In this document: piece by piece, positions 1 through 64,000 of the stretch
How the letters are laid out: every line of letters starts with the position of its first letter
Numbering within the stretch: the first letter of the stretch is position 1
IMG/VR virus record: IMGVR_UViG_3300021431_000003
Location: 1 to 64,000 of that record
DNA from: a virus
Taxonomy: Duplodnaviria; Caudoviricetes
DNA: 64,000 bases
Direction: 5' to 3' (one strand)
Made by a program: the position numbers and the translations under genes
Notes under the pieces: model-generated
What the model saw: the letters and a program-made list of their open reading frames with translations, nothing else
Told to the model about the DNA's origin: nothing
Database searches by the model: none

Positions 1-67
1 AATGGGATAACCTAAAGAAAGATGGTAAACATACACAAATTATTACTAATTAAGGAGGATTATCACT

Positions 68-598
68 ATGGAATCTACAATGAACGTTCAGGACCTGATT
101 AAGGACATTCATGACAATCTTAAACAGAAGTCTGCATCTAGACGTGACGAGGTAACTGTTATGAGAGCTATGCTTAACGACAAGGATTTTGTTGTTACAG
201 ATTATGCTACCAAGGAACAGCATTGTCCTGCAAGAGACTTCAGAGACATGACCGCTAATATCATCGCATCTACAACTAAGATGCCTAAGGTTGAAGCTCA
301 GTCTATTGCTGATAACTACGATGTTAAGAAGTCTGATGCAGAGACTATGGTTACTCTGTCTAAGGATTTCTTCAACTGCGCTCTTAGAACTGGAAGAAAG
401 ATTAATCTCGGTGCTACTGAGAAGTCTAATATTTCAATTCAAATTAAGGAGATTCCTGAATCTCAGAAGAAGTTCCCTATGAAGACTGGTGTAAATGATG
501 ATGGAACTCCTAGATATGAAAAGGCAGAAACCATCATTCCTGCACATGAAGGTCTTAAGGTCTCTTCTCCTTGCCCTAACTGGACTACACTTGACTGA
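68..598 (+). CDS. HU/IHF-like DNA-binding protein (divergent, N-terminally extended)
   Basis: C-terminal half RTGRKINLG...ISIQIKEIPESQKKFPMKTG...ETIIPAHEGLKVS follows the HU beta-arm pattern (GEKVQL..FEVRERAARKGRNPQTG..IEIPA.KVP.F); RBS aaggagg at 52-58. Confidence 0.55.
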   Translation: MESTMNVQDLIKDIHDNLKQKSASRRDEVTVMRAMLNDKDFVVTDYATKEQHCPARDFRDMTANIIASTTKMPKVEAQSIADNYDVKKSDAETMVTLSKDFFNCALRTGRKINLGATEKSNISIQIKEIPESQKKFPMKTGVNDDGTPRYEKAETIIPAHEGLKVSSPCPNWTTLD

Positions 599-599
599 T

Positions 600-854
600 A
601 TGAGTATTATGTCAGAAACGTATTATCTTGGTCACGATGATGAAATTCGTGACCAAGATATACTTGATAGAGTTGTAAGAGAATTATGTAAAGTTAATCT
701 TAATCCATCAGTTAGTGTTAACACTAAAAAAGAAAGTAGTAGCTATACTAGTGAGATAAAAATAACATATGATTCAGACGATATTAGTACTGATGATTAT
801 GATATGACAGTTGCTGTTAGTAATGCTATGAACTATTTTAGAGGAGGGACTTGA
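600..854 (+). CDS. Small hypothetical protein, tandem paralog copy 1
   Basis: ATG at 600 immediately after upstream stop; MSIMSETYYLGHD...NPSVSV...YTSEIKITYDSD is nearly identical to the next ORF. Confidence 0.7.
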   Translation: MSIMSETYYLGHDDEIRDQDILDRVVRELCKVNLNPSVSVNTKKESSSYTSEIKITYDSDDISTDDYDMTVAVSNAMNYFRGGT

Positions 855-859
855 CTGAT

Positions 860-1132
860 ATGAGTATTATGACAAAAACGTATTATTTTGGTCATGATAT
901 TGTAATTCCTGACCAAGATATACTTAATAGCGTTATGAGAGAATTATCAAAAGATATTCTCAATCCATCAGTCAGTGTTAGTACTAAAAAAGAAGATTAT
1001 CGATTACATGAAGGAAAAGACCGTTATACTAGCGAGATAAAAATAACATATGATTCAGATAACGTTACTTCTGATGATTATGATATGTCAGCTGCTATCA
1101 GAAATGCTGCGCTTGTTTTATTTATTAAATAA
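860..1132 (+). CDS. Small hypothetical protein, tandem paralog copy 2
   Basis: MSIMTKTYYFGHD...NPSVSV...YTSEIKITYDSD; ggaggg RBS upstream. Confidence 0.75.
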   Translation: MSIMTKTYYFGHDIVIPDQDILNSVMRELSKDILNPSVSVSTKKEDYRLHEGKDRYTSEIKITYDSDNVTSDDYDMSAAIRNAALVLFIK

Positions 1133-1145
1133 GGAGGAAACTACA

Positions 1146-1406
1146 ATGGTTCTTAAAGATACTGTCAATATGATGACAAGTGAAGATTACAAGGAAAGAT
1201 TTAAGGCTGAATACTATCAGCTTAAGGTACGTATCGACGGACTTGAGAAGATGCTTAAGTCTTGGGATGAAGGAACACTGACTTTCAAGCCTACTTGTCC
1301 TAGAAAGCTATACGATGACCAGCTTAAGGCTATGCGTGATTATATCGGTATTCTTATCATTCGCTCTCAGATGGAAGGAATTGAAGAAATTGACTTTAGT
1401 GCTTAA
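1146..1406 (+). CDS. crAss001_48-related small phage protein
   Basis: MVLKDTVNMMTSEDYKERFKAEYYQLKVR...FKPTCPRKLY..QL.AM..Y matches the recognisable pattern of this family; RBS aaggagg at 1131. Confidence 0.7.
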   Translation: MVLKDTVNMMTSEDYKERFKAEYYQLKVRIDGLEKMLKSWDEGTLTFKPTCPRKLYDDQLKAMRDYIGILIIRSQMEGIEEIDFSA

Positions 1407-1668
1407 TCTCAATAGGCTTAAACCATCTATTAATACAGCTATGGATATCATGGATATCTATAAAAAGAAATTCAAAGAATATGAAATCAAAAGTGCTAAT
1501 ATTACATTAGCAGGTAATGATATTAATATCTTTGTAGATGATGCTGAAGGAGATGCTGATACTGTAGGTTCTTGCTTACAAGAAGCATTAAAAGAAGCTA
1601 CATATTATGCAATGAGGATTTCTTTGACATGTTTAATGACAGATTATCCTATTATTGAAGTAAAGTAA
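1399..1668 (+). CDS. Hypothetical protein
   Basis: Open frame; GTG at 1399 overlaps the upstream stop (start uncertain, alternative ATG at 1441); followed by terminator. Confidence 0.55.
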   Translation: MLNLNRLKPSINTAMDIMDIYKKKFKEYEIKSANITLAGNDINIFVDDAEGDADTVGSCLQEALKEATYYAMRISLTCLMTDYPIIEVK

Positions 1669-1673
1669 ACAAA

Positions 1674-1704
1674 TCCCCACTGGTCAATCCAGTGGGGACT
1701 TTTC
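1674..1704. terminator. Intrinsic terminator between convergent genes
   Basis: tccccactgg-tcaat-ccagtgggga hairpin followed by a T-run. Confidence 0.8.
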
Positions 1705-1705
1705 T

Positions 1706-2587
1706 TTAGAATAACAAATTGTAAGATTCAGTTACAGGAGGCTCCATAGGAGGGGTAACTGTATCATCAGTAATCAACTTCTTACGAAGAATAAAGTTAC
1801 ACTGTTTATTAAGATATGTCAGTTCTTCATCAAGTGTAGACTGAATATCAGTTCTATCATTACCTGCACATTCTCTAGCACACTTAATATAATCAATAGC
1901 TTTATTGAAATTATCAGTCATTCTAGAGATTGCCTTATCAAAAGTATAATTCTCTTCTGATTCAACTTCGATATCTTCTACATGTTCTTTAGCACGAGTA
2001 GGATTATCAAGTTTTACTCCAGAATATTCTGCTGCAAGTTCAAAGTATTGGTCAGATTTCCCATTAAAGTGATAATAGTACTCTTCACTTGCTCTATGGA
2101 TTTCTTCAAACTTCTTACCTGCACAGTTAAGATGGATGTGTTTCATATTATTAGAAATTACGGTATAGAGATATCCTAGCTTAGCAAGCTTCTCGTAAAT
2201 ACCGCCGTCACAACAACTATCTTCATCTCCACCCTTAACAACAATAAGAGTATTATAATCATCAGAAGAATCGTCTGCTACTGGTTCATCATCATCTGCA
2301 GATAAGTCTCCAATATCGTCATCCATTAAGTCGTTGTATTCATCATCAGATGAATCGCTATCAGTGTCATCAGATAACTCAGAATCAACATTATCGTCCA
2401 TAAGGTCGTTATATTCAGAATCATCTTCATCAGAGGACTTATCATCCTTTTCTTTTTTGTCTTCTTCTTTAGATTCTGATTCTTTCTTCTCGTCGTCCTT
2501 CTTGTCTTCATCTTTCTTTTCATCTTCTTCCTTCTTAGCTTCATCATCAGCTTCCAGTAAGAAGAAATCGTTTACATTGAAGTCCAT
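1706..2587 (-). CDS. Dps/ferritin-like protein with long acidic N-terminal extension
   Basis: HLNCAGKKFEEIH...EEYY...DQYFE = Dps H-x11-H and D-x3-E ferroxidase ligands; first ~115 aa are Asp/Glu/Lys low complexity. Confidence 0.7.
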   Translation of the reverse strand: MDFNVNDFFLLEADDEAKKEEDEKKDEDKKDDEKKESESKEEDKKEKDDKSSDEDDSEYNDLMDDNVDSELSDDTDSDSSDDEYNDLMDDDIGDLSADDDEPVADDSSDDYNTLIVVKGGDEDSCCDGGIYEKLAKLGYLYTVISNNMKHIHLNCAGKKFEEIHRASEEYYYHFNGKSDQYFELAAEYSGVKLDNPTRAKEHVEDIEVESEENYTFDKAISRMTDNFNKAIDYIKCARECAGNDRTDIQSTLDEELTYLNKQCNFILRKKLITDDTVTPPMEPPVTESYNLLF

Positions 2588-2600
2588 AATAAAAACCTCC

Positions 2601-4010
2601 TTATATAATTTTTATATCAGATATATTAGCAGATTCTTTAAGACTAGGAGTCATCTGCTGTACACCCTTATCTAAATTAAAGATAGAACGGAATGTCCTA
2701 TATTTAAATCCACCGTTTGCCGAAGCATAGATACATTTATCATAGAATACTTTAAGAGCTTCTGGGTCTTTTACATCACTGGCTTTCTTAAAGTAATCAT
2801 CCATTTCTTTTTCAACACTAGAAATTTCTTTTGCTAATTGAGCTCTCAACTTAGGAGACAAAGATGGGTCATTTAAATCTGTTTTCATACTATTGATAAC
2901 AGACTTACATCTTGTAGATGTACCTGGATGTACATCTCCGATATCAATTAACATCTGGGCTGGCATAAGTAAAAAGTTATAAATATGACCAATTACTGGA
3001 ATCTTACCAGCACCTTCTACTAATGGACCAAATGGACTAGGACTCTTAAGCTCACTAGATACTCTAGATACACCGAAACCATAATAAGTTGGGAAGTTAT
3101 CTGCCATTTGTTCTCCAGCATAACCATATGTATGAGAGAACAAACCAATCAGCGAACTAAACGAATTAAATAAACTCATTGCTCCACTAGCTAATCCTAA
3201 GATAGGTGCCAACGGTAACATAATAACCGCAGTAGCAATGTTTCTCGGAACTTTAAGAATACCAGAAATAAAGTTAAAATAAGAATACAAATTATTTCTA
3301 GTTGTGTCTTCAGTAAGTTTATTAAATAGCTTACTCAAACCTCTATGTGTTCCTTGTGTAGATAATACAATAGTCTCTATATCTGTAATAATTCCAGTAG
3401 GATTCATATAGTATAGATTAATAAAGATATCTAAAATAAGAGAATATACTAGAACAATGCTTCTTACAAAAGACATATTGAGCATATCGCCATTTAAAAA
3501 TGCTTGGAAGTTATGTCCTACTTCATGCATCACTATAGAGAATGCTTCTTCATTAGAAAGATTTGCATCGAATAGCATTTGAGCATAAGAAATAATAATA
3601 CAACTAGCACGTGCATCTTTACTAAAGTGATATCCTTCTTTATCCATATATACCCAGTTTTTGATATCATGTTTAGATGGTATACCATTCTGCCAAAATG
3701 TAATTGGTATAGTCATCATATTTACTTCAAGAGTATTTCTGACAATAAAAGAGAAAGATTCGAATCCAAATTGTCTTTCCATCTCTTCACAGAATATCTT
3801 TAAATCTTTATCATGGTCTACATCTATATACTTAATTCCTCTTAAAAAGGATTCATCTGTATACTTCTCTCTAAAGTCACAGAATACATTGAAGCATCTG
3901 TTAATTCCAGAGGTACGACCGAAGTATACTTCATTAACAGCTTGTATAAAAGCTTGGTCAGACTTTTGCTCTAATAAAGCTCTATCTGCATATATACCCA
4001 ACTTATACAC
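2601..4010 (-). CDS. Zinc metalloprotease (M48/HtpX-like zincin) with hydrophobic segments
   Basis: HEVGH, downstream EQMADNF and HPGTSTR motifs in M48 order. Confidence 0.7.
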   Translation of the reverse strand: MYKLGIYADRALLEQKSDQAFIQAVNEVYFGRTSGINRCFNVFCDFREKYTDESFLRGIKYIDVDHDKDLKIFCEEMERQFGFESFSFIVRNTLEVNMMTIPITFWQNGIPSKHDIKNWVYMDKEGYHFSKDARASCIIISYAQMLFDANLSNEEAFSIVMHEVGHNFQAFLNGDMLNMSFVRSIVLVYSLILDIFINLYYMNPTGIITDIETIVLSTQGTHRGLSKLFNKLTEDTTRNNLYSYFNFISGILKVPRNIATAVIMLPLAPILGLASGAMSLFNSFSSLIGLFSHTYGYAGEQMADNFPTYYGFGVSRVSSELKSPSPFGPLVEGAGKIPVIGHIYNFLLMPAQMLIDIGDVHPGTSTRCKSVINSMKTDLNDPSLSPKLRAQLAKEISSVEKEMDDYFKKASDVKDPEALKVFYDKCIYASANGGFKYRTFRSIFNLDKGVQQMTPSLKESANISDIKII

Positions 4011-4011
4011 C

Positions 4012-5220
4012 TCACTTATTAGATTGATTGATTACTAGAACAAAATATGTTAAAACTGCTCTGTTATAACTATTCTTTGTCGCTTCTCTACTCTTACGAC
4101 GATTATATGCAATACTATTCTCACACAAGAATGTATCTACAATTTCATTCTGCCGTAGAATATCTTTATCTTTTGTATTAGGCTTAGCTTTAATAGAGAA
4201 AGAAATAAACTCAATATCTCTTACATCTTTATTCTTACTAGCCTTAAAATAGTTTGCTGTAATAAGAGCAATTAACTCTCTTACAGTATCTATATTATCA
4301 GTATTCTTAACAATACTTTCAATGATAGATTTAATTTCTTCTGTCTTTACATTACTATCACTACACATCTTACATAGACGATAATCTACATCATGTGTAG
4401 TAATCCATGTCATTGCACGATTTGTAACAGCCTCAATCTTAGTGCTATCATTCTCAGTAAGTCTAAAGTTATCTTCAGACATATCATCACTATCATATGT
4501 GAGATATTCACGATTTTTATAACACTTATAATAGATTTCTGCTGTATTCTGAATAAACGACTTAATACGCATATGTAACTGTTGAATCACATACACATAT
4601 TCTTCATCATCTGTAACTCCCTTGAACTTATCCTTATATGCATCAACCCATGTAGCACCAATGGATTGAATGGTTCCAATTACAGAACCTGTTCTTTTTA
4701 AATCAAACTTATTAGATAATTCATTATTAACTACATAGTCACATACGAATCTATAATCTGCTGGTACTGCAGTAGGATAAGAGCCATAGTGAATAGATGG
4801 ATAAAATCCACCCGAGAAAGACATGTATATAATTGCTACATCAAGATTCTTCTTATCATTCTTAGATAGAAAATACTTGATAATAGTAATACATAGTACA
4901 GTTACTGGACTTTTAGCAGTACGTGGATTAAAGTTTGGAATTTGAGAATAGTAAGTTTTATTAATAATTTCTTGTAATTCCCTTTCTGATTTACCAAAAA
5001 CAGCATATAACTCATCTGCATCTTGTTGTCCATAAGTACAACGAGTTGCAGGGAAAGTATCATAGAGAGATGTAGACCTAGCATTCATAAACTTAGACAT
5101 GAGTGCTTTATACTTGTTTAATGACTTAGACAATACACCATGTACGATAGGATATATCTCTTTATCAATAACCTCAGTAATTTTCAAATTATTAGCGTTA
5201 TTAGCCATGTTAGGAATCAT
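4012..5220 (-). CDS. Hypothetical protein (late operon, probably virion-associated)
   Basis: 402-aa ORF, RBS aaaggag, late promoter motif at 5229-5242. Confidence 0.6.
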   Translation of the reverse strand: MIPNMANNANNLKITEVIDKEIYPIVHGVLSKSLNKYKALMSKFMNARSTSLYDTFPATRCTYGQQDADELYAVFGKSERELQEIINKTYYSQIPNFNPRTAKSPVTVLCITIIKYFLSKNDKKNLDVAIIYMSFSGGFYPSIHYGSYPTAVPADYRFVCDYVVNNELSNKFDLKRTGSVIGTIQSIGATWVDAYKDKFKGVTDDEEYVYVIQQLHMRIKSFIQNTAEIYYKCYKNREYLTYDSDDMSEDNFRLTENDSTKIEAVTNRAMTWITTHDVDYRLCKMCSDSNVKTEEIKSIIESIVKNTDNIDTVRELIALITANYFKASKNKDVRDIEFISFSIKAKPNTKDKDILRQNEIVDTFLCENSIAYNRRKSREATKNSYNRAVLTYFVLVINQSNK

Positions 5221-5251
5221 CTCCTTTCATTACTAAAAAGTTGTGCTAGTG

Positions 5252-5294
5252 AGACAAAAAAGAAACGCCTATCTCCCGACAGTCGTTTCTTTTT
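5252..5294 (-). terminator. GGGA-tetraloop terminator, copy 1 of a duplicated element
   Basis: Minus strand aaagaaacg-a-ctgtc-ggga-gatag-g-cgtttctttttt; near-identical copy at 6784-6827. Confidence 0.75.
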
Positions 5295-5325
5295 ATCAGA
5301 TTAGCAGCAACAAACAGTTAATCTA

Positions 5326-5772
5326 TTACTCTTTTATCTGTAACAGAAAATAGTAATAGCTACTAACATTATACATATCTCCAATACATCTTGAAGCCTT
5401 AGAACGTAAAAATCGTTTAAAAATTTGTTCGATTCGCCCAACAGTTAATGGGAGATTCAATTCCCGTTTTACCTTTGTCACTTTACCACCAGTCTCAATT
5501 AATGTCAGAAGCATTTTCTTATATAACTCCTGATTATCAATTTTTCTGCCGACTTTTTCTGATGATACCGTTTTGAAGATCTTGTATACATATTTCGCAG
5601 CAGACTCTTCAATAATCTGCATTGAAATTTCTTTCGCGTAGTTGATGTCGAACTCCACATCATCAACCTCAGGATCAAAATCCTCTCTGGTTGTTGTGAG
5701 AGTCGTTATCTCGTTTTGAATCCTTTTAAATTCAGATTCAGGTGTTGCACTTACTAAAGATATTATTGTCAT
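5326..5772 (-). CDS. Hypothetical early protein
   Basis: 148 aa, RBS ggagg, own early-type promoter (5821-5836) and terminator. Confidence 0.65.
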   Translation of the reverse strand: MTIISLVSATPESEFKRIQNEITTLTTTREDFDPEVDDVEFDINYAKEISMQIIEESAAKYVYKIFKTVSSEKVGRKIDNQELYKKMLLTLIETGGKVTKVKRELNLPLTVGRIEQIFKRFLRSKASRCIGDMYNVSSYYYFLLQIKE

Positions 5773-5820
5773 AATAACCTCCAGAGGCTCATATCGTTTA
5801 AAAGCTCTTGCTTACCTCTA

Positions 5821-5836
5821 CACATTAATAATATAT
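5821..5836 (-). promoter_or_regulatory. Early-type promoter motif TATATTATT-N-GTG
   Basis: atatattattaatgtg on minus strand; one of about 9 copies upstream of gene starts. Confidence 0.65.
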
Positions 5837-5876
5837 AAAAGAAATCTGGGATGCTATATAGCATCCCAGATATATA

Positions 5877-6737
5877 TTAACCATTCCAAGCGTATCGCAT
5901 AATCTCATCTTGAATATACTGCTCAAGATTAACAAGAATCTTATCTCCGCTAGCAAGAGTCAATTGAACCTTCTTGCCATCATTTACAATGATTGCAGAT
6001 TCATATAATGTTTCAAAGTTATTAAGGATACTCTTTACATTAGCAGACTCTTGTTTAATATAGTCTACTACTTGCTGATTTACAATTGGAAGAATAACGC
6101 CTTCATTTAGTGCTTTAGTACCGTTAAATTTATCATATTGTGACATATCATATCCACAAGATTCTAATACAGCAGCTTCATTCTTAGATGTTATTAATCC
6201 CTGTGTATATGCTCTCTTATGACTAGGGAAGATAACTCTATCCCATGTAATGATTCTGATATTTCTTACATAACACTTACCATTTCTTTCTCTATCTACA
6301 CTACCTAATGCACGAAGAGAAAAAGAAGGTCTTTCTCCATCTAATAAGTCAGCATTAAATGCTTTACCATATTCATTATTAGTACCACAGAAATTTGCGT
6401 GAATATCGTTACCTTCAATCCAGATTTTCTTATATTTTACAGAGCATAATTTAGGGTCAATTACTGATTGAATAGATAATTCTGTAGACGAAGGGTGTCC
6501 GTCATGGCCTTTCATATTGCCTGTTGGAATTAATTCCTTTTGAATACGGTCACCTTCAACTTCTGGTTTCATATCTTTAAGTTCATAAATACGACCATTA
6601 CGATTTTCATGAGATTCGCCTAAATCTTGTATAATACCAGTAGCAGTAACTTTATCATTCTTTTCAGCAATAATAGTTACTTCTGGAACTTCATGGCTAG
6701 ATTCTAAGATAATATTACCAATAACTTGATTATTCAT
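5877..6737 (-). CDS. Prohead (capsid maturation) protease, T4 gp21-like
   Basis: NRNGRIY, GHDGHP (catalytic His), SFSLRALGS (catalytic Ser region), TWDRVIFPSH..AY. Confidence 0.85.
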   Translation of the reverse strand: MNNQVIGNIILESSHEVPEVTIIAEKNDKVTATGIIQDLGESHENRNGRIYELKDMKPEVEGDRIQKELIPTGNMKGHDGHPSSTELSIQSVIDPKLCSVKYKKIWIEGNDIHANFCGTNNEYGKAFNADLLDGERPSFSLRALGSVDRERNGKCYVRNIRIITWDRVIFPSHKRAYTQGLITSKNEAAVLESCGYDMSQYDKFNGTKALNEGVILPIVNQQVVDYIKQESANVKSILNNFETLYESAIIVNDGKKVQLTLASGDKILVNLEQYIQDEIMRYAWNG

Positions 6738-6783
6738 AATACATATTACCTCCTTATATGGATTTATATTATAATGATGTTAA

Positions 6784-6827
6784 AGACAAAAAAGAAACGC
6801 CTGTCTCCCGACAGTCGTATTCTTTTT
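6784..6827 (-). terminator. GGGA-tetraloop terminator, copy 2
   Basis: agacaaaaaagaaacgcctgtctcccgacagtcgtattcttttt, nearly identical to 5252-5294. Confidence 0.75.
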
Positions 6828-6841
6828 AACCGTATGCCTCA

Positions 6842-7291
6842 TCAGACGTCGATACCATCTAGCGGGGTAAAATCGCAGAGATAACGTGCCTCATCAGGTA
6901 TATCTTCTCTGCGAAAGACCCTACAAGGTTGGTCATCGACATCTTGTTTTATTCTCCTTTCTTCTAAAAGCTGAGACTGGTAATCTCCTCTTAAAAAATC
7001 GAACACCAGTCTTCTACCACAAAACGAAACCAATAAATATATATATGGTTTCGTTCTATAGCAACGTAAAAAGTCTGTCATACAGAACGGCACCCACATC
7101 TTGCAGATCAGACCGTTGTTATCAATGTTCCAATAGTCTTTATAGACTTTCAGAACAATACCGCACGTGTCAGAGTAAACTTTGAATCGTGCGAATACGT
7201 CGGCTGGATAATAGGGATTAACTACCTTTTGAAATAGCATTGACTCTCTATAACAGCCACCTTTTTTATACTGTATAACTACAAGTTCCAT
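6842..7291 (-). CDS. Hypothetical early protein
   Basis: Start MELVVIQ at 7291 with aaaggagtgg RBS; early promoter at 7328-7344. Confidence 0.65.
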   Translation of the reverse strand: MELVVIQYKKGGCYRESMLFQKVVNPYYPADVFARFKVYSDTCGIVLKVYKDYWNIDNNGLICKMWVPFCMTDFLRCYRTKPYIYLLVSFCGRRLVFDFLRGDYQSQLLEERRIKQDVDDQPCRVFRREDIPDEARYLCDFTPLDGIDV

Positions 7292-7392
7292 ATTACCACT
7301 CCTTTCTAATATATGGTTTACAACTTGCACTATAATAATATACAATTTATCAGTACAACTTTTACATAATAACTAGAAAGGAGCGTAACATT

Positions 7393-8115
7393 ATGAATGC
7401 TCAAAGAAAAAAAGCTGAAGCTTTGATATATAAGTTTTTTGATGCAGCCGACCCAACAAAAGCTAATTCAAACTTTTATAAGGAAATGTTTGCCAAGATG
7501 TCGGACCAACAATTTATGGAGTTTTGTAAAAGACGATTACCATTCAGGCTCCAAACAACTGCATTTGAACGTGAGACCAATCCTAAGAAATGTATTGACG
7601 CTTTGAAAGCTATAAACGTTCCAGTGCTCGAAAAGGTTAGCTTTCCAAGTATCTATAGAAACAAAGACGGTGTGGCGGTAACCAACTCTAACGAGGCTAT
7701 GGTTGGATATCTTAATTTAAAGAAACTCAAACAAATGATTAGCAAGAAGAACGGTTTCGGTACAGATATTAATACACGTAACCCTAAAACGGGTACAATA
7801 GTAGGCTCAGCTCGTGGTGTTGAATCGGATCGTGAGTTAGAATCGCTTGTGTTGCAGAATATGAATGCTACTATAAAAGAATTTACTCGTGCTAAAGCAG
7901 ATGATATGGAAGCAAAAAATAAAATGTACAATCAGATTAATACAACTGGTCAAGTATCATTAAAAGACTTGGAAAGTGATAAATCTAACCAAGTTGCACG
8001 TAATACTGTAGATGTTTATTTGATTGGTAGTGGTATCATGAGTAATCTATTAGAACAAGACTATATGACACCATATACATTAAGCATGAAAAAGATGCGT
8101 ATAGACAAGAAATAA
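7393..8115 (+). CDS. Virion RNA polymerase beta subunit, C-terminal fragment
   Basis: VGYLNLKKLKQMISKK ~ RpoB VGYMYMLKL.H.V.DK; ESDRELESL ~ RFGEME.WAL; EFTRAKADD ~ EML.VKSDD; supplies the part missing from 27405-32651; late promoter at 7357. Confidence 0.75.
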   Translation: MNAQRKKAEALIYKFFDAADPTKANSNFYKEMFAKMSDQQFMEFCKRRLPFRLQTTAFERETNPKKCIDALKAINVPVLEKVSFPSIYRNKDGVAVTNSNEAMVGYLNLKKLKQMISKKNGFGTDINTRNPKTGTIVGSARGVESDRELESLVLQNMNATIKEFTRAKADDMEAKNKMYNQINTTGQVSLKDLESDKSNQVARNTVDVYLIGSGIMSNLLEQDYMTPYTLSMKKMRIDKK

Positions 8116-8143
8116 AGCGCTTGGGGCATAGCGCTTTATTTTC

Positions 8144-8530
8144 TTACTTGTTATTATCACCCACCTTTCTTGCTTTCAGGAGCATATCGAAACGACCTCT
8201 GAAAACAATGAACTCTTCATCCTCGAAGAATTCAATAGCACGAAATCTGTTTTTTCTCAGTTCCTGAAACAGACGCAGAAGTTTCCGTTCAACAGTATCG
8301 ACTACATCACCCTCAAACAAATAAGAATTGTTGTTGAATACAATCTCATTTGTTTGAGTAAAGATGTTCAAAGCATCAATCACTCTATTGTCCTTTACTT
8401 CGAACTCACAATTGTCTAGGATATACAAATCCACTGCGAGTCCAGTTGCAGCACAATGTGCTACATTGATATCAGCTATTGCAATTGCTGACATCATTTG
8501 TTGGTATGACAATAAGTTTTCAAATTGCAT
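8144..8530 (-). CDS. Hypothetical early protein
   Basis: Start MQFENLL at 8530 with ataggaggt RBS. Confidence 0.65.
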   Translation of the reverse strand: MQFENLLSYQQMMSAIAIADINVAHCAATGLAVDLYILDNCEFEVKDNRVIDALNIFTQTNEIVFNNNSYLFEGDVVDTVERKLLRLFQELRKNRFRAIEFFEDEEFIVFRGRFDMLLKARKVGDNNK

Positions 8531-8604
8531 AAAATTACCTCCTATTCTAATTCTAAAAACAAAGCGCCTTGCCCAAGGGCGCTTTGTTTTATTCTTGCGG
8601 CTTA

Positions 8605-9051
8605 TTATACGATAGCAATTTTCATGCCATCGTAGTTCCAACAGAACCCTTCGGCATCTTCATAAGAGATAACGTCCTCGTAAAAGCAGCCGTATTCTAC
8701 AACCACTTCTTTAAAGAAGCGCTGAATCTCAGAAAGAACTTGCTGCGGATTTCCGATGAAAGTATAAGTACGACTATACTTGTCGTCCTTATAGAGTTTG
8801 ATTGCCTTTTTACAAACAAACTTCTCAGCGGTCTGGATGAGCTGTTCGTAGAACTTGTTATCTACACGGGTTTTAACCGCCGTGTTATTGATAACAAGGG
8901 TACAGATAGCATCTCTCAGTTTGTAAGCAGCCTCTTCTGCAGCAGCATCTGCATTAATGTATTTTGTAAAAAGCCTATCATCACCAGTTGTATCGATGAT
9001 TATTCTTGCTGCTACATCGTTTGCGATAGCGTTGTTCATGTTCTTAGCCAT
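8605..9051 (-). CDS. Hypothetical early protein
   Basis: Start MAKNMNN at 9051 with aaggaggg RBS; early promoter at 9199-9215. Confidence 0.7.
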   Translation of the reverse strand: MAKNMNNAIANDVAARIIIDTTGDDRLFTKYINADAAAEEAAYKLRDAICTLVINNTAVKTRVDNKFYEQLIQTAEKFVCKKAIKLYKDDKYSRTYTFIGNPQQVLSEIQRFFKEVVVEYGCFYEDVISYEDAEGFCWNYDGMKIAIV

Positions 9052-9255
9052 AATAAAACCCTCCTTGGGTTGATGCAGCTTTATGCCGCTGGTGCTCTTG
9101 ATATTATCTCCACACCAAATATGTTGATTTTGGTTTCTCAGGAGCATAGCAAAACAGCAACCTGAGGAGTAGAGATTTGATTCTTATTATCTCTTACTCA
9201 CTTATATTATATACATATCAAATAGTAAACTTTTACAATCTCATAACATATAAAT

Positions 9256-9346
9256 AATCGTAGTGAAAAATATCATACATATTAAAACCTTCTATTCAAG
9301 TATTATCCACACATGCTGGTCATGTGTGGATAAATACTGTCCTTTG
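9256..9346 (+). ncRNA. Candidate small RNA (late promoter, anti-RBS segment, hairpin)
   Basis: AACA-tataaa-TAAT at 9245; no ORF; catacatattaaaaccttct is the complement of an RBS+ATG; 12-bp hairpin tatccacacatg/catgtgtggata. Confidence 0.45.
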
Positions 9347-9375
9347 AACTGTTTTATAAAGGAGGTCGTATTATT

Positions 9376-9678
9376 ATGCATATGATTAATAGCTTTACAA
9401 CGTTAAATAAGAGCAATCGTAGAGGGGGAGTATATTATATAAACTATTATAATCTACGGCTTTGGTTAGAAAGTTATTTTTCAGGATATAGTTTTGCAGT
9501 TAATGCAGATATGTCTGATAATACTATAACGGTTGATATATCTAAGGTATTGTCTGATGATGATATAGGAAATAAAGAAACACATGTGGCTTGTGCTAGA
9601 ATACCAATTGTATTTATAATGTATAATAATGAATATAAAATTAGACAAGTCATTCAAGATGCTATTTATGGGAGGTAA
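9376..9678 (+). CDS. Hypothetical protein
   Basis: 100 aa, RBS aaggagg, late motif at 9347. Confidence 0.65.
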   Translation: MHMINSFTTLNKSNRRGGVYYINYYNLRLWLESYFSGYSFAVNADMSDNTITVDISKVLSDDDIGNKETHVACARIPIVFIMYNNEYKIRQVIQDAIYGR

Positions 9679-9989
9679 TATATTATATGAAAGATATACA
9701 ATACTCATCATCAGAAGTCACTACCATATATAAAAGTGAAGAACATGCCCAAAAAATATTAAAAGCTATAAAAGAATAAGGTGACGATATAAAGTCATTA
9801 AAATCTTATGCTATTGATAGTCACGATTCTATCACAAGTACTTTAAAAATGATATATTGGATACTCATATTTTCCATAATTGTTAATATGTTTACTGCAG
9901 GTCTTCTTATCTATATTCTATATCGTTTATTTGGATAACGATAGTATAACTAACTAATATATAAACCTATGATGAAAGGAGGGTTTAGA

Positions 9990-10323
9990 ATGGCTTTATC
10001 TATAGGATTGGGAACTTTTGAATCTATTTATGATATACAAGAATTAGAAAAGCAAAAAAGAACTACGAGATGAAGAACTAAAAACTATAATCTCTAATAA
10101 TGAGAAAATATGTAAACGTATTGATGATGAATTAAATTATTCAAAATCTATAGGTGAAGTCGAAAATGATAAACCTATAGATATAATAAATCATAAATTG
10201 AGTTTAGCACGACTTAATGCTACAAAGATAGATATAGATGATAATATATCTAAACTTGAAGCTGAATTGTGTAAACTATATAAATTACGTAAACAATATG
10301 AGGAGGTGTTAAGAAATGTCTGA
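9990..10323 (+). pseudogene. Frameshifted small coiled-coil gene
   Basis: MALSIG...LEKQK then stop at about 10071; the +1 frame continues ELRDEELK...YEEVLRNV; break lies in an A6 run at 10054-10059. Confidence 0.5.
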
Positions 10324-10468
10324 TAAGTTTGGTCTGATAACAGAGCAGGGCTATAACATGCCTGGCAGCTATGGTTATAAGCCTCTCAATGAGGAAGACA
10401 ATCGTAAGATTCTTGAAGAGAATGCTAAGAAAGAGTCCGATAAAGAAAAAGAAAAGAAAGATAAGTGA
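10316..10468 (+). CDS. Small hypothetical protein (50 aa)
   Basis: RBS gaggagg; MSDKFGLITEQGYNMPG...KKDK. Confidence 0.6.
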   Translation: MSDKFGLITEQGYNMPGSYGYKPLNEEDNRKILEENAKKESDKEKEKKDK

Positions 10469-10870
10469 GTGATTATAATGGGAATAGCAGAACAGCTTAG
10501 AGTTGCTAATATGGATGATGAAATCAAAATTATTAATAAGATTATAGCAATAGCTATAGAGCATGGCGGCGATGGAGGCGGTCCATATTTTACTGAACAT
10601 GAAAGATTATATGAAGCTATACATGATTGGCTTAAGCATAATCATTTAGAGAATGATTATTGTATAGTCGGTGGAGGTACATTTGATAACGAATTCGAAT
10701 ATGATGGTGTTCCGAAAATAGTACCTGTTTTTAAACGCAATAGTGCTCCGAAAATAGTACTACCTGAAGAAAATCCAGTAGTAAATATGGATAATACTAG
10801 AACTCAAGATGAACTTAATATCTTGATTGAAGAATCGTTAGACTCAATTATTGAAGAAGAAAAGGAGTAA
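10469..10870 (+). CDS. Hypothetical protein
   Basis: 133-aa ORF, coupled to the tubulin gene; contains AIEHGGDGGGPY motif. Confidence 0.65.
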   Translation: MIIMGIAEQLRVANMDDEIKIINKIIAIAIEHGGDGGGPYFTEHERLYEAIHDWLKHNHLENDYCIVGGGTFDNEFEYDGVPKIVPVFKRNSAPKIVLPEENPVVNMDNTRTQDELNILIEESLDSIIEEEKE

Positions 10871-10876
10871 TTTATA

Positions 10877-12172
10877 ATGAACAGAAGCTTTACATTTGGT
10901 TGTGGACAGGGTGCAACTAAAGCAATGATTTATTGCATTGAGAATGGCACTCTTGACAGAGATGAATGTTGTGTTGTTAATTCTACTGTTAAGGATATTC
11001 CAGAAGATTATAGAGAGGATTGTATTATCATCTCTGAAGACCCAGATGCAGGATGTGGTAAGGTACGTTCTGCTGCTAAGAAGCTTATGCTTGCTTATCT
11101 CAGAAATAATCCTAATGTTATTACTGCACGTATTCCTGATGATGTACAGTATGTAAATATCATTACTACTACAGAAGGTGCATCTGGTTCTGGTGCATCT
11201 GTAGTACTTGCAAAGTATATCGAGTCTCAGCTTGATCTGCCAGTAATCATTACATTGATTTGTGGCTTTGAGTCTGATACTAGAGGTTTGCAGAATACTA
11301 TTGAGTATTTCAAAGACCTTGAGGGTGGTAACTTTGTTGTCAGAACTGTATCTAACAAGAGATTTCTTGAAAAGACTAATAATACTTTTGTTGCAGAAAA
11401 GATGGCAAATGCAGATATCTCTACAGCTTTCAAGGTTGTAAATGCATTTGACATTGTAGATTCTGAGCAGAATATTGATGATACTGACCATTACAAGCTG
11501 ATTACTAATCCTGGTATGATGTTTGTTACCGAAGTTACATTTGATAAGAAGCTTAAGAATCCTAATCAATTCGACCAGCTTGTATCTGATGCAATTGATT
11601 ACTCTTCTTCTCTTGACTTCGAACCATCTGCTACAAAGATTGGTGTGTTTATGAATATCTCTGATGATAACCTTAGTGTTATCGACACTAGCTTCTCTGC
11701 TATCAAGAAGAAGCTTTGTGGTAATAATACCATCGAGGAGTTTTTTGTTCATAGACAGTATAAGGTTGATGAGCCAGAGTTTGTAAGAATTATTGCATCT
11801 GGTATGAATCTTCCTAAGGAAGAGCTTCAGGATATGTATGCTAAGTATCAGAAGAATCTTACTGTAAATAACAACGATGATGATTTCTTCAGTGCTATCT
11901 CTGGTATGGAGACCGTATCTCAGAATACATCTACTGGAAGAAAGAAGAATGATAATGACGACTTCTTCTCTCAGTTTGATGCAGAAGAGACTACAGAAGA
12001 AGATGAACTTGTTATCAGACGCAGTAAGAGAAGAAGACCTACTGGTAATTCTGGCACACCTGATACAAAGGTCGATTCTAATGGTGGTTACGAAAAGAAG
12101 CGTGGTTTTACTGCAAAGAAAACCAATTCTAACGAAACTCCATACTCTGAGGATGTAATTAATAAGTTTTAA
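10877..12172 (+). CDS. Tubulin/FtsZ-family GTPase (PhuZ/TubZ-like)
   Basis: FGCGQG (T1), GCGK (T3), TTEGASGSG (T4 signature variant), NIDDTD (T7), acidic C-tail with DDFF repeats. Confidence 0.85.
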   Translation: MNRSFTFGCGQGATKAMIYCIENGTLDRDECCVVNSTVKDIPEDYREDCIIISEDPDAGCGKVRSAAKKLMLAYLRNNPNVITARIPDDVQYVNIITTTEGASGSGASVVLAKYIESQLDLPVIITLICGFESDTRGLQNTIEYFKDLEGGNFVVRTVSNKRFLEKTNNTFVAEKMANADISTAFKVVNAFDIVDSEQNIDDTDHYKLITNPGMMFVTEVTFDKKLKNPNQFDQLVSDAIDYSSSLDFEPSATKIGVFMNISDDNLSVIDTSFSAIKKKLCGNNTIEEFFVHRQYKVDEPEFVRIIASGMNLPKEELQDMYAKYQKNLTVNNNDDDFFSAISGMETVSQNTSTGRKKNDNDDFFSQFDAEETTEEDELVIRRSKRRRPTGNSGTPDTKVDSNGGYEKKRGFTAKKTNSNETPYSEDVINKF

Positions 12173-12181
12173 CATATAATT

Positions 12182-12256
12182 AATGATACTAAGATTTCAC
12201 ACTTCACATTTAATAAAATACCAGAGTGGCACACACCCACTCTGGTATACTTTTGC
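12182..12256 (+). ncRNA. Candidate trans-acting antisense sRNA
   Basis: AACA-tataat-TAAT promoter at 12171, about 35-nt single-stranded part, terminator ataccagagtgg/ccactctggtat; 12191-12211 is complementary to the leader at 53345-53364. Confidence 0.55.
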
Positions 12257-12324
12257 TTTTAATACCATCAACAACTATTTTATAAATAATTGTACCTTAT
12301 TGGGTACGTATAGGAGGTTTTGTT

Positions 12325-13605
12325 ATGAGTAAAGCAGTAGAAACAGCTGCAGAAGTTAATCTTCTTTTGAATGAGGTTAACGATGTATTAGCTAAGACGA
12401 AAGACTATTCAATGATTAATGAAGCTGAATTTGACGTTCAGTATCCGACAGGTTTCTTATCATTTGATTATAAAGCATGTGGTAAGATTATCAATGTAAC
12501 TTATCCAGATGGTTCTAAGACAAGCTATGATTCTATCGGAATTGTAGATGGAGCCATGTATATGATTATCGGACGTTCTGGTTGTGGTAAATCAACTTAT
12601 GGCGTTCAGATATCTTCAAACATTATTCGTAATTTCATTAATGGAATTATGTTTGTCGATATTACTGAAGCTACTGGTATGATGAAAGACAGACTTCAAG
12701 ACCTAACTGGTTTTAGCGATGAAGAGTTCTCTAAGAAAGTTAAGATGAGAAACGCTGGTATTACAATTGAAAATGTGTACAAGCGTATTAAAGTCATTCA
12801 TGATGTTAAAATCAGTAATCCAGATAAGTATAAATACGATACTGGTCTGGTTGATTGTTTTGGTAAGAAGATTTATAAATTCCAACCAACTGTATATCTC
12901 GTAGACTCTATTCCTTATCTTACAACAGAGAAGATTGCTGAAGAAGAAGAGATGTCTGGTCAGATGTCTGTTACAGCAAATGCAAAAGCTCTTGCACAGT
13001 TCTATAGAAGGACTACTCAGGTTTGCAAAGAAGCTAATATTATCTTTATCGCTATCAATCATATCAATGAAAAGGTAGAGACTGGAATTGTTCATACAAA
13101 GTCTAAGACTCAGTTCCTTAAACAGAATGAAACTCTTCCTGGTGGTAATGCACCTATCTATTCTTCTACAATCTTTAGGATGGATGATGGTTCAAAGCTT
13201 ACTTCAGATAAGGACTTTGGTATTAATGGTTGTTATGTAACCATTTCTAATGTCAAGTCTCGTTCTGGTATTTCTGGTACTGAATCTGCAGTAGACTTGA
13301 TATTTAACTATGTTACTGGATTTGATCCAGACCTGTCTCTCTATATGATGCTTAAGAATGCAGGTAGAGTAAATGGTGCAGGTGCTTATCTGTATTTCGG
13401 TGATAGAAGTGATTGTAAGTTCTCTCAGAGAGGATTTAAATCTAAACTCTATGAAGACCCCGAATTTCTTAATATCTTCGTAGAAGAAGTGGTGACATAT
13501 CTTAAGACAGAACTTGCTGAATATGCAAGACTTAAGTCAATGCCTATGTCTAAGGCGACAAATATGATTATCGATAAGATTAGAGTAATGAACAATGTAA
13601 ACTGA
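12325..13605 (+). CDS. RecA/UvsX-like recombinase ATPase
   Basis: YPTGFLSFD, Walker A GRSGCGKST, Walker B YLVDSI, IFIAINHI, PGG.A. Confidence 0.8.
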   Translation: MSKAVETAAEVNLLLNEVNDVLAKTKDYSMINEAEFDVQYPTGFLSFDYKACGKIINVTYPDGSKTSYDSIGIVDGAMYMIIGRSGCGKSTYGVQISSNIIRNFINGIMFVDITEATGMMKDRLQDLTGFSDEEFSKKVKMRNAGITIENVYKRIKVIHDVKISNPDKYKYDTGLVDCFGKKIYKFQPTVYLVDSIPYLTTEKIAEEEEMSGQMSVTANAKALAQFYRRTTQVCKEANIIFIAINHINEKVETGIVHTKSKTQFLKQNETLPGGNAPIYSSTIFRMDDGSKLTSDKDFGINGCYVTISNVKSRSGISGTESAVDLIFNYVTGFDPDLSLYMMLKNAGRVNGAGAYLYFGDRSDCKFSQRGFKSKLYEDPEFLNIFVEEVVTYLKTELAEYARLKSMPMSKATNMIIDKIRVMNNVN

Positions 13606-13613
13606 GGTATGAG

Positions 13614-13630
13614 TGTATATTATTAGTGTG
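13614..13630 (+). promoter_or_regulatory. Early-type promoter driving non-virion RNAP/ligase genes
   Basis: tgtatattattagtgtg, followed directly by a 5' hairpin gtgtgagatg/catctcacac. Confidence 0.65.
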
Positions 13631-13681
13631 AGATGAGCAATCATCTCACACCAATAATCTATCAAAAAGGAGGAAATTGTC

Positions 13682-15934
13682 ATGAAGGACGGAATTTATG
13701 AAAAGATATACTCCGATCCTGCCATAGATAAACATATCGAAGCAGCAGGAAAGAAGTATAACAACGATATGGAACGAATGATTGGCGTCGGATTAAACAT
13801 GCCTTGTGAAAGTGAAAACTCTGCTGCAAGAAAGAACATGTTCTCTTCTCAGTATCAACAGCATGTTTGTTTAGTCGACCCAGAAATACCTTATGTCTCT
13901 ACAGGTTATGAGAACCTGTTTGGATGGCATAGCTCATCGTTTATAAAGTCAGATAGGAACTGGCGTGTATTTGCAAAGATTGAAAAATTTGCTAATAAGC
14001 CTGGTCATCATTACTTTCTGATTGTAATAGATGAGAATAACAACATGGATGTTATCGAAAGGGTATCGTATTGTCATAATACAGAAACTTACGGTTTTAT
14101 GTATGACAACAAATATCTCGATAAACTCGTACAAGGTTCTATAATTCCAGTAGGTCAAACCATTAAAAAGTCTAAGTCTTTTGATGAGTTTGATAATTAT
14201 ATGCCTGGTAAGAACCTGATGGCAATGTATGTAGCTGATGCAAATACAACTGAAGATGCTATTGAATTATCTAGAAGCGCAGCTATAGCATTAGCTAGAA
14301 CAGAAATCAAGAAGGTAACAATTCTTATTAATGATAACGATATCCCTCTTAACTTATACGGAGATAATAACTCTTATAAGATTATACCAGATATTGGAGA
14401 ATATGTAAAGAATGGTATGCTTTGTGGTACAAGAACAGAAAGAAACGATGAATCGTTCTTTACCCAGAGTGCAGAACGGCTCAGAACACCGATGATTAAC
14501 GATGTGACCTTTAAACCAAAAGGCCATAATGCTCAAGTTGTAGACATTGATATATTCTGTAATAAAGATATAGCATCTTCTAATAATGGAATATATGAAG
14601 GTCAGTTAGCATTCTATGACAGTAATTATAAAAGATTCTGTCAGGAATTCGTTAATATCATGAAGAACTATATTAACAATAGTGACTATCATAAATCTTA
14701 CGAGCTTAGTAAGATGTATAGTAACTGTCTTAGTGTAGTTCAGGGTAAACAGTATTTCAAAGACAATGTGTTCTCGAATATCATTCTTGAGATTACATTG
14801 TATGAAGAGTCTCCTCTTGACAAAGGAGATAAGATTACCTCTAGAACTGGAGGTAAAGGTGTTATCTCTAGAGTTATTCCAGACGAAGAGATGCCTAGAA
14901 TTAGCGGTACAGATGTAATAGTTGACCTTATTTGGAATCAAGCTACATGTGTTAATAGATTGAATCCTGGTCAGCTCTTTGAACTGTCACTTAACTTTAT
15001 TGCAAGCAATCTTGTAAATACTATCTCTACTGAAATATTTGATGTAGAGCAGACAGTTGCATTGATTTATGATTTTTATAATCATCTGTCCCCAGAATTT
15101 GCAAATAGTTTTCTTGAATGTGTGAACTTACAAGTCGATGATGATAATGCTTTATTAGCTATAGCAAATATGTTAACACCAGATGGTGACGGACTTTATA
15201 TGGCTCTTAAACCTATCTCTGAAGCAGTAACGTTTGAACAGCTCATGAAAATCTATGGTAATTATCCGTGGATTAAACCAGTTTTCCTCGACGTTCCTGT
15301 TGTAGGATCTAGAGGACAGATTAGATTCATACAGAGTCAGAAACCTAGTATTGTTGCAAAGCAGTATATCTATAGGATGAAACAGAATGCTGAGGAGAAA
15401 CATTCTGCTACATCTCTATCTGCGACAAATATTAGAAACATGAACTCTAAGTCCAAAGCATCCAAGATGTATATTCGTACTCATTCCAATACACCTATTC
15501 GTTTTGGTGAGATGGAAGGAAATATCTTTAAAGCTATGGGTGCTGAAATTGACTGCATCAACATGATGATTTATAGCAACTCTCCTATCGGTAGAAGAGA
15601 TGCTAAACAGATGTTGACGTCGTATAAATTCGATGTACAGCTGTCTGAGAATGCCAAGTCAAGAAGTGCTGAGATACTGAATGCAATTATTAAGACTATG
15701 GGAATCAAGTTTGTATTTAACAAGATTCCGATTAAGTATGGTAATGTATTTCAGTTCTTAGACCCGCAGAATGATAAGCTGTTTGTATTCTTAGACCCAG
15801 AAAAGGATAAATTGTTCGTTAATGTATCTAAGGAAGAAAAGAAACTCTTTATTCCAATTGAGGATAATGAGAGACTTCTGTTTACTCCTGTTACAGATAA
15901 CGAACGTAAACTCTTTGAATATAAAGGAGATTGA
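13682..15934 (+). CDS. Non-virion RNA polymerase beta subunit, C-terminal half
   Basis: NSAARKNMFSSQ, PGKNL...TEDAI, GDKITSRTGGKGVIS, NRLNPGQ, YIYRMKQ, PIRFGEME. Confidence 0.9.
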   Translation: MKDGIYEKIYSDPAIDKHIEAAGKKYNNDMERMIGVGLNMPCESENSAARKNMFSSQYQQHVCLVDPEIPYVSTGYENLFGWHSSSFIKSDRNWRVFAKIEKFANKPGHHYFLIVIDENNNMDVIERVSYCHNTETYGFMYDNKYLDKLVQGSIIPVGQTIKKSKSFDEFDNYMPGKNLMAMYVADANTTEDAIELSRSAAIALARTEIKKVTILINDNDIPLNLYGDNNSYKIIPDIGEYVKNGMLCGTRTERNDESFFTQSAERLRTPMINDVTFKPKGHNAQVVDIDIFCNKDIASSNNGIYEGQLAFYDSNYKRFCQEFVNIMKNYINNSDYHKSYELSKMYSNCLSVVQGKQYFKDNVFSNIILEITLYEESPLDKGDKITSRTGGKGVISRVIPDEEMPRISGTDVIVDLIWNQATCVNRLNPGQLFELSLNFIASNLVNTISTEIFDVEQTVALIYDFYNHLSPEFANSFLECVNLQVDDDNALLAIANMLTPDGDGLYMALKPISEAVTFEQLMKIYGNYPWIKPVFLDVPVVGSRGQIRFIQSQKPSIVAKQYIYRMKQNAEEKHSATSLSATNIRNMNSKSKASKMYIRTHSNTPIRFGEMEGNIFKAMGAEIDCINMMIYSNSPIGRRDAKQMLTSYKFDVQLSENAKSRSAEILNAIIKTMGIKFVFNKIPIKYGNVFQFLDPQNDKLFVFLDPEKDKLFVNVSKEEKKLFIPIEDNERLLFTPVTDNERKLFEYKGD
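15743..15931 (+). repeat. Six degenerate 33-bp (11-aa) tandem repeats at RNAP C-terminus
   Basis: NVFQFLDPQND/KLFVFLDPEKD/KLFVNVSKEEK/KLFIPIEDNER/LLFTPVTDNER/KLFEYKGD. Confidence 0.8.
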
Positions 15935-15938
15935 TTTT

Positions 15939-18263
15939 ATGAATCCTATGCATTCGATTGTGGAACAGTTATTGAAAGGAGATGCATCTTGTCTTACACA
16001 GGATGTCATCTTTAATATCAATAATATGGTAATAGCTCTTATCAATAAAGAACCTCTTACCAGTGTAGAGCAGGATATCGTTAACGATATCCTGCACATT
16101 TCTAATCTCATCTACAATAATACGGATAGAAGTATCCTTGTATTGGAAGATGGAGTATATGACCTTCTCTTAGAGAAGTATAAGCGTTATAATCCTAACT
16201 TTCAGGTTGGTGCTGAGCCTGTAACGATTGGTAATTTCGGAACATCGGATGTAATCAATGATACGTCTGAAATCGAAAGAGACCAGTTGTTTGTATTTCA
16301 GCCATATGTAGATACTAGAGATTATATGTTTAGAGATGAGCTTACTCACTCTGACTTATATGGTAATGCTATTATTAACAGTAATGGTATCAAGACAGTA
16401 TCTAAGAGACTTAAGAATACAAGTCATAAGTATCCTCAACTTGTAGGAACTCTTCATAAGAATAAGTTTGTTCTTGATGTAGAAGCACAGCAAAGAGGAG
16501 TATATGATGATTCTAATGTCAGAATCTTTGAGCGTGATTTCTTAAGAAAACATGTTCAAACAGGAATCGTTAACCCAAATTATATTGAGCTTGTATTAGA
16601 GCTTAAGTATGATGGTGTTAGCGTAGAAGCAGAGGTGACTGATAGAATCCTGTCTGCAAGAACTCGTGGTGATACACAGATGGATAAAGCATCTGACCTT
16701 ACTCCGATTCTTCAGGGATATAGATTCACTAAAGCTTCTGGATTTGACATTCAACCGTTTGGTATGAAGTTTGAAGCAGTGATTTCATATCAAGCATTAC
16801 AAGAGCTTAGCATTGAATGTGGTAAACAATATGTGAATCCGAGAAATGCAATCATTGGTATTCTTGGTAATTCTGAAGCTGCTAAATATGCTAAGTATAT
16901 CACTCTGGTTCCTCTTCAGACAAGTCATGATAATATGACAAGAGAAGAGGAACTTATCTTCATGAACAGATATTATTCTACTGGAGAATATATCAGATAT
17001 GCCATCGTAAGAGGTGACTATAATTCTGTATTGTTCCAAGTAAAGAAGTTTGTTGATGAAGCTGAAGCGGTAAGAGAAGCTATGCCATTTATGTATGATG
17101 GTGTAGTAGTATCTTATCTCAATCCTCAGATTCGTAATGCTCTCGGTAGAGCTAATTCTATCAATGAGTATTCTACTGCGATTAAGTTTAATACAAAGAA
17201 GAAGCTTACTCGTTGTAGAGGAATCAGCTATACTGTTGGAGCTAATGGTGACATTACTCCGATGATTCATTATGACCCTATAGAGTTTTATGGTATGATT
17301 AATACTAAATCCTCTGGTCATAGTTATGCAAGATTCCAGGAATTAAATCTTCATCCTAATGATATTCTTGAAATTGAATATGTCAATGATGTCATTGCGT
17401 ACGTTAGGAAAGCAATGGTTCCTGAGAATCAATTTAACCCGTTAAGACCGTTTACTTTCACTCAGACTTGTCCAGAATGTGGTTCTCAGTTAGTTTTGTC
17501 AGAAACTGGTAAGAATGTAACTTGTACAAATATGATGTGTAAAGGAAGAGTAGTGGCTAGAATGACTAATATGGTAGCTAAGCTTGGTTTCAAGGGATTC
17601 TCTGAAGAAACTATTAAACAGCTTGATATTAAGTCATTTAGTGAACTTATGACGTTAACTGAAGATAAGACAAGTATTCTTGGTCCTACAAACTCTAAGA
17701 ATCTTATAGATGCGATTGAGTATCTGTATAATTCTAATGTACCAGATTATATTCTTATTGGAGCTCTTGGATTTACTAACATCGCAGCTGGTAAATGGAA
17801 AAGTATTCTTAAGACAGTTAATCTTGCTGACATTATAAAGCTTTCTCAAAATGAATTGTTCTTCAAGCTGAATTCTTCTGGTAAGGGAATTGGAAGTAAG
17901 ACAGCTACTACAATCATTCAGGAAAGAGATGCATTTAAGAATGATTTGGTATATATCTATAATATGCCAAATGTAATCTTTACAAAAGATGGTAATAACG
18001 AAATCATTGAACTTGGTAAGAAGATTAGATTCTCTGGAGTTCGAGATAAAGAACTTGAACAGAGATTAACTTCTAGAGGACATGATTGTTCAGATGGTTC
18101 TGTAACTAAAGATACAGACTTTCTGATTATTCCATTTGTAGGATTCACTAGTGGTAAAGTATCTAAAGCACTTGACTACAATGCTAAGAATCCAAATCAT
18201 CAGATTATGATTATAACATTGGATGAATTCAAACTCAATGAGACTTCATACCTTAAGGGTTGA
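15939..18263 (+). CDS. ligA: NAD-dependent DNA ligase
   Basis: ELKYDG adenylation motif, TRGD, NPRNA, YDGVVV, CPECGS...C..C zinc finger, C-terminal BRCT-like domain; ATG 15939 with aaaggag RBS. Confidence 0.92.
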   Translation: MNPMHSIVEQLLKGDASCLTQDVIFNINNMVIALINKEPLTSVEQDIVNDILHISNLIYNNTDRSILVLEDGVYDLLLEKYKRYNPNFQVGAEPVTIGNFGTSDVINDTSEIERDQLFVFQPYVDTRDYMFRDELTHSDLYGNAIINSNGIKTVSKRLKNTSHKYPQLVGTLHKNKFVLDVEAQQRGVYDDSNVRIFERDFLRKHVQTGIVNPNYIELVLELKYDGVSVEAEVTDRILSARTRGDTQMDKASDLTPILQGYRFTKASGFDIQPFGMKFEAVISYQALQELSIECGKQYVNPRNAIIGILGNSEAAKYAKYITLVPLQTSHDNMTREEELIFMNRYYSTGEYIRYAIVRGDYNSVLFQVKKFVDEAEAVREAMPFMYDGVVVSYLNPQIRNALGRANSINEYSTAIKFNTKKKLTRCRGISYTVGANGDITPMIHYDPIEFYGMINTKSSGHSYARFQELNLHPNDILEIEYVNDVIAYVRKAMVPENQFNPLRPFTFTQTCPECGSQLVLSETGKNVTCTNMMCKGRVVARMTNMVAKLGFKGFSEETIKQLDIKSFSELMTLTEDKTSILGPTNSKNLIDAIEYLYNSNVPDYILIGALGFTNIAAGKWKSILKTVNLADIIKLSQNELFFKLNSSGKGIGSKTATTIIQERDAFKNDLVYIYNMPNVIFTKDGNNEIIELGKKIRFSGVRDKELEQRLTSRGHDCSDGSVTKDTDFLIIPFVGFTSGKVSKALDYNAKNPNHQIMIITLDEFKLNETSYLKG

Positions 18264-18369
18264 AAATTAAACCAGTCCAAACAAGATTATAATCATATAT
18301 AATTATGGTGTAATAGAGAGTGACATCTCTATAATAAAACTAAAACCGATTTTTAAGGAGGAAACTACT

Positions 18370-19101
18370 ATGTCAACAATTCTGAGAAATTCTACTATCC
18401 CTGCAGCTTTTAAGTACAAGGTAGAGGAGAAGGCTCCTACCTTTGTACACCCCGCAACAGGTGAAACAATTCAGGTTCAGATTGGTCTGAATCCTGACCC
18501 AGTGTCTAACGGCAATTCGTCCGTAGATACTTTCGGTGCTCTGATGATGGCTTGTGCAAATGCAATGGCATCGTCTCAGTTCAAGAACAAAGACAAGAGT
18601 GCCCTCGTATTTAACAAAGCTGACAATGGTGAAATCATTGCAGCAGTCATCTCTTCCTATGATGAAGAGGGAGAGAACTATTTCTATAACTTCACATTCA
18701 ACCCCGAAGATGTGAAGGGCATCAAGAATGTAATCAACTACAAGGACTTTGTAGACGAACAGAGAAACATTACGTTCCCGATGCTTGTAAATGCCGCATA
18801 CTGTGCAGCACATAACATCGCAATCAGTGATTATAATGTTCTTGATGTACTGATTATCAGTGCACTTGAGTGCATTTATCAGTGGCTCGATACTAATGCT
18901 AAGGATGGCGAAGTTGTAGAGCTCGTAATCGACGATTACATCGGTCGTTATGAGAAGATGTCTCCAGAGCAGTATCAGGCAGCACTTGTTCCAGTAGCTA
19001 TTGCTACAGTAGAGACTGTCAAGGATGTCAAGAAGATGTCCATCCAGTTCTCTGAAGAGCTCAAGGCTATCGCCAAGGGCAGCAACGATATGCAGTCCTA
19101 A
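18370..19101 (+). CDS. Hypothetical protein, probably highly expressed
   Basis: 243 aa, aaggagg RBS, C-ending codon bias, both promoter motifs upstream (18280 and 18296). Confidence 0.75.
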   Translation: MSTILRNSTIPAAFKYKVEEKAPTFVHPATGETIQVQIGLNPDPVSNGNSSVDTFGALMMACANAMASSQFKNKDKSALVFNKADNGEIIAAVISSYDEEGENYFYNFTFNPEDVKGIKNVINYKDFVDEQRNITFPMLVNAAYCAAHNIAISDYNVLDVLIISALECIYQWLDTNAKDGEVVELVIDDYIGRYEKMSPEQYQAALVPVAIATVETVKDVKKMSIQFSEELKAIAKGSNDMQS

Positions 19102-19175
19102 AGCATGTCTTGAGTTAAAGTGCAGGTTGGCTTCGGTCAACCTGCATTATTTTTAATATGAAAGGAAACGATGTT

Positions 19176-19946
19176 ATGAATCAGGCAGTATTTAATAAGG
19201 CATTCATAGATGGTCGTATCTATGATGTCATTGACCAGAAAGATTTTGGATTTGTGACATATCATGGTGATGCTCTTGCAGTTAATGTAGGTAACTATAT
19301 TCTTCCTGTAAGAAATTCATCTCAGATTACTAAACCTGGAATCTATTTTAATGGAATATTCTATAATCTTGTAATGCCTAGAGATGAACTCGAAGCATTG
19401 GAATATTCTACGATCCATCTTGCTTATTTTGTATCTGCTTCAACTTTCAAAGATGTAGTAGCTGCAAAAGAAAAGCTTGAGAAAGATGAGTTTAATCATC
19501 TTGTATCTAGTACTAATATCTTCACTCCAATTATTGACCCTATTAATGATAAAGCACTCATTCTTGGTCTTAAGATGGCAGTAACTGATAAGCAGTGTGA
19601 TATTAATCGTTATGCAGAAAAGTTTGGTCCTGACTTTAATAATGATAGGAGAAAGTTTAATGGTAACGATATTACAGCAGCTAAGTATGCTTCTATATCT
19701 GGTAATCTTGATATTAGAACTACTCTTATCATTGAAGATATGCATCCTGGTGTAGCTAATCCTATGGGTAAAAGAATCATTCTTACATGGGTTGGTGATG
19801 GAGAACATGATTCTATGTATGAAGACTTCTATCGTCATTCTATTAAAGGTATGCCAGTATTGAATGATGATGGAATTGTAAAATCTAATGACGGTCAGAT
19901 TGTTACAGCTGAAACAATTGACGGTATTGAGATTAACTATTTCTAA
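19176..19946 (+). CDS. Hypothetical protein
   Basis: ATG 19176 with aaagga RBS; lies directly upstream of the RNAP subunit. Confidence 0.7.
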   Translation: MNQAVFNKAFIDGRIYDVIDQKDFGFVTYHGDALAVNVGNYILPVRNSSQITKPGIYFNGIFYNLVMPRDELEALEYSTIHLAYFVSASTFKDVVAAKEKLEKDEFNHLVSSTNIFTPIIDPINDKALILGLKMAVTDKQCDINRYAEKFGPDFNNDRRKFNGNDITAAKYASISGNLDIRTTLIIEDMHPGVANPMGKRIILTWVGDGEHDSMYEDFYRHSIKGMPVLNDDGIVKSNDGQIVTAETIDGIEINYF

Positions 19947-19951
19947 GGAGC

Positions 19952-21682
19952 GTGAATTCTATGTTTAACATTAGAGAATTTTTAGCTTCATATTCTAAAG
20001 AACACAGAGAGCCTTTTAACGAGGCTCTCTTCGTTAGAAGCGAATATGACATTATTGAAGCAGTTGAAAAGGTTATTCTCAGCGTTACAAATCATGATGA
20101 TAATCCTGACAGCAGATTTGTAATCAGAGTTAATTACTTCAATGTAATCGATGACTATATGAAGGTTAAAGAGATTCTCTTTGAACTTGAATCAGAATCG
20201 AAAAGACGTAACAAGAGAATCGACTATAACATTCATGAATTCATCAATCTCAAAGATAGCGATGTAATCCTTCTTGAGGTTAATTATCATGTAGAGGTAA
20301 ATGGAACTTCTGCAGACGGTTCTGTTTATATCGACATTCCTAAAGTAGTCAATAAGTATTACTTTAAAATTGCTGGTACTATATATTCTACTCTTTATCA
20401 GATCGCTGATGCATCGACATATAATAATGCACAGAGTAAGAAAAGAGATAGACATGTATCATTCAGACAGGTATTCCAAAAGTATAATATCTATGAGAAA
20501 CATTCAAAAATTGAAATGTACGAACTTGATATGAAGTCTGGAGATTTAGTACCAACAATTCAGGAGTGTATCAATTATACGATTGATCTGTTTGGTAACA
20601 ATATTCCTCTTTGTAAGTACTTCCTTGCAATGTATGGTTATATTGGAGCAATTCAGTATCTTTGTCTTCCTGAGATTCATATTACTCTTGATAAGCCTTA
20701 TATTGGTAAAGAGGCAGAGTATGTATATTTCAATAAGGATACTCTTTGGGTATCTGTACCGAGATACTTCTGGGCTAATTGTCCTGTAGTACAATCGTTT
20801 GTCTATGCTGTAATAACTAATCTTCCTAAGAAATGCGATAATGTAGACAATGTGTTATGTAGAGACTACTGGCTTATGATGCTTGGAGCAGACTTTAAAA
20901 ATAAGTCTATTGAAAAAGGTCAGGCTATGATGGATTCTGTTATGAGAAACTATGATATCTCTATGATTGAAGAGCTCAGGCTTCCAGAAGATAATAAGAG
21001 AAATCTTATTGATATCTTCCGTTGGGAAATGTATGAGTTCGATGCACTCTGGAATAAAGACAATTATGATATGACTTATAAGAAACTTAAGGTTTCGAGT
21101 TATATTGCTGGGTTTTATGCAAGCAAGCTGTCTTATAATCTTATCAATGCATCTAAGAGTCTTAATAGTCTTACTGCAGAAAAGCTTATGAAGAATCTTA
21201 CAATTCAGCACGATTATATACTTGACAATCTTAAAAGAAGCAATCTTGTATCTTATAAGGGTGCTGTTAATGATGACGATATCTTCTCTGTACTTAAATA
21301 TACTTTTAAAGGTGTATCTGGTATTGGAGAAAATAAAGCTAGTGCAGTACCTGTAAAGTATAGACTTGCTAATCCTTCTCATATCGGTAAAGTAGACTGT
21401 GATACTTCTCCTGCTGGTGACCCTGGTATGACAGGACTCATTTGTCCTTATGCGGATATCGGAGTTGGTAATTATCTTGGTGAGTTCAAAGAACCTTGTA
21501 ATTGGAGAGAAGTACAAGAAAGCGTAATGGATGATTATCGCAGAATCACATCTATGCGTTCTGTATTCCAAACAAGAGAAGAACTTTTAGGTACTAAAGA
21601 AGGTCAGGAACTCTTAGCACCTATTGAAAATATTATCAAGAATCTGGTACAGTTTACTGTAGGAACAGATGTCTATGAATAA
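19952..21682 (+). CDS. Non-virion RNA polymerase beta subunit, N-terminal half
   Basis: IDIPK...YFKIAG (beta a2-like); KYTFKGVSGIG...YRLANPSHIGKVDCDTSPAGDPGMTG ~ RpoB fork region R.VHP.HYG..CP.ETPEG.N.GL. Confidence 0.85.
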   Translation: MNSMFNIREFLASYSKEHREPFNEALFVRSEYDIIEAVEKVILSVTNHDDNPDSRFVIRVNYFNVIDDYMKVKEILFELESESKRRNKRIDYNIHEFINLKDSDVILLEVNYHVEVNGTSADGSVYIDIPKVVNKYYFKIAGTIYSTLYQIADASTYNNAQSKKRDRHVSFRQVFQKYNIYEKHSKIEMYELDMKSGDLVPTIQECINYTIDLFGNNIPLCKYFLAMYGYIGAIQYLCLPEIHITLDKPYIGKEAEYVYFNKDTLWVSVPRYFWANCPVVQSFVYAVITNLPKKCDNVDNVLCRDYWLMMLGADFKNKSIEKGQAMMDSVMRNYDISMIEELRLPEDNKRNLIDIFRWEMYEFDALWNKDNYDMTYKKLKVSSYIAGFYASKLSYNLINASKSLNSLTAEKLMKNLTIQHDYILDNLKRSNLVSYKGAVNDDDIFSVLKYTFKGVSGIGENKASAVPVKYRLANPSHIGKVDCDTSPAGDPGMTGLICPYADIGVGNYLGEFKEPCNWREVQESVMDDYRRITSMRSVFQTREELLGTKEGQELLAPIENIIKNLVQFTVGTDVYE

Positions 21683-21713
21683 CTTTTAAATAATAATGAA
21701 AGGAGGTGTCTCT

Positions 21714-21959
21714 ATGGCATCTGATAGTCTATATACAAGATATTTCATGTTCTCTTATGAGCATCTTAAGAAGATTCAAGAACTTGCTGATAAAAATGGT
21801 AATAAGAATCCACAACTCGGTAAAGTAATGGTCGCTGGTAATTATAAACGTTATACTTTTATGACTAGAGACCCTGAATCTTATTCTCAGAGATATAGCG
21901 ATGCAAGAGTTATCATCTCTGGTGATATTCGTAAAATTCGTTATACAGAACCTTATTGA
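21714..21959 (+). CDS. Hypothetical protein
   Basis: RBS aggagg; late motif at 21681. Confidence 0.65.
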   Translation: MASDSLYTRYFMFSYEHLKKIQELADKNGNKNPQLGKVMVAGNYKRYTFMTRDPESYSQRYSDARVIISGDIRKIRYTEPY

Positions 21960-21972
21960 GGATGGTGATACT

Positions 21973-22329
21973 ATGAATAAATTGTTTCAACCATTGAATG
22001 GAAACTGTCCTCATTGTGGAGGGATTGTCAATATAGTAGAAGGAATGGTATATGATTACACGTTAGATAAAGAAGGCTTACCTGCCTTCTTAAATAGCGA
22101 ACAGTATAGAGTTGCAGCATATTGTACAACTTGTAACAAATGCTTATTTGTGGCTCCTAATAATGCTGGTGGGTATACTGTATATCCAGACAATAATGCT
22201 ATTCCTATGATGATTCATTCTGTATATACAGATAAGCATCATCGTTCTTCTGCATTAGGAATTAAGCTCCTTGAATGTGAAGATAATCCATTTACTAATA
22301 TACTAGATGATGACGATTGTCCGTTCTAA
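21973..22329 (+). CDS. Zinc-ribbon protein
   Basis: CPHC...CTTC; acidic tail DDDDCPF. Confidence 0.6.
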   Translation: MNKLFQPLNGNCPHCGGIVNIVEGMVYDYTLDKEGLPAFLNSEQYRVAAYCTTCNKCLFVAPNNAGGYTVYPDNNAIPMMIHSVYTDKHHRSSALGIKLLECEDNPFTNILDDDDCPF

Positions 22330-22392
22330 AAGAATAAGGGGTAGTTTAAACTACCCCTTATTTTTTAACATCTTTATAAAGGAGATGATATT

Positions 22393-22806
22393 ATGGATGA
22401 TATCTTAACCTATATCACTAACCTATTTTTAGGTAATGGAGTTATTATTATAATTGGATGCTTTGTCGTTGGAATGTTTCTTAAAGGAAGTTTAAAGAAA
22501 CTACCAAATAAATATATTCCATATATTAATATGCTAATCTCAATTGTTTTAGGCTTTTTAATTCCTGGTACGTATGATGAAGAACCTATTATATCTAAGA
22601 TTATCATCTTAGCATTTCTAGGATTATCTTCTGTTGGATTTTATGAAGCCATCTGTACAGCAGTTAAAAATAGATTTAGCATTGATATTAATAAAATATA
22701 CAACAATATAGTAAATACTTCCAATGACTATAGCGTAGAGGAGGAAGAGTCGAATAATCAAACAGATGGGGCTGATTCCCAAGGTATAGACCAAAATGAA
22801 GAGTGA
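22393..22806 (+). CDS. Phage holin family protein
   Basis: Three hydrophobic helices, G.FLK...PNKYIP signature, acidic tail; late promoter at 22367. Confidence 0.75.
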   Translation: MDDILTYITNLFLGNGVIIIIGCFVVGMFLKGSLKKLPNKYIPYINMLISIVLGFLIPGTYDEEPIISKIIILAFLGLSSVGFYEAICTAVKNRFSIDINKIYNNIVNTSNDYSVEEEESNNQTDGADSQGIDQNEE

Positions 22807-22914
22807 TTAAATTGACAGTGTGCCTCCTAAAAGAAGCATGACCTCCTAGGCAATAGCCTGGGAGGTAAGCTTTTATTTTTTATTACACTATAAACATATA
22901 AGTAATCTATTGAC

Positions 22915-22990
22915 GAGGTATTAGCTCAGTCGGTAGAGCAATAGCCTTTTAAGCTATGGGTCGTGGGTTCGAATCCCACATGCCTCACCA
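22915..22990 (+). tRNA. tRNA-Lys(UUU)
   Basis: Cloverleaf GAGGTAT/ATGCCTC, anticodon loop CTTTTAA, TTCGAAT, encoded CCA. Confidence 0.95.
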
Positions 22991-23024
22991 TTAAAATATT
23001 TATAAAATAAAGGAGAGATTTATT

Positions 23025-23405
23025 ATGACACCTGTACTCGAAAACAGCAAGCAGCTTATTGTCAAGAAAGACAAGGTAATCTGTAAAGCTAAGGTTACTC
23101 CAGATAACTTTAAAAATACTGATTCTGTCGCAAGTCCAGCAAGATTTTTCGTATATGAACCTGAATTTATCGGTGTTGCAACTCTTAAGGAAGGAGATAC
23201 TGATAATGTAAGAGAAGCGATTCATATTGCTGAGTCTAAGATGGAAAGACAGTATTACAAGTATATTCTTTCTCAGTTCAAAGCAGAAAAGGCTATGCTT
23301 GAAAATACAATTCTTCCTGAAATCGATAATATGATTAAAAAGAATTCTAAGAATGTTGAATCTATCAATAATCATATTCTTGATATTGTAGATAGTATGG
23401 ATTAA
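23025..23405 (+). CDS. Hypothetical protein
   Basis: 126 aa with aaggag RBS; pattern FIGVATLKEGD.DN...A..IAESK. Confidence 0.7.
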   Translation: MTPVLENSKQLIVKKDKVICKAKVTPDNFKNTDSVASPARFFVYEPEFIGVATLKEGDTDNVREAIHIAESKMERQYYKYILSQFKAEKAMLENTILPEIDNMIKKNSKNVESINNHILDIVDSMD

Positions 23406-23445
23406 AACAATTCCAACCTTCACGGTTTGACATAAACATTGGTAT

Positions 23446-23780
23446 ACTGCCATGGTGACCAGTGTTGACCTCCTATTTATGTCTAGATTGTCTAGACCAC
23501 CCAGTAATTGTTAATCAATTACTGGGTGATAAATCATTGATATTGGGTGACTCCCAGTATCAGTGTCCATTGTTGTTATTAATTTAGTTTAATCAAAACA
23601 ACTGTGGAAAACGATGGCGGCCGCAGATGCAGGGCAAATCCCTGGTCTGGAACGAGGCGATTGAATTCTACAGTAGATGGATTTGAAATAGCTTGTTGAC
23701 TGGGACATGTCGTCAACATCATCATTCTAGATTCTGATGATTTCAAATTTGAATAAGGTAAGCTCTATAAGCTTATCGAA
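23446..23780 (+). ncRNA. Candidate structured non-coding RNA upstream of tRNA-Pro
   Basis: AACA-N6-TA at 23435; no ORF; series of hairpins and two multibranch domains. Confidence 0.5.
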
Positions 23781-23806
23781 CTTCCCAATTGATAACAACG
23801 CTAGTA

Positions 23807-23884
23807 CGGGATGTAGCTCAGTTTGGCCAGATCACCACATTTGGGATGTGGGGGCCGCAGGTTCGAATCCTGTCATCCCGACCA
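23807..23884 (+). tRNA. tRNA-Pro(UGG)
   Basis: CGGGATG/CATCCCG acceptor stem, anticodon loop TTTGGGA, TTCGAAT, CCA; one D-stem mismatch. Confidence 0.93.
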
Positions 23885-24060
23885 TCTGACTTTATGTCAG
23901 GCATACATCGTTCCCACAATCGTTGTAAAGAATTCATAGAAATGACTCCTTTTGAAACGGTAGGCTGAGCCCCGATAGGTTATTCCTATCGGGGTTTAGT
24001 CTGCTTTTACAGTATCGAGAACTAATATATAAACGTCAGCGTACGTATTAAGGAGGAATT

Positions 24061-26700
24061 ATGATGTTACTAAAGAGATTAAAGCTTGTAAACTATGGTG
24101 GTATATATAATGGTCTTGGTCTTAATGAAATTGAAATAGATTTTACTAGATGTCAACATAGAATTGTTCTTATTAAAGGCGATAATGGTTCTGGTAAAAG
24201 TACAATCGAAGGTGCACTTAAACCTTTACCTGATGATAATACATCTTTCATTGCTGGTAAAGATGCTATGAAAGAAATTGAATATATTGATGAGGTACAG
24301 AATATTGTATATTCAATTAGATTTGTTCATGAATGTAAAGGTTCTTCTAGAACAACCAAAGGATATATTTCTAAAGGACTATCTGGCTCTACAATGGTTG
24401 AATTGAATCCTTCTGGTAATATAACTTCTTGCAAAGATGTCATTTATGAAGAGCTTCAGCTTGACCCTAATTATATTGCTCTTACTCAATTATCTAGTAC
24501 TAAACGTGGTATTGCAGATTTGAAACCTGCTGATAGAAAGCGTTATGTTAATGCTATCTTATCTGCTACTGATGTATATAATGACATGTATAAAGTATTA
24601 GGCAAGAAAGCATCTAATCTTAAAGCACTTGTACAATCAGTTACTGCTAAGATTGATAATATAGGTAATGTAGTTCAATTAGAACAATCTATAAAGTCAT
24701 TAGATGAAAGAATCAGTGAATTTGAATCTGCTATAGAAAGACAGACTGAGATAATGAACAAAGAGAAAGGTATGCTTCAATCTATAGACCCAGATAATAA
24801 GATTCAAGAACGTATAGATAGACTTAAGAGTAGTCTAGAAGAATATCAGGCTAAACGTAATGAAGTCGACAAGGAACTTAGAAAAATATACACTAAGTAT
24901 CCAGATATTGCTACTATGAATATTACTCCAGAGCTAATTACAGAGTTAAAGAGCAAGCTTATAGAATTGTCTAATCAGGCTAGTTCTATTAATAGTAAGA
25001 TAAGTATGCTTATGGAATCTCGTAAAGCTGATAGTGCAGAGTTACAAGCTAAAACAGCTAAACTAAAATCTATCAATTCAGCAGGTTCTCTATCAGATAT
25101 CAAGAAACTCAAGAGAGAGTTAAATGATAAGAAAGCTATTATCGAATCTAGATGGGGTAATATAATCAATCTTAACAATATTACAGTAGATGAATTTATA
25201 AGCATCTATGATGTAATCAAAGAGATGATTAATGTAATATCTACCACTAATGTAATAACCAGTAATCTTGATACTGAATACAGAAACTGTATCTCAGAGA
25301 TTGAAAATATAGAAAACAATATAGAACAGCTTATAAATCATAATAATAAAATTGCTTCTGCTGAGGATAAAGTATTCATACTTGAGAAGAGACCTGTTTC
25401 TTGTAAAGATGATACTTGTCCTTTTATATCAGATGCATTAAAAGCTAAGTCATTGTTAGATGATATGCTTGCTATTAGAAAGAACTCTAAATCTATATCT
25501 CAATTGAATAGAGATAAAGATACTTTACAAGATAGACTTAATGATATTGATAATAGTAAGTATCTATATAAGCTCTATACTGCAAATCAGAGAGTATTGA
25601 GATTTCTTAACTTTGGATTTGATACGTTTGAAGATTGTATATATCATCTTAAGACTAATAGTAACAATATACTTGTTACACTTAGAGGTGTTATAGACTA
25701 TGCAAATGATATCGAAGAGTACAAGAAGATTAATCAAACTCTTACTGATATTGAAAACAAGTATCATGCTCTTTCATCTCAAGAAGACTTTGTCAATATG
25801 ATTGTATCTGATATATCTAGATTACAGAATCAACTTAATGAAGATACTAATACTATCACAGAACTCAATAACACGTTAGATAGTATTAATTCAGACTTTA
25901 AGAGAATAAGTCTTACAGTAGATTTGTATGACAGTTATCTTGAAAAGACAGCTACTTTAAACAATCTGGATGAATCTATTAGGATACTCAAAGAAGAAAT
26001 TGAGACTAATAGAAACAATATCGACAAGTTACAAAAAATAAACGAAGACCTTGAAAAGCTAGATGTTAATATAGCTAAGCTTAAAGAAGAGCTCAAACCT
26101 CTTAGAGAAGAGAGAGAATCTTTAAACTACAAGATTAAGAATAGTATTGAGTATACAGAAGAGCTTAACAAGTATCAGTCTATGTATGAGAAGATTGATA
26201 CTTTGAAATATTACTGTTCTCCTACAACAGGTATTCAGTTACTGTTTGCTAATATGTATCTTAATAAGATTCTTGCTAATGCTAATAGAATACTATCTGG
26301 TTTGTTTGGTGGTATCTTTACATTATTGCCATTAGTAGTAACAGAGAGTGAATTCAGAATTCCAGTTGCTGTAAACGGTGGTATAAACCATGATGATATC
26401 ACTAGTATGTCTTCAGCACAAGTATCTCTAATCTCTATGATTATATCTATTGCTTTGCTTAGTCAGACATCTACTAAATTGAATATCATTGTTGGTGATG
26501 AGATTGATGCACCGTTTGATTCAGAAAACAGAAGAGAGTTTATAACTATACTCTATCAACTCATGTCTCTTGTAAAGGCTTCTCAGTGTGTATTGATTAG
26601 CCACAATTCAGAGATTCCAATGAATGAATGTGATATCATTCTTCTTAAATCTGATAATGATGTAATTACAAGTGGTAATATTATTTGGTCTTACAGATAA
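24061..26700 (+). CDS. SbcC/Rad50-like SMC ATPase (recombination nuclease subunit)
   Basis: GDNGSGKST, long coiled coils, central CKDDTC hook, MSSAQ signature, IVGDEID, ISHN. Confidence 0.88.
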   Translation: MMLLKRLKLVNYGGIYNGLGLNEIEIDFTRCQHRIVLIKGDNGSGKSTIEGALKPLPDDNTSFIAGKDAMKEIEYIDEVQNIVYSIRFVHECKGSSRTTKGYISKGLSGSTMVELNPSGNITSCKDVIYEELQLDPNYIALTQLSSTKRGIADLKPADRKRYVNAILSATDVYNDMYKVLGKKASNLKALVQSVTAKIDNIGNVVQLEQSIKSLDERISEFESAIERQTEIMNKEKGMLQSIDPDNKIQERIDRLKSSLEEYQAKRNEVDKELRKIYTKYPDIATMNITPELITELKSKLIELSNQASSINSKISMLMESRKADSAELQAKTAKLKSINSAGSLSDIKKLKRELNDKKAIIESRWGNIINLNNITVDEFISIYDVIKEMINVISTTNVITSNLDTEYRNCISEIENIENNIEQLINHNNKIASAEDKVFILEKRPVSCKDDTCPFISDALKAKSLLDDMLAIRKNSKSISQLNRDKDTLQDRLNDIDNSKYLYKLYTANQRVLRFLNFGFDTFEDCIYHLKTNSNNILVTLRGVIDYANDIEEYKKINQTLTDIENKYHALSSQEDFVNMIVSDISRLQNQLNEDTNTITELNNTLDSINSDFKRISLTVDLYDSYLEKTATLNNLDESIRILKEEIETNRNNIDKLQKINEDLEKLDVNIAKLKEELKPLREERESLNYKIKNSIEYTEELNKYQSMYEKIDTLKYYCSPTTGIQLLFANMYLNKILANANRILSGLFGGIFTLLPLVVTESEFRIPVAVNGGINHDDITSMSSAQVSLISMIISIALLSQTSTKLNIIVGDEIDAPFDSENRREFITILYQLMSLVKASQCVLISHNSEIPMNECDIILLKSDNDVITSGNIIWSYR

Positions 26701-26713
26701 AAAAAGAGGGCGC

Positions 26714-27256
26714 TTATTCAGCGCCCTCATTCTTTTCTGTAACCAAGCCTATAGTTCTGAGAACGTAAGTATTCTTACCCTCTCTGCAAAGCTTTTCCCA
26801 ATACTCATCAGAGTAGAGTTTTGGCGAAACATTTTGTTCAATCACCGTCTCATATCCGATGATGGTAATTTTGTCAGAATCATCGCCATTGAATTCAATC
26901 TCACCTCCTTTTTCAATGACAGTGATACCTTTGAGACTGATATCACCAGCCTCAACAGCGGCCTCAAGATCAGGAGTCATATCCCAACCCTTGAACGAAA
27001 ACTCACCTTCATCATTAGTGAGTCTGGAAACGACAGTCGTTTCTCCACTCTTCGACTGCAGACTATAAGCAGAAAAGATGACTAGTATTGCTAGCAGTGC
27101 TACCACCATGAACCATAAAACAAACCTCAAAATATCAGCATCATAGATGTTAAGAATGAAATCTTTAACGCTGTTATTCTTGGTATTTGATGCAGTCTCT
27201 TCTACTGTGACATCAATGTTAACGTCTTCTGCTACTGTAAACTTCTTGTTTTCCAT
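26714..27256 (-). CDS. Single-pass membrane protein (early)
   Basis: TM segment FVLWFMVVALLAILVIFSAY; early promoter at 27313-27328. Confidence 0.65.
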   Translation of the reverse strand: MENKKFTVAEDVNIDVTVEETASNTKNNSVKDFILNIYDADILRFVLWFMVVALLAILVIFSAYSLQSKSGETTVVSRLTNDEGEFSFKGWDMTPDLEAAVEAGDISLKGITVIEKGGEIEFNGDDSDKITIIGYETVIEQNVSPKLYSDEYWEKLCREGKNTYVLRTIGLVTEKNEGAE

Positions 27257-27404
27257 AATAAACCTCCAGAGGTCGTAGAATCTTTATAGCTGTTTTACAG
27301 CAACCTCATCTTCTACTATAATAATATATAAATATGTTCTTGAAACATTACAAATGTGTCTGTTGAACATTCACATAATATCAAACTACGAAAGGAGTAT
27401 GTAT

Positions 27405-30400
27405 ATGGCTATTCATGTTAATGATTTGAAGAATCTTAAGATGTATAGAGGGTCTAATAAGTTATTTATTCCACTTGATAGAGATGATAACAAGAAAGGA
27501 AGCCTTATATATCTTTTAACACCAAACATCAGTTCTTCTATTGATATGATTAATAACCCTATGATTATCAATCGTAATTGGTTCAGGTCTTACTATGTAG
27601 ATAAATCTATCAATGCTATTATTAAAGCTGATACTGGAGAAATTCAAGAGTTTGTACAATACGAAGATGAAACTGTACAGGCTTTTATTAATGAAGGTAA
27701 GTTATCTTCTAAGAAAAGAAAAGAACTTCCTGATTCTGAATTTGGTATTCCAGAGACTCGTTCTTTTCCTCTTAATGATGTAGCTCATGTTAAAGCTGCA
27801 ATCAGAATGTTTAACCATTGTCCTGTAGAATATGAAAAGAAGCTTGCTAAGAATATCATTAAGAAAGTAAAACAGTATGGTATTACTGATATTGAAGTGA
27901 GTGAAGAAAACAGACTTCACGCTTTTTGGAAACCTATTAAAGAAGCTAAGTATGCAACATGGCCATTTCCTATCGAGTTTCTTACAAACTATAGATTTTC
28001 TTATTATAAGAGTGAGAAAGAAATCAAAGCTGAAACTAAAGAGTGTCTTAGTATTGTAAAGAATCCTTTAGATTTCAAACCAGTAGGAGAAATGTTTGTA
28101 AAAGCTAAGTTTCTTGTTAAGTGTCATGATGAAGAAGATAATCTTGCTGGATTTGCTGTAGCATATAAGCATCCAGTATATGGATTTGAATATTGTGTAT
28201 ATCTTGATGATGACTCTTTTGATAATGAAGATGCTAAGGAAGAGATTACAAGATATCTGATTCTTGTATTTAGAGATTATATGTATACTCATCAGACTAA
28301 AGATAGAATTGTTCCTGTATATTCTATCAATAGAGACAAGACTCTTATTAAGAGAATCAAGACATCTTATATTCAAGATGGTTCTGTATTAGATAGAGCT
28401 ACTGCACTTAAAGCACTCGGTAAAACTCATACTCCAAGTGAAAAATATCCTGTTGTATATATTGACATGGAGAAGCTTGGAAAGAAACAAGAAGATGTTA
28501 AAGAATCTTTCTCTGTTAATAATGTAATTGGAGAAACTTATCTTCAAATTGGAAATAATGTATACTTTCCTAATGATGATATCTTCTACGAAGATGCTGT
28601 AGATAATAAGCTTAGACAGTATATGTACGATGATAGAATTCGTACTCAGAAAGAACTACTCGATGTGTATAAAGTAGTAAAGTCTCAGTGTCCAGTTATT
28701 AAGTTTACAAAGACAGGTGCATCTATGTATAATGGATTAAATCTGTTCTTTGATATCTCTTATTATAATAAACTCTTTATTGATAACAATACTAGACTTG
28801 GTGAACAAGGTCTTAGAGTGTATTCAGAAACACTTAAACGTTTTCTTAATAATAAGACTATTGATAAGGAATATAAGACTAAAACAATCTTTATTCCAGT
28901 ACTGGACTATTATCACAAAGACGTGAATGTATTTGATTATAACAAAGACCTTAATCCTATAAGCACCATAGTACGTCTTGTTAAGCGTAATAAATTTGAA
29001 GAACTCAAGAGAATCTTTGGAAATAATAATGTAATCTTCTTTGGTTATAATACTTACTTTAAGGTAAACTTTGGTGAGTTCCAGAAGTCTCAGCTTCAGA
29101 GATTCATTTCTAATATCAATAATATCTTTAATAAATCTGTACCTGTAGATGATGAAATGGTTCAAGATTCTCCAGATGCAATTGTAACTGATATTGTAGA
29201 TAAGATTGAAAAGTCTCAAAATATTGAACTCTATGGAGCATTAGGAAAGCTTAGTATTCTTTCTAAACTTGAAGAGAAACCAGAGCCAGATAATAAGACT
29301 AAAGATGGTAAGAAAGAAACTCAAACCAAACCTCAAAAGAGTAGTGAATCTAAAAAACCTACATCTACTAAACAAGTAAAGGTTAAGGATAAAGATGATA
29401 AACCAAAGACAGAAAAGCAAGTTTCTAAAGAAGTTACAGAAAAGAAGAAAGAAGAATTAATCTCTAAAATTCAAGATGCTGCAGCTACTTCTACATCTAC
29501 AGAAGAGGCATTAGATAAGCTTGATAATGATGAGTATATCTCTAATCTTATTCAGGATATCTCTGATGAAGAATCTACTGAGATTAAAGCTTCTGCAACA
29601 CGTAAAGCAAGAATCAATTCTCTTAGTGATGATTTTAAAAAAAAGAATATCAAGGGTAAGTCTGTTAAAGAGTTAATTGAAAAGTCCAAAGAAACTAGTG
29701 ATGGTAAAGCACTTGAGGTAACTTCTGCTAATATCAATAGTATTAATAACGACCAATGGGATAATCTTCAATATATCAATTTCAATAATGAGTATGATGT
29801 AGATGAGGATATCATGGCTATTCTTAATTTCTTCTCTACAAGAACTGTTCCTGTAGGTATTAGAGATGTACAGGTAGAAAATACTACTACATCTGAAGAC
29901 CTTAAGGAGACTTGGACTGTACAATGTGAAGATATTTCTGGTACTAGATTCTCTCTTAAATTTGATATTCCATTGCTTAAGAATAATCGTTTCATGAGAA
30001 TCAAAGGTAATGATAAGACAATCAATGCTCAGTTAATGAATCTTCCTATCATTAAGACTGAAGCTGATACAGCACAGATTACTACAAACTATAATAAGAT
30101 TTTCTTCTATCAGTTTGGCTCTGCTATTGGTAAGTCTAATGTAGTTACTGGTAAACTTATCAAAGCATTAGATAAGTATTCTGGCAAATCTATCATGACT
30201 AGAAATGGTAGTAACAATATTACTGCATTGAAATATGAGATTCCTATGGATTACGCAGATATTGGTAAGGGATATGTTACTATTACTTATAAGAATACTA
30301 CATTCTATTTTGACCAAGATGAGATTAGAGAAAAATATGCTGATAAGATTGACCTGTCTAAGGGTCTTCCTATTGGATATGATGGTAAACAGATTATCTA

Positions 30401-32651
30401 CTCTGATGGTTCTAAATTCTGTGCTGCTATTATTGCAGAAACTCTTTGTGAAGATAAAGAATTCGCAGAGCATTATGATGCTGCTAAGCCATCTGTTAAG
30501 TACACATATTCTCAAGCATCTATTCTTAATACTAAAATGCCAGTAATTGTTATTTGTGCATACTGTGAAGGTCTTATCAAGACTCTTAATAAGGCAGCAA
30601 TTGAATATAAGATTTCTGATAAGAGAGAAAAACTTGACGTGACAGAATGGGATACTATTAGATTCAAGGATGGTTATCTTTCTTACAAGATCAATTATAA
30701 TTCTTCTCTCTTAATGAATGGTCTTAAAGAATGTGATACAGAGGACTATTCTATTAAGGATATCAATACTAAAACTATGTGGACAGAACAGCTTGACCAC
30801 TTTGGTGGACGTATTAAAGCCGATGGTCTCGATAACTTCTATGACTTAATGTTTGACCCTATTACTCAGCGTGTATGTAGAATGTATAAACTTCCAGAAG
30901 AGTTTGTAGATGGGTTGATTTATTCTAATAACTTACTCTCTGATACTAAGTTTAATAAACATACTGATATCTCTGGTAATAGATTTAGAACAAATGAAAT
31001 CATTGCTGGTTATACTTATAAAGAGCTTTCTAAAGCTTATGCTGATTATAGAACTAAGCTTAAGAAACAAGGTAAAGCTACAATGACAATCAAACAGTCT
31101 GCAATTATAGACGCTATTATGGCAGATTCTACAGCTTCTGATGCATCTACAATTAATGACCTTTGGTATGCTGAAGCAAATAATACTGTATCCTTTAAGG
31201 GTCTATCTGGTCTTAATAGTGACCGTTCTTATTCTCTTGAAAAGCGTACTTATGATGAATCTATGACTAATGTATTAGGAATGTCTACTGGTTTTGCTGG
31301 TACAGTTGGTGTTACTCGTGTTGCTACCACTAATGCTAATGTAAACAGTAAACGTGGTTATATCGCAGACAATTCCGATGCTAAGAAAAATATGAATGAT
31401 ATAAATACTATGACAGTTGCAGAAAATCTTACTCCAATGTGTACTACTCACGATGACCCATTCCGTTTAGCAATGTCTTATGTACAGAGAACTAAACATG
31501 ATATGAGAGTAGATGGTGGTGACCCATTGTTAATTACTAACGGTATGGATGATGCGCTTTCTGTATTTACTCCAGATGTATTTACTTTCAATGCTAAATC
31601 CGACGGTAAAGTAATTGAAAGAGATGAAGACCATATTGTAGTACAATATGATGATGGTAATATTGACTATGTAGATTTAAATAACAAGGTGTATAAAAAT
31701 TCAGATGGTGGTTTCTATACTTCTATTAAGTTAGAACCTGCTAAGGGACTAGGTACTAGAGTTAAGAAAGGACAGTTAATTGCTTATGACCCTAAGTCTT
31801 ATACTGTTAACTGTGGTTATGATGATAATGCTACTTATAATCAGGGTACTCTTGCGAAGATTGCCATTATCACTTCAGACAAGGGTTTTGAAGACTCTTG
31901 TGTTGTGTCTTCTTATATATCTGATGCCTTGTCTTCTAGTGTTATCATGGAAGTTCCAGTAACACTATCTAAAAATACTAATGTATTCAATATGGTTAAA
32001 GTAGGAGAACCTGTACAAGAAGGCGACCCATTATTGATTATCCAGAATACATTTGAAGATAATGATGTAAACGTACTCTTAAAGAATCTTGTAGATGATG
32101 AAGATACAGTTACTTCACTTGGACGTATTCCGATCAAATCTAATAATACTGGTTATATAGAAGACATTAGAATCTATCGTACTTGCGAAATTGAAGAGAT
32201 GTCTCCTTCATTAAAGAAGATTGTAACAGAGTATGAAAGAAAAGAAAATCGTAAAGCATCTCAGGTTGCTAAATACGATGAAACACTTGCTAAACAATAT
32301 AGAGCACAAAAGCTTGAGCAAGAGGGTAAACTTAAAGGTGTAGAAGATGGTGTATTGATTGAAATCTTTGTAGCATATAAAGATGACTTCTCTGTAGGAG
32401 ATAAGTTAATCTTCTTGGGTGCACAAAAGGGTGTAGCTAAAGAAGTAATACCTGAAGGCGAAGAACCTACATCATCATATAGACCAGAAGAACCGATTGA
32501 TGCTATTGCATCTCAAATTTCATTTGAAAAACGTATGACATGTGCTCCATTACAATACACACTTATGGGCAAAGGTCTAGTTGAACTCGACCGCCAGGTT
32601 AAGGATATCATGGGTATCAAACAAGAATACTCAGTAAGACATAAATTTTAA
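27405..32651 (+). CDS. Virion RNA polymerase beta subunit (large N-terminal part) with N-terminal accessory domains
   Basis: GLSGLNSDRS..KR.YD, HDDPFRLAMS, NQG..AKIAI...GFEDSCVVS, VGDKL....QKGV, KRMT; ends before the C-terminal beta region; ATG 27405 with aaaggag RBS and late promoter at 27366. Confidence 0.88.
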   Translation: MAIHVNDLKNLKMYRGSNKLFIPLDRDDNKKGSLIYLLTPNISSSIDMINNPMIINRNWFRSYYVDKSINAIIKADTGEIQEFVQYEDETVQAFINEGKLSSKKRKELPDSEFGIPETRSFPLNDVAHVKAAIRMFNHCPVEYEKKLAKNIIKKVKQYGITDIEVSEENRLHAFWKPIKEAKYATWPFPIEFLTNYRFSYYKSEKEIKAETKECLSIVKNPLDFKPVGEMFVKAKFLVKCHDEEDNLAGFAVAYKHPVYGFEYCVYLDDDSFDNEDAKEEITRYLILVFRDYMYTHQTKDRIVPVYSINRDKTLIKRIKTSYIQDGSVLDRATALKALGKTHTPSEKYPVVYIDMEKLGKKQEDVKESFSVNNVIGETYLQIGNNVYFPNDDIFYEDAVDNKLRQYMYDDRIRTQKELLDVYKVVKSQCPVIKFTKTGASMYNGLNLFFDISYYNKLFIDNNTRLGEQGLRVYSETLKRFLNNKTIDKEYKTKTIFIPVLDYYHKDVNVFDYNKDLNPISTIVRLVKRNKFEELKRIFGNNNVIFFGYNTYFKVNFGEFQKSQLQRFISNINNIFNKSVPVDDEMVQDSPDAIVTDIVDKIEKSQNIELYGALGKLSILSKLEEKPEPDNKTKDGKKETQTKPQKSSESKKPTSTKQVKVKDKDDKPKTEKQVSKEVTEKKKEELISKIQDAAATSTSTEEALDKLDNDEYISNLIQDISDEESTEIKASATRKARINSLSDDFKKKNIKGKSVKELIEKSKETSDGKALEVTSANINSINNDQWDNLQYINFNNEYDVDEDIMAILNFFSTRTVPVGIRDVQVENTTTSEDLKETWTVQCEDISGTRFSLKFDIPLLKNNRFMRIKGNDKTINAQLMNLPIIKTEADTAQITTNYNKIFFYQFGSAIGKSNVVTGKLIKALDKYSGKSIMTRNGSNNITALKYEIPMDYADIGKGYVTITYKNTTFYFDQDEIREKYADKIDLSKGLPIGYDGKQIIYSDGSKFCAAIIAETLCEDKEFAEHYDAAKPSVKYTYSQASILNTKMPVIVICAYCEGLIKTLNKAAIEYKISDKREKLDVTEWDTIRFKDGYLSYKINYNSSLLMNGLKECDTEDYSIKDINTKTMWTEQLDHFGGRIKADGLDNFYDLMFDPITQRVCRMYKLPEEFVDGLIYSNNLLSDTKFNKHTDISGNRFRTNEIIAGYTYKELSKAYADYRTKLKKQGKATMTIKQSAIIDAIMADSTASDASTINDLWYAEANNTVSFKGLSGLNSDRSYSLEKRTYDESMTNVLGMSTGFAGTVGVTRVATTNANVNSKRGYIADNSDAKKNMNDINTMTVAENLTPMCTTHDDPFRLAMSYVQRTKHDMRVDGGDPLLITNGMDDALSVFTPDVFTFNAKSDGKVIERDEDHIVVQYDDGNIDYVDLNNKVYKNSDGGFYTSIKLEPAKGLGTRVKKGQLIAYDPKSYTVNCGYDDNATYNQGTLAKIAIITSDKGFEDSCVVSSYISDALSSSVIMEVPVTLSKNTNVFNMVKVGEPVQEGDPLLIIQNTFEDNDVNVLLKNLVDDEDTVTSLGRIPIKSNNTGYIEDIRIYRTCEIEEMSPSLKKIVTEYERKENRKASQVAKYDETLAKQYRAQKLEQEGKLKGVEDGVLIEIFVAYKDDFSVGDKLIFLGAQKGVAKEVIPEGEEPTSSYRPEEPIDAIASQISFEKRMTCAPLQYTLMGKGLVELDRQVKDIMGIKQEYSVRHKF

Positions 32652-32658
32652 TAGAAAG

Positions 32659-32689
32659 ACCCCGCAGGAACATAGAGTCCTGCGGGGTT
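32659..32689. terminator. Terminator between RNAP gene and tRNA cluster
   Basis: accccgcagga/tcctgcggggt 11-bp stem. Confidence 0.8.
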
Positions 32690-32760
32690 AAATTAGGAGA
32701 ATTGAAATAAAATATTGTGAAACAAAACGTGGAAATTGTGTCAGCTTATTAAAAAGCTGA

Positions 32761-32835
32761 TGGTGACCCCTACGGGAATCGAACCCATGTTGCCAGAATG
32801 AAAATCTGGAGTCTTAACCGCTTGACCAAGGGGCC
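32761..32835 (-). tRNA. tRNA-Glu(UUC)
   Basis: GGCCCCT/AGGGGTC, anticodon loop TTTTCAT, TTCGATT, CCA. Confidence 0.93.
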
Positions 32836-32866
32836 ATTATAAATAAGTTATATATTTAATAAAATA

Positions 32867-32953
32867 TGGTGCCGCTGACGGGACTCGAACCCGTATGGAT
32901 ATTTCACCGACGGATTTTAAGTCCGTTATGTCTGCCTATTTCATCACAGCGGC
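32867..32953 (-). tRNA. tRNA-Leu(UAA)
   Basis: GCCGCTG/CAGCGGC, loop CTTAAAA, long variable arm, CCA. Confidence 0.93.
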
Positions 32954-32959
32954 ATTTGA

Positions 32960-33042
32960 TGCGGGTGACAGGACTTGAACCTGCACGTCATAAGACATGA
33001 GAACCTAAATCTCACGAGTACTGCCAATTTCTCCACACCCGC
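32960..33042 (-). tRNA. tRNA-Leu(UAG)
   Basis: GCGGGTG/CACCCGC, loop TTTAGGT, long variable arm; ends A-TCA rather than CCA. Confidence 0.9.
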
Positions 33043-33153
33043 ATTTATAATTAAGTTATAGTTATTGTAAAACAAAAAAAATAAGACTGTATATTATTAT
33101 ATCGATAAGGTTAATGTCTTCCTTGTCAAATTCATTTTTAGGAGGTATTTATA

Positions 33154-33513
33154 ATGAAAAAGACATTTAGTAAGCAGAAAGTTTTAAGAAAAATCGGAGA
33201 ACGGTGCATCAAATTCCGTACAGAGAAGAAGCTCAGTCAAAAGGAACTGGCAGCAATGGCGGGGTTCAGCCCCGCCTATATCGGCAGAGTCGAGCGAGGT
33301 GAAACGTGTCCCAATATAGACACACTCTACAAAATCGCCAACGCTTTAGAGATTTCACTGTCCGAATTAACAAATATAGAGGAGGATGATGGATACATAA
33401 TGGATAAATATAGAGACGAGATAGAGTATATTCTCTTTATGTCACTTTATCCTGATAAGGTCATGAAGGTAATAAGGGAGATATTTGAAATCACAAATGG
33501 AGGGTTAATGTGA
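33154..33513 (+). CDS. XRE/Cro-C1 helix-turn-helix regulator
   Basis: IG...R.EKKLSQKELAAMAGFSPAYIGRVERGE..P..DTL.KIANAL; early promoter at 33088. Confidence 0.9.
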   Translation: MKKTFSKQKVLRKIGERCIKFRTEKKLSQKELAAMAGFSPAYIGRVERGETCPNIDTLYKIANALEISLSELTNIEEDDGYIMDKYRDEIEYILFMSLYPDKVMKVIREIFEITNGGLM

Positions 33514-35219
33514 TGAAAACAAAAGAGAGACTGTTCGAAAAATTTGAGGCAGTGGTAAATCACTGTCGCAACGTGCCGATTGCTGTGTTTGTTATTCTGA
33601 GCACGATATTCAATTATCTGCTCGGTCAGAACATAGCAAAGACCAATGAGCTGTATTCCGATATCAGCTCGTACGACAAGCTGGAGTTCTTTAATGCTCT
33701 TATCCAGCTCATGGTTCTTTGGATTATCTTAAGAGCGTTTAATCAAGTAATCGGTAAAATTAACAAGCATTGGCTGCTTGATTATAATTATTTGAAATGG
33801 ATTACTAAGCTGACTAATAGTAAACTCAGCTCGATAAGTTCCATTTCAACTGGAACCGCAAATAATGCAATCAACACTATTGCTATGTGCAATAAGGGTA
33901 TAGTAGATTGTGTTATGAGCATTATTCCAAACATAATTCCATTCATTATGCTTTGTCATAAAGAATGGCAAGTCGCTGGATGTATTCCAACAGCGATAAA
34001 CGTAGGATGTATAGGTCTGTTTGTTCTGTATTCATGGAAAGCAATGAATTTCATGACGTACAAGAGACAGGCAAAAGCACGGTCTGAAATTAGTACAGTT
34101 ACAATTGACTGTATTAAGAACAGTCAGACTGTAAAGTACTTCAATAAAGAGGATTGGAGTATTGATAGACAGGACAAAATGCAGGCTAAGACATTTGGTG
34201 CTCAGCTTGGTATCCCTGGAATGGTACTAACAGTAATCTTTTATAGTATCATGTGGTTACCAACAATAGCTGCAGTATGGCTTTGTTGGGAAGATATGTC
34301 TACTGTACTGTATGTTATCATGATGTCTTATGTCATCGATAACATTGGTGGATATATATCTTGTATAATGGAATCTATGACTGAAAAGAAAAATCAGTTA
34401 GAGATTCTTGGTAAACTCGAAGTTGATGACAAGAATCGACTTCCAATTGATGAGAGTATCTATATAAAGAGTGCTTGCTTTACGTATGACAAAGATAATA
34501 CAAAAGCAAGTATCTTTGTAATTAAAGACCTCGAAATCAAGAAAGGTCATAGATATTGCGTAACAGGTAAGAGTGGATTTGGTAAGTCAACTCTCGCCAA
34601 ATTGATTACAGGTACCTATGCTCCTACAGAAGGAAATATTCCGTTGGTAGAGTCAGTCTACATGTTTGCCGAGAGCGAAATGTTCAATATGAGCATCGCC
34701 GACAATATTACTCTCGGTGAAGCATATGATGAGAAAGAGATTCTTGACATGTTGGATACTTTTGAAGTATCTACTAGTCTAGATATCTTTAAAGACTCTG
34801 TCGGAGAGAATGGCAACAAACTCTCTACTGGACAAAAACAACGCATCAATCTCTGTAGGACTTTGTTCTATGCAAGAAGACATCCTAGTAGCCTTATAGT
34901 AATGGATGAAGTTACTGCAGCGCTTGATATCAAGACATCTCTGGTTTGTCTTAGATATTTGACAGCAGAGTTCAAGAGACTCGGTATTACGCTGATATAT
35001 ATCAGCAATAAGACTGATTATCTTAAAACCGACCTTATCACTGATAATATCTATGTTCATCGTAATTTTAATGTCGTGACATATGATACAAAACAGGATA
35101 TAAGTCCGAGAGTTGCAATGTTTTATAAACATCGTAATGATTTGACAGAAGATGCTGTTGTGATTAGCGAGTCATATGCAGATTCTCTTCCGTCAGTTAT
35201 TACTGGTTTCGAGGATTAA
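33510..35219 (+). CDS. ABC transporter, fused permease + ATPase (exporter type)
   Basis: About 5-6 TM helices, then GKSGFGKST, LSTGQKQR, IVMDEVTAALD; H-loop reads ISNK. Confidence 0.85.
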   Translation: MMKTKERLFEKFEAVVNHCRNVPIAVFVILSTIFNYLLGQNIAKTNELYSDISSYDKLEFFNALIQLMVLWIILRAFNQVIGKINKHWLLDYNYLKWITKLTNSKLSSISSISTGTANNAINTIAMCNKGIVDCVMSIIPNIIPFIMLCHKEWQVAGCIPTAINVGCIGLFVLYSWKAMNFMTYKRQAKARSEISTVTIDCIKNSQTVKYFNKEDWSIDRQDKMQAKTFGAQLGIPGMVLTVIFYSIMWLPTIAAVWLCWEDMSTVLYVIMMSYVIDNIGGYISCIMESMTEKKNQLEILGKLEVDDKNRLPIDESIYIKSACFTYDKDNTKASIFVIKDLEIKKGHRYCVTGKSGFGKSTLAKLITGTYAPTEGNIPLVESVYMFAESEMFNMSIADNITLGEAYDEKEILDMLDTFEVSTSLDIFKDSVGENGNKLSTGQKQRINLCRTLFYARRHPSSLIVMDEVTAALDIKTSLVCLRYLTAEFKRLGITLIYISNKTDYLKTDLITDNIYVHRNFNVVTYDTKQDISPRVAMFYKHRNDLTEDAVVISESYADSLPSVITGFED

Positions 35220-35277
35220 AATAAAGGGCGTCACAACGGCGCCCTTTATTTTTTATTTTAGAACTTGTTATATTATA

Positions 35278-35688
35278 TCAAGCGATTCTTGGAATAAAGA
35301 ATTCTATACTCTGTTTAATATCATATGTACCTGTAGATGGAATGAATGTCTTAATGACAGATGTATTGTCATTAAGGTTAATAGTTTTAATCATCAGTTC
35401 TCGTCCCATATCATTTACAATCGTTGTCTTATATACATTCTCTTTATACCAGATACTTTCTACATATGTAAGATTATTGATATAAGTCTTTCTTTCTTCT
35501 AATGTCAATATATCATTACTATACTCAGCATAGTATACTCTTCTACCTATATCATCATATGAGTAATGATGCTTCACTAATTCTCCATCAACACCTTTAG
35601 ATTCAGAGTATGTAACTCTACCTTCATTATCATACTTACTGAACCCATATGCACCAGTTCTTTTCCTTGCTTTCTTTCCAAATAACAT
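35278..35688 (-). CDS. Small YD-repeat-like protein
   Basis: KYDNEGRVTY, YSYDDIGRRVYY, NDMGRE repeats; aaaaggag RBS. Confidence 0.55.
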   Translation of the reverse strand: MLFGKKARKRTGAYGFSKYDNEGRVTYSESKGVDGELVKHHYSYDDIGRRVYYAEYSNDILTLEERKTYINNLTYVESIWYKENVYKTTIVNDMGRELMIKTINLNDNTSVIKTFIPSTGTYDIKQSIEFFIPRIA

Positions 35689-35699
35689 TTTTCATTCTC

Positions 35700-36090
35700 C
35701 TTTTCAAAATGGTATACGACGTCTCTCGAATTAAAATAATCCTAACACTTTAGGTCAACGATACAAGAAGAAAGACTCACTTACTTCTCAAAACTGCTAC
35801 GGGTGTCTTCATAAAAAAATAAATCTTACACCACAAACGAGCGTAGCGAGTGCAGTGGTGAAATCTTCGTCCGTAAGGACGGATAGTTTCAGTAATAAAA
35901 ATTTAAATATAAGAAGACACTATTACTTTAAGCCTTATCAAATCCCTCTCTTTCTATTCTAACTTTTCAACTTCTATACCTTGGAAGAGTCCCACCCCAG
36001 CCAAGTTCTTCGTTCCTAAACGCTCAAGGATTATTTTATATATATGTCCGCTCGTTTGTAAAAAATTACTATCATTCTAGTATTATTCTA
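35700..36090. other. Long intergenic region with nested inverted repeats; candidate replication origin or structured element
   Basis: About 400 bp without an ORF; gtgtcttc/gaagacac encloses caccac/gtggtg around cgagcgtagcgag and cgtcc-gtaa-ggacg. Confidence 0.35.
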
Positions 36091-36144
36091 TTGAAAACTT
36101 CTATGTAATAACATATTTATCTATATCTCAAAGGAGGATAAATT

Positions 36145-36942
36145 ATGATGAACGTAAGTAAAAGACATGTCTATTTTATAGAAGGCGGAGATAATGTAGG
36201 TAAGACTACTACTATTCAAACTTTTAAACAGAATAAGTATATTGAATCTATTAAATTCAATAGAGTGAGATTCTCTAAATATCCAACTAGTGATGCTACT
36301 AATACTATCAATAGACTCAATACTTTATATAAAGAGAATGAAGCTAGACATAAGAATAAAGAAGTTAAAGATAGTGAGTATGTAAGAACTAAAAGAAGTA
36401 TATTAGAAAGTCTTATCAATACTATGATATGTGATATGATATCTAGTTTTGATACTCTATATAATGATAAGTGGGCAATGGCATGTCCAGATGATGTATT
36501 AGAAATATGTGATAGAGGATTTCTATCTACTTATCTATACCAATATAGAGATATGCCTGGATTAATACAAAAACTTATATCAAATATAGATGTAGAACTA
36601 GAATATCTTAAAGCATTCATTAACAAGTATCTACCACCTACAATGAATGATATCAATGTTATTATACTCAATAATAATGCTAATCCATTACTAGCAAATA
36701 TTATAATGGATGACACTGAGACTATAGAGTATAAGAAAGACTTTGATAACAATATAGAACTTCAGAGTAGGATTAACAATTCTTTAAATAATATAGTAAG
36801 ACTGATTCAACAAGATAAGGTATATGATTTATTACCAATCAAGTTTTATTATATTAATATATTTGACGAAACAGGTTCTATCAGAAAATCCCCCGATGAA
36901 ATCTGTGAAGAAATCAAAGCCATTATAAACAAGGAGGAATAA
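36145..36942 (+). CDS. Thymidylate/dNMP kinase
   Basis: FIEGGDNVGKTT P-loop, F.KYP, CDRGFLSTYLYQ. Confidence 0.8.
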   Translation: MMNVSKRHVYFIEGGDNVGKTTTIQTFKQNKYIESIKFNRVRFSKYPTSDATNTINRLNTLYKENEARHKNKEVKDSEYVRTKRSILESLINTMICDMISSFDTLYNDKWAMACPDDVLEICDRGFLSTYLYQYRDMPGLIQKLISNIDVELEYLKAFINKYLPPTMNDINVIILNNNANPLLANIIMDDTETIEYKKDFDNNIELQSRINNSLNNIVRLIQQDKVYDLLPIKFYYINIFDETGSIRKSPDEICEEIKAIINKEE

Positions 36943-36945
36943 CAC

Positions 36946-38109
36946 ATGTTTGGACCATCTTCAATCAAATTGAAATGTAGACTACTCTATAAGAATAGTC
37001 TAGTCAATAACATCTATGAGGCATGTACTTGTTGTTATGACAATACTAAGAATATCAATTATTTAGAAAAGAAAGATTATATCGGCAAGAGAATCAATGC
37101 TGGTCATGAATCTATTCTAGAACATGGAAGACTTGCTATTCTTTTTAATGATATCCCTTATAGTCTTCATAATGATATTATTGAACTTATAGGATTAGAA
37201 TACTCTAAGTGGTTAGAATTCTATACTGTACAACTTGAAAATAGAAACTACAATCTTATTGTCAATGGTAGTATCAGAGCATATAAGCATTTTCTTAACA
37301 ATCTTGAAGCAGATGTATATGATAGAAACGATATTATTCGTGATATCTGTAAGATTCTTAGAGAAAATACTGTAAAAGAACTCTATGGTAAGAGCAAGCA
37401 TATTAACTTTGATGATTTTGTCGATGTAGAACCAGATGTATTAGATATTGATATACCTAATACTGGTATTGACTATGATATCGTTTGTGAAAAATCTATC
37501 GATGGTGTTGTTACTAATGGAGAAGAAGGTATTAAGAGAATCACACTTGGAGCAGATGAACTATTTGTTACAGAACTCTCTGATATCAAAGAAGTTATTC
37601 TTCACTATGGATTTAATAAAGCTGTAATCTATAATATTCTTCCTATCACAGTAGTATTCTATAACATGTCTCGTACAGCAACACATCAACTTGTACGTCA
37701 TAGAAATGCTATTACACAAGAATCTCAAAGATATGTAAATGCTAAGAATGCTACATTTACTATTCCTGTACCAGATTATACAGATGAAAAAGAGTATACT
37801 GTAGAAATCTTTGGTAATAAAGTTACAGCACCTCTTACTGTACTTGCAACTGGTCTTACTAAAGTATATGACCAACTAATTAGACAGGGTCTTAAGAAAG
37901 AAGAAGCAAGAGCATTCCTACCAGCAAATATCAATTGTGGTAGATTATATATGACATTCACTTTATCTAATCTTATTGCTTTCTTAAATCTTAGAACAGA
38001 TCCACATGCTCAATATGAGATTAGAAAGTATGCTGAAGCTATAATTGACTTGATTACTTCTATTCCAGACTATGCTATTCTAATTGATAATTATAATAAT
38101 ATAGTGTAA
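36946..38109 (+). CDS. thyX: Flavin-dependent thymidylate synthase (long form)
   Basis: GHESILEH, SR...HQLVRHR..QESQRY, EEARAFLP, LR...HAQYEIR. Confidence 0.88.
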   Translation: MFGPSSIKLKCRLLYKNSLVNNIYEACTCCYDNTKNINYLEKKDYIGKRINAGHESILEHGRLAILFNDIPYSLHNDIIELIGLEYSKWLEFYTVQLENRNYNLIVNGSIRAYKHFLNNLEADVYDRNDIIRDICKILRENTVKELYGKSKHINFDDFVDVEPDVLDIDIPNTGIDYDIVCEKSIDGVVTNGEEGIKRITLGADELFVTELSDIKEVILHYGFNKAVIYNILPITVVFYNMSRTATHQLVRHRNAITQESQRYVNAKNATFTIPVPDYTDEKEYTVEIFGNKVTAPLTVLATGLTKVYDQLIRQGLKKEEARAFLPANINCGRLYMTFTLSNLIAFLNLRTDPHAQYEIRKYAEAIIDLITSIPDYAILIDNYNNIV

Positions 38110-38137
38110 TTATTTATTAAACTACCAACTATAAAGT

Positions 38138-38375
38138 AATGCATTAATGATGTGTGCTGTCAGTATGTGATGGCTTTTTCCGTCGTTATGCATTTGCGCA
38201 AGAGCAGAAGCTGTATTTGCTTTATATTACAGCTGTGTGTGCTGACATAGGCGGATCTGAGCTTGACACTAGCGACTAGGTACCATCGCTGAATAAGTGT
38301 CTGTAAGACTCCCCCACTCCTAGCACTGCAAGCACAATTGTGTTAAGCCTATCATTGCAGCTTTCTGCTCTTATT
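38138..38375 (+). ncRNA. Candidate pseudoknotted ncRNA, about 235 nt
   Basis: Late promoter at 38127; GC-richer, no ORF; long stems 38138-52/38181-94 and 38200-15/38356-72; loop 38158-67 pairs with 38238-47. Confidence 0.6.
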
Positions 38376-38512
38376 ATTTTTTAAAAGTTCCTATACTCAG
38401 GGTCATAAAATACTGTCCTTTCAAAAAGAATTTGAACCCTAGCACAAAGCTAGGGTTCATTTCTGCCGTTTTGAACAAATTAGTAATATATTCAATGAAA
38501 GGAGTATATCTC

Positions 38513-41500
38513 ATGGAAGAATATAGAAATATACTTGCTAACAAGTTTATGCGAGATACTAACTATATAATTATCAAAGATACTGATGACCTTGAAGAAC
38601 TAGAACGTCAATGGGAATTATTTCAATCTTCTCTTACTGTAAGACAACAGAGACTAAGCGATGATAGATCTCTTCAAATTTGGAATATGACTAATCAACA
38701 GCATTATGAAACTTTAAAAGCTGAATTGATGGGAGACTTACAGAATAAACTAGGTATAGAAGATGATGAACCTATATCTATTGAATATGAACCAGATGAT
38801 GATGAAAAGATAGATGATAGTGAAATTACAAACTTTGTTAATATGTCTTTTGATGATTTTGAGATTCCAGATGATGAGAACGAAATCTCTGAACCTATGA
38901 AAGAAGAATCTACTATACCAATTGATCCAAATCAAGCATATATAGATAATCATAGATGGAAGATTGGATATGATGGTATTGACAGAGAGAAAGATAAGAT
39001 TGCTGACCAATATGAGATTGATTCTAATATTAATATTATCGGTGGTGTATATGGTGAAACACCTAAAGAACTGTTAGACAATCTTGAAAAAGCATATCAA
39101 GCTTGGAACTCTCAAAATCAAGACCATAGAAAAAAGTCTGATGATAAGTGCAGAGAAATCTATGGTATGTCTAATATAGATAGATATAATAAGCTTAAAG
39201 GCATTTTTGTAAAGATGTCTGTTCCAAAGACAGATAAAGATGTATCTAAGAATATTAGTAATAATACTAATTCTTCTGAAGAAGCATTAAGCGAATTTAC
39301 TCTAGAAGTATATCGTAATATGCAAGTAGTTAATGAAGCAGAATCTAATAAAGCCAAACAACATAGAAGACTCAATGATACTCCATACTTTACTCCAAGT
39401 GAAATGATTGATATGGGAGTACATGGTAATCATAATTACTATTGTAAAGATGCAGATAATGATGGTCTTATTACAAGAGTAAGAATTCCAACTTGGTTTG
39501 ATTCTTATAAAGATATGTGTATGGACCATATCTTTGAAGACTATACTAGAGATTGGATTGATACATTAGACTATCTATACTCAGATTTTGAAGAGATTAA
39601 AGAGTCTGGTAATGAAGAAAAGATTCTTGCTCGCAAACAGTCTATTCTTGATTTGGGTTGGAATCCAGAGATTCCATTTACTAGACGTAATAGACAATTA
39701 GCATCCAAACGTGTATCTAAGCTATTAGATAAATCTAGTCCAATGAATCTCTTTATTAATCTTGATAAAGAAGTTCCAGATGAAGCTATAACAGATGAAC
39801 CTGTTACAGAAAATGCATCTAAAGATACGCATCAGCCTATCTATATGGTATTTGTACAAGGCAAAGCTCCTGTCGTATCAACTGCTATTAAGAAGGTTAC
39901 TAATTCACCATTCTCTCACATTGGTATCTCTTTTGATTCAAAATTAAATACTGTACACACATATAATATGGTACCAAAACCTGGCGTAGTAAAAGAAACT
40001 TTGTCTGGTTATAAAGATAATATCATTACAGTAATGGCATTCTTTGCTCCTACAGATATCTATAACACAATGAAAGACACCGTAATGGATTATTATATCA
40101 ATGCTAAGAAAACTGTATATGACTTTGGTATTATTTTTAATAAGCTAATCAATAAGAATGCTAGAGTAGTAAACGATAAGTACCATCAAGTATGCTCTAC
40201 ATTTGTTGATACTGTGCTTAAGTCTGGTAAAGTAACGTTAGATAAAGATGCTAATGTACCATCTCCAGCAGAATTATATAATGCTACTAAGTCTATGCCT
40301 AATAAGATTATTGAAGTATATTCTGGTCCAGCAGATAAATATGATAGTGTTAAAGTAGATAAGAAGATGAATAAACTCTTAGAAAAGGGCACTAAAGCTA
40401 TTGATGAAGCAACTGATATTGCTTCTCAAATTAAACTTGTACCAGCAACCCAATCTGATACTGAAAATATGTATAATTGGGAAATGGAGTCTATTGATAA
40501 ATCTCTTCAATCTGATAGTAAAGTTATATCTTGCATTAAACAAGATGTACAAGATTCTATCAAAGATACTAAGATGATTACTTATAATAACAAAACTATC
40601 GGTATGCTAACTTGCTGTTATATAGATAACGGTGAATGGTGGTATATTGGCGAGATTTATCTAATACCAGAATATCGTAATAAGGGTATTGGTACAAAGC
40701 TTATCAAAGAACAAATGCAATCTCGCGATAAAATCAAACTTCAAGTAGCATATAGTAATAAGGGTGCTATAAAGTTGTATAAATCTCTCGGATTCAAAAC
40801 CATAAATAAAAATGATAAAGGTAAGATGTATATAATGGCTTACGATAAATCTCAATCTTTAGAAGAAGCTGTAACTGATTTAAAATCATCAGAATCTAAT
40901 GATATATATCATAATATAGAGGATTGGGAGTCTGGTAAATCTAACTTATTATGGATTACTGGATTATCTGGTTCTGGTAAATCTACTATAGCTAAAGAGA
41001 TATCTGGAAATAACATAGAACATGTAGAACTGGATAATCTTCAAAGAGCTAAAATGGATAACTGGGACCACACTGGTTCTACACTTATGGATGATTATAT
41101 TAAATCTAAAGGTGGTCTTACTAATATCTTTTCTTATGTAAACGATTTAGATGAAGTTAGATGGAAAGACTTAGTGTCTAATGAAACTGAATGTCCTAAG
41201 CAATTCAATGATTTCTTTGAATATATAATTAAATATGCTAATACTCATAAAAATAAAAGATTCGTTGTAGAAGGCGTACAAATTGCAATGTGCTCCAAAA
41301 ATACTACTATAGCAAAGATATCTAAATACCCAGTTATTATAAAAATGAATGGTCCTCTCAAAACAGAATTTCGTAGAGAGAAACGTACCATACAAACAGG
41401 TATAGATAAAAATGATACCTTTATAAAAATATTAAAGACTGTTGCTAATAGACATAAAAACTGGTGGAAACAAAACTTTTATATGGATGATTGGAAAGAA

Positions 41501-41968
41501 ATCAATTACTTTAGAACTCATATAGGAGAATCAGCTTCTATACTTAATGAAGTAAAGCAATTCCCAGTAGAATTCGACAAAGATGGTAATCTCATTATCT
41601 ATAAGGTTCGTATAGGTTCTATCGCTTATGGTGATGAGATTGATGATTCTGTAAAGTTATTAGAGTCATATAGAAATACTAACAATATTGAAGGTATGAA
41701 ATATGAACTCGCTAAGCTTTGGTTCATTAACGATTCTATTGAAAAGAAGCTTAAAAAGAAACTTACTAATGACCAATATAAAGAACTTATTGACCATAGA
41801 GCTACTTGTTTGAATGTATTTAAGCTCAATCTAGAATATGTAATGAAAGCAGAGAAAGGATTTAACTTCTCAGACTATTATAACTCTACTCCATTCTCTG
41901 ATAATTCAATTAAGATTACTGCTAATACATTAAAATACTCTATGAAAGCTATTGCTAACATGATATAA
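38513..41968 (+). CDS. Multidomain (polyvalent) virion protein: permuted papain-like NlpC/P60 + GNAT + P-loop kinase domains
   Basis: IKKVTNSPFSHIGI...YD......CSTFV (YiiX/YebB-like); EIYLIPEYRNKGIG...N.GAIKLYKSLGF (GNAT); WITGLSGSGKST (P-loop); late promoter at 38474. Confidence 0.8.
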   Translation: MEEYRNILANKFMRDTNYIIIKDTDDLEELERQWELFQSSLTVRQQRLSDDRSLQIWNMTNQQHYETLKAELMGDLQNKLGIEDDEPISIEYEPDDDEKIDDSEITNFVNMSFDDFEIPDDENEISEPMKEESTIPIDPNQAYIDNHRWKIGYDGIDREKDKIADQYEIDSNINIIGGVYGETPKELLDNLEKAYQAWNSQNQDHRKKSDDKCREIYGMSNIDRYNKLKGIFVKMSVPKTDKDVSKNISNNTNSSEEALSEFTLEVYRNMQVVNEAESNKAKQHRRLNDTPYFTPSEMIDMGVHGNHNYYCKDADNDGLITRVRIPTWFDSYKDMCMDHIFEDYTRDWIDTLDYLYSDFEEIKESGNEEKILARKQSILDLGWNPEIPFTRRNRQLASKRVSKLLDKSSPMNLFINLDKEVPDEAITDEPVTENASKDTHQPIYMVFVQGKAPVVSTAIKKVTNSPFSHIGISFDSKLNTVHTYNMVPKPGVVKETLSGYKDNIITVMAFFAPTDIYNTMKDTVMDYYINAKKTVYDFGIIFNKLINKNARVVNDKYHQVCSTFVDTVLKSGKVTLDKDANVPSPAELYNATKSMPNKIIEVYSGPADKYDSVKVDKKMNKLLEKGTKAIDEATDIASQIKLVPATQSDTENMYNWEMESIDKSLQSDSKVISCIKQDVQDSIKDTKMITYNNKTIGMLTCCYIDNGEWWYIGEIYLIPEYRNKGIGTKLIKEQMQSRDKIKLQVAYSNKGAIKLYKSLGFKTINKNDKGKMYIMAYDKSQSLEEAVTDLKSSESNDIYHNIEDWESGKSNLLWITGLSGSGKSTIAKEISGNNIEHVELDNLQRAKMDNWDHTGSTLMDDYIKSKGGLTNIFSYVNDLDEVRWKDLVSNETECPKQFNDFFEYIIKYANTHKNKRFVVEGVQIAMCSKNTTIAKISKYPVIIKMNGPLKTEFRREKRTIQTGIDKNDTFIKILKTVANRHKNWWKQNFYMDDWKEINYFRTHIGESASILNEVKQFPVEFDKDGNLIIYKVRIGSIAYGDEIDDSVKLLESYRNTNNIEGMKYELAKLWFINDSIEKKLKKKLTNDQYKELIDHRATCLNVFKLNLEYVMKAEKGFNFSDYYNSTPFSDNSIKITANTLKYSMKAIANMI

Positions 41969-42068
41969 TATACATAACGAGATGTCTCAACGTAGGCATC
42001 TCGTTGTATTTTACTAACACTGAAACATATAAGTAATCAATGTACGTAGCAAGGAGGGATTATGAACA

Positions 42069-42623
42069 ATGCTTACAGGACATGAAATTCTTAAACAAGT
42101 TAAAAGGAACAATATTATTATTGAACCTTTTAATCTTGACCAGTTGAATCCTAACTCTTATAATGTAAGACTAGGAGAACGATTAAAAGTATATGAACGT
42201 GATAATGTACTTGACCTTAAACTAGAGAATAAGTGTTATAATGAGATTCTTATTCCTAAAGAAGGTTTTGTACTATTGCCTAACACTCTTTACATTGGAG
42301 CTACTAAGGAAATCATTGGCTCTAATAAGTTCATTTCTGCTATTGATGGAAGAAGTTCTATTGGTAGATTAGGTATGCAGATTCATCTTACTGCAGGTTT
42401 TGGAGATATTGGTTTCAAAGGAACATACACTTTGGAAATCACTGTTGTACAACCTGTTAGGATTTATCCAGACTATCCTATCGCACAAGTATACTTTGAG
42501 AAACCTGATGGTAAGGTAGACTTTCTTTACTCAGGTAGATATCAAGGTCAAGTACAACCTACTGAATCTAAATCAAATATAGATAGTAAACAGATTCAGG
42601 GATATCATTATAAGGAGAGATAA
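42069..42623 (+). CDS. dcd: dCTP deaminase
   Basis: QLNPNSYNVRLG, GRSSIGRLG, TAGFGDIGFKG.YTLEI, Y.GRYQGQ. Confidence 0.9.
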   Translation: MLTGHEILKQVKRNNIIIEPFNLDQLNPNSYNVRLGERLKVYERDNVLDLKLENKCYNEILIPKEGFVLLPNTLYIGATKEIIGSNKFISAIDGRSSIGRLGMQIHLTAGFGDIGFKGTYTLEITVVQPVRIYPDYPIAQVYFEKPDGKVDFLYSGRYQGQVQPTESKSNIDSKQIQGYHYKER

Positions 42624-42625
42624 TT

Positions 42626-43414
42626 ATGAAATTTAGGAACGAAGCGTTGGAATTAGGAATGAGATTCTATAAATTTGAAAGTGACGAAGATTATAGAATT
42701 TTAGCACTTGTTAAACTTAATGATAATGATGCAGCAGTCTTTATGGATGAAGAGACTTTTGAACTTCATACTATTACTAAAGACGAGCTTGAAAATGAAT
42801 ATACTCTTCTTAGCAATAGTTTACCGTTTGCTGTTGCTGGATTTGAATTTGGTTCAGGAAAGTTATTTCAATTGTTCTTCAATGAAACAATTGTTACTTT
42901 TATTAATACTATGTATAATGAAAGTCAACATGAACTTAAATTTCACATTATCATTAGAGTATATTCTTATATGAAGAAAGCAGTATTTAATAAAACGGTT
43001 AACTATATATTGACACTTAATAACCTTTACTCACCGTTAGAGGAGAATCTGAATACTATATGGAATGTGTATTTTTCATATATCGGTAAGTCAATTTATG
43101 TTGATACAACCAGTCATTATGATAATATTGACATGGAAGAAATTGTGAACAATAAAGCTAAATTACCTGACTCTGTTTTTGTCAGAGCAGAAGATTATTT
43201 AAACACATACATTCTTTCATATGAAGTATACAGATTTGATGCTAGCGTAAACATAGATAATATTAATATGAAATACTTCTTTATCTATGACGCCAATAGA
43301 GATGAGTATTATATCGTATTATATGTTATCGATACAACTAGAGTAGCAATGGAGACCGTTCAGCTAATGGAGGAGAACAAAGACGTCGTTCAATTTATGC
43401 TTGGTCAAAATTAA
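42626..43414 (+). CDS. Hypothetical protein
   Basis: 262 aa, aaggag RBS. Confidence 0.65.
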   Translation: MKFRNEALELGMRFYKFESDEDYRILALVKLNDNDAAVFMDEETFELHTITKDELENEYTLLSNSLPFAVAGFEFGSGKLFQLFFNETIVTFINTMYNESQHELKFHIIIRVYSYMKKAVFNKTVNYILTLNNLYSPLEENLNTIWNVYFSYIGKSIYVDTTSHYDNIDMEEIVNNKAKLPDSVFVRAEDYLNTYILSYEVYRFDASVNIDNINMKYFFIYDANRDEYYIVLYVIDTTRVAMETVQLMEENKDVVQFMLGQN

Positions 43415-43496
43415 TATCGGTTGTATATTATTTTCGTGATTAGAGAGAGTCGACACTCTGATCGAAAACTATATTAATCCTTAAGGAGGAATCGTT

Positions 43497-44345
43497 ATGT
43501 CGAACAATACAAACAATATGCTGTCCATGCTGGACACACTGCACAAGGATATGATTAGAGGGGGTGCTGCTTACATTTCAGGTGGCGATCCAGATCCCGA
43601 TGAGGAGCTGCAGGTTCATGATATTCAGCTCGATGAGGATGAGCTTCTGCTCTTCTCTAATGCACCTGATGGTGTATATTGCATGAATGAGCTCATCGAA
43701 AAGAGCGAGCTCAACAACGGACTTCTGTCCATCGTTCAGAAGCTGTTTGCTGATGTATATGCAGCACAGCTTGAGTATAGCAACCGCTATAACAAGTGGA
43801 TGTTCGTTCTGAATTTCCGCTATCTGACAGACGAGCAGTTCAAGGCTATTCAGGATGAGAATTCTGATAAGCTTATCAAGGCTGTCAGCAGTACGTTTGA
43901 TCCGCAGTCTAATAAGACTGGTGGAGTCGCTGAGACTCTTATGAGTCTTGTTGGCAATCAGAACATGCCTAGTTCCGATGTATGCAAGTATGCAAGCATT
44001 ACTAAGGCTGCGAAGGAGTATCTTGTAAACTTCCTTTATTATGCTCCCACCAATAAGAAGAAGAAGTGGGTGCGTGGTGAGAACTATGATATTCAGCATG
44101 TAGTTCAGACCAGCTACAATGGTCAGCGCTACAGCAATATCGTGGCATCTGTATATCTCGATGCAGAGAAGGTACTCGGGATGCTCTGTGCTACTTCTGA
44201 GAACAGAGACAAGTACAAGTTTACTCTGTCTCCGAGCAGCACTAAGATTAATAACATGGATGGTCTATTTGAGATTCATCGTTATTCTAAGGCTCGTCGC
44301 AGAAAGCTGTCTGCTAAGTATGGCATTCAGTTCAGCAATAACTGA
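43497..44345 (+). CDS. Hypothetical early protein
   Basis: 282 aa, aaggaggg RBS, early promoter at 43422-43438, higher GC3. Confidence 0.75.
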   Translation: MSNNTNNMLSMLDTLHKDMIRGGAAYISGGDPDPDEELQVHDIQLDEDELLLFSNAPDGVYCMNELIEKSELNNGLLSIVQKLFADVYAAQLEYSNRYNKWMFVLNFRYLTDEQFKAIQDENSDKLIKAVSSTFDPQSNKTGGVAETLMSLVGNQNMPSSDVCKYASITKAAKEYLVNFLYYAPTNKKKKWVRGENYDIQHVVQTSYNGQRYSNIVASVYLDAEKVLGMLCATSENRDKYKFTLSPSSTKINNMDGLFEIHRYSKARRRKLSAKYGIQFSNN

Positions 44346-44416
44346 TATGCCTGAAGAGACAGATGTGGCTTCGTCCACATCTGTCTTTTTTATATCTTTG
44401 AAAGGAACGATGTATT

Positions 44417-44629
44417 ATGTATGAATATCTCGATGATGTAATCAAGACTGGTGATAAAGTCAAAGTTATTAAAATGGTAAAAGATGACATTATCATTGGG
44501 AAGATTTCTATCGGTAGTGTAGGAACTTTTGTAGGTGTAGACATTGACAGTAGTTCCTGCTGTGTTAATTTTGATGGTATCGGTATCTATTATGTAAATA
44601 TCGATATGATTGAAAAGGTTAAAGACTAA
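44417..44629 (+). CDS. Small beta-rich hypothetical protein
   Basis: 70 aa, KTGDKVKV...GSVGT...VNFD (SH3/KOW-like pattern). Confidence 0.6.
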   Translation: MYEYLDDVIKTGDKVKVIKMVKDDIIIGKISIGSVGTFVGVDIDSSSCCVNFDGIGIYYVNIDMIEKVKD

Positions 44630-44643
44630 AGGAGGAAATTACA

Positions 44644-45030
44644 ATGGATTTCAAGTATTCTATTATTGACAATATCGACTATACACTTGAGGAGCAGGGT
44701 AATCAGTTTACTGCTCTTCGTAAGGTACGTTGGGGAGATGGCGAAAAAGACTATCTCGAAATTCGTCGTTGGAGAAATACTCCTGACGGCGGTGAACAGG
44801 CTGCTAAGGGTGTTACCTTTATGACAGAAGAAGGCCCTGCTAATGCTATTAATGCATTTATTGACCTTGGTTACGGTAATACTAAGGATATTCTTACTCA
44901 CCTTCAGACAAGAGTAGACTTTAGAAAGTCTCTCAATTCTGTTCTTGGTAAGGAAGATGAACTGTTTGATGAAGAGGTCGGTACTCTTGAGGATGACTTC
45001 TATGACCCTAAGTCTTTAATTGGAGGTTAA
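44644..45030 (+). CDS. PC4/YdbC-like ssDNA-binding protein
   Basis: LRKVRW....YLEIRRW......KGVTF matches the PC4 fold motif. Confidence 0.7.
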   Translation: MDFKYSIIDNIDYTLEEQGNQFTALRKVRWGDGEKDYLEIRRWRNTPDGGEQAAKGVTFMTEEGPANAINAFIDLGYGNTKDILTHLQTRVDFRKSLNSVLGKEDELFDEEVGTLEDDFYDPKSLIGG

Positions 45031-45031
45031 T

Positions 45032-45370
45032 ATGGGAGTATTCGATTCTAATCAAGCTAATAAGAAGTACAATAATGCAATTCCGAATTACGATGTCGAC
45101 GATGGTGTCGACATCGTACATTGTACTGAGGATTGTGTTTTCAGAGATGAAGATAAAGGGAGATGTGTATTCGAGACTTGTATCTTGAATCAATTTCCAT
45201 TATCTATTCCTTACCATACAAGTATTACTAAAACATGTGAGGTTTGTGGAAATAAGTTTACTATTAAATTTAGTGAATTTGACAATCCTATAAGAAAACT
45301 TGGTTTAATGATGTGTGATACTTGTAGAGAAAATCTCTTTAAACTTATAAGAGGTGATAGCAGTGATTAA
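45032..45370 (+). CDS. Cys-rich zinc-binding protein
   Basis: C...CVF......C....C and CEVC...CDTC. Confidence 0.6.
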   Translation: MGVFDSNQANKKYNNAIPNYDVDDGVDIVHCTEDCVFRDEDKGRCVFETCILNQFPLSIPYHTSITKTCEVCGNKFTIKFSEFDNPIRKLGLMMCDTCRENLFKLIRGDSSD

Positions 45371-46349
45371 TAGAGCTCTATTGTATAGCAAGTTTATCAG
45401 ATATGATATTCTAAGGAATATGATTACTGATACACCTTCTATGAAGGATATGATTGGTAAGCCATTAGATATCTTTATAGATATTCAATCTATATATAGA
45501 GATATCTTTGCTATTGAATTTATGGGTAATGATATAAAAATACTTGCTATCAACGTACTCAATATGGCAGCTCATTACCGTCATTTTTTCAGAAATCTTC
45601 TCAATCAAGAAGTAAGAGTATTCTTAGTAAACTCGCAAGTTAATTTATCAGGAAACATTTGTGAGATTACTAACTCTGAAAACGATGATATGTTTAGCAT
45701 TGTAAGATCTCTATGTAAATATTTCCCAAATATCTATTATATCTATAAGAAGGGATATAATGCTAGCACAATCATCTTTCATTTGATTAATACCTATACA
45801 ATGGTAGTACCAGGACATTGCAGTAGTCTTGTCATAAGCAACGACGTTTATGCTTATCAATTACCAACTCTAATCCCTATTTGTTGGATGCTTAGACTTG
45901 GTGTAAAGCATAAGTATATAGTTACAGCAAACAATGCTATAGAATCGTATTTTAAGAATACCACTCCATCTACTGGGTTGAGACAACAGTTATTGCCACT
46001 GATAATGGCATTTAACAAATGTAAAGAATTAAACTTGCCATTACTATTCCCATATAAGACAGCTCTTAACAAAGTAAGAGAACTTATTGACAAACATGCT
46101 ATACTGAATGGATACAATATTCCTAATTCAGCATTTGAAAGTAATGTAGGCATCATGGGAATCTTGGCTCGTTGGACTCTATGTGACTTACAAAGTCAAT
46201 CTGTTGTCTATATGAATTCTATAGATGTGATAGATGATACTTGGAAGGTTAAACGTAAGTGTGACTTTTCTGAGTTAGCTGCTATCTTAGATGACAAGTT
46301 CAATTGTGACCCAGATAATATCCTGAACTATATTTATTTACTTGAGTGA
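45363..46349 (+). CDS. Hypothetical protein, possibly degenerate PIN/5'-nuclease fold
   Basis: IFIDIQS and LVISND strands resemble PIN motifs; fold call is weak. Confidence 0.45.
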   Translation: MINRALLYSKFIRYDILRNMITDTPSMKDMIGKPLDIFIDIQSIYRDIFAIEFMGNDIKILAINVLNMAAHYRHFFRNLLNQEVRVFLVNSQVNLSGNICEITNSENDDMFSIVRSLCKYFPNIYYIYKKGYNASTIIFHLINTYTMVVPGHCSSLVISNDVYAYQLPTLIPICWMLRLGVKHKYIVTANNAIESYFKNTTPSTGLRQQLLPLIMAFNKCKELNLPLLFPYKTALNKVRELIDKHAILNGYNIPNSAFESNVGIMGILARWTLCDLQSQSVVYMNSIDVIDDTWKVKRKCDFSELAAILDDKFNCDPDNILNYIYLLE

Positions 46350-46425
46350 TATAATAAGAGAGATGGCTTCGGTCATCTCTCTTATTTTTTGTCTCTTTGA
46401 ACTTTCATATAATGGAGGTGATATA

Positions 46426-47634
46426 ATGGCTAAGAAAGGTGAACAATACAATTATAGAATTGTACTTAAGTATATAGATTCTTCCAATGTAGAAGTAGAG
46501 ATTGATTCTACTCAATTACAGTATATTCTTATAGATAAAGATTTTGATGGTTGTAATATGCCAGTTATATCAGTATTCGGTTCTATAGAAAAGAATATCT
46601 TAGATGATATGATTCGTAACATGGATAAGAACATAGTTACTCTTGGTATATATAAATATGATGCTACTAATCAGAATGATAATATTACTGATAAGTATTT
46701 TCACGATAAGTTTATTTATATAATCAATGAGGACGTATCTAAGACAGAAAAGATAGACAATCCTAATGGTATTGATAGTAAGACTGGTAATAGACAATAT
46801 AGAGAAGTTAATATATGGCTTATTCAACAAGATGCTATTAATAACAATAGACAAGTTATTAATGGCGTATATCACAATGCATCTATGAATAGCTTAATAC
46901 TTCAATCTACTAATTACTTAGGTAAAGTATTACTTGAACCAATAAGATATGATACTAAGTATGACCAAGTCATCATACCACCATTAGATTCTATATCTAA
47001 TTATATCAGATATCTTAATGATAACCTAGGTGTATTCTATGATACTCCATATAGATTCTTTATAGACTTTGATGCTACATATATAGTGTCATCTGCTGGT
47101 AAACCGATAAGAGCGAGAAATCAATATGTATATACGATAGTAATAGATATAAAAGAAGTAGACATAGAAACATCTGAAGAACCTGGAGCTTATGTAGATA
47201 TAGTATCTGGTAAGTATACAATTGGCATAGATGTATCTAAGGTAGAATATAATAAGAACCATGTTACTAATAAGCTTGTAAACAAAGTAACTGTTATAAA
47301 TGCTAAAGGTGATGTGTTTGAACAGGAAATAGAGGAAAATCAAGCTAAGATAACTGGTACTATAAATCAAGTAATGAATGTATCTAATAACGACCAAAAT
47401 GTAATCAATCCTATATCTCATAATATAGAGTCTAGTAATATAACACTATCTATAGTAAAGAATGACCTAGATGCAACATTGTTTACAATAAATAAAGAGT
47501 ATATCATTAAAGACCCATTACATGAAGAATATAGCGGTAGATATATACTTATGCATTCTAAACAACTCTTTATAAAACAGAATGAAAACTTTATAATGAG
47601 TACAATATTATCATTTAAGAAAGTTGCAGATTAA
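46426..47634 (+). CDS. Putative virion structural protein (baseplate hub-like)
   Basis: Late promoter at 46400; beta-rich; IIPP....YI.YL...GVFY..., C-terminal YSGRYIL; function inferred. Confidence 0.5.
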   Translation: MAKKGEQYNYRIVLKYIDSSNVEVEIDSTQLQYILIDKDFDGCNMPVISVFGSIEKNILDDMIRNMDKNIVTLGIYKYDATNQNDNITDKYFHDKFIYIINEDVSKTEKIDNPNGIDSKTGNRQYREVNIWLIQQDAINNNRQVINGVYHNASMNSLILQSTNYLGKVLLEPIRYDTKYDQVIIPPLDSISNYIRYLNDNLGVFYDTPYRFFIDFDATYIVSSAGKPIRARNQYVYTIVIDIKEVDIETSEEPGAYVDIVSGKYTIGIDVSKVEYNKNHVTNKLVNKVTVINAKGDVFEQEIEENQAKITGTINQVMNVSNNDQNVINPISHNIESSNITLSIVKNDLDATLFTINKEYIIKDPLHEEYSGRYILMHSKQLFIKQNENFIMSTILSFKKVAD

Positions 47635-47635
47635 A

Positions 47636-47670
47636 AAAGCAGGGTAGCATTTAGCTACCCTGCTTAATTT
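47636..47670. terminator. Terminator between convergent genes
   Basis: aagcagggtagc/gctaccctgctt flanked by A/T runs. Confidence 0.8.
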
Positions 47671-47672
47671 TA

Positions 47673-49313
47673 TTAAGTTGTAGGAGCTGGTTGAGGATTG
47701 CCAGGATTTTTCATCTGGGTTGCTCCAGCTGCCATATTTCTATCCATCTTTCTAGAAACTTTATTAGCAGATTCTTTTTCTTGACCAGGATTTCCAAGAT
47801 ACCATTGAACGTGATGTTGAATAATAGAGTAGAAATCTTTATTAGTAAGCTGAAATGCATTAAACATTGTTCTTACAATAGACGACGAGATTTGTAAATC
47901 TGCGTTTACTCTACCTTGTCTATTGTGAATATCAGCATCTAATAACTGGTCTGCTTTATTTTGAATATTAGAATCAGTTTTATCTATATTTTTAATATTA
48001 GAAGCTTGTTGAGTATTAGCTGTCATATTAGATGCTGCTGTATTAGCATCACTTACTTTTTGAGTATTATCTGCGCCAGCAGCTCCAGACTTCATTTTTG
48101 TAGCAGCTTGCTGTTGAGCAGAATTTGTATTATTAGAAGAATTATCACTAAAATTAGGATTTTCTAATAAGAAAGATGTTGATTCTGTTTTAACACCATC
48201 TGCTCCGATAGCAGATTTAACAGCATTAACATCAACGTCTGCTCCATTTGTACCACCAGATAGGTTATAAGTCTTACCACCTACATTTACTGTAGCATTA
48301 CCAGATGCATCATATTTTTTACCATTAATAGCGCTTTTAATCTGGTCATCAGTAATACTTGTACCAGTATCTTTATTTTTATCATCTTTTGGACCTTGCT
48401 GTGCTACAGCTTTTTTAATTTTATCTTGCTGTGCTTTAACATAATCATCCATTTTCTTTTCAGCTTCGTCCATTTTCTTAGTTATTGTATTCATAAGCTT
48501 TTCAAGTTTATTCATATAAGAAACACCGCCATATGTGGCATTAATAATAACTTGAAAATTCTTATCTACTTCATCACCAGACCATGTTACTGTATCTTCA
48601 GAACCATCAAAATATGCTCTAAAAGTACCATCAATATCTGGATTATTATCATTACCATTTTTTGTGGTAAATCCATCAGCAGATTTATTAGACCAGTATC
48701 CTTGTTTAATAAATTCATTAAAGGCTTGAACTTTAATTTCATCATTAATATCAAGTTTCTTTGGAATAGGAGCGTCAGTAATGCTTTGAGCTGAATCGAA
48801 TACATTTAAATTTAAAAAAGAACCATCATTATTTTCATTATTTCCTACTACATTTTGATTGAAATACTTATCCATATTTGAACCGATTACAGACTGTTCT
48901 GTATTATCAGCAGCATCGATAATTCTAGGAAGACCTTTAAAATGGTCTTTTACATCACTAACATCACCACCATTATATTTACAATTCATGATGATATTAG
49001 CGTACTGTTCCATAAATTTTTTCTGTTCACCAAATAAAGCATTCATGGAAGCACCAAGTTTATCAAAAATCTTTTTAAAGAAATTTTTAATTTTAGTAAA
49101 GAATGCTTTAATCTTATCAGTAAATGCAGATTCATGAATAATATACATCTCATTGATAGCACGTTTATTACCACTAGCCTTAATAAGAGACTCGTTAACA
49201 AAGTTTTCCATCTCTCTATTCTGTTCCATCAATGTAGCGAAGAACTGAGCATCTCTATATACTCTATCTAACTCGCTCTCACAGTCAGTTCTAATCATTG
49301 TAAGTTCACTCAT
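47673..49313 (-). CDS. Internal head protein, paralog 4
   Basis: IHES-AFTDKIKAFFTKIKNFFKKIF amphipathic motif shared with neighbours. Confidence 0.7.
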   Translation of the reverse strand: MSELTMIRTDCESELDRVYRDAQFFATLMEQNREMENFVNESLIKASGNKRAINEMYIIHESAFTDKIKAFFTKIKNFFKKIFDKLGASMNALFGEQKKFMEQYANIIMNCKYNGGDVSDVKDHFKGLPRIIDAADNTEQSVIGSNMDKYFNQNVVGNNENNDGSFLNLNVFDSAQSITDAPIPKKLDINDEIKVQAFNEFIKQGYWSNKSADGFTTKNGNDNNPDIDGTFRAYFDGSEDTVTWSGDEVDKNFQVIINATYGGVSYMNKLEKLMNTITKKMDEAEKKMDDYVKAQQDKIKKAVAQQGPKDDKNKDTGTSITDDQIKSAINGKKYDASGNATVNVGGKTYNLSGGTNGADVDVNAVKSAIGADGVKTESTSFLLENPNFSDNSSNNTNSAQQQAATKMKSGAAGADNTQKVSDANTAASNMTANTQQASNIKNIDKTDSNIQNKADQLLDADIHNRQGRVNADLQISSSIVRTMFNAFQLTNKDFYSIIQHHVQWYLGNPGQEKESANKVSRKMDRNMAAGATQMKNPGNPQPAPTT

Positions 49314-49328
49314 GTTTCTTCACCTCCA

Positions 49329-50603
49329 TTAAAATCCTTCTTTATTAGAACGCTTGAGAATCATCTGAATTGCTTTATTAAGAATCTGCTTATCCTGTTT
49401 AAAGCAATCCTTAGCAGCTTCAAGCTTAGCAGAGAAAGCTTGTGTATGAATCTGGCACATTTGACTTACTCTAGCAGAATATACCTTAAGTAAGCTCTGC
49501 ATCTTATCCGCAGTAGAACTATCATAGATATATCCAGTTTTAGAGTCACCAAAGTTAATAGCACTAAGATTATTAGAAGCATACTCTCTTCCGCCGCTAG
49601 TAGTAATGTCGAGCTTATGAGTATCCTTATTATACTTAATCATCTTGTCGAGATATTTTTCAAGGTCTTCATAATCCTTTACCATGTCATTCTTGTTCTT
49701 CTCAATAGCTTTTACTACATCTTTATACTTATCAAATCTACGATAAGCATCATTTACAAATCCGCTATCAATAGTAATACTAGATGTAGAATCACTATCA
49801 TCTCTGAAAATTTTAAATAATTCTTCTGTAAATTCTCTAGAGTCAAACTTCTGATTTGCTTTACCGATTACAATACCTCTGAATTCTTCATAGAAGTCTT
49901 CATTCTTATCAGAGATATCATTAATTTTATTTGAAAGGTCACTATTAATTTTTTCTGTAGCAGCCTTTCTTCTATCGATTTCAACTTTATCGGCGTTAGT
50001 ATTTGTATCTAAGTCACCAAATCTGTCATTCATATTAGCGCCAAATTTATAATAGTCTCCATCAACTGAACCCTTAAAATTATCAGCAAAACTTAAGTCC
50101 ATTACTCCATTAGTCGTAGCACTACCTTTAAAAGCATCAACTGCTTTTGCTTGAGGAATACCATCATAACTTTCGATATGTGTATACTTATAACCCTGGA
50201 ATTCGAATTCATCTTCAGAACCAAACTTATTTAACAGCTTAGCATTCTTCTTGATATACTTCTCAGAACCTACTAATGCTGCAAGTTTAGCAACGAATTC
50301 TTTGAATACTTTCTTAATCCATTCAATGAATTTCTTGATGATGTCTTTAATCTTATTAAAGAAATCACTAAAGGATTCATTGATAATATTGCTATCTCCG
50401 TAAGAACCCATAACCTTAGTATAGAATTCCTTTTCTGCATTACAATAGAATGCATTCATTTCAAGAATAGCATCATAACCTTCCTGAACAAAGGAATGAC
50501 GTTGTACATCATTATCTACATAACCGATATTATCAATATCGATAGAAGAAGATGTAGTATTGTCATTCTCAAGGAGAATATTGTTTAACGAGAATAAACC
50601 CAT
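49329..50603 (-). CDS. Internal head protein, paralog 3
   Basis: INES-FSDFFNKIKDIIKKFIEWIKK; GYKYTH; FTEELFKIFRD; QAFSA.L.A.KD. Confidence 0.7.
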   Translation of the reverse strand: MGLFSLNNILLENDNTTSSSIDIDNIGYVDNDVQRHSFVQEGYDAILEMNAFYCNAEKEFYTKVMGSYGDSNIINESFSDFFNKIKDIIKKFIEWIKKVFKEFVAKLAALVGSEKYIKKNAKLLNKFGSEDEFEFQGYKYTHIESYDGIPQAKAVDAFKGSATTNGVMDLSFADNFKGSVDGDYYKFGANMNDRFGDLDTNTNADKVEIDRRKAATEKINSDLSNKINDISDKNEDFYEEFRGIVIGKANQKFDSREFTEELFKIFRDDSDSTSSITIDSGFVNDAYRRFDKYKDVVKAIEKNKNDMVKDYEDLEKYLDKMIKYNKDTHKLDITTSGGREYASNNLSAINFGDSKTGYIYDSSTADKMQSLLKVYSARVSQMCQIHTQAFSAKLEAAKDCFKQDKQILNKAIQMILKRSNKEGF

Positions 50604-50702
50604 GTATGTTTCCTCCTTTACATAAAGTAAGAAAAGCCAGAATACCAGTTAAGGTATTCTGGCTCTGATTATATCGTAATATATCAGACCAACTGATATT
50701 TA

Positions 50703-51968
50703 TTAAACAAGCTTTACAGAGGAGATGAAGTCGCCACCGAAAGCAGTAGAAGTTGTGTTACCGTCATTGGAATAATCAGCAGACTCAGTCATCTTCTTAC
50801 TCAGACCGATAACCTTAACTGCGATTTCCTTAGCCTGAGTACACTGGTCCTTAGTAGCCTGAAGAGCTGCAGAGAACGCCTGTGTCTGAACTTCTTTAAT
50901 GAAACCCCAAATAGACTGAACAAGAGATGCTGCAGAGACAATCTTTTCGTTGTTAAGCTTAGTAGTATCATTTGTATTACTATCATTGTTTACCTTAACA
51001 AGAGAATCTTCAGCTTTATCGATAGCATTAACCATCTCGTCAATGGATTTAACCATAGCATTTTCAGTCTTTTCGAGATTAGTCTTAATTTTATCATAAT
51101 CTTTAATGCATGTCATAAGACCATTAATGCTATTACCGTAAGCTCCAGTAACATCATTCTTCTTCATGTCCTGTTTAGAATCTTGACCATCTCTGAAAAC
51201 CTTGAAAAGCTCTTCGGTAAATTCCTTAGAATCAAGACCCTTATCTACATCGGTAGAAAATTCAGCTGCACCCATACTATTAATAGTACCACCGTTAATA
51301 GCTGTGATGGTTGCTTGACGAATACCATCTTTAATACCATCGAGTTTATCACGTACAGCAGCAATTTCATTAGTCTCTGCACCAGTAGTTCCGCCATTAC
51401 CGTCATTTTTTACAGCTACAGTTTTTAATGCATTTGCTAGGTCAGTATTATTTGCATTTAAAATATCGACAATCTTACCAGTACCTTTAAATTTTGTTTT
51501 AAATGTAGCAGTAGCATCACTAGTTGAAAGATTTGGGAGATGAGTATACTTATAACCCTTGAATTCCCAATCATTACTTACAAGACCCCAGTTCTTAATA
51601 ACTTCCTTTTCATACTTCTTAGCGAAGTCTTTGTTATTACCGAACCAAGAAGACATCTTAGCGATGAATGTATGGAAAATCTTATGAATCTTTTCGATAA
51701 TCTTCTTGAAGAATGCCTTAATCTTTTCAAAGATACCCTTGATATTTACAGATTCATAAAGAACATCTGTATTACCGTACTGCTCCATAGAAGCAAGTTC
51801 CTGAAGAGCGATAGCCTTCATGAAAGCATTCTGGTTAGCTGCAGACTCAGCTGCAGCAATGATACCAAGCTCATGATAATTGAAATGCTCTCCAGTGAAA
51901 GGTTCTACAGAGGTATAATCAGAACTAGAATAGCCGTTATTGAAAACAGCATTAGTATAGATACCCAT
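50703..51968 (-). CDS. Internal head protein, paralog 2
   Basis: Start MGIYTN at 51968 with aaggagg RBS; LYES-V..IFEKIKAFFKKI; GYKYTH; FTEELFKVFRD. Confidence 0.7.
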   Translation of the reverse strand: MGIYTNAVFNNGYSSSDYTSVEPFTGEHFNYHELGIIAAAESAANQNAFMKAIALQELASMEQYGNTDVLYESVNIKGIFEKIKAFFKKIIEKIHKIFHTFIAKMSSWFGNNKDFAKKYEKEVIKNWGLVSNDWEFKGYKYTHLPNLSTSDATATFKTKFKGTGKIVDILNANNTDLANALKTVAVKNDGNGGTTGAETNEIAAVRDKLDGIKDGIRQATITAINGGTINSMGAAEFSTDVDKGLDSKEFTEELFKVFRDGQDSKQDMKKNDVTGAYGNSINGLMTCIKDYDKIKTNLEKTENAMVKSIDEMVNAIDKAEDSLVKVNNDSNTNDTTKLNNEKIVSAASLVQSIWGFIKEVQTQAFSAALQATKDQCTQAKEIAVKVIGLSKKMTESADYSNDGNTTSTAFGGDFISSVKLV

Positions 51969-51972
51969 ATTC

Positions 51973-53295
51973 TTAGTCCTCCTTTCTTGTACCGATAGAT
52001 TCCATATTAATATAGAACTGTTCAGCAGCAGCCTCACCGAGAGCCTGATAATACTCAACAGATTCCTTATGAGTAGTAGAAGACCAAGCTGCTGCAGCAG
52101 TCCACATCTTACGTGCCTGAGCCATAGCAAACTTAACCTGAGACATATACTCAGAAGTTACCTTTGTAATAACTTCCTGTTCGTTAGAAGCAACCTTCTG
52201 GCAAGCCTGGATGCACTGCTGTAAATCAGATGCTTTAAGCTTAGATGCATTTTGACCATTGCCAGTTTCCTTATCAAAGTCAGCGGCAACACTACCTCCA
52301 ATTTTAGAATCCTTGTCTACGCTGCTTGTATTATTTCTAAATTCCCATTTACCATTATTAGAACCCTTGAATGCAGCTTTATCAGATTCGGAATTCTTTT
52401 GGATAAATGTTGCAAGATTATCGCTAGTCTTATTTAAATCATCAATAATTTTATTAATGATTTTATCAAGATTATCATTAGTCTTTCTGACTTCAGATTC
52501 CCACTTTTCATCCATTAAAACACCTTTTACCCACTTAGATGTGAATGTAGAAGAAGAAATCTTATCATCTTCGCCATCAAAAGTAGCCTCATCTTCATAT
52601 AAAAATTCTGTAACTTTTTCAGAAAATTCTTTATAATCAGATACAGTTACATTTGTATAAGCTTTAAGCAGAGCAAGTTTGAGCTCTTCTGTATCAGCAT
52701 CTTTAATTTTTGATGTAGTCCAAGTATTATTAGCACCAGTACCGCCGATATGAGGAGCATATGCTGCATCAGCAGTAGTTTTCCTTGGATCAATTTGATA
52801 TGCATCATTAATTGCGAATTTAAATGCACATGTGGTGCCTGTGCCAAAAATTGCAGACTTGATATCATCTTTACCAGCTCTAGGCTTACGAATTCCCTTA
52901 ATCTTCAGGTCCTTCCAGTTAGAGTACTTGATAATCTGCTTCTCGTACTTCTTAACAAGGTCCTTACCGTTCTTGAAAGCACCAGCAAGCTTAGCGAGGA
53001 AAGCATTGAAGATACCCTTAATCTTAGCAAGAAGCTTCTTGAACATTTCAACAATCTTCTTGATAACATCAGTGAAAGCATTCTCGTTTACAATCTGAGT
53101 ACCTTCCTGAAGAGACATAACTTCAGCCATGTCATTATAGATAGCACTTTCGAAGAGAGCCATATCGTTAGCCTGATTATCAGCCATAATATGTGCACAA
53201 CCAAAAGCTGCATCATATGCTTCATTAGCGGGGATTTCAGCGGCATAGTCGTATGCTTCGCCTACAACAAATCTATTGCTTGTATAGATTCCCAT
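51973..53295 (-). CDS. Internal head protein, paralog 1
   Basis: MGIYTS; VNE-NAFTDVIKKIVEMFKK; late promoter at 53364-53377. Confidence 0.7.
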   Translation of the reverse strand: MGIYTSNRFVVGEAYDYAAEIPANEAYDAAFGCAHIMADNQANDMALFESAIYNDMAEVMSLQEGTQIVNENAFTDVIKKIVEMFKKLLAKIKGIFNAFLAKLAGAFKNGKDLVKKYEKQIIKYSNWKDLKIKGIRKPRAGKDDIKSAIFGTGTTCAFKFAINDAYQIDPRKTTADAAYAPHIGGTGANNTWTTSKIKDADTEELKLALLKAYTNVTVSDYKEFSEKVTEFLYEDEATFDGEDDKISSSTFTSKWVKGVLMDEKWESEVRKTNDNLDKIINKIIDDLNKTSDNLATFIQKNSESDKAAFKGSNNGKWEFRNNTSSVDKDSKIGGSVAADFDKETGNGQNASKLKASDLQQCIQACQKVASNEQEVITKVTSEYMSQVKFAMAQARKMWTAAAAWSSTTHKESVEYYQALGEAAAEQFYINMESIGTRKED

Positions 53296-53400
53296 ATTGT
53301 ATAACCTCCTTATTAGATTATTACTTTAGTATATAAATTGACAAAAGATTTCACACACACATTTTTATTTATATGTTTATAAGCAAAAGTTTAAAGTAAA

Positions 53401-55044
53401 TTAGAATAGTGCAGAGCTAGCAGAATCTGGTAGTTCATCCATTACATCACTAGCTTTATACTTCTTACTATCTTCTGCTTTAATATCTTTACTAGCAGAC
53501 TTTTCTGCTGTAGCACCATCGACTGCAATCTTACGAGCAATCTTACGGAAATCATCAGCAACCTTCATCTGCTTCTTAGAGATATTCTTTCTTTCTTCCT
53601 TATTAAGGTCAAGTCTATTATTCTCTACATTATATGCACTAACCTGTAATAGGTCTGCTTGTACATCAAAGAACTCAGAGATTCTTACTCTATAATAGAA
53701 GAAGAGGAAGATGAGTTCTCTGATAATAGGAATGATACAGAATAACAAACCTGCTACACCGACAACAGCTGCTACAGCAGCACCACCAGTATAAATACCA
53801 AAACCGAGGAAGTTCTTTTTGGAAGTATCCATAGTCTTCTTAGATACAGTCTCATCAAGCACATGCTCCATAGCTTTAGTGACTTGTCCCTTACGATAAG
53901 CTTCATTGAAAGATTCAAGATTCTTAAATAAGAGATGTCCCTTAGACTTGGTAAGAGCAGACTTATCAATCATAATCTGCATAGTATCCTGAGATGGAGA
54001 CTTAACAAAATCTACACACATAGATACCATATAAGATGTAACTTCAATGATTGCTAATACAATAGTATTATAAGTAATCATAGGAAGTTCTGCATTAACA
54101 GCATATGCTTTAGTCCAGACACCCTTAGATTCAATGATATCAGATACAGACTCTGCAATTGTATCAACAGGCTTAGTATCCTGTTTGAATTCAATAAGCA
54201 GACGAGCCATATTATTAAGACACTCATGAAGAGTCTCAAAATTAGGAAGCTTTTCAATATCACCTCTAGAGCGTTCAATCTCGCCGAAGTCAATATCATC
54301 TACTCTATCTACTACGTTATCATATAACTTAGAAGTTAGAGATACAAGAACCTTATTTTGGTCAGCTTCATTAACTGCAAGAAGAACCTTACGAGTTTCT
54401 CTATCTGTGATATCAAAGAATTCATTCATTGCACGAGTGTATTCTTCAGAACGATAGATATCTCTCCAGTCAACAGCTTCATTAGCAGCTTTACGATTCT
54501 TTTCTTGTTGCTTGATAATCTGTTGAGCAGATTTAATACCTTTATCAACACCTTTACCAAGAAACTTAGCACCACTTCTAATAACACCACCGCCAGTAGC
54601 AATATCTGCTGCAGTAGTAAGTGCCTTTTCAGCAGGCTTTTCTCTCCAACTCTGTTTCTCTTTTTCAAGTTCGATAGCAGTAGAGTTAGTAAGGTCACGT
54701 CTCATATCATCAGCTTTCTTCTCAAGCTGCTTTGCTGTAGACGAGTTCTTACCTTCTTCAAAGTATTCTTCACCTTCAAGAGTACAGTCGATGATATTAC
54801 CATTAGCATCTTCTTTAAAAGTAATCTTCTTTTTACCTTTAGAAGAATCGTCAGCTTTCTTCTTGTTAAGCCAGATATTACTCTTAGCATTAGCAGTAGC
54901 CTTAGCAGCAAGATCCTTCATCTGTCCTGTTCTATCTTGAATCTGTTTCTTAAGTTTAGAATCAGTCTCTCTAGTATCTACAGAAAGAGACTTATTGTTT
55001 TCATTCATGATACGTTGGAGTTCTAAATCAGAAAAAATAGCCAT
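53401..55044 (-). CDS. Putative virion protein with C-terminal hydrophobic segment
   Basis: Late operon; multiple xNE-A sites; GGAAVAAVVGVAGLLFCIIPII...LIFLFFYY. Confidence 0.6.
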   Translation of the reverse strand: MAIFSDLELQRIMNENNKSLSVDTRETDSKLKKQIQDRTGQMKDLAAKATANAKSNIWLNKKKADDSSKGKKKITFKEDANGNIIDCTLEGEEYFEEGKNSSTAKQLEKKADDMRRDLTNSTAIELEKEKQSWREKPAEKALTTAADIATGGGVIRSGAKFLGKGVDKGIKSAQQIIKQQEKNRKAANEAVDWRDIYRSEEYTRAMNEFFDITDRETRKVLLAVNEADQNKVLVSLTSKLYDNVVDRVDDIDFGEIERSRGDIEKLPNFETLHECLNNMARLLIEFKQDTKPVDTIAESVSDIIESKGVWTKAYAVNAELPMITYNTIVLAIIEVTSYMVSMCVDFVKSPSQDTMQIMIDKSALTKSKGHLLFKNLESFNEAYRKGQVTKAMEHVLDETVSKKTMDTSKKNFLGFGIYTGGAAVAAVVGVAGLLFCIIPIIRELIFLFFYYRVRISEFFDVQADLLQVSAYNVENNRLDLNKEERKNISKKQMKVADDFRKIARKIAVDGATAEKSASKDIKAEDSKKYKASDVMDELPDSASSALF

Positions 55045-55066
55045 AAGTTAACCTCCTTTCTTTTTG

Positions 55067-56806
55067 TTATCTGCTAACCTTAGATAGTAGGTTAACCATC
55101 TTCTTATAACTGTTATCAGATGCCTCACGCTCTAAGCCAGAGAAAGGAATCATTTCATAAGTATCGTCTCCAGTATCATAGAGGAAAGATGCAACTTCAG
55201 TAGACTGATTAGCTACTACAAGACACATAAAATTATATGCATCCATAATCTTTCTAGCTCTAGATACATCAAGAATATCAATACTATGAACTTTCTTGAG
55301 ATATTCAGAATCATTTTCCGACATTACAAGAGTAGAGATGGCAGTAGCATCATTATACATCTTGAGAGAACGACGGAACTTAGACTTGGTAGAACGTCTT
55401 TCAAGAACCTTCCAAAGTTTATTAGAAGAAGCATTCTTACCATAAGACTTAGCATCAAACTTAGCCTGGTCAACAGCAAATAAGAAATCTCTAAAGAAAG
55501 CAATCTCATTTGTAGTTGCTCTTACAAAGTTAGTAAGAAAGCTCTTGTCTTGAAGCTTACCAGAGATACGATTAACAATATCAGCAGAAGTGATAGGATA
55601 GATTTTACATTTAATTCCAATAACAGCAGTATTAATACTACCCTCACCATCTTCAGACTTACGAATAAAATTAACTACCATCATAGTAGGCTGAAGTTCA
55701 TTTGCTTTCTTATATTCATTGTTAAGAACAATTGCATTATGAGCTTTAGTCATAGACTCCATATATTTTGCAAAATCTATAGAGTTCATATTTTTTGAAT
55801 CAAAAGAACCACTTTGTTTAATTTCTCGATTAATTCTTTCATTTTGCGTTTTTCTAGCTTTTTCGTATCTTTCTAACTGTTGTTTAGCAGCCTTATATTC
55901 TTTTTCTCTATCTTTATAACTTGGGTCACTAGGGTCTGGTTTACCAATATCATTTTCCCAATTAGAAACAAGACTAGAAAGTCTACTTTCTTCTGGGTCC
56001 ATTGTAGTATAGCTAGTATTCTTAATATTTTGAGTAAAATTACCAGAACCAGTTTGATAATTACTTTGTGGTCCATGCATAGTTGACCAGTTTTGAGTTA
56101 GTATATCAAATTCATCTTGAGTAATTGAACCAGCGTTCAGCGCCCCTTTAATATCAGCTAATGTTACTTTATCTGGTTCATTAGAAAAATTAGACATACT
56201 ATGTCTAGCACCTCTAATGTCTCCAGCTTTTGTATAATGATAATCTTCTTTAACAATCATATCATTATATCCAGTTCTATAACCAGGTACAATCTTATAA
56301 GATTCAAGACTAGATTCATTTACATTATCAGGTAATGTATAATTAGATTCTTTAAGCTCTTCAAGAACTGTATTAAGTACTTCATGGTCAATCTTAAGAG
56401 TAGCATCATAAGACTCACCAAATGTAGTAGCAAGCTTATCAAATGCATCAGCATAGCCATCTAATGTATTATTCATACTTCCTACATTTGCATGGAACTT
56501 ACGTACATAATCATATACATCCTCGTTACTACCTACACTAATAGCAGTAAAAAGAATATGAAGAAGAGAAGCCATCTTCTTTTCTTGTGCTTTAGCAATC
56601 ATAATTGCATTATCAGGGTCAATATCTGTACTAACCATTACAGGGAAAGTAAGAATTAAATCCTTTGTTGCAGAAGTAATAGACTTGAAGCTTCTTTTTG
56701 CATTAGCATTATTGATGAATTGAACTTCATCAAAGTCTTTCAGGTCTGTCAGAATATCTACGATATCTTTAACAACAGATTCGTGAAAATACTCTCTTCC
56801 GTTCAT
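55067..56806 (-). CDS. Putative virion structural protein
   Basis: Late promoter at 56833-56846; FHES, VNES sites; polar central insert. Confidence 0.6.
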   Translation of the reverse strand: MNGREYFHESVVKDIVDILTDLKDFDEVQFINNANAKRSFKSITSATKDLILTFPVMVSTDIDPDNAIMIAKAQEKKMASLLHILFTAISVGSNEDVYDYVRKFHANVGSMNNTLDGYADAFDKLATTFGESYDATLKIDHEVLNTVLEELKESNYTLPDNVNESSLESYKIVPGYRTGYNDMIVKEDYHYTKAGDIRGARHSMSNFSNEPDKVTLADIKGALNAGSITQDEFDILTQNWSTMHGPQSNYQTGSGNFTQNIKNTSYTTMDPEESRLSSLVSNWENDIGKPDPSDPSYKDREKEYKAAKQQLERYEKARKTQNERINREIKQSGSFDSKNMNSIDFAKYMESMTKAHNAIVLNNEYKKANELQPTMMVVNFIRKSEDGEGSINTAVIGIKCKIYPITSADIVNRISGKLQDKSFLTNFVRATTNEIAFFRDFLFAVDQAKFDAKSYGKNASSNKLWKVLERRSTKSKFRRSLKMYNDATAISTLVMSENDSEYLKKVHSIDILDVSRARKIMDAYNFMCLVVANQSTEVASFLYDTGDDTYEMIPFSGLEREASDNSYKKMVNLLSKVSR

Positions 56807-56884
56807 TGAGTTAACCTCCTTTATACTCAGATTTTATAGATATGTTTCAAAAAATAAAGTGTATCACCAGACTGATGTCTCTAA

Positions 56885-57256
56885 TTAATCGCCAATAAGT
56901 CGGTTCATTAATTCATTAAACTGATTGTCTGATAATGTAATAGATTGATTAGCCATGATATTAGCATTACTCGGAGCTATTACAAACATTCCATCACTAG
57001 AATATGACTGTTTACTTCCAAACATCTCATACAATTTATCAATTCTAGATTCAATCTTATTCATTCTAGCAATAATATCTGAATAATTATTATTTGCTTG
57101 CGGAACTTGAATTGGAGTTGCTTTGAAATTAGAAGTTGATGAAGAAGAGGTATATTTAGCTTTTTCTTGTTCATAAATATGCTCAAGTCTTGCTTGTTCT
57201 CTAGCGAAATACTCTCTATTACTTTTACACATATCGTCAAAATCTTTACCATTCAT
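56885..57256 (-). CDS. Hypothetical early protein
   Basis: 123 aa, gaggtgg RBS, early promoter at 57352-57367. Confidence 0.6.
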   Translation of the reverse strand: MNGKDFDDMCKSNREYFAREQARLEHIYEQEKAKYTSSSSTSNFKATPIQVPQANNNYSDIIARMNKIESRIDKLYEMFGSKQSYSSDGMFVIAPSNANIMANQSITLSDNQFNELMNRLIGD

Positions 57257-57433
57257 TATTAACCACCTCTATAGCCTTTCTAAAATATAATACTCGTGTA
57301 TAACTTCTCGGTGAGGCTATAGGTCATTTTGATGATACACTTTATTCAATACACATTAATAGTATATAAATATGTAGCACTTTACCCTCTTGAACATTTA
57401 GATAATCGTAAGATTATGAAAGGAGGAGTAACC

Positions 57434-58807
57434 GTGGAGATAAAACCGATTAATGAATTTAAAAATAAGAATAATTTCAGTGATGGATTAAGTTTCATGG
57501 ATGCTTATCATTCTGAAACAAATCCTGATATAATTAGCAAGTTAACTGGAGAAACTTATCTTCAGGTAAGAGCTAACAATGGTTCTGGTGAAGGTACACC
57601 AGTTGATAATGAGCATCTTATTAATGTAAGAGATCCAGAAAAGTTATCCCAGCATCAAATAATGGATAAATATACACGCAATGTTTCATATGCGAATAAT
57701 TATATTGAAACATCTACAACTGGACAATATTCTTCTGACAATTATAAAAATGGAGATGCTATTAAAGTTACTAAAGATGAGTATGCAAATTTCCTTAAGG
57801 GTTCTACAATGCCATCAGACCCAGAGGATATGTATAGAAATCGTTTCAGTAGATTTAGCCGATACGGATATATTGATGCAGCTAACGAGTTTATTACTGG
57901 AACGAGAGAATATATATTTTTTTCTAAACCAGATTTACATCTTATAGGTGGTGGTAATAGTATTTATGCACCTTTAATGACTAACTCTTTTTTAATGGAA
58001 GCTTTCAACCATTATCGTTATAGCTTTTATTCACTACAACAAACTTTTCCCGATGGAGGTAATTATTTACCTGGTCAAATTGGTGTAATGAACGCTAATT
58101 CACCATCAAAATTTGACCCACATTGTAAGTATATACCACTGTTATCTAATATGGTAACTAGTACATTAGATTTGAGCGATATTACTGCTTCCGATGTAGA
58201 GAATAATAGAAACTTATATCAGATTAATACAACTTATAGAGAAGGTTCGTTAGCATCTGATTTACAGTATGATTTTTCTCTTGAATTTAAAGATACTAAG
58301 TATCTTGACGTATATATGCTCTTTAAGATTTATGATGAGTATTGTAGACATAAATATTATGCTGATATAGAACCTGCCAAAGAAGACTATATTATTAATA
58401 GAATATATCCAGAAGCTATATCTATATGGAAAGTTATAGTAGATGATACAGATAGAATTGTTTATTGGGCTAAAGCTATTGGATGTACTCCAATGTCTGT
58501 ACCTAGAGGTTCACTATCTAATTTTGAAAATCAGATTAAATTTACTATAAACTGGAAAGCACAATTTGTAAAAGATATGGATCCAATAAATTTGATGGAG
58601 TTAAACCATCTAACAGAATTATCTATGCATGATAATAGGCCGTCTTCTTTTGCTCTTCCATCTGCTGGAGAGACTTGGGTTGGTTATCCATATGTAATTA
58701 AAGATGCAGGGCCTAATGGTAATTTTAGAACACATGCTAGAACTGGTGATAATGGTAATGGTAGAACAACGCCAGATAGTTTTTATAAATTAGTATGGGC
58801 ATCTTAA
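57434..58807 (+). CDS. Tail-tube-fold baseplate protein (putative)
   Basis: GTG start with aggagg RBS; YIFFSKPDL, IPLLSN, FSLEFKD, YWAK..G..P.SVP pattern of jumbo-phage tube/initiator proteins; adjacent to wedge gene. Confidence 0.55.
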   Translation: MEIKPINEFKNKNNFSDGLSFMDAYHSETNPDIISKLTGETYLQVRANNGSGEGTPVDNEHLINVRDPEKLSQHQIMDKYTRNVSYANNYIETSTTGQYSSDNYKNGDAIKVTKDEYANFLKGSTMPSDPEDMYRNRFSRFSRYGYIDAANEFITGTREYIFFSKPDLHLIGGGNSIYAPLMTNSFLMEAFNHYRYSFYSLQQTFPDGGNYLPGQIGVMNANSPSKFDPHCKYIPLLSNMVTSTLDLSDITASDVENNRNLYQINTTYREGSLASDLQYDFSLEFKDTKYLDVYMLFKIYDEYCRHKYYADIEPAKEDYIINRIYPEAISIWKVIVDDTDRIVYWAKAIGCTPMSVPRGSLSNFENQIKFTINWKAQFVKDMDPINLMELNHLTELSMHDNRPSSFALPSAGETWVGYPYVIKDAGPNGNFRTHARTGDNGNGRTTPDSFYKLVWAS

Positions 58808-58823
58808 GTAAAGGAGGGAAACT

Positions 58824-61800
58824 ATGTCTATTAAGAAGACAACCGAAACTACATCAAGTAAGATTCTTAATTCTGATATCTATGACATAACTCGATTTGT
58901 CGATGATATTAAAAAGAAGAATATAGATGGTGTAGATGGAAGTAAAGAAACTTTGTTGGTAGGAATGTATGGTTATCTTGGATACCAGTTTGCTTCTTTA
59001 TTACAGAATTCTATTGTAACAGCATCTGAATTATCTAATGAGGCTATTCCTACAAGAGCAAAGTTTGATAGAAATGTAATTACACATGCTTTATCTCTTG
59101 GTGTAAAGAAAGTAGCTGCTACTGCTGCTAATATGAAAGTATTACTTATGTTTCCAGAAAGAGCTCTTAGAGCTAATATGATTGATGGTAAGTTTACTTT
59201 CAAAGCTTCTACACCATTAAACTTTGACGAGTTTGAATTTCATACAGATTATGATATTGAGATTAACTATGTAAATCTCACAGATGTTACTAATGGTAGT
59301 CAGAGAAATTATGTATATACTGCTAAGTATATTATGGATAATACTAATCCAATCTCTGATATCGATAATCCTTTCTTACCTCCAATTGCAGTATTCAATT
59401 ATGTGGAAGATAATATGGTTGTATTAGTAACTAATCTACATCAGGTATATTATAGAGAAATCAATGAGAAGATTCTTAGTTCTGATGTAATTGCTAATAA
59501 AACCATTAGCTTTTCATTTGAAAAACAGATGAGTCATTTTATTGTAAAGGTACAAGAACCATCTGATTCAGAAAATGGAGAAGGAAAAGAAGTAACTCTT
59601 ATTCCAGTATATGATGGTTTGTACAATCAAGAGATTGCAAGTCAGAAATATTGTTATTATCAATATATCAATCCTAATACTATACGTATTAGATTTGATC
59701 CTACAAACTATCAACCACCTGCAAACTCGGATATTACAATCGAGTTATATACTACTGATGGTACTGGTGGTAATTTTGAATATAGTGAAGAAAAGACTAT
59801 TAGACTTACATCTGACCAATACACTAATCTATATTGTATTGTAGCTCAGAGAGGAGAAGATGGTTCTTGTGGTGGTTTAGATAGACAGTCTATTGAACAA
59901 TTACAGCATATCATTCCTAAAGAGGCATTATCTAGAGGTAGTATCACAACTCTTACTGATCTTAGAAACTTTTTTAATAGTCTTAATAATGAAAACTCTG
60001 TTCTTCATGTATTTAGAAAAGAAGATAATATCTTAGACCGTGTATATTACGTATACAATCTAATGAAAGATAGCGAACGTAATATAGTACCAACAAATAC
60101 AATTCCAATCTATCTTGAAAATACTAGAATGGATGATGTGAATGGTAAGATTTATCTTGAGTCTGGAACACCAATTTTCTATTATAAGTTTGGTGATGGT
60201 GCAGATATAAGTCTTATTAGAGATAATTATATTGGATATCTAGAACAAAAGATTGCTAATGCAGAAACCAACTATAGTTTCTATAATGGTAATGAATACA
60301 CTACTTATCAAGGTACGCCTACAGAAGCAACACTTGATACATGGTATGAAAACTATAGATATTCGTTTGATGTAAATAAAGATATGGGGGATGATTATAA
60401 ATTATCTGACCCTAAGCCACCAAATTCTTATGATTTCTTTGATAAAGCATCTGTATATTTTAAAATATATTGGTCTGATTCATTAAATTCTATGATTCCA
60501 GATAATTCTAATGGTGTATATGATAAGTGGTATTTCGGTACTTGTAATTCATGTTATCTTAACAGAGCTAGAATTAAATTAGGTAAATCAGAGGGAGCTA
60601 ATATTAGTATTATTGAAATCATGAAAGCTCAAATGAGTAATATTGATATAGATGGTAATTATCTTACAGATTTTGAACTAGAATTTACTGAGAAAAATGG
60701 AAGCTCTACTATAGTAACCCACTATCCGATGAGAACTGAAGATACAGTAAATCCAGCTGATGATAAAGGATGGATTACTGAAGAAACAGGAACTAAAGAA
60801 TTTGATATTGATGGTAATATAATATCTGTATCGTATAAATATCCAGTTTCTGTAAATTCTAATATATCAGGAGTTAATTTCTACAGATGTCATAAAAGAT
60901 TATCTGATGGAACTTTAACTTTTGTAGATGACAAATGTATTTTCCCGTTAAAATTCGTACCATCTTCAAGTCAATCTACATTAAGTGATTCTGATATCTA
61001 TGTATATGCGTGGCTAGTCAATATTTCATTCTATGATGAAAGTAAATCGTTTAGTATTGTATATATGAGAAGCTCAGAATCTGTATCTAGACCATTTATT
61101 GTTCCAGATTATATTACAAATCTTAGTAATATTTCTGAAATTGATAGAAAACAATATATAGAAAGATTCTGGAATGTATTTGCAAATTATATCAATCCAG
61201 GTTCTCATAATATTCACGATTATCTGATTCTAAGTTCTATTAATACAATTGATGTGTATTCGTATGATGGACAACAGAATCATAGTTTTGCAGATTTAAA
61301 TCTTGCTGAAGGAGACTTAATAAGATTTGATACTTATAGAAGTCGTAGTGGTGAAGAAACTGATAAGTTTGTATATACAGACCCATCTACATGGACACTA
61401 GGAGAAGTGTTATCTATAGAAAGAAATAATGGTCGTATTGTAAGTATAGAAGTCTTAGTAAAAGATGAAGAGCTGGGCGATTTCAATACTTATAGATACA
61501 GATTACCTGTACCTGGTGAAACTGATTCTACTCAAAGCAGAATTCCTATTGATAGCTCTTGTATCATTATTCTATCCAAGATTTCTAAGTTCTTATATAC
61601 TACACCATTAAGTATTATCTTAGAAGATGATCCTACTATTAATACACATAGAATTACTGCATCTTATTATCTCGATATTATTGATGAAGTAAGATATCAA
61701 GAGTTTGATTGTATTAATAGTAAATCTCCAATCCAGTTCATCTTATCTTCTATTCATACTTATAGAAGCTCTTATCTATCTGATAATAGATATAAGTATA

Positions 61801-63248
61801 CTATTAGTATTAATATTAAACCTAATACTGGTATTGTAGATGAGAATATGATTAATAGAACACAAGTAATTGGTGTATTCTATAAGAAAGGTACTGATGA
61901 AAATTCTGAAGCACGACCAATTATGTATTCTATTGCTAAATATAAAGGTCTTACTAATTCTTATATTGATGAGAATGGTAATGAAGTAACAGAAGATGTA
62001 ATCGCAGATGAAGATGGTATTCATTATGAGATTACTCTGTTTACTAGACCATTTTCTACATCTGATAAAACTGATATTAGTGATGATAATTACAGAGTTG
62101 ATATTATTGATGATAACAACAATGTATATATTGGTTCTAAGAAGATTGTAGAAGATATAAGAGCGCAATACGGCGGAGATTCTCAAGAAGCGGTTGAAGA
62201 ATTCTTTAAACAATACAAGATGTTTAATGCTGATGCTAATTTACCTAGACCATTAGGTATAGATGATTTACCATCTGACTTTAATCTTGATACATTAAGT
62301 CAAGCATATGTAAATACAATATATCTTAATATCAATACAGAGCTTAAGATATATATTCTATATAAATATGATGCAAACCCAGCCAAGTATACAGATGGTT
62401 TATCTAGAGAATTCCTTGCTGTTAATACAGCCAATGCTGATGCATTATATAACTCTGTATCTCAGAATACCAAGTTTACTCAAACTATTCCAGTAGAACA
62501 AGAAGACCCAGGTTATGTACCAGATTATACTTTAAAGGATATGGTTCTTACTAATGTATATAACACATATCAAGGCATTAATCTTATTCATGACTATTCT
62601 AATATCATGAACTCTTATGTAACTGCGATTAAGACTAATGATATCTTTAATCCAGATCAAAAGGATAGTATCGAATCTTATATTGTAAATAGAGTTCCTT
62701 GTGTTAGATACTTCTATTGGAATACAGAAGAAAGAGTACTTACTTTCTTAAAAGATATGAAGGCTAAGATTAACTATGTTCTTGATGCTATTGCACCATT
62801 AGAGTGTACATTTGGATTAGACTATAAATTCTTCAATACTTATGGTCCTTCTAATATGTATCATCTTACTGATGATGATGGTGATGTAACTGACTTGATT
62901 GATAATGTGGCACTTACTATGACATTTAGAGCTAAATTCTATAATGAAGATAGTGATGCTGCATCTATGCTTGACCCTATTGCAAATACTATCAAGGATT
63001 ATTTAGAGAATCTTGACCAACTTGATGATATTCATTTCCCAAATATTACAACTCTTATTGAGTCTGAATATTCAGAATATCTAATCTACTTTGAGTTTGT
63101 ATCGTTTAATATTTACGATGCTACTACTCAGCATATTATTACAAATGAAAATATGGAAATGTTATCCATGGTACCAGAATTCCTTCATGTAGATACAAAT
63201 GACTGGAATGGTAAGCCATATATTAACATACGCATCGTCACATCTTAA
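58824..63248 (+). CDS. Baseplate wedge protein (T4 gp6/baseplate J-like)
   Basis: NEAIPTRAK..RNV..HA..LG and GG.DRQSIEQL...IP.....R.SITT.TD motifs. Confidence 0.75.
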   Translation: MSIKKTTETTSSKILNSDIYDITRFVDDIKKKNIDGVDGSKETLLVGMYGYLGYQFASLLQNSIVTASELSNEAIPTRAKFDRNVITHALSLGVKKVAATAANMKVLLMFPERALRANMIDGKFTFKASTPLNFDEFEFHTDYDIEINYVNLTDVTNGSQRNYVYTAKYIMDNTNPISDIDNPFLPPIAVFNYVEDNMVVLVTNLHQVYYREINEKILSSDVIANKTISFSFEKQMSHFIVKVQEPSDSENGEGKEVTLIPVYDGLYNQEIASQKYCYYQYINPNTIRIRFDPTNYQPPANSDITIELYTTDGTGGNFEYSEEKTIRLTSDQYTNLYCIVAQRGEDGSCGGLDRQSIEQLQHIIPKEALSRGSITTLTDLRNFFNSLNNENSVLHVFRKEDNILDRVYYVYNLMKDSERNIVPTNTIPIYLENTRMDDVNGKIYLESGTPIFYYKFGDGADISLIRDNYIGYLEQKIANAETNYSFYNGNEYTTYQGTPTEATLDTWYENYRYSFDVNKDMGDDYKLSDPKPPNSYDFFDKASVYFKIYWSDSLNSMIPDNSNGVYDKWYFGTCNSCYLNRARIKLGKSEGANISIIEIMKAQMSNIDIDGNYLTDFELEFTEKNGSSTIVTHYPMRTEDTVNPADDKGWITEETGTKEFDIDGNIISVSYKYPVSVNSNISGVNFYRCHKRLSDGTLTFVDDKCIFPLKFVPSSSQSTLSDSDIYVYAWLVNISFYDESKSFSIVYMRSSESVSRPFIVPDYITNLSNISEIDRKQYIERFWNVFANYINPGSHNIHDYLILSSINTIDVYSYDGQQNHSFADLNLAEGDLIRFDTYRSRSGEETDKFVYTDPSTWTLGEVLSIERNNGRIVSIEVLVKDEELGDFNTYRYRLPVPGETDSTQSRIPIDSSCIIILSKISKFLYTTPLSIILEDDPTINTHRITASYYLDIIDEVRYQEFDCINSKSPIQFILSSIHTYRSSYLSDNRYKYTISINIKPNTGIVDENMINRTQVIGVFYKKGTDENSEARPIMYSIAKYKGLTNSYIDENGNEVTEDVIADEDGIHYEITLFTRPFSTSDKTDISDDNYRVDIIDDNNNVYIGSKKIVEDIRAQYGGDSQEAVEEFFKQYKMFNADANLPRPLGIDDLPSDFNLDTLSQAYVNTIYLNINTELKIYILYKYDANPAKYTDGLSREFLAVNTANADALYNSVSQNTKFTQTIPVEQEDPGYVPDYTLKDMVLTNVYNTYQGINLIHDYSNIMNSYVTAIKTNDIFNPDQKDSIESYIVNRVPCVRYFYWNTEERVLTFLKDMKAKINYVLDAIAPLECTFGLDYKFFNTYGPSNMYHLTDDDGDVTDLIDNVALTMTFRAKFYNEDSDAASMLDPIANTIKDYLENLDQLDDIHFPNITTLIESEYSEYLIYFEFVSFNIYDATTQHIITNENMEMLSMVPEFLHVDTNDWNGKPYINIRIVTS

Positions 63249-63286
63249 ACATACTAGTAAAATAGTAACTCAAAGGAGGTTATATT

Positions 63287-64000
63287 ATGGATTATGAAGA
63301 GATTATGCTCATGAGAGAAAATAGAGTTAAGAAGGATTCTCAAGCTGCTATTCGTGAGCATGTTGAGAGACGTAATACAATTTCTGAAGAAACTGATAGA
63401 AATGCAATTTGGAATAAGATTGCTTCTCTTGGTTCTAAGGATTATGATTATATTGACTTTAAGAAGAAGGTTACAGATGCTTTCCTTGTAGAAGGTCTTA
63501 CTATTCTTGTAGATAACTGTGTAGACCCTATTCTTATTAAGGAAGAATATAATCAGAAGCTTGTTCGTCAGCTTGTATCTGCATTTGTAAACGAGAACGG
63601 TTCTACAAACCTTCTCAATAAGATGAAGAAGACATCTTATCTTATGTCAGAAATGGCATATATTACAGAGTGTACAATTCAGTCTGTTCTTGAGAAAGCT
63701 GATAAGAATAACACGGAGACATTTAAGATTGAGCAGAAAGATAAGGACGAATTTTATAAGAAGCTTAGTAAGGTTGACGTAGACGAATCTATTGATAAGA
63801 TTACTTCTAGAGTCAAGGGACAAGTGAATGAATTCGTTACTAATAACATGGAAGAAAAAGCTCAACTTGGTGAAGCACTTAAGAAGACTGAGAAGAAAGT
63901 TGCTGATACTAAGGAAAAGCTTAAAGAAAAATCTAATGATGAGAGGGCTAAAGACCAGGCTCAGAAGATTGAAGAGGGATACATTGAACTCGGTAAACGT
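63287..64000 (+). CDS. Putative virion protein (runs off the window end)
   Basis: ATG 63287 with aaggagg RBS, late promoter at 63248, frame appears open to the window end (MDYEEIMLMRENR...). Confidence 0.65.
   Translation, partial: MDYEEIMLMRENRVKKDSQAAIREHVERRNTISEETDRNAIWNKIASLGSKDYDYIDFKKKVTDAFLVEGLTILVDNCVDPILIKEEYNQKLVRQLVSAFVNENGSTNLLNKMKKTSYLMSEMAYITECTIQSVLEKADKNNTETFKIEQKDKDEFYKKLSKVDVDESIDKITSRVKGQVNEFVTNNMEEKAQLGEALKKTEKKVADTKEKLKEKSNDERAKDQAQKIEEGYIELGKR

Follow-up and report, generated by a model that had tools for sequence, protein, structure and literature searches.

Candidate base-pairing RNAs with anti-Shine-Dalgarno tracts in late transcripts of an AR9-like rumen giant phage

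The 3' spacer of the Escherichia coli leuZ tRNA precursor reportedly acts as a sponge for small RNAs (sRNAs). In streptococci, the CiaR-dependent sRNAs (csRNAs) carry unpaired anti-Shine-Dalgarno (anti-SD) and anti-AUG sequences in front of a terminator, and a block of translation initiation has been proposed for them (PMC3091779). The phages P1 and P7, which are temperate, produce one 77-nt antisense RNA, c4, which controls an antirepressor (reviewed in PMC12197685). Giant phages with their own polymerases have been described mainly by their promoter classes. Short promoter-to-terminator sRNAs, one of them beside a tRNA, have been mapped in the giant phages 201phi2-1 and phiKZ, and no function has so far been assigned to the sRNAs mapped in giant phages (PMC11512511). 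The AR9 study describes late transcripts and RNAs that are antisense to genes in cis (PMC5312081).

Here we analyze a 64,000-nt window, the whole stretch of DNA under study, from an uncultured rumen giant phage with a complete, AR9-like genome of 223.5 kb that encodes its own RNA polymerases. Its split multisubunit RNA polymerase genes, with best matches to PBS1/AR9 (32%), and its AACA-N6-TA late promoters place it among the AR9/PBS1-like jumbo phages. The late motif AAC(A/T)-N6-TA has a 49-fold higher density in non-coding DNA and matches the AR9 late promoter consensus (PMC5312081). Searches of the tubulin and RNA polymerase DNA against cultured phages gave no match, and tRNAs were the sole matches in Rfam, with no csRNA-type or C4 model among them.

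Anti-SD tracts in front of terminator-like hairpins

The initial annotation had listed six non-coding segments complementary to ribosome-binding sites, and all seven of its motifs are found exactly where it placed them; the minus strand motif of the tRNA-Glu trailer occupies 32706-32695. The segments had been called single-stranded next to hairpins. Folding leaves the tracts at 9274, 22816, 23460 and 32696 unpaired with strong hairpins adjoining, whereas those at 23930 and 38402 fold into weak local stems. An anti-AUG at start-codon spacing, also proposed earlier, accompanies 18 of 33 anti-SD cores compared with a background of 13%, in a curated set that includes the initial picks. A family in the sense of homology is not supported: the tracts share a grammar and not descent, their sequences being unrelated to each other. 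Nor is the 14-mer shared by 9332 and 38408 supported as a family motif: its 9332 copy forms the foot of a hairpin, the TCCTTT of this copy is missing from the close relatives G001 and L139, and shuffled non-coding DNA yields ∼5 shared 14-mers by chance.

Enrichment of CCTCC over background, implicit in the earlier proposal, depends on where it is counted. When unpaired tandem intergenic sequence is counted over the whole genome, anti-SD 5/6-mers are at background (10 versus 9.8 in shuffled sequence), whereas short, tRNA-free and ORF-less units running from a late promoter to a hairpin are enriched, with an anti-SD in 18/26 units from five related phages versus 5.2 after dinucleotide shuffling (SD control 1/26). 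In the five phages, the 40 nt preceding terminator-like hairpins contain 33 anti-SDs versus 18.6 at one energy threshold and 12 versus 4.9 at another, the SD control being 5 versus 5.5. Late leaders of coding genes show no such enrichment (5/61 versus 4.3 expected). All of this is post hoc testing, in which orthologs do not count as independent observations.

The sequence supports putative late-promoter small RNAs and tRNA or non-coding RNA trailers with conserved, exposed anti-SD tracts, and to this extent the initial reading of late sRNAs and trailers stands. A late motif and a hairpin in the absence of a conserved ORF are found in units C, D, E and J; the 5' ends of trailers I and K would be generated by tRNA processing. 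The exposed seeds of H, C, D and I are conserved, those of J and K patchily so, as is 9332.

Predicted partners of the tRNA trailers and of units D and E

A predicted late transcript (22893-24005, plus strand) contains tRNA-Lys, a 126-aa gene, a structured non-coding part of ∼400 nt, tRNA-Pro, the tRNA-Pro trailer and a terminator. The trailer holds an anti-start-region tract, I (23915-23953, plus strand), in front of the terminator at 23959-24004. Over ∼45 nt, tract I is predicted to pair with the start regions of an NAD-dependent DNA ligase (15923-15965, plus strand; SD, start codon and codons 1-9) and of a PhuZ-like tubulin (10860-10906, plus strand; SD, start codon and codons 1-10). The initial annotation had named these two genes as possible targets of the 23930 seed, and they rank highest genome-wide when the whole tract and codons 1-12 are taken into account. 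The duplex energies are −38.9 kcal/mol for ligase (rank 1/188; rank 3 in G001) and −37.3 kcal/mol for tubulin (rank 2/188; rank 1 in G001), compared with a best-of-genome null of −29.8 ± 2.9 from shuffles that keep the anti-SD. The order of the two is unchanged when accessibility is included, and 0/2000 shuffles attain the tubulin value, for a single target picked after the scan. Homologs of tract I are present in G001, L146 and L152 and absent from G002, G004 and G005; a relative of 66% identity retains the sequence of the tract but not its antisense reading frame. The tract of L146 prefers its own tubulin start region among 14 tubulin start regions, and the ligase match was not found in that phage. 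A specific covariation predicted in the L146 tubulin codons was looked for and not found. The predicted duplex of the L146 tract is stronger with the non-cognate ligase of our phage (−41.8) than with the tubulin of L146 itself (−36.6), and without accessibility correction tract I scores −38.2 against a third gene (82302), values that illustrate the fat tail of AT-rich G-U duplexes.

The tRNA-Glu trailer (tract K, 32659-32760, minus strand) carries an anti-SD at 32695-32699 and a terminator at 32659-32688, with late promoters at 32849 and 33057. It ranks gene 42626 first of 188, with and without accessibility, and a stricter alignment test of this pair gave p = 0.30. The predicted site is the start region (42612-42657, plus strand) of this 262-aa gene, which follows dCTP deaminase and for which a PHROG scan returned no confident family. 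In related phages the same gene is the predicted target of unit E (38127-38465, plus strand), which comprises a late promoter at 38127, a structured RNA of ∼300 nt, a 3' tract at 38402-38422 and a terminator at 38433-38459. An ORF-less unit occupies this position downstream of thyX in 5/5 phages, and ranks the 42626 ortholog 1, 1 and 2 in G005, G002 and G004, respectively, with lineage-matched changes; in G005, for example, 10 nt are complementary to an SD of unusual sequence. Unit E has no clear target in this genome.

A sister RNA at 12182, unit D (12171-12262, plus strand), consists of a late promoter, a 36-nt unpaired CA-rich seed lacking an anti-SD, and a terminator, and is conserved in about 15 relatives. 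Its best partner, ranking first in 4/4 phages that carry the seed, is the first ∼20 nt (53345-53364, minus strand) of a late transcript (promoter 53377) leading to gene 51973-53295, which lies in a gene cluster with a virion structural paralog. In G004, seed and target site are shortened in matching fashion. Judged by sequence, unit D would be a positive case for the base-pairing design from the same genome. Overall, co-varying target complementarity is good for D and, in relatives, for E; for I and K it is suggestive. The target p-values combined by Fisher's method (0.02-0.05) include no correction for the ten families examined, and testing top-ranked genes for cognate excess is subject to selection bias. 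Tracts in 3' UTRs gave ordinary ranks with the start regions of their own or the next gene. Scans of short start-region windows (−28 to +22), which miss the extended duplexes, turned up no conserved target that was convincing. Nor do the phage genomes preserve exact complements of the conserved seeds.

Conserved tracts C, H and J, and RNA-library contigs

Unit C (9245-9338, plus strand) has a late promoter at 9245, a predicted start at 9256, an unpaired anti-SD CCTTCT (9288-9293) and a hairpin at 9299-9338. The anti-SD stays 5' of the corresponding hairpin in most relatives while the flanks diverge, and its conservation, averaged over 11 phages, exceeds every shuffle. The pairing of the 9274 tract with prohead protease suggested earlier is not upheld (the gene ranks 10/188 on duplex energy and 156/188 once the accessibility of the target is considered). 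In relatives, three genes of the replication region show an excess of cognate pairing with unit C (p = 0.002-0.005 among 13 tests); relatedness may inflate this excess, which is not seen in this genome and is no more than a lead. Motif H (23435-23497, plus strand) places an unpaired GACCTCCTA (23467-23475) between two hairpins, the second of which is 87% paired, with double changes present. Its CCTCC is invariant in 10/10 aligned relatives and also found at the corresponding locus in G002, G004, L144, L146 and L152, ∼15 phages altogether; the flanks diverge while the 23467 motif stays in most. A phage target scan with H gave no convincing partner. In unit J (22702-22880, plus strand), the late promoter overlaps the 3' end of the holin gene, the anti-SD CCTCCT occupies 22823-22828 and the terminator 22841-22866. 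The CCTCC is retained in G001, L141, L142 and a bovine strain contig although neighboring bases change, and L144, which has no holin, nevertheless has a similar promoter, anti-SD and terminator unit; more distant relatives do not have unit J. For C, H and J no target was identified in this genome, and their partners may be several SDs or mRNAs of the host.

Two RNA-library contigs (23623-23802 and 23650-23885) represent the non-coding part of the 22893-24005 transcript, and a third (38156-38389) lies within unit E. Metatranscriptome contig depth is 8-25 for non-coding parts versus 2-2.5 for coding pieces, a weak indication. The contigs, which carry no strand, end or level information, do not extend over an anti-SD tract in this strain, which is not evidence of absence.

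A possible late layer of translational control

Four other explanations can be weighed against pairing with chosen phage genes. It is unlikely that the RNAs are real and either unspecific, mimicking the 16S tail and masking many strong SDs in host shut-off or general damping, or seeds for host mRNAs. Motif H and an RNA at 194918, whose anti-SD cores are invariant and for which no phage target is convincing, would suit such a role, as would unit C, where the anti-SD alone is retained; however, phage genes use the same strong SDs, and a general mimic would therefore hit them too. The tracts of I, K, E and D moreover extend into particular phage sequences, and a wobble-aware scan of 185,579 genomes for the complement of I returned 23 scattered matches, near a rough chance estimate. 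We regard as quite improbable that chance and hindsight produced the pattern, in an AT-rich genome whose terminators are preceded by CU-rich spacers and with apparent targets drawn from the tail of a wide null. The flat intergenic count, the post hoc tests, cognate duplexes beaten by non-cognate ones and the patchy tracts J, K and 9332 speak for chance, and the unit-level enrichment with its negative SD and coding-leader controls, the CCTCC invariance at H and the repeated top ranks of orthologous targets for D and E speak against it.

Control in cis, comparable to that of T4 late genes, would have the tract fold onto the SD of the next gene on a read-through transcript, with relief by the downstream late promoter. 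Every tract does precede a hairpin, beyond which lie a second late promoter and an SD, and 38408 is able to pair with the SD at 38513, but next-gene ranks are ordinary (38402 to 38513, 129/188; 9332 to 9376, 52/188) and unit C has no cognate excess with its downstream gene (p = 0.59); we consider this arrangement very improbable. There is hardly any likelihood that the sites are real SDs of minus strand micro-ORFs: a well spaced ATG exists at 9274, 23930 and 38402 and a conserved micro-ORF with a strong SD occurs elsewhere in this genome, yet the 23930 ORF differs among orthologs in frame and length (39, 7 and 10 aa, and a shifted frame), G002, G004 and G005 have no start codon behind H, and no minus strand late motif lies upstream of the plus strand tracts. 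The earlier view that these opposite-strand ORFs are unlikely genes agrees with their lack of conservation among orthologs.

We return to base pairing in trans. The segments are probably real base-pairing sRNAs of one grammar. Several look matched to particular phage genes (tubulin, DNA ligase, the virion-protein operon), whose expression they would therefore probably lower. The DNA itself displays the promoter and terminator motifs, the conservation, the enrichment and the complementarity; that the seed tracts are transcribed and processed, and that they pair in vivo and repress their targets at the proposed time, we infer as follows. From dispersed sites, the late RNA polymerase of the phage would transcribe short non-coding RNAs as well as precursors that contain tRNAs, the latter being processed to leave 3' trailers ending in a terminator hairpin. 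Each RNA would present a single-stranded tract to an mRNA start region in trans. Pairing would nucleate between its CU-rich core and the SD, and in the strongest examples would spread through neighboring bases across the AUG and first codons, which would confer specificity. As they accumulate, the RNAs would bar ribosomes from chosen phage mRNAs, the tRNA-Pro trailer acting on tubulin and/or ligase and the tRNA-Glu trailer on gene 42626, a role that the thyX-downstream RNA may take in other lineages. On sequence grounds, we consider it fairly probable that late phage RNAs and trailers block initiation in this way. A wider proposal is tentative and on present evidence rather doubtful: late in infection, AR9-like jumbo phages would regulate genes post-transcriptionally through a network of RNA carriers that can replace one another, be they stand-alone sRNAs, 3' UTRs or tRNA trailers. 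Every carrier would silence one particular phage gene, for instance tubulin or ligase, with control of a target passing between carriers across lineages, as for gene 42626 between the thyX-downstream RNA and the tRNA-Glu trailer. Named sRNA-target pairs, tRNA trailers included, would add a layer of translational timing and mean that phage tRNA loci serve an additional function.

Like the leuZ spacer, the trailers would be tRNA 3' trailers used as base-pairing RNAs, but they are predicted to cover mRNA start regions and not to sponge sRNAs. With the csRNAs, the phage RNAs share multiplicity, short length, a single promoter class and an unpaired anti-SD with anti-AUG; csRNAs, however, are host-encoded, similar to each other and expressed from CiaR-controlled promoters, whereas the RNAs described here are phage-encoded, mutually unrelated in sequence, partly tRNA trailers and without an Rfam match, and have promoters of the AR9-type late consensus for the phage late polymerase. 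Like the RNAs predicted here, c4 is encoded by a phage and pairs in trans with a phage mRNA in the region of its ribosome-binding site; the AR9-like phage differs in having several RNAs, predicted replication and virion targets and no match to the Rfam C4 model. The 201phi2-1 and phiKZ sRNAs are likewise short promoter-to-terminator transcripts, to which the mapping part of that report assigns no target or anti-SD grammar (PMC11512511). AR9 shares the late promoter consensus, and its RNAs are antisense to genes in cis, whereas those of our phage are predicted to act in trans.

Positional enrichment of anti-Shine-Dalgarno words

The phage record is complete (223,528 bp; GC 33%), with the window spanning its first 64 kb, and the sequencing runs containing it are gut/rumen metagenomes. 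The phage's gene content includes split RNA polymerase subunits, tubulin, holin, thyX, NAD ligase and tRNAs, the genes carry strong, Firmicute-type Shine-Dalgarno sequences (SDs), and PBS1/AR9 are the nearest cultured relatives (32%). The comparison drew on the complete genomes of four relatives, with a median amino-acid identity of 83% for G001 and about 60% for G002, G004 and G005, and on about twenty further loci. All anti-SD motifs are found exactly where the initial annotation placed them. In unpaired intergenic DNA of this genome overall, anti-SD words equal background; they are enriched upstream of terminator-like hairpins (about two-fold, SD words showing no enrichment) and in ORF-less late units. 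The motif AAC(A/T)-N6-TA, the AR9 late consensus (PMC5312081), is 49-fold denser in non-coding DNA. Anti-SD words occur in 18/26 short ORF-less units running from late motif to hairpin (5.2 when shuffled), SD words in 1/26, and 5/61 coding-gene leaders contain an anti-SD (vs 4.3); both of two non-overlapping groups of genomes show the unit-level excess (11/15 and 7/11), these tests being post hoc and orthologs non-independent. The anti-SD signal is positional.

Individual tracts and neighboring elements

The 9274 tract lies in a unit extending from a late promoter at 9245 to a hairpin (unit C, 9245-9338); relatives retain an anti-SD at this place, the remaining sequence being unrelated. The unit C hairpin (9303-9333) consists of two perfect DnaA boxes in inverted orientation (TTATCCACA). 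Its TATCCACA arm is retained in most relatives; in G002 both arms are altered and the stem is kept. Of the 14-mer shared by 9332 and 38408, the copy at 9332 forms the foot of a hairpin and is not retained in relatives. Two apparent uncalled frames with strong SDs (9680-10310), the second seemingly interrupted, are inserted relative to G001 between unit C and a 50-aa gene. The 22816 tract (unit J, 22702-22880) lies downstream of a late promoter within the holin gene; its CCTCC is retained in close relatives, and one phage has a similar unit without the holin. CCTCC at 23467 (motif H, 23435-23497), between hairpins, is kept in about 15 phages. The hairpin at 23532-23562 resembles hairpins that are repeated in non-coding RNA before the SMC gene (L146:13060-13250, L152:8400-8800) and whose GAGGTAATGACTT loop is conserved.

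A longer tract in the tRNA-Pro trailer (23915-23953) ends, on its 3' side, with the 23930 motif; G001, L146 and L152 carry homologous tracts, the latter two lacking a tRNA directly upstream. The 32696 tract, in the tRNA-Glu trailer (32659-32760, minus strand), is present here and, with its anti-SD shifted, in G001. G002 has a tRNA-Leu-like gene split by a long insertion resembling a group I intron (~80100-80650, reversed-record coordinates). The 38402 tract ends a structured 300-nt late RNA downstream of thyX (38127-38465), whose rod-like domain (38198-38372, about 173 nt) shares short boxes with G001, is covered by an RNA-library contig and has no match in Rfam. Similar leader hairpins with GAGGT/ACCTC arms precede TGGAGG-SD genes at 27260-27330 and at genome position 114440-114490, possibly an early-gene leader element, and a glycine-rich micro-ORF of 11 codons with a strong SD (genome ~123480-123530) recurs in G001, G002 and G005.

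Two stretches, 23623-23885 and 38156-38389, are represented by RNA-library contigs identical to the phage; their depth is 8-25, against 2-2.5 for coding pieces, and none reaches a seed. A bovine contig of a variant strain covers 22671-23565, retaining CCTCCT at 22823-22828; these contigs are a weak hint of expression.

Predicted mRNA partners

For the sister RNA at 12182, the matching site is the initial 20 nt of a late transcript (53364). This site ranks first in 4/4 seed-carrying phages, and in G004 seed and site are shortened in a matched way. The RNA probably targets this virion-operon leader.

Among 188 start regions, scanned with their first codons, the tRNA-Pro trailer pairs best with ligase (-38.9 kcal/mol) and tubulin (-37.3 kcal/mol), the partners initially proposed, compared with a best-of-genome null of -29.8 ± 2.9 with the anti-SD held fixed. 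Target-opening costs leave their order unchanged; in G001, tubulin comes first and ligase third. Of 14 tubulin start regions, the one best suited to the diverged L146 tract is that of L146 itself (the gene, L146:768-2099, is called as two pieces); the tract does not match the L146 ligase. It pairs better with the ligase of our phage than with its own tubulin, so the null has a heavy tail. Pairing with tubulin and/or ligase is slightly favored.

For the tRNA-Glu trailer, gene 42626 ranks first, not significantly on its own; for the thyX-downstream RNA its ortholog ranks 1 (G005), 1 (G002) and 2 (G004), with lineage-matched sequence. The predicted trailer-42626 pair is tentative. For C, H and J, the phage start regions offer nothing beyond generic SD pairing, and the proposed 9274-prohead protease pair fails the ranking. 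A host scan with the complement of tract I (tRNA-Pro trailer) returned scattered matches only. Beyond the window, a late RNA at genome ~102560-102690 has tandem TTCCTCT tracts in 5/5 phages, and the conserved partner that fits best is the start region of gene 214661, its changes being matched by lineage. Another late small RNA (genome 194918, minus strand), whose first 14 nt, ending ACCTCCA, are invariant in 5/5 phages, yielded nothing convincing in a target search.

Proposed mode of action and known systems

We favor, with some confidence, a model in which late RNAs, each capped by a terminator, would accumulate and pair in trans with phage mRNA start regions or 5' leaders, progressively damping translation. 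General or host-directed SD masking is unlikely. Chance, which the intergenic background count would fit and the late-unit excess would not, is improbable, and cis occlusion is more so. Opposite-strand micro-ORFs were rejected and are scarcely credible as an explanation of the sites: as initially suspected, these frames are unlikely genes, spanning 2-39 codons or shadowing a 126-aa gene, and among orthologs they change frame or lose their start.

The action proposed for these late RNAs would resemble that of streptococcal csRNAs (PMC3091779) and P1/P7 c4 RNA (PMC12197685); with no Rfam match, they fall outside both families. In phiKZ-like phages sRNAs have been mapped, with targets unassigned in the text available from PMC11512511. 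This genome contributes specific predicted pairs that can be tested, and tRNA trailers that would serve as carriers.

Follow-up and report, generated by a model that had tools for sequence, protein, structure and literature searches.

This analysis indicated that an AR9-like gut jumbo phage carries, immediately behind its tubulin gene, a candidate small RNA (sRNA) gene whose product very probably pairs in trans with the 5' end of an mRNA for four paralogous virion proteins, encoded about 41 kb away. Judged by sequence comparison, the two sites make up a conserved, covarying trans RNA pair, and the RNA would be a regulator of a known kind outside any Rfam family, in line with the fact that Rfam covariance models gave no match to the unit, be it to RoxS/RsaE, to FasX or to any other family.

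The window, that is, the whole stretch of DNA analysed (64,000 nucleotides), corresponds to bases 1-64000 of a complete virus record of 223,528 bp with 33% GC. According to profile searches, this genome encodes a tubulin, a UvsX-like recombinase and split RNA polymerase (RNAP) beta subunits. A 737-aa gene at genome position 85267, considered as the major capsid gene for the comparison of leaders, was rejected because it encodes an RNAP beta subunit. The nearest cultured phages, LPJP1, AR9 and PBS1, share about 35% RecA identity with it, and a blastn search against phage records returned no match and hence no close cultured relative. Closer relatives are uncultured, and the runs that contain this stretch were mostly from bovine gut samples. 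We infer a Firmicute host possessing RNase J, and only hints point to Firmicutes, namely the strong AGGAGG sites of the phage and the occurrence of related contigs inside two bins labelled Bacilli and Eubacterium. Seven related full phage genomes were assembled for comparison, and six further contigs were fetched at both sites, the leader being present in five of them. Both sites were read on the same contig in 12 genomes; ERZ27227506, whose leader lies outside the locus fetched, was left out of the pairing scores. In the distant RecA relatives (L174-L182), both the tubulin context and the motif were absent.

The candidate sRNA unit starts with a late promoter (12171-12182, + strand) of the type mapped in AR9, where the consensus is AACA-N6-TA and +1 is the final A (PMC5312081), giving a predicted start at 12182. 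AR9-like late promoters are a bare four-plus-two motif, and in the present genome AAC[A/T]-N6-TA stands at the head of dozens of transcription units with leaders of 20-35 nt. The sRNA promoter overlaps the stop codon (12170-12172) of the tubulin/PhuZ-like gene (10877-12172, +; PF00091, E 3e-4, under the gathering cutoff). It is followed by an unstructured seed (12184-12211, +), and then by an intrinsic-terminator-like hairpin with a U-rich tail (12218-12260, +), the 12-bp stem of which (12218-12248) has a folding z of -5; in relatives the sequence of this stem differs and its structure is kept. The predicted RNA is about 78 nt long, with 36 unpaired nt before the hairpin, and no ORF was found within 12182-12260. 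The sequence-only reading had indeed described a promoter, a seed and a terminator without any ORF from 12171 onward, and this organisation is present. The tubulin mRNA would also end at this terminator. By contrast, the unit is not the leader of its downstream neighbour, a UvsX/RecA-like recombinase gene (12325-13605, +; phrog_97, E 1e-35), since that gene has its own late promoter 3' of the hairpin (AACT-N6-TA, 12273-12284, +, with +1 at 12284), similar motifs being found in relatives. Among the 12 genomes in which both sites were read, the sRNA promoter is intact in ten and degenerate in two (G002 and G004), where the RNA may therefore act from the tubulin 3' UTR. Transcription would start from both the sRNA and the target promoters (12182 and 53366), judging by their motifs; among contigs assembled from RNA libraries, one spans the sRNA site at a depth of 2.2, such contigs being unable to show ends, strand or level. 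The unit thus displays the features of a trans-encoded sRNA: a separate locus with its own promoter and terminator and no ORF, an accessible seed with imperfect and specific complementarity to a distant mRNA, and a complementarity that is conserved and covaries, the G001 lineage being devoid of it.

Other elements were observed in the neighbourhood of this unit. Upstream of the tubulin operon, a second series of promoter, single-stranded region and hairpin (9245-9340, +) is followed by a separate operon promoter; its hairpin is conserved with altered stems, and an anti-SD-like seed (CUCCU/CCUUCU) occurs in 11 relatives. This is a candidate second late sRNA, in which case the tubulin operon would be bracketed by two. 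Its stem arms are, in this genome, inverted DnaA-box-like 9-mers (at 9303 and 9325), not conserved as such. Directly before the Shine-Dalgarno (SD) sequence of RecA, a short GTAC hairpin (12293-12308, +), conserved in the clade, is a possible translational operator, and like hairpins precede other genes. In two relatives, two or three Tad2-like genes (PF11195, anti-Thoeris) lie directly upstream of tubulin (L211:221-1785 and L216:685-1786). Beyond the window, at genome positions 102565-102720, a promoter is associated with a 200-nt ORF-free stretch and a 5' hairpin, as it is at the same place in G012 (162165).

The target is the GU-rich segment formed by nt 3-28 of a 71-nt leader (53339-53364, -), about 30 nt upstream of an SD sequence (about 53305-53311). 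A late promoter had been announced at 53364-53377; an AR9-type motif is indeed there (53366-53377, -), with a start that the AR9 consensus places two nt away, at 53366 and not at 53364. The operon that it serves comprises four genes for helical proteins with Glu cleavage-like motifs (47673-53295, -), at 51973-53295, 50703 to about 51970, 49329-50603 and 47673-49313, and their mutual sequence relatedness bears out the earlier claim that they are paralogs. We consider with fair confidence that they encode virion proteins, probably head cargo: one paralog has a weak match to a virion-protein PHROG (phrog_18338, E 6e-4), PF12699 (phiKZ_IP) occurs in 10% of the members of the ESM Atlas cluster, and a model with a pLDDT of 63 gave weak fold matches to jumbo-phage virion proteins. 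No Pfam match was found for the target proteins, nor any significant PDB match for the predicted structure of the first paralog, and the more precise identity of internal head proteins is tentative, with weak support. A promoter further upstream, at 56835, can also read these genes, so that only the internal transcript starting at 53366 carries the target at its 5' end. The copy number of the first paralog varies from one to three among lineages (L185-L188, L209, L213); with two or three copies, the module of promoter and leader precedes the last one only, and is still conserved.

The two loci share a 12-mer (12191-12202 and 53345-53356), followed by TT at the sRNA locus and by A at the target locus, and then by seven matching bases (12205-12211 and 53358-53364); both sequences sit where the sequence-only reading had placed them. 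Apart from these two sites, no copy of the 12-mer was found in the 223.5-kb genome, with one mismatch allowed. The predicted duplex includes, as had been proposed, a 12-bp core (12191-12202), a small loop (2 nt in the seed) and a 7-bp helix (12205-12211), the latter pairing the 5' end of the target. It is longer than proposed, however, since a further 5-bp helix (12184-12188 with 53343-53339) brings it to 24 bp in three helices, with an energy of -27.7 kcal/mol. The match had also been considered hard to explain by chance, a view that holds for another reason than the one given. Within this genome, a 12+7 match is common to about 15 pairs of intergenic loci, mostly duplicated promoters and terminators, and as such is suggestive only and not decisive; it is conservation together with covariation that excludes chance.

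Covariation of the two sites across related phages, which the sequence-only reading had put forward as a check, was indeed found. Pairing between seed and leader is kept in 11 of the 12 genomes, at -17.7 to -30.8 kcal/mol (net cofold energy of -15 to -23), through imperfect duplexes of 19-27 bp. When both strands of the whole genome were considered, the leader was the best trans partner of the seed in all four long-seed genomes (G000, G011, G006 and G012), and the second best in G002/G004. Of the 720 possible assignments among six lineages, own-genome pairing came out best, as it did among 120 each time one lineage was left out; for seven-genome sets the figure was 2 of 5040. Random drift is thus unlikely, since independent drift predicts no preference for the own genome. 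About five separate changes are distributed over different branches of the protein tree. In G002/G004, a leader shorter by 3 nt is met by a seed that is also shorter. In SRR21780870, seed and leader are each longer by 2 nt. In STEW19/GLEN20, the third leader base has become U and the distal half is remodelled, and the seed follows at both places. One U is lost in SRR18716989, where one G-U pair has become G-C, and the distal helix takes two matching forms across lineages. Pairing of the transcribed strands is also stronger than that of their complements in nine of the 11 genomes, the gain being 2.2-6.5 kcal/mol, and slightly weaker in two; this strand and wobble bias is weaker evidence, as the A/C-rich composition of the seed is partly expected to give wobbles. 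Such conserved, covarying complementarity supports the interpretation of the candidate unit as a trans-acting RNA. A chance likeness between (AC)n tracts of low complexity that go back to a common ancestor, compatible with the frequency of 12+7 matches between intergenic segments of one genome, is by contrast largely refuted and in our view barely credible: it does not account for the own-genome preference, nor for a seed core that is kept across lineages while the sequence of the adjoining terminator stem turns over completely.

The slot behind the tubulin gene was occupied by other seeds in some lineages. In G001 (L009, about 2800-2900), promoter and terminator are kept around a different, pyrimidine-rich seed that resembles an anti-SD and reaches -4.2 kcal/mol with the leader; L071/L072 likewise keep the leader sequence with a different seed. 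As the leader sequence is retained in G001 without a matching seed, something else must also constrain it; a search within G001 revealed no other partner for this leader, the best non-self matches, at about -21, being with unrelated sequence. In the outgroup G008 (L172, about 2310-2410), the slot contains a promoter-seed-hairpin unit with an anti-RBS-like seed, and the leader is unrelated. The G001 and G008 seeds match several RBS regions best, with energies of about -21 kcal/mol and no one region standing out. This pattern suggests that the post-tubulin slot may be a cassette with swappable seeds.

A third CA tract, with the polarity of the seed, was located outside the window, in the leader of the tail-sheath gene (genome 112768-112780; L226:8769-8781), the sheath being identified by ESM Atlas clusters (PF20961/PF17482) and by an adjacent tube gene. 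It lies after a conserved 5' hairpin, is complementary to the 5' end of the head operon, and is doubled in G006 and G012. Intergenic (AC)n tracts recurred at the seed, head-leader and sheath-leader loci only. The two-site picture drawn earlier is thus accurate for both sites and has to be completed with this third copy and with a lineage that lacks the seed. The sheath-leader tract keeps two alternative explanations alive. The GU-rich 5' end of the head mRNA may act on the CA-rich element of the sheath leader as GcvB R1 does on its targets, and the sRNA, as a mimic comparable to AgvB, would then titrate this 5' end in a three-RNA circuit balancing head cargo against tail sheath. We hold this to be rather unlikely, albeit in line with several observations: the seven full clade genomes all have a CA tract with the polarity of the seed 10-35 nt before the sheath SD, the sRNA is computed to bind the head leader more strongly than the sheath leader does in 6/6 seed-keeping genomes, G001 keeps both the head leader and the sheath tract without the seed, and AgvB and SroC offer precedents (PMC4104026, PMC4474525). 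In five of seven genomes, moreover, none of the 166-191 gene-upstream regions pairs better with the head 5' end than the sheath leader, although these genomes are related and the rank counts are not independent. Pairing of the sheath leader with the head leader, however, shows neither own-genome preference (54 and 82 of 120) nor strand bias, and its net energy is just -10 to -14 kcal/mol. Covariation between these two leaders was tested and was absent. Slightly less likely again is the full scheme, in which this circuit would determine how much head cargo is made relative to tail sheath, the sRNA would act as a sponge, prevailing over the sheath leader, and also cap head mRNA, and the slot would be a seed-swapping cassette.

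The other explanation dispenses with RNA-RNA pairing and takes the motif for a protein-binding site near late promoters, either in double-stranded DNA in any orientation or in CA-rich RNA. The fact that each genome has three copies, every one of them in the leader of a late promoter, together with the rarity of other intergenic (AC)n tracts and the retention of the leader where the seed is lost, would agree with it. We nevertheless judge it improbable, because the half-motifs are not equally spaced in the several copies of a single genome (5, 6 and 8 nt apart in G002), the flanks covary as complements lineage by lineage, and no RegA-family gene was found in the phage by a search run without a positive control. 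The orientation-independent DNA site that the sequence-only reading had mentioned as its alternative accordingly fits poorly.

From a mechanistic point of view, whether the sRNA shields the 5' end of the head mRNA, as RoxS and FasX do for their targets, appears to us evenly balanced. The trans duplex would replace a 5' hairpin that outgroup phages form in cis, would block host decay dependent on the 5' end (of the RppH or RNase J type), and would result in more head-operon mRNA late in infection, the effect being presumably a stabilising one. Protection of the 5' end is favoured here because the duplex starts at the very end of the leader, relief of the SD is inconsistent, outgroups carry cis hairpins and bulges are lineage-specific. 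With predicted start sites, the first paired leader nucleotide is indeed nt 1-3 in 11/11 genomes with a seed. Among outgroups, six leaders open with a cis hairpin, located at nt 3-4 (z -1.5 to -6.4). Such a hairpin also occurs, at nt 6 (z -2.3 to -2.9), in the clade whose seed is weak or lost, and 6/9 strong-seed leaders are without it; the gain of the cis hairpin concerns one clade and is therefore one event only, which limits the support for protection. Against protection, G012, STEW19 and GLEN20 combine a strong seed with some cis structure, and most late leaders are short and unprotected, so that 5' protection is not generally needed.

A duplex of at least 20 bp could equally recruit RNase III, and the same pairing may act negatively, by attracting this or another nuclease or by remodelling the leader, thereby capping head cargo. 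Duplexes of 19-27 bp approach the length of RNase III substrates. Lambda OOP acts in this manner on cII (PMC12197685). We find a negative effect unlikely, however, since the pairing site is far from the SD, no RNase III gene was found in the phage genome, and each lineage has its own bulge or loop although one or two changes would make the duplex perfect, suggesting that a fully paired RNase III substrate is avoided. In the genomes compared, the duplex ends at about nt 24-32 and the SD starts at about nt 44-75, so that the RBS would not be occluded, as it is by RBS-occluding antisense RNAs. Conversely, the 5' part of the leader may sequester the SD, and the sRNA may free it. In G000 and SRR160, the SD and spacer are paired to the target in the fold of minimum energy, blocking nt 1-28 lowers the cost of opening the RBS by 1.0-5.3 kcal/mol in seven genomes, and RoxS shows both effects. 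This activation is nonetheless improbable, as no relief was seen in SRR217, STEW19, GLEN20 and G001, relief was below 1 kcal/mol in G012, and the G000 leader folds no better than shuffles (z -0.6). A conserved sequestration of the SD was thus rejected, relief being inconsistent across genomes.

If these predictions are true, AR9-like phages tune the amounts of virion proteins post-transcriptionally by RNA-RNA pairing, and a stabilising 5' hairpin formed in cis can, in the course of evolution, give way to a trans duplex. Compensatory changes that arose naturally pin down the target and constitute ready-made allele swaps. The roles of small RNAs of lytic phages have been called unclear, few having a known target, and one 75-nt sRNA predicted in phiKZ was not detectable (PMC8244752). 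The literature searched, the coverage of which is incomplete, yielded no example of a trans-acting RNA directed at structural genes of the jumbo phage that encodes it. AR9-type late promoters are known to drive non-coding antisense transcripts as well (PMC5312081), and lambda OOP and the intergenic or antisense RNAs of phiR1-37 and AR9 are likewise phage RNAs acting on phage mRNA (PMC12197685, PMC5312081). These are, however, cis-antisense RNAs, lysogeny regulators or RNAs with no known target, and none forms a covarying trans pair with the leader of a virion gene. RoxS-yflS in Bacillus subtilis and FasX-ska in Streptococcus pyogenes are precedents for sRNAs that protect a 5' end (PMC5419742). 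By contrast with them, the present candidate is phage-encoded, depends on a phage-RNAP promoter and is aimed at the phage's own structural operon, through a CA/GU duplex of 19-27 bp where theirs involves a short C/G seed, with no sequence relation. AgvB, from an EHEC prophage, and SroC, a sponge of GcvB, differ in being Hfq-dependent and in having a host sRNA as target (PMC4104026, PMC4474525), whereas the GU-rich partner is here the 5' end of a phage mRNA, whose would-be natural target, the sheath leader, does not covary. AgvB is nevertheless similar in being a short RNA of phage origin that has a CA-rich seed at its 5' end and a terminator, mimics a C/A-rich mRNA element (PMC4104026) and pairs with a GU-rich RNA, as the candidate described here is predicted to do.

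Follow-up and report, generated by a model that had tools for sequence, protein, structure and literature searches.

A noncoding RNA with a late-type promoter, a covarying rod and a self-complementary apical loop in a gut phage related to AR9 and phiKZ

Natural RNA quaternary structures are described as scarce (PMC12990946). The HIV-1 DIS (PMC5874298, PMC4066764) offers a close likeness to the RNA reported here: in both, a palindrome is placed at the 3' side of a hairpin loop, with unpaired bases on its 5' side. The differences are of context and of composition. Ours is a stand-alone noncoding RNA of a DNA phage, not a genome-packaging leader, its dimer is a prediction, and the central pairs of the palindrome are U-A in most copies. 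The phi29 pRNA (PMC4201828) is also phage-encoded, with a core of about 170 nt and intermolecular kissing (predicted in our case); however, the pRNA is essential and carries two different loops on a three-way junction, whereas the present rod bears a single self-complementary loop and some relatives lack it. OLE, ARRPOF, ROOL, GOLLD and manA (PMC12286853, PMC12990946, 10.64898/2026.07.01.735769) are structured RNAs whose function is unclear; they associate by way of kissing loops, and some of them are phage-borne or rumen-derived. The RNA under study gives no match to their Rfam models, and in place of a multi-junction fold it has a plain rod without branches that carries a single palindromic loop. 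Two further systems bear on its surroundings. The late promoters of phage AR9 follow the consensus AACA-(6N)-TA/G, the last base being the transcription start (PMC5312081). In T4 leaders of the I-TevI type (PMC2988022), transcripts initiated upstream mask the Shine-Dalgarno (SD) sequence, while a gene-proximal promoter yields mRNA without the masking strand.

The stretch of DNA analysed (the window) comprises the opening 64,000 nt of a virus record that is complete, has direct terminal repeats and measures 223,528 bp. The phage encodes a 1765-aa homologue, at about 32% identity, of the virion RNA polymerase beta subunit known from staphylococcal jumbo phages, LPJP1 and PBS1, and is therefore a relative of AR9 and phiKZ with polymerases of its own. 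To our knowledge, the abundant noncoding RNAs of such phages are largely uncharacterised. The sequencing runs that contain the phage are animal gut samples, several of them from sheep or cattle, and the RNA belongs to a group of large phages of the rumen and gut. No cultured phage was found with the RNA or with the N-terminal part of the multidomain protein encoded downstream of it. A 212-kb contig of the same phage family (L186, CAADXH010000018.1) lies inside a GTDB 'Bacilli bacterium' MAG; it is probably mis-binned there and of no use as host evidence.

The RNA is single copy in the genome. Its upstream neighbour is thyX (36946-38109, plus strand; PF02511, E 2.3e-33); downstream, and outside the RNA, lies the gene for a 1151-aa multidomain protein with GNAT and P-loop parts (38513-41968, plus strand; Pfam and PHROG matches). 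A P-loop kinase-like gene together with thyX (36145-38109) and a dCTP deaminase gene (42069-42623) suggest that the phage has thymine DNA. The late promoters of AR9 are reported to depend on uracil in the template strand (PMC5449584, PMC9209446); the AR9-type late consensus is present at promoters here despite the gene content pointing to thymine DNA.

The promoter at 38127-38138 (plus strand), AAC[A/T]-N6-TA, is of the late type used by the phage non-virion RNA polymerase. It shares with AR9 late promoters (PMC5312081) the arrangement AAC-N-(N6)-TA with +1 at the final A, and differs in that its fourth base is A or T and that this phage encodes ThyX. The form AAC[A/T]-N6-T[A/G] precedes 62 of 159 ORFs at a distance of no more than 70 nt, where 10.7 would be expected, and the enrichment is about 6-fold across three genomes (this one and two related ones with similar figures). 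By analogy with AR9, +1 would fall at 38138, the final A of the motif, as the earlier note had proposed. A near-identical promoter stands 3' of thyX in nearly every relative examined. Elsewhere in the window, a short promoter-to-terminator unit without an ORF is present at 12171-12270.

At the other end, an 11-bp terminator-like hairpin (38433-38459, plus strand), probably bidirectional, has an equivalent in all relatives examined; it was scored as a minus-strand terminator, its plus-strand U tract being weaker. Beyond it lies a second late-type promoter (38474-38485, plus strand; +1 about 38485), followed by the SD of the downstream gene (38497-38504); in 20/20 loci this promoter is found 25-33 nt 5' of the start codon. 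Since the terminator hairpin and the second promoter both come before the downstream gene, the RNA is most likely a separate transcription unit of about 320 nt ending at the hairpin. The protein gene is indeed the next one downstream, but the placement of the RNA directly upstream of it in the earlier description has to be qualified by these two intervening elements.

Expression was assessed by comparing contigs of four gut metatranscriptome runs, under four study codes, with positions 36900-39400; one of these runs comes from the study to which the likely source sample belongs, and another two may stem from a single campaign. Three of the four contained a contig identical to the window that covered only the RNA (38156-38389, 38165-38335 and 38233-38400). 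The fourth contained a variant of it at depth 87 over 38188-38418, flanked by contigs of depth 2-6; at its 5' end this variant continues for another 47 bases, which correspond to the variable hairpin of close homologues. Such confinement to the RNA stretch argues against DNA carry-over, which would be unselective, although contigs of this kind carry no strand, ends or level and stable RNAs survive better. The RNA contigs reach 38418 and stop short of the downstream gene, so the RNA probably extends past 38375, where it had first been taken to end.

The plus strand folds with a minimum free energy (MFE) of -79.6 kcal/mol (z -3.18, with 0/200 shuffles as good) against a z of -1.73 for the minus strand, which bears out the strand assigned in the earlier note. 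Domain 1 (38138-38194, plus strand) is a hairpin that starts at +1. Its 14-bp stem, recognised from the outset, is part of the MFE structure and is kept with changed pairs in homologues; the 28-nt loop that had been drawn on it is not open, a 7-bp inner stem lying inside it in the MFE structure. No part of the RNA varies more than this interior, and the hairpin is also present in relatives that lack the rod. We infer that it is probably a 5' stability element. Domain 2 (38200-38372, plus strand) is an irregular rod without branches, about 170 nt long; its closing stem P1 (38200-38215 pairing with 38356-38372), already proposed, is also found in the MFE structure. Of the inner helices proposed with it, 38265-38270/38296-38301 and 38271-38275/38286-38290 are in the MFE structure; ataggc/gcctat is not, and competes with an invariant core helix described below.

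With the neighbouring proteins as bait, the corresponding interval was retrieved from about 25 related phages. Nine distinct homologous sequences could be aligned, and these are the basis of a 50-pair model of the rod. In a plain MAFFT alignment 92.6% of the cells of the model are paired and 14 pairs are doubly changed, a level of covariation reached by 0/500 shuffles, and sliding the partners leaves at most 4 doubly changed pairs; in an alignment fitted to the model the figures are 94% and 16 pairs. As the structure was drawn from the same nine sequences, an independent check was needed. L187, which took no part in building the model, is detected by it at E 1.3e-5, and L118 exchanges the first two pairs of the core helix from GC to CG on both sides. 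In all homologues folded, the rod is the MFE structure or lies no more than 3.7 kcal/mol above it. Pattern scans of viral contigs returned only L075, besides unrelated matches.

Two elements inside the rod stand out for their sequence. The first is the core helix (38219-38226, plus strand, pairing with 38341-38348), which contains a U-U mismatch and a U-G wobble and is invariant among 11 homologues including L187 and L118 (the exchanged pairs of the latter apart). Because its sequence is fixed beyond what pairing requires, comparison of the homologues suggests that the U-U/U-G helix is a candidate protein-binding site. The second, at 38239-38250 (plus strand), is the 5' strand of P3 (partner 38321-38326) followed by the conserved internal-loop motif CAUAG. 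P3 is changed on both sides in L094, L096 and L114, and CAUAG is retained in divergent rods; it may be a further protein-recognition site. Both of these proposals are weaker than that of the dimer discussed below. The six closest copies alone have a second palindrome of 10 nt (38333-38342) on a small inserted hairpin.

The fold differs from the one first put forward, in which a long-range pseudoknot joined the domain 1 loop to domain 2, with ribozyme activity as a possibility. The two strands are complementary at 10/10 positions in the window, three of the ten pairs being G-U, yet both are occupied by other helices, namely the inner stem of domain 1 and the covarying P3. Freeing them costs 16.5 kcal/mol for a gain of 11.5 before any loop penalty, a net of about 5 kcal/mol, at the least, on the unfavourable side. 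Across the nine homologues the pairs formed number 10, 10, 10, 7, 6, 6, 5, 3 and 2 of 10, and the full 10-bp helix is limited to three near-identical copies (the window, L116 and L098). Being lost in divergent homologues, in competition with P3 and energetically unfavourable, the pseudoknot was rejected as a conserved feature. A remnant of 4 bp (UCAG with CUGA) can form in the six closest copies, where a short alternative pairing is possible. As a model of the whole RNA, a pseudoknotted two-domain molecule is highly improbable, and no ribozyme family is matched.

What persists from the earlier note is an uncatalogued, structured RNA with its own late promoter. It had named an Rfam scan, expression and covariation as checks: no family was matched, RNA contigs are present, and double changes were found. 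It had also recognised no tmRNA, SRP, 6S, RNase P or riboswitch, in agreement with our Rfam searches at the gathering score and at E<=10. With Rfam 15, neither the RNA nor about 20 related loci gave a match even at E<=5-10. It is highly probable that this is a real, expressed and covarying noncoding RNA absent from Rfam. The RNA is uncatalogued relative to Rfam, and may be among the unreviewed candidates of Fremin et al. 2023 (PMC10690425).

The individual families were also considered by their diagnostic features. ARAGORN and Rfam were both negative for tmRNA. The GNRA tetraloop and symmetric internal loop of SRP helix 8 are absent, the apical loop being a palindromic one of 7-11 nt. For RNase P, with its P4 pseudoknot, CR-I and CR-V, no CR-I sequence was found, and an RNase P-like AGC(C/U)U stretch near the 3' end is accounted for by the core helix; Rfam matched the RNA to neither of these families. 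Likenesses to the hairpin ribozyme, RNase P, group I introns, SRP and tmRNA seen by eye were rejected, essential residues being missing and Rfam negative. No RVT_1 match occurs in five genomes, in line with neighbours that are thyX and a GNAT/P-loop protein and not a retron, nor does any TROVE gene that could point to a Y RNA-like function, although the Ro60 of a host might be a partner. A comparison of the proteins specific to rod-bearing genomes brought no candidate partner gene to the fore.

The length of the irregular rod (about 170 nt), the good representation of the RNA in RNA libraries and the phage's possession of its own polymerases call to mind a 6S-like promoter mimic that would bind host or phage RNA polymerase. 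The 6S covariance model (RF00013) found nothing in any of five genomes at E<=1, with positive controls. 6S RNA has a central bubble in a rod of 180-200 nt; here the pyrimidine bubble ranges from about 13 nt to nothing, and the rods measure 120-190 nt, those of L117 and L187 being as short as about 120-130 nt. We regard this putative function as very unlikely. The RNA behaves instead, so far as its sequence allows us to infer, as a self-associating RNA of the DIS type that is a member of no tested family.

That view depends on the apical hairpin (38265-38301, plus strand). Its loop (38276-38285) contains the palindrome GGUACC (38279-38284), with unpaired probabilities of 0.75-1.0 in the window. 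The GGUACC loop is present in 11 distinct sequences: all 9 of the aligned homologues and the rods of L115 and L117, which are otherwise unalignable and escape detection by the rod model. In L187 the loop has two purines, the palindrome GACGUC and an A, and in L118 it is self-complementary as UGG-U-CCA. Palindromic hairpin loops are found in larger RNAs as well (GGCGCC in L188, GCGCGC in L105), though homology of the loop is secure for L187 and L118 alone, the hairpins of L188 and L105 being unalignable and possibly non-homologous. A fixed 6-mer is calculated to be palindromic by chance about once in 64, and among shuffled sequences the share that has a small loop with a GC-rich palindrome is 0-23%, depending on the RNA. 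None of the short rodless RNAs has such a palindrome, nor does the apical loop of L077, which bears a different rod.

The likeness to the DIS extends to the details of the loop. A GC-rich palindrome is exposed at the 3' side of a 7-11-nt apical loop, with unpaired bases 5' of it, and the computed energy of the kissing helix is -8.2 kcal/mol for GGUACC against -7.9 for HIV GUGCAC. Exposing the palindrome costs 1.7 kcal/mol in L187 and 3.7 in L094 and L115. Counting against a dimer, GGUACC has central U-A pairs, and in HIV central G-C pairs are important for kissing (PMC5874298). The invariant loop could also be simply a protein site. On balance, we think it somewhat probable that two copies of the RNA pair loop to loop as a homodimer. 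The idea that GGTACC might be a special site in the DNA was discarded, as it occurs 11 times in the genome.

The distribution of the rod constrains what such a dimer could be for. In a midpoint-rooted tree of the downstream protein (first 330 residues), the rods found fall in one clade; L092 lies inside this clade and yet has none, and both L092 and L100 lack it though their neighbouring proteins resemble those of rod-bearing phages. The rod model matches nothing in four complete genomes (G002-G005), which carry RNAs of about 90 nt or unrelated ones at the equivalent promoter. Shared by most relatives is a unit of promoter, 5' hairpin, tail and terminator. Because it is missing in L092, L100 and complete relatives, the rod is, as judged from these genomes, probably dispensable to the phage, which speaks against a role in the packaging motor and for one in interaction with the host. 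The late-type promoter and the potential to multimerise would suit a virion-associated RNA whose dimer serves as a head packaging or scaffold element, in the manner of phi29 pRNA or the retroviral DIS/psi. However, a rod missing from several complete relatives and from L092 is no essential motor part. The model is also unbranched, with 0 branch points in place of the pRNA three-way junction and its left- and right-hand loops, and Rfam gives no pRNA match. Such a virion role is, in our judgment, improbable.

Several relatives depart from the common arrangement. L105 (1010-1385) and L188 (702-1050) have structured RNAs of 350-430 nt at the same promoter, with short motifs common to both and no Rfam match. 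In L077 (975-1340) and L102 (1040-1420) the interval from thyX to the multidomain gene contains two promoter-hairpin-terminator units in tandem, and L077 bears a different branched domain. In L118 (822-1062) two tandem rods follow a very short 5' hairpin. In the window, an ORF-free stretch at the tRNA-Lys/tRNA-Pro cluster (23446-23800) has several long hairpins and an MFE of -120 kcal/mol; Rfam gives no match to it, and the rod model finds no kinship with the RNA.

The remaining part of the RNA is a single-stranded 3' tail (38373-38432, plus strand) with an anti-SD element at 38416-38423 and CAU at 38404-38406, 5' of it; the tail recurs in most relatives, with or without the rod. It had gone unremarked in the earlier note, which likewise passed over the CAUAG motif, the core helix with its U-U mismatch and the self-complementarity of the apical loop. 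One could take the RNA for a leader or attenuator that acts in cis on the multidomain gene downstream. In predicted read-through RNA the best partner of the downstream SD is an upstream tail element in 16/20 loci, the mean predicted pairing of the SD is 0.79 there against 0.48 in mRNA from the gene's own promoter, and T4 I-TevI (PMC2988022) provides a precedent. By this modelling the tail can mask the ribosome site of the downstream gene in read-through RNA. Unlike in T4, about 80 nt and a terminator hairpin would separate the masking strand from its target, and that strand belongs to the tail of a separate RNA; its action is predicted. The terminator and separate promoter, and RNA contigs that end before the gene, are at odds with a leader. 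SD-tail pairing is weak in this genome (0.17), cognate tail and SD pair no more strongly in duplex energy than mixed ones (p 0.73), and the tail alone would be accounted for. We therefore hold a leader function to be decidedly unlikely.

Alternatively, the tail might silence phage or host mRNAs in trans through its anti-SD/anti-AUG sequence, the rod being an appendage for stability or protein loading. The promoter-hairpin-tail-terminator unit is common to most relatives, including rodless forms of about 90 nt; those of L078 (1340-1440) and L080 (1346-1445) are made up of a 5' hairpin, a stretch complementary to a generic SD-to-AUG region, and a terminator, and may act as trans sRNAs. For the RNA itself, however, the top predicted targets differ from genome to genome, and the conserved rod is left unexplained. 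The best match in this genome pairs 38394-38422 with part of the virion RNA polymerase beta coding sequence (31766-31797; 11 nt, then 13/14); it was rejected as an antisense guide, 11-12 of 300 shuffles being as good (p about 0.04) and pairing being poor in G001. Complementarity to the start of the ORF at 19176 was not among the top duplexes, and a minus-strand mini-ORF starting from the anti-SD, which might suggest a type I toxin, has 5-20 codons and an unconserved peptide. Base-pairing in trans is an improbable account of the RNA.

The reading we favour, tentatively, is that of a late, dispensable RNA that forms a DIS-like kissing dimer and acts as a protein decoy or scaffold; this last function, taken separately, is speculative and somewhat short of an even chance. 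The phage late RNA polymerase would transcribe the stand-alone RNA of about 320 nt, whose end the 5' hairpin would protect. The rod would present its 6-nt palindrome at the 3' side of the apical loop, and two molecules would pair loop to loop to give the homodimer, while the core helix with its U-U/U-G and the CAUAG loop would be recognised by a protein. With its two arms, the dimer could then bind an RNA-binding protein in late infection and act as a decoy or scaffold. Closely related phages differ by gain, loss and remodelling of the rod, which would make a host factor that senses or degrades RNA the most plausible target. The tail, for its part, may mask the ribosome site of the next gene in read-through transcripts, so that mainly mRNA from the gene's own promoter would be translated.

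It is tempting to go further and see the locus as the seat of a rapidly evolving group of late RNAs, of about 170-430 nt, that assemble themselves through palindromic kissing loops. Their dimers or larger assemblies would be counter-defence decoys made of RNA alone, or cargo of the virion that is injected along with the genome; this wider idea is conceivable but unlikely. The logic of RNA counter-defence is familiar from adenovirus VA RNA. If the dimer does bind a host defence or RNA-decay protein, the phage RNA would be a counter-defence device of similar logic. Otherwise it is still an uncatalogued noncoding RNA family with a fold supported by covariation, a small RNA seen in metatranscriptomes, whose natural loop variants can serve as controls for dimerisation.
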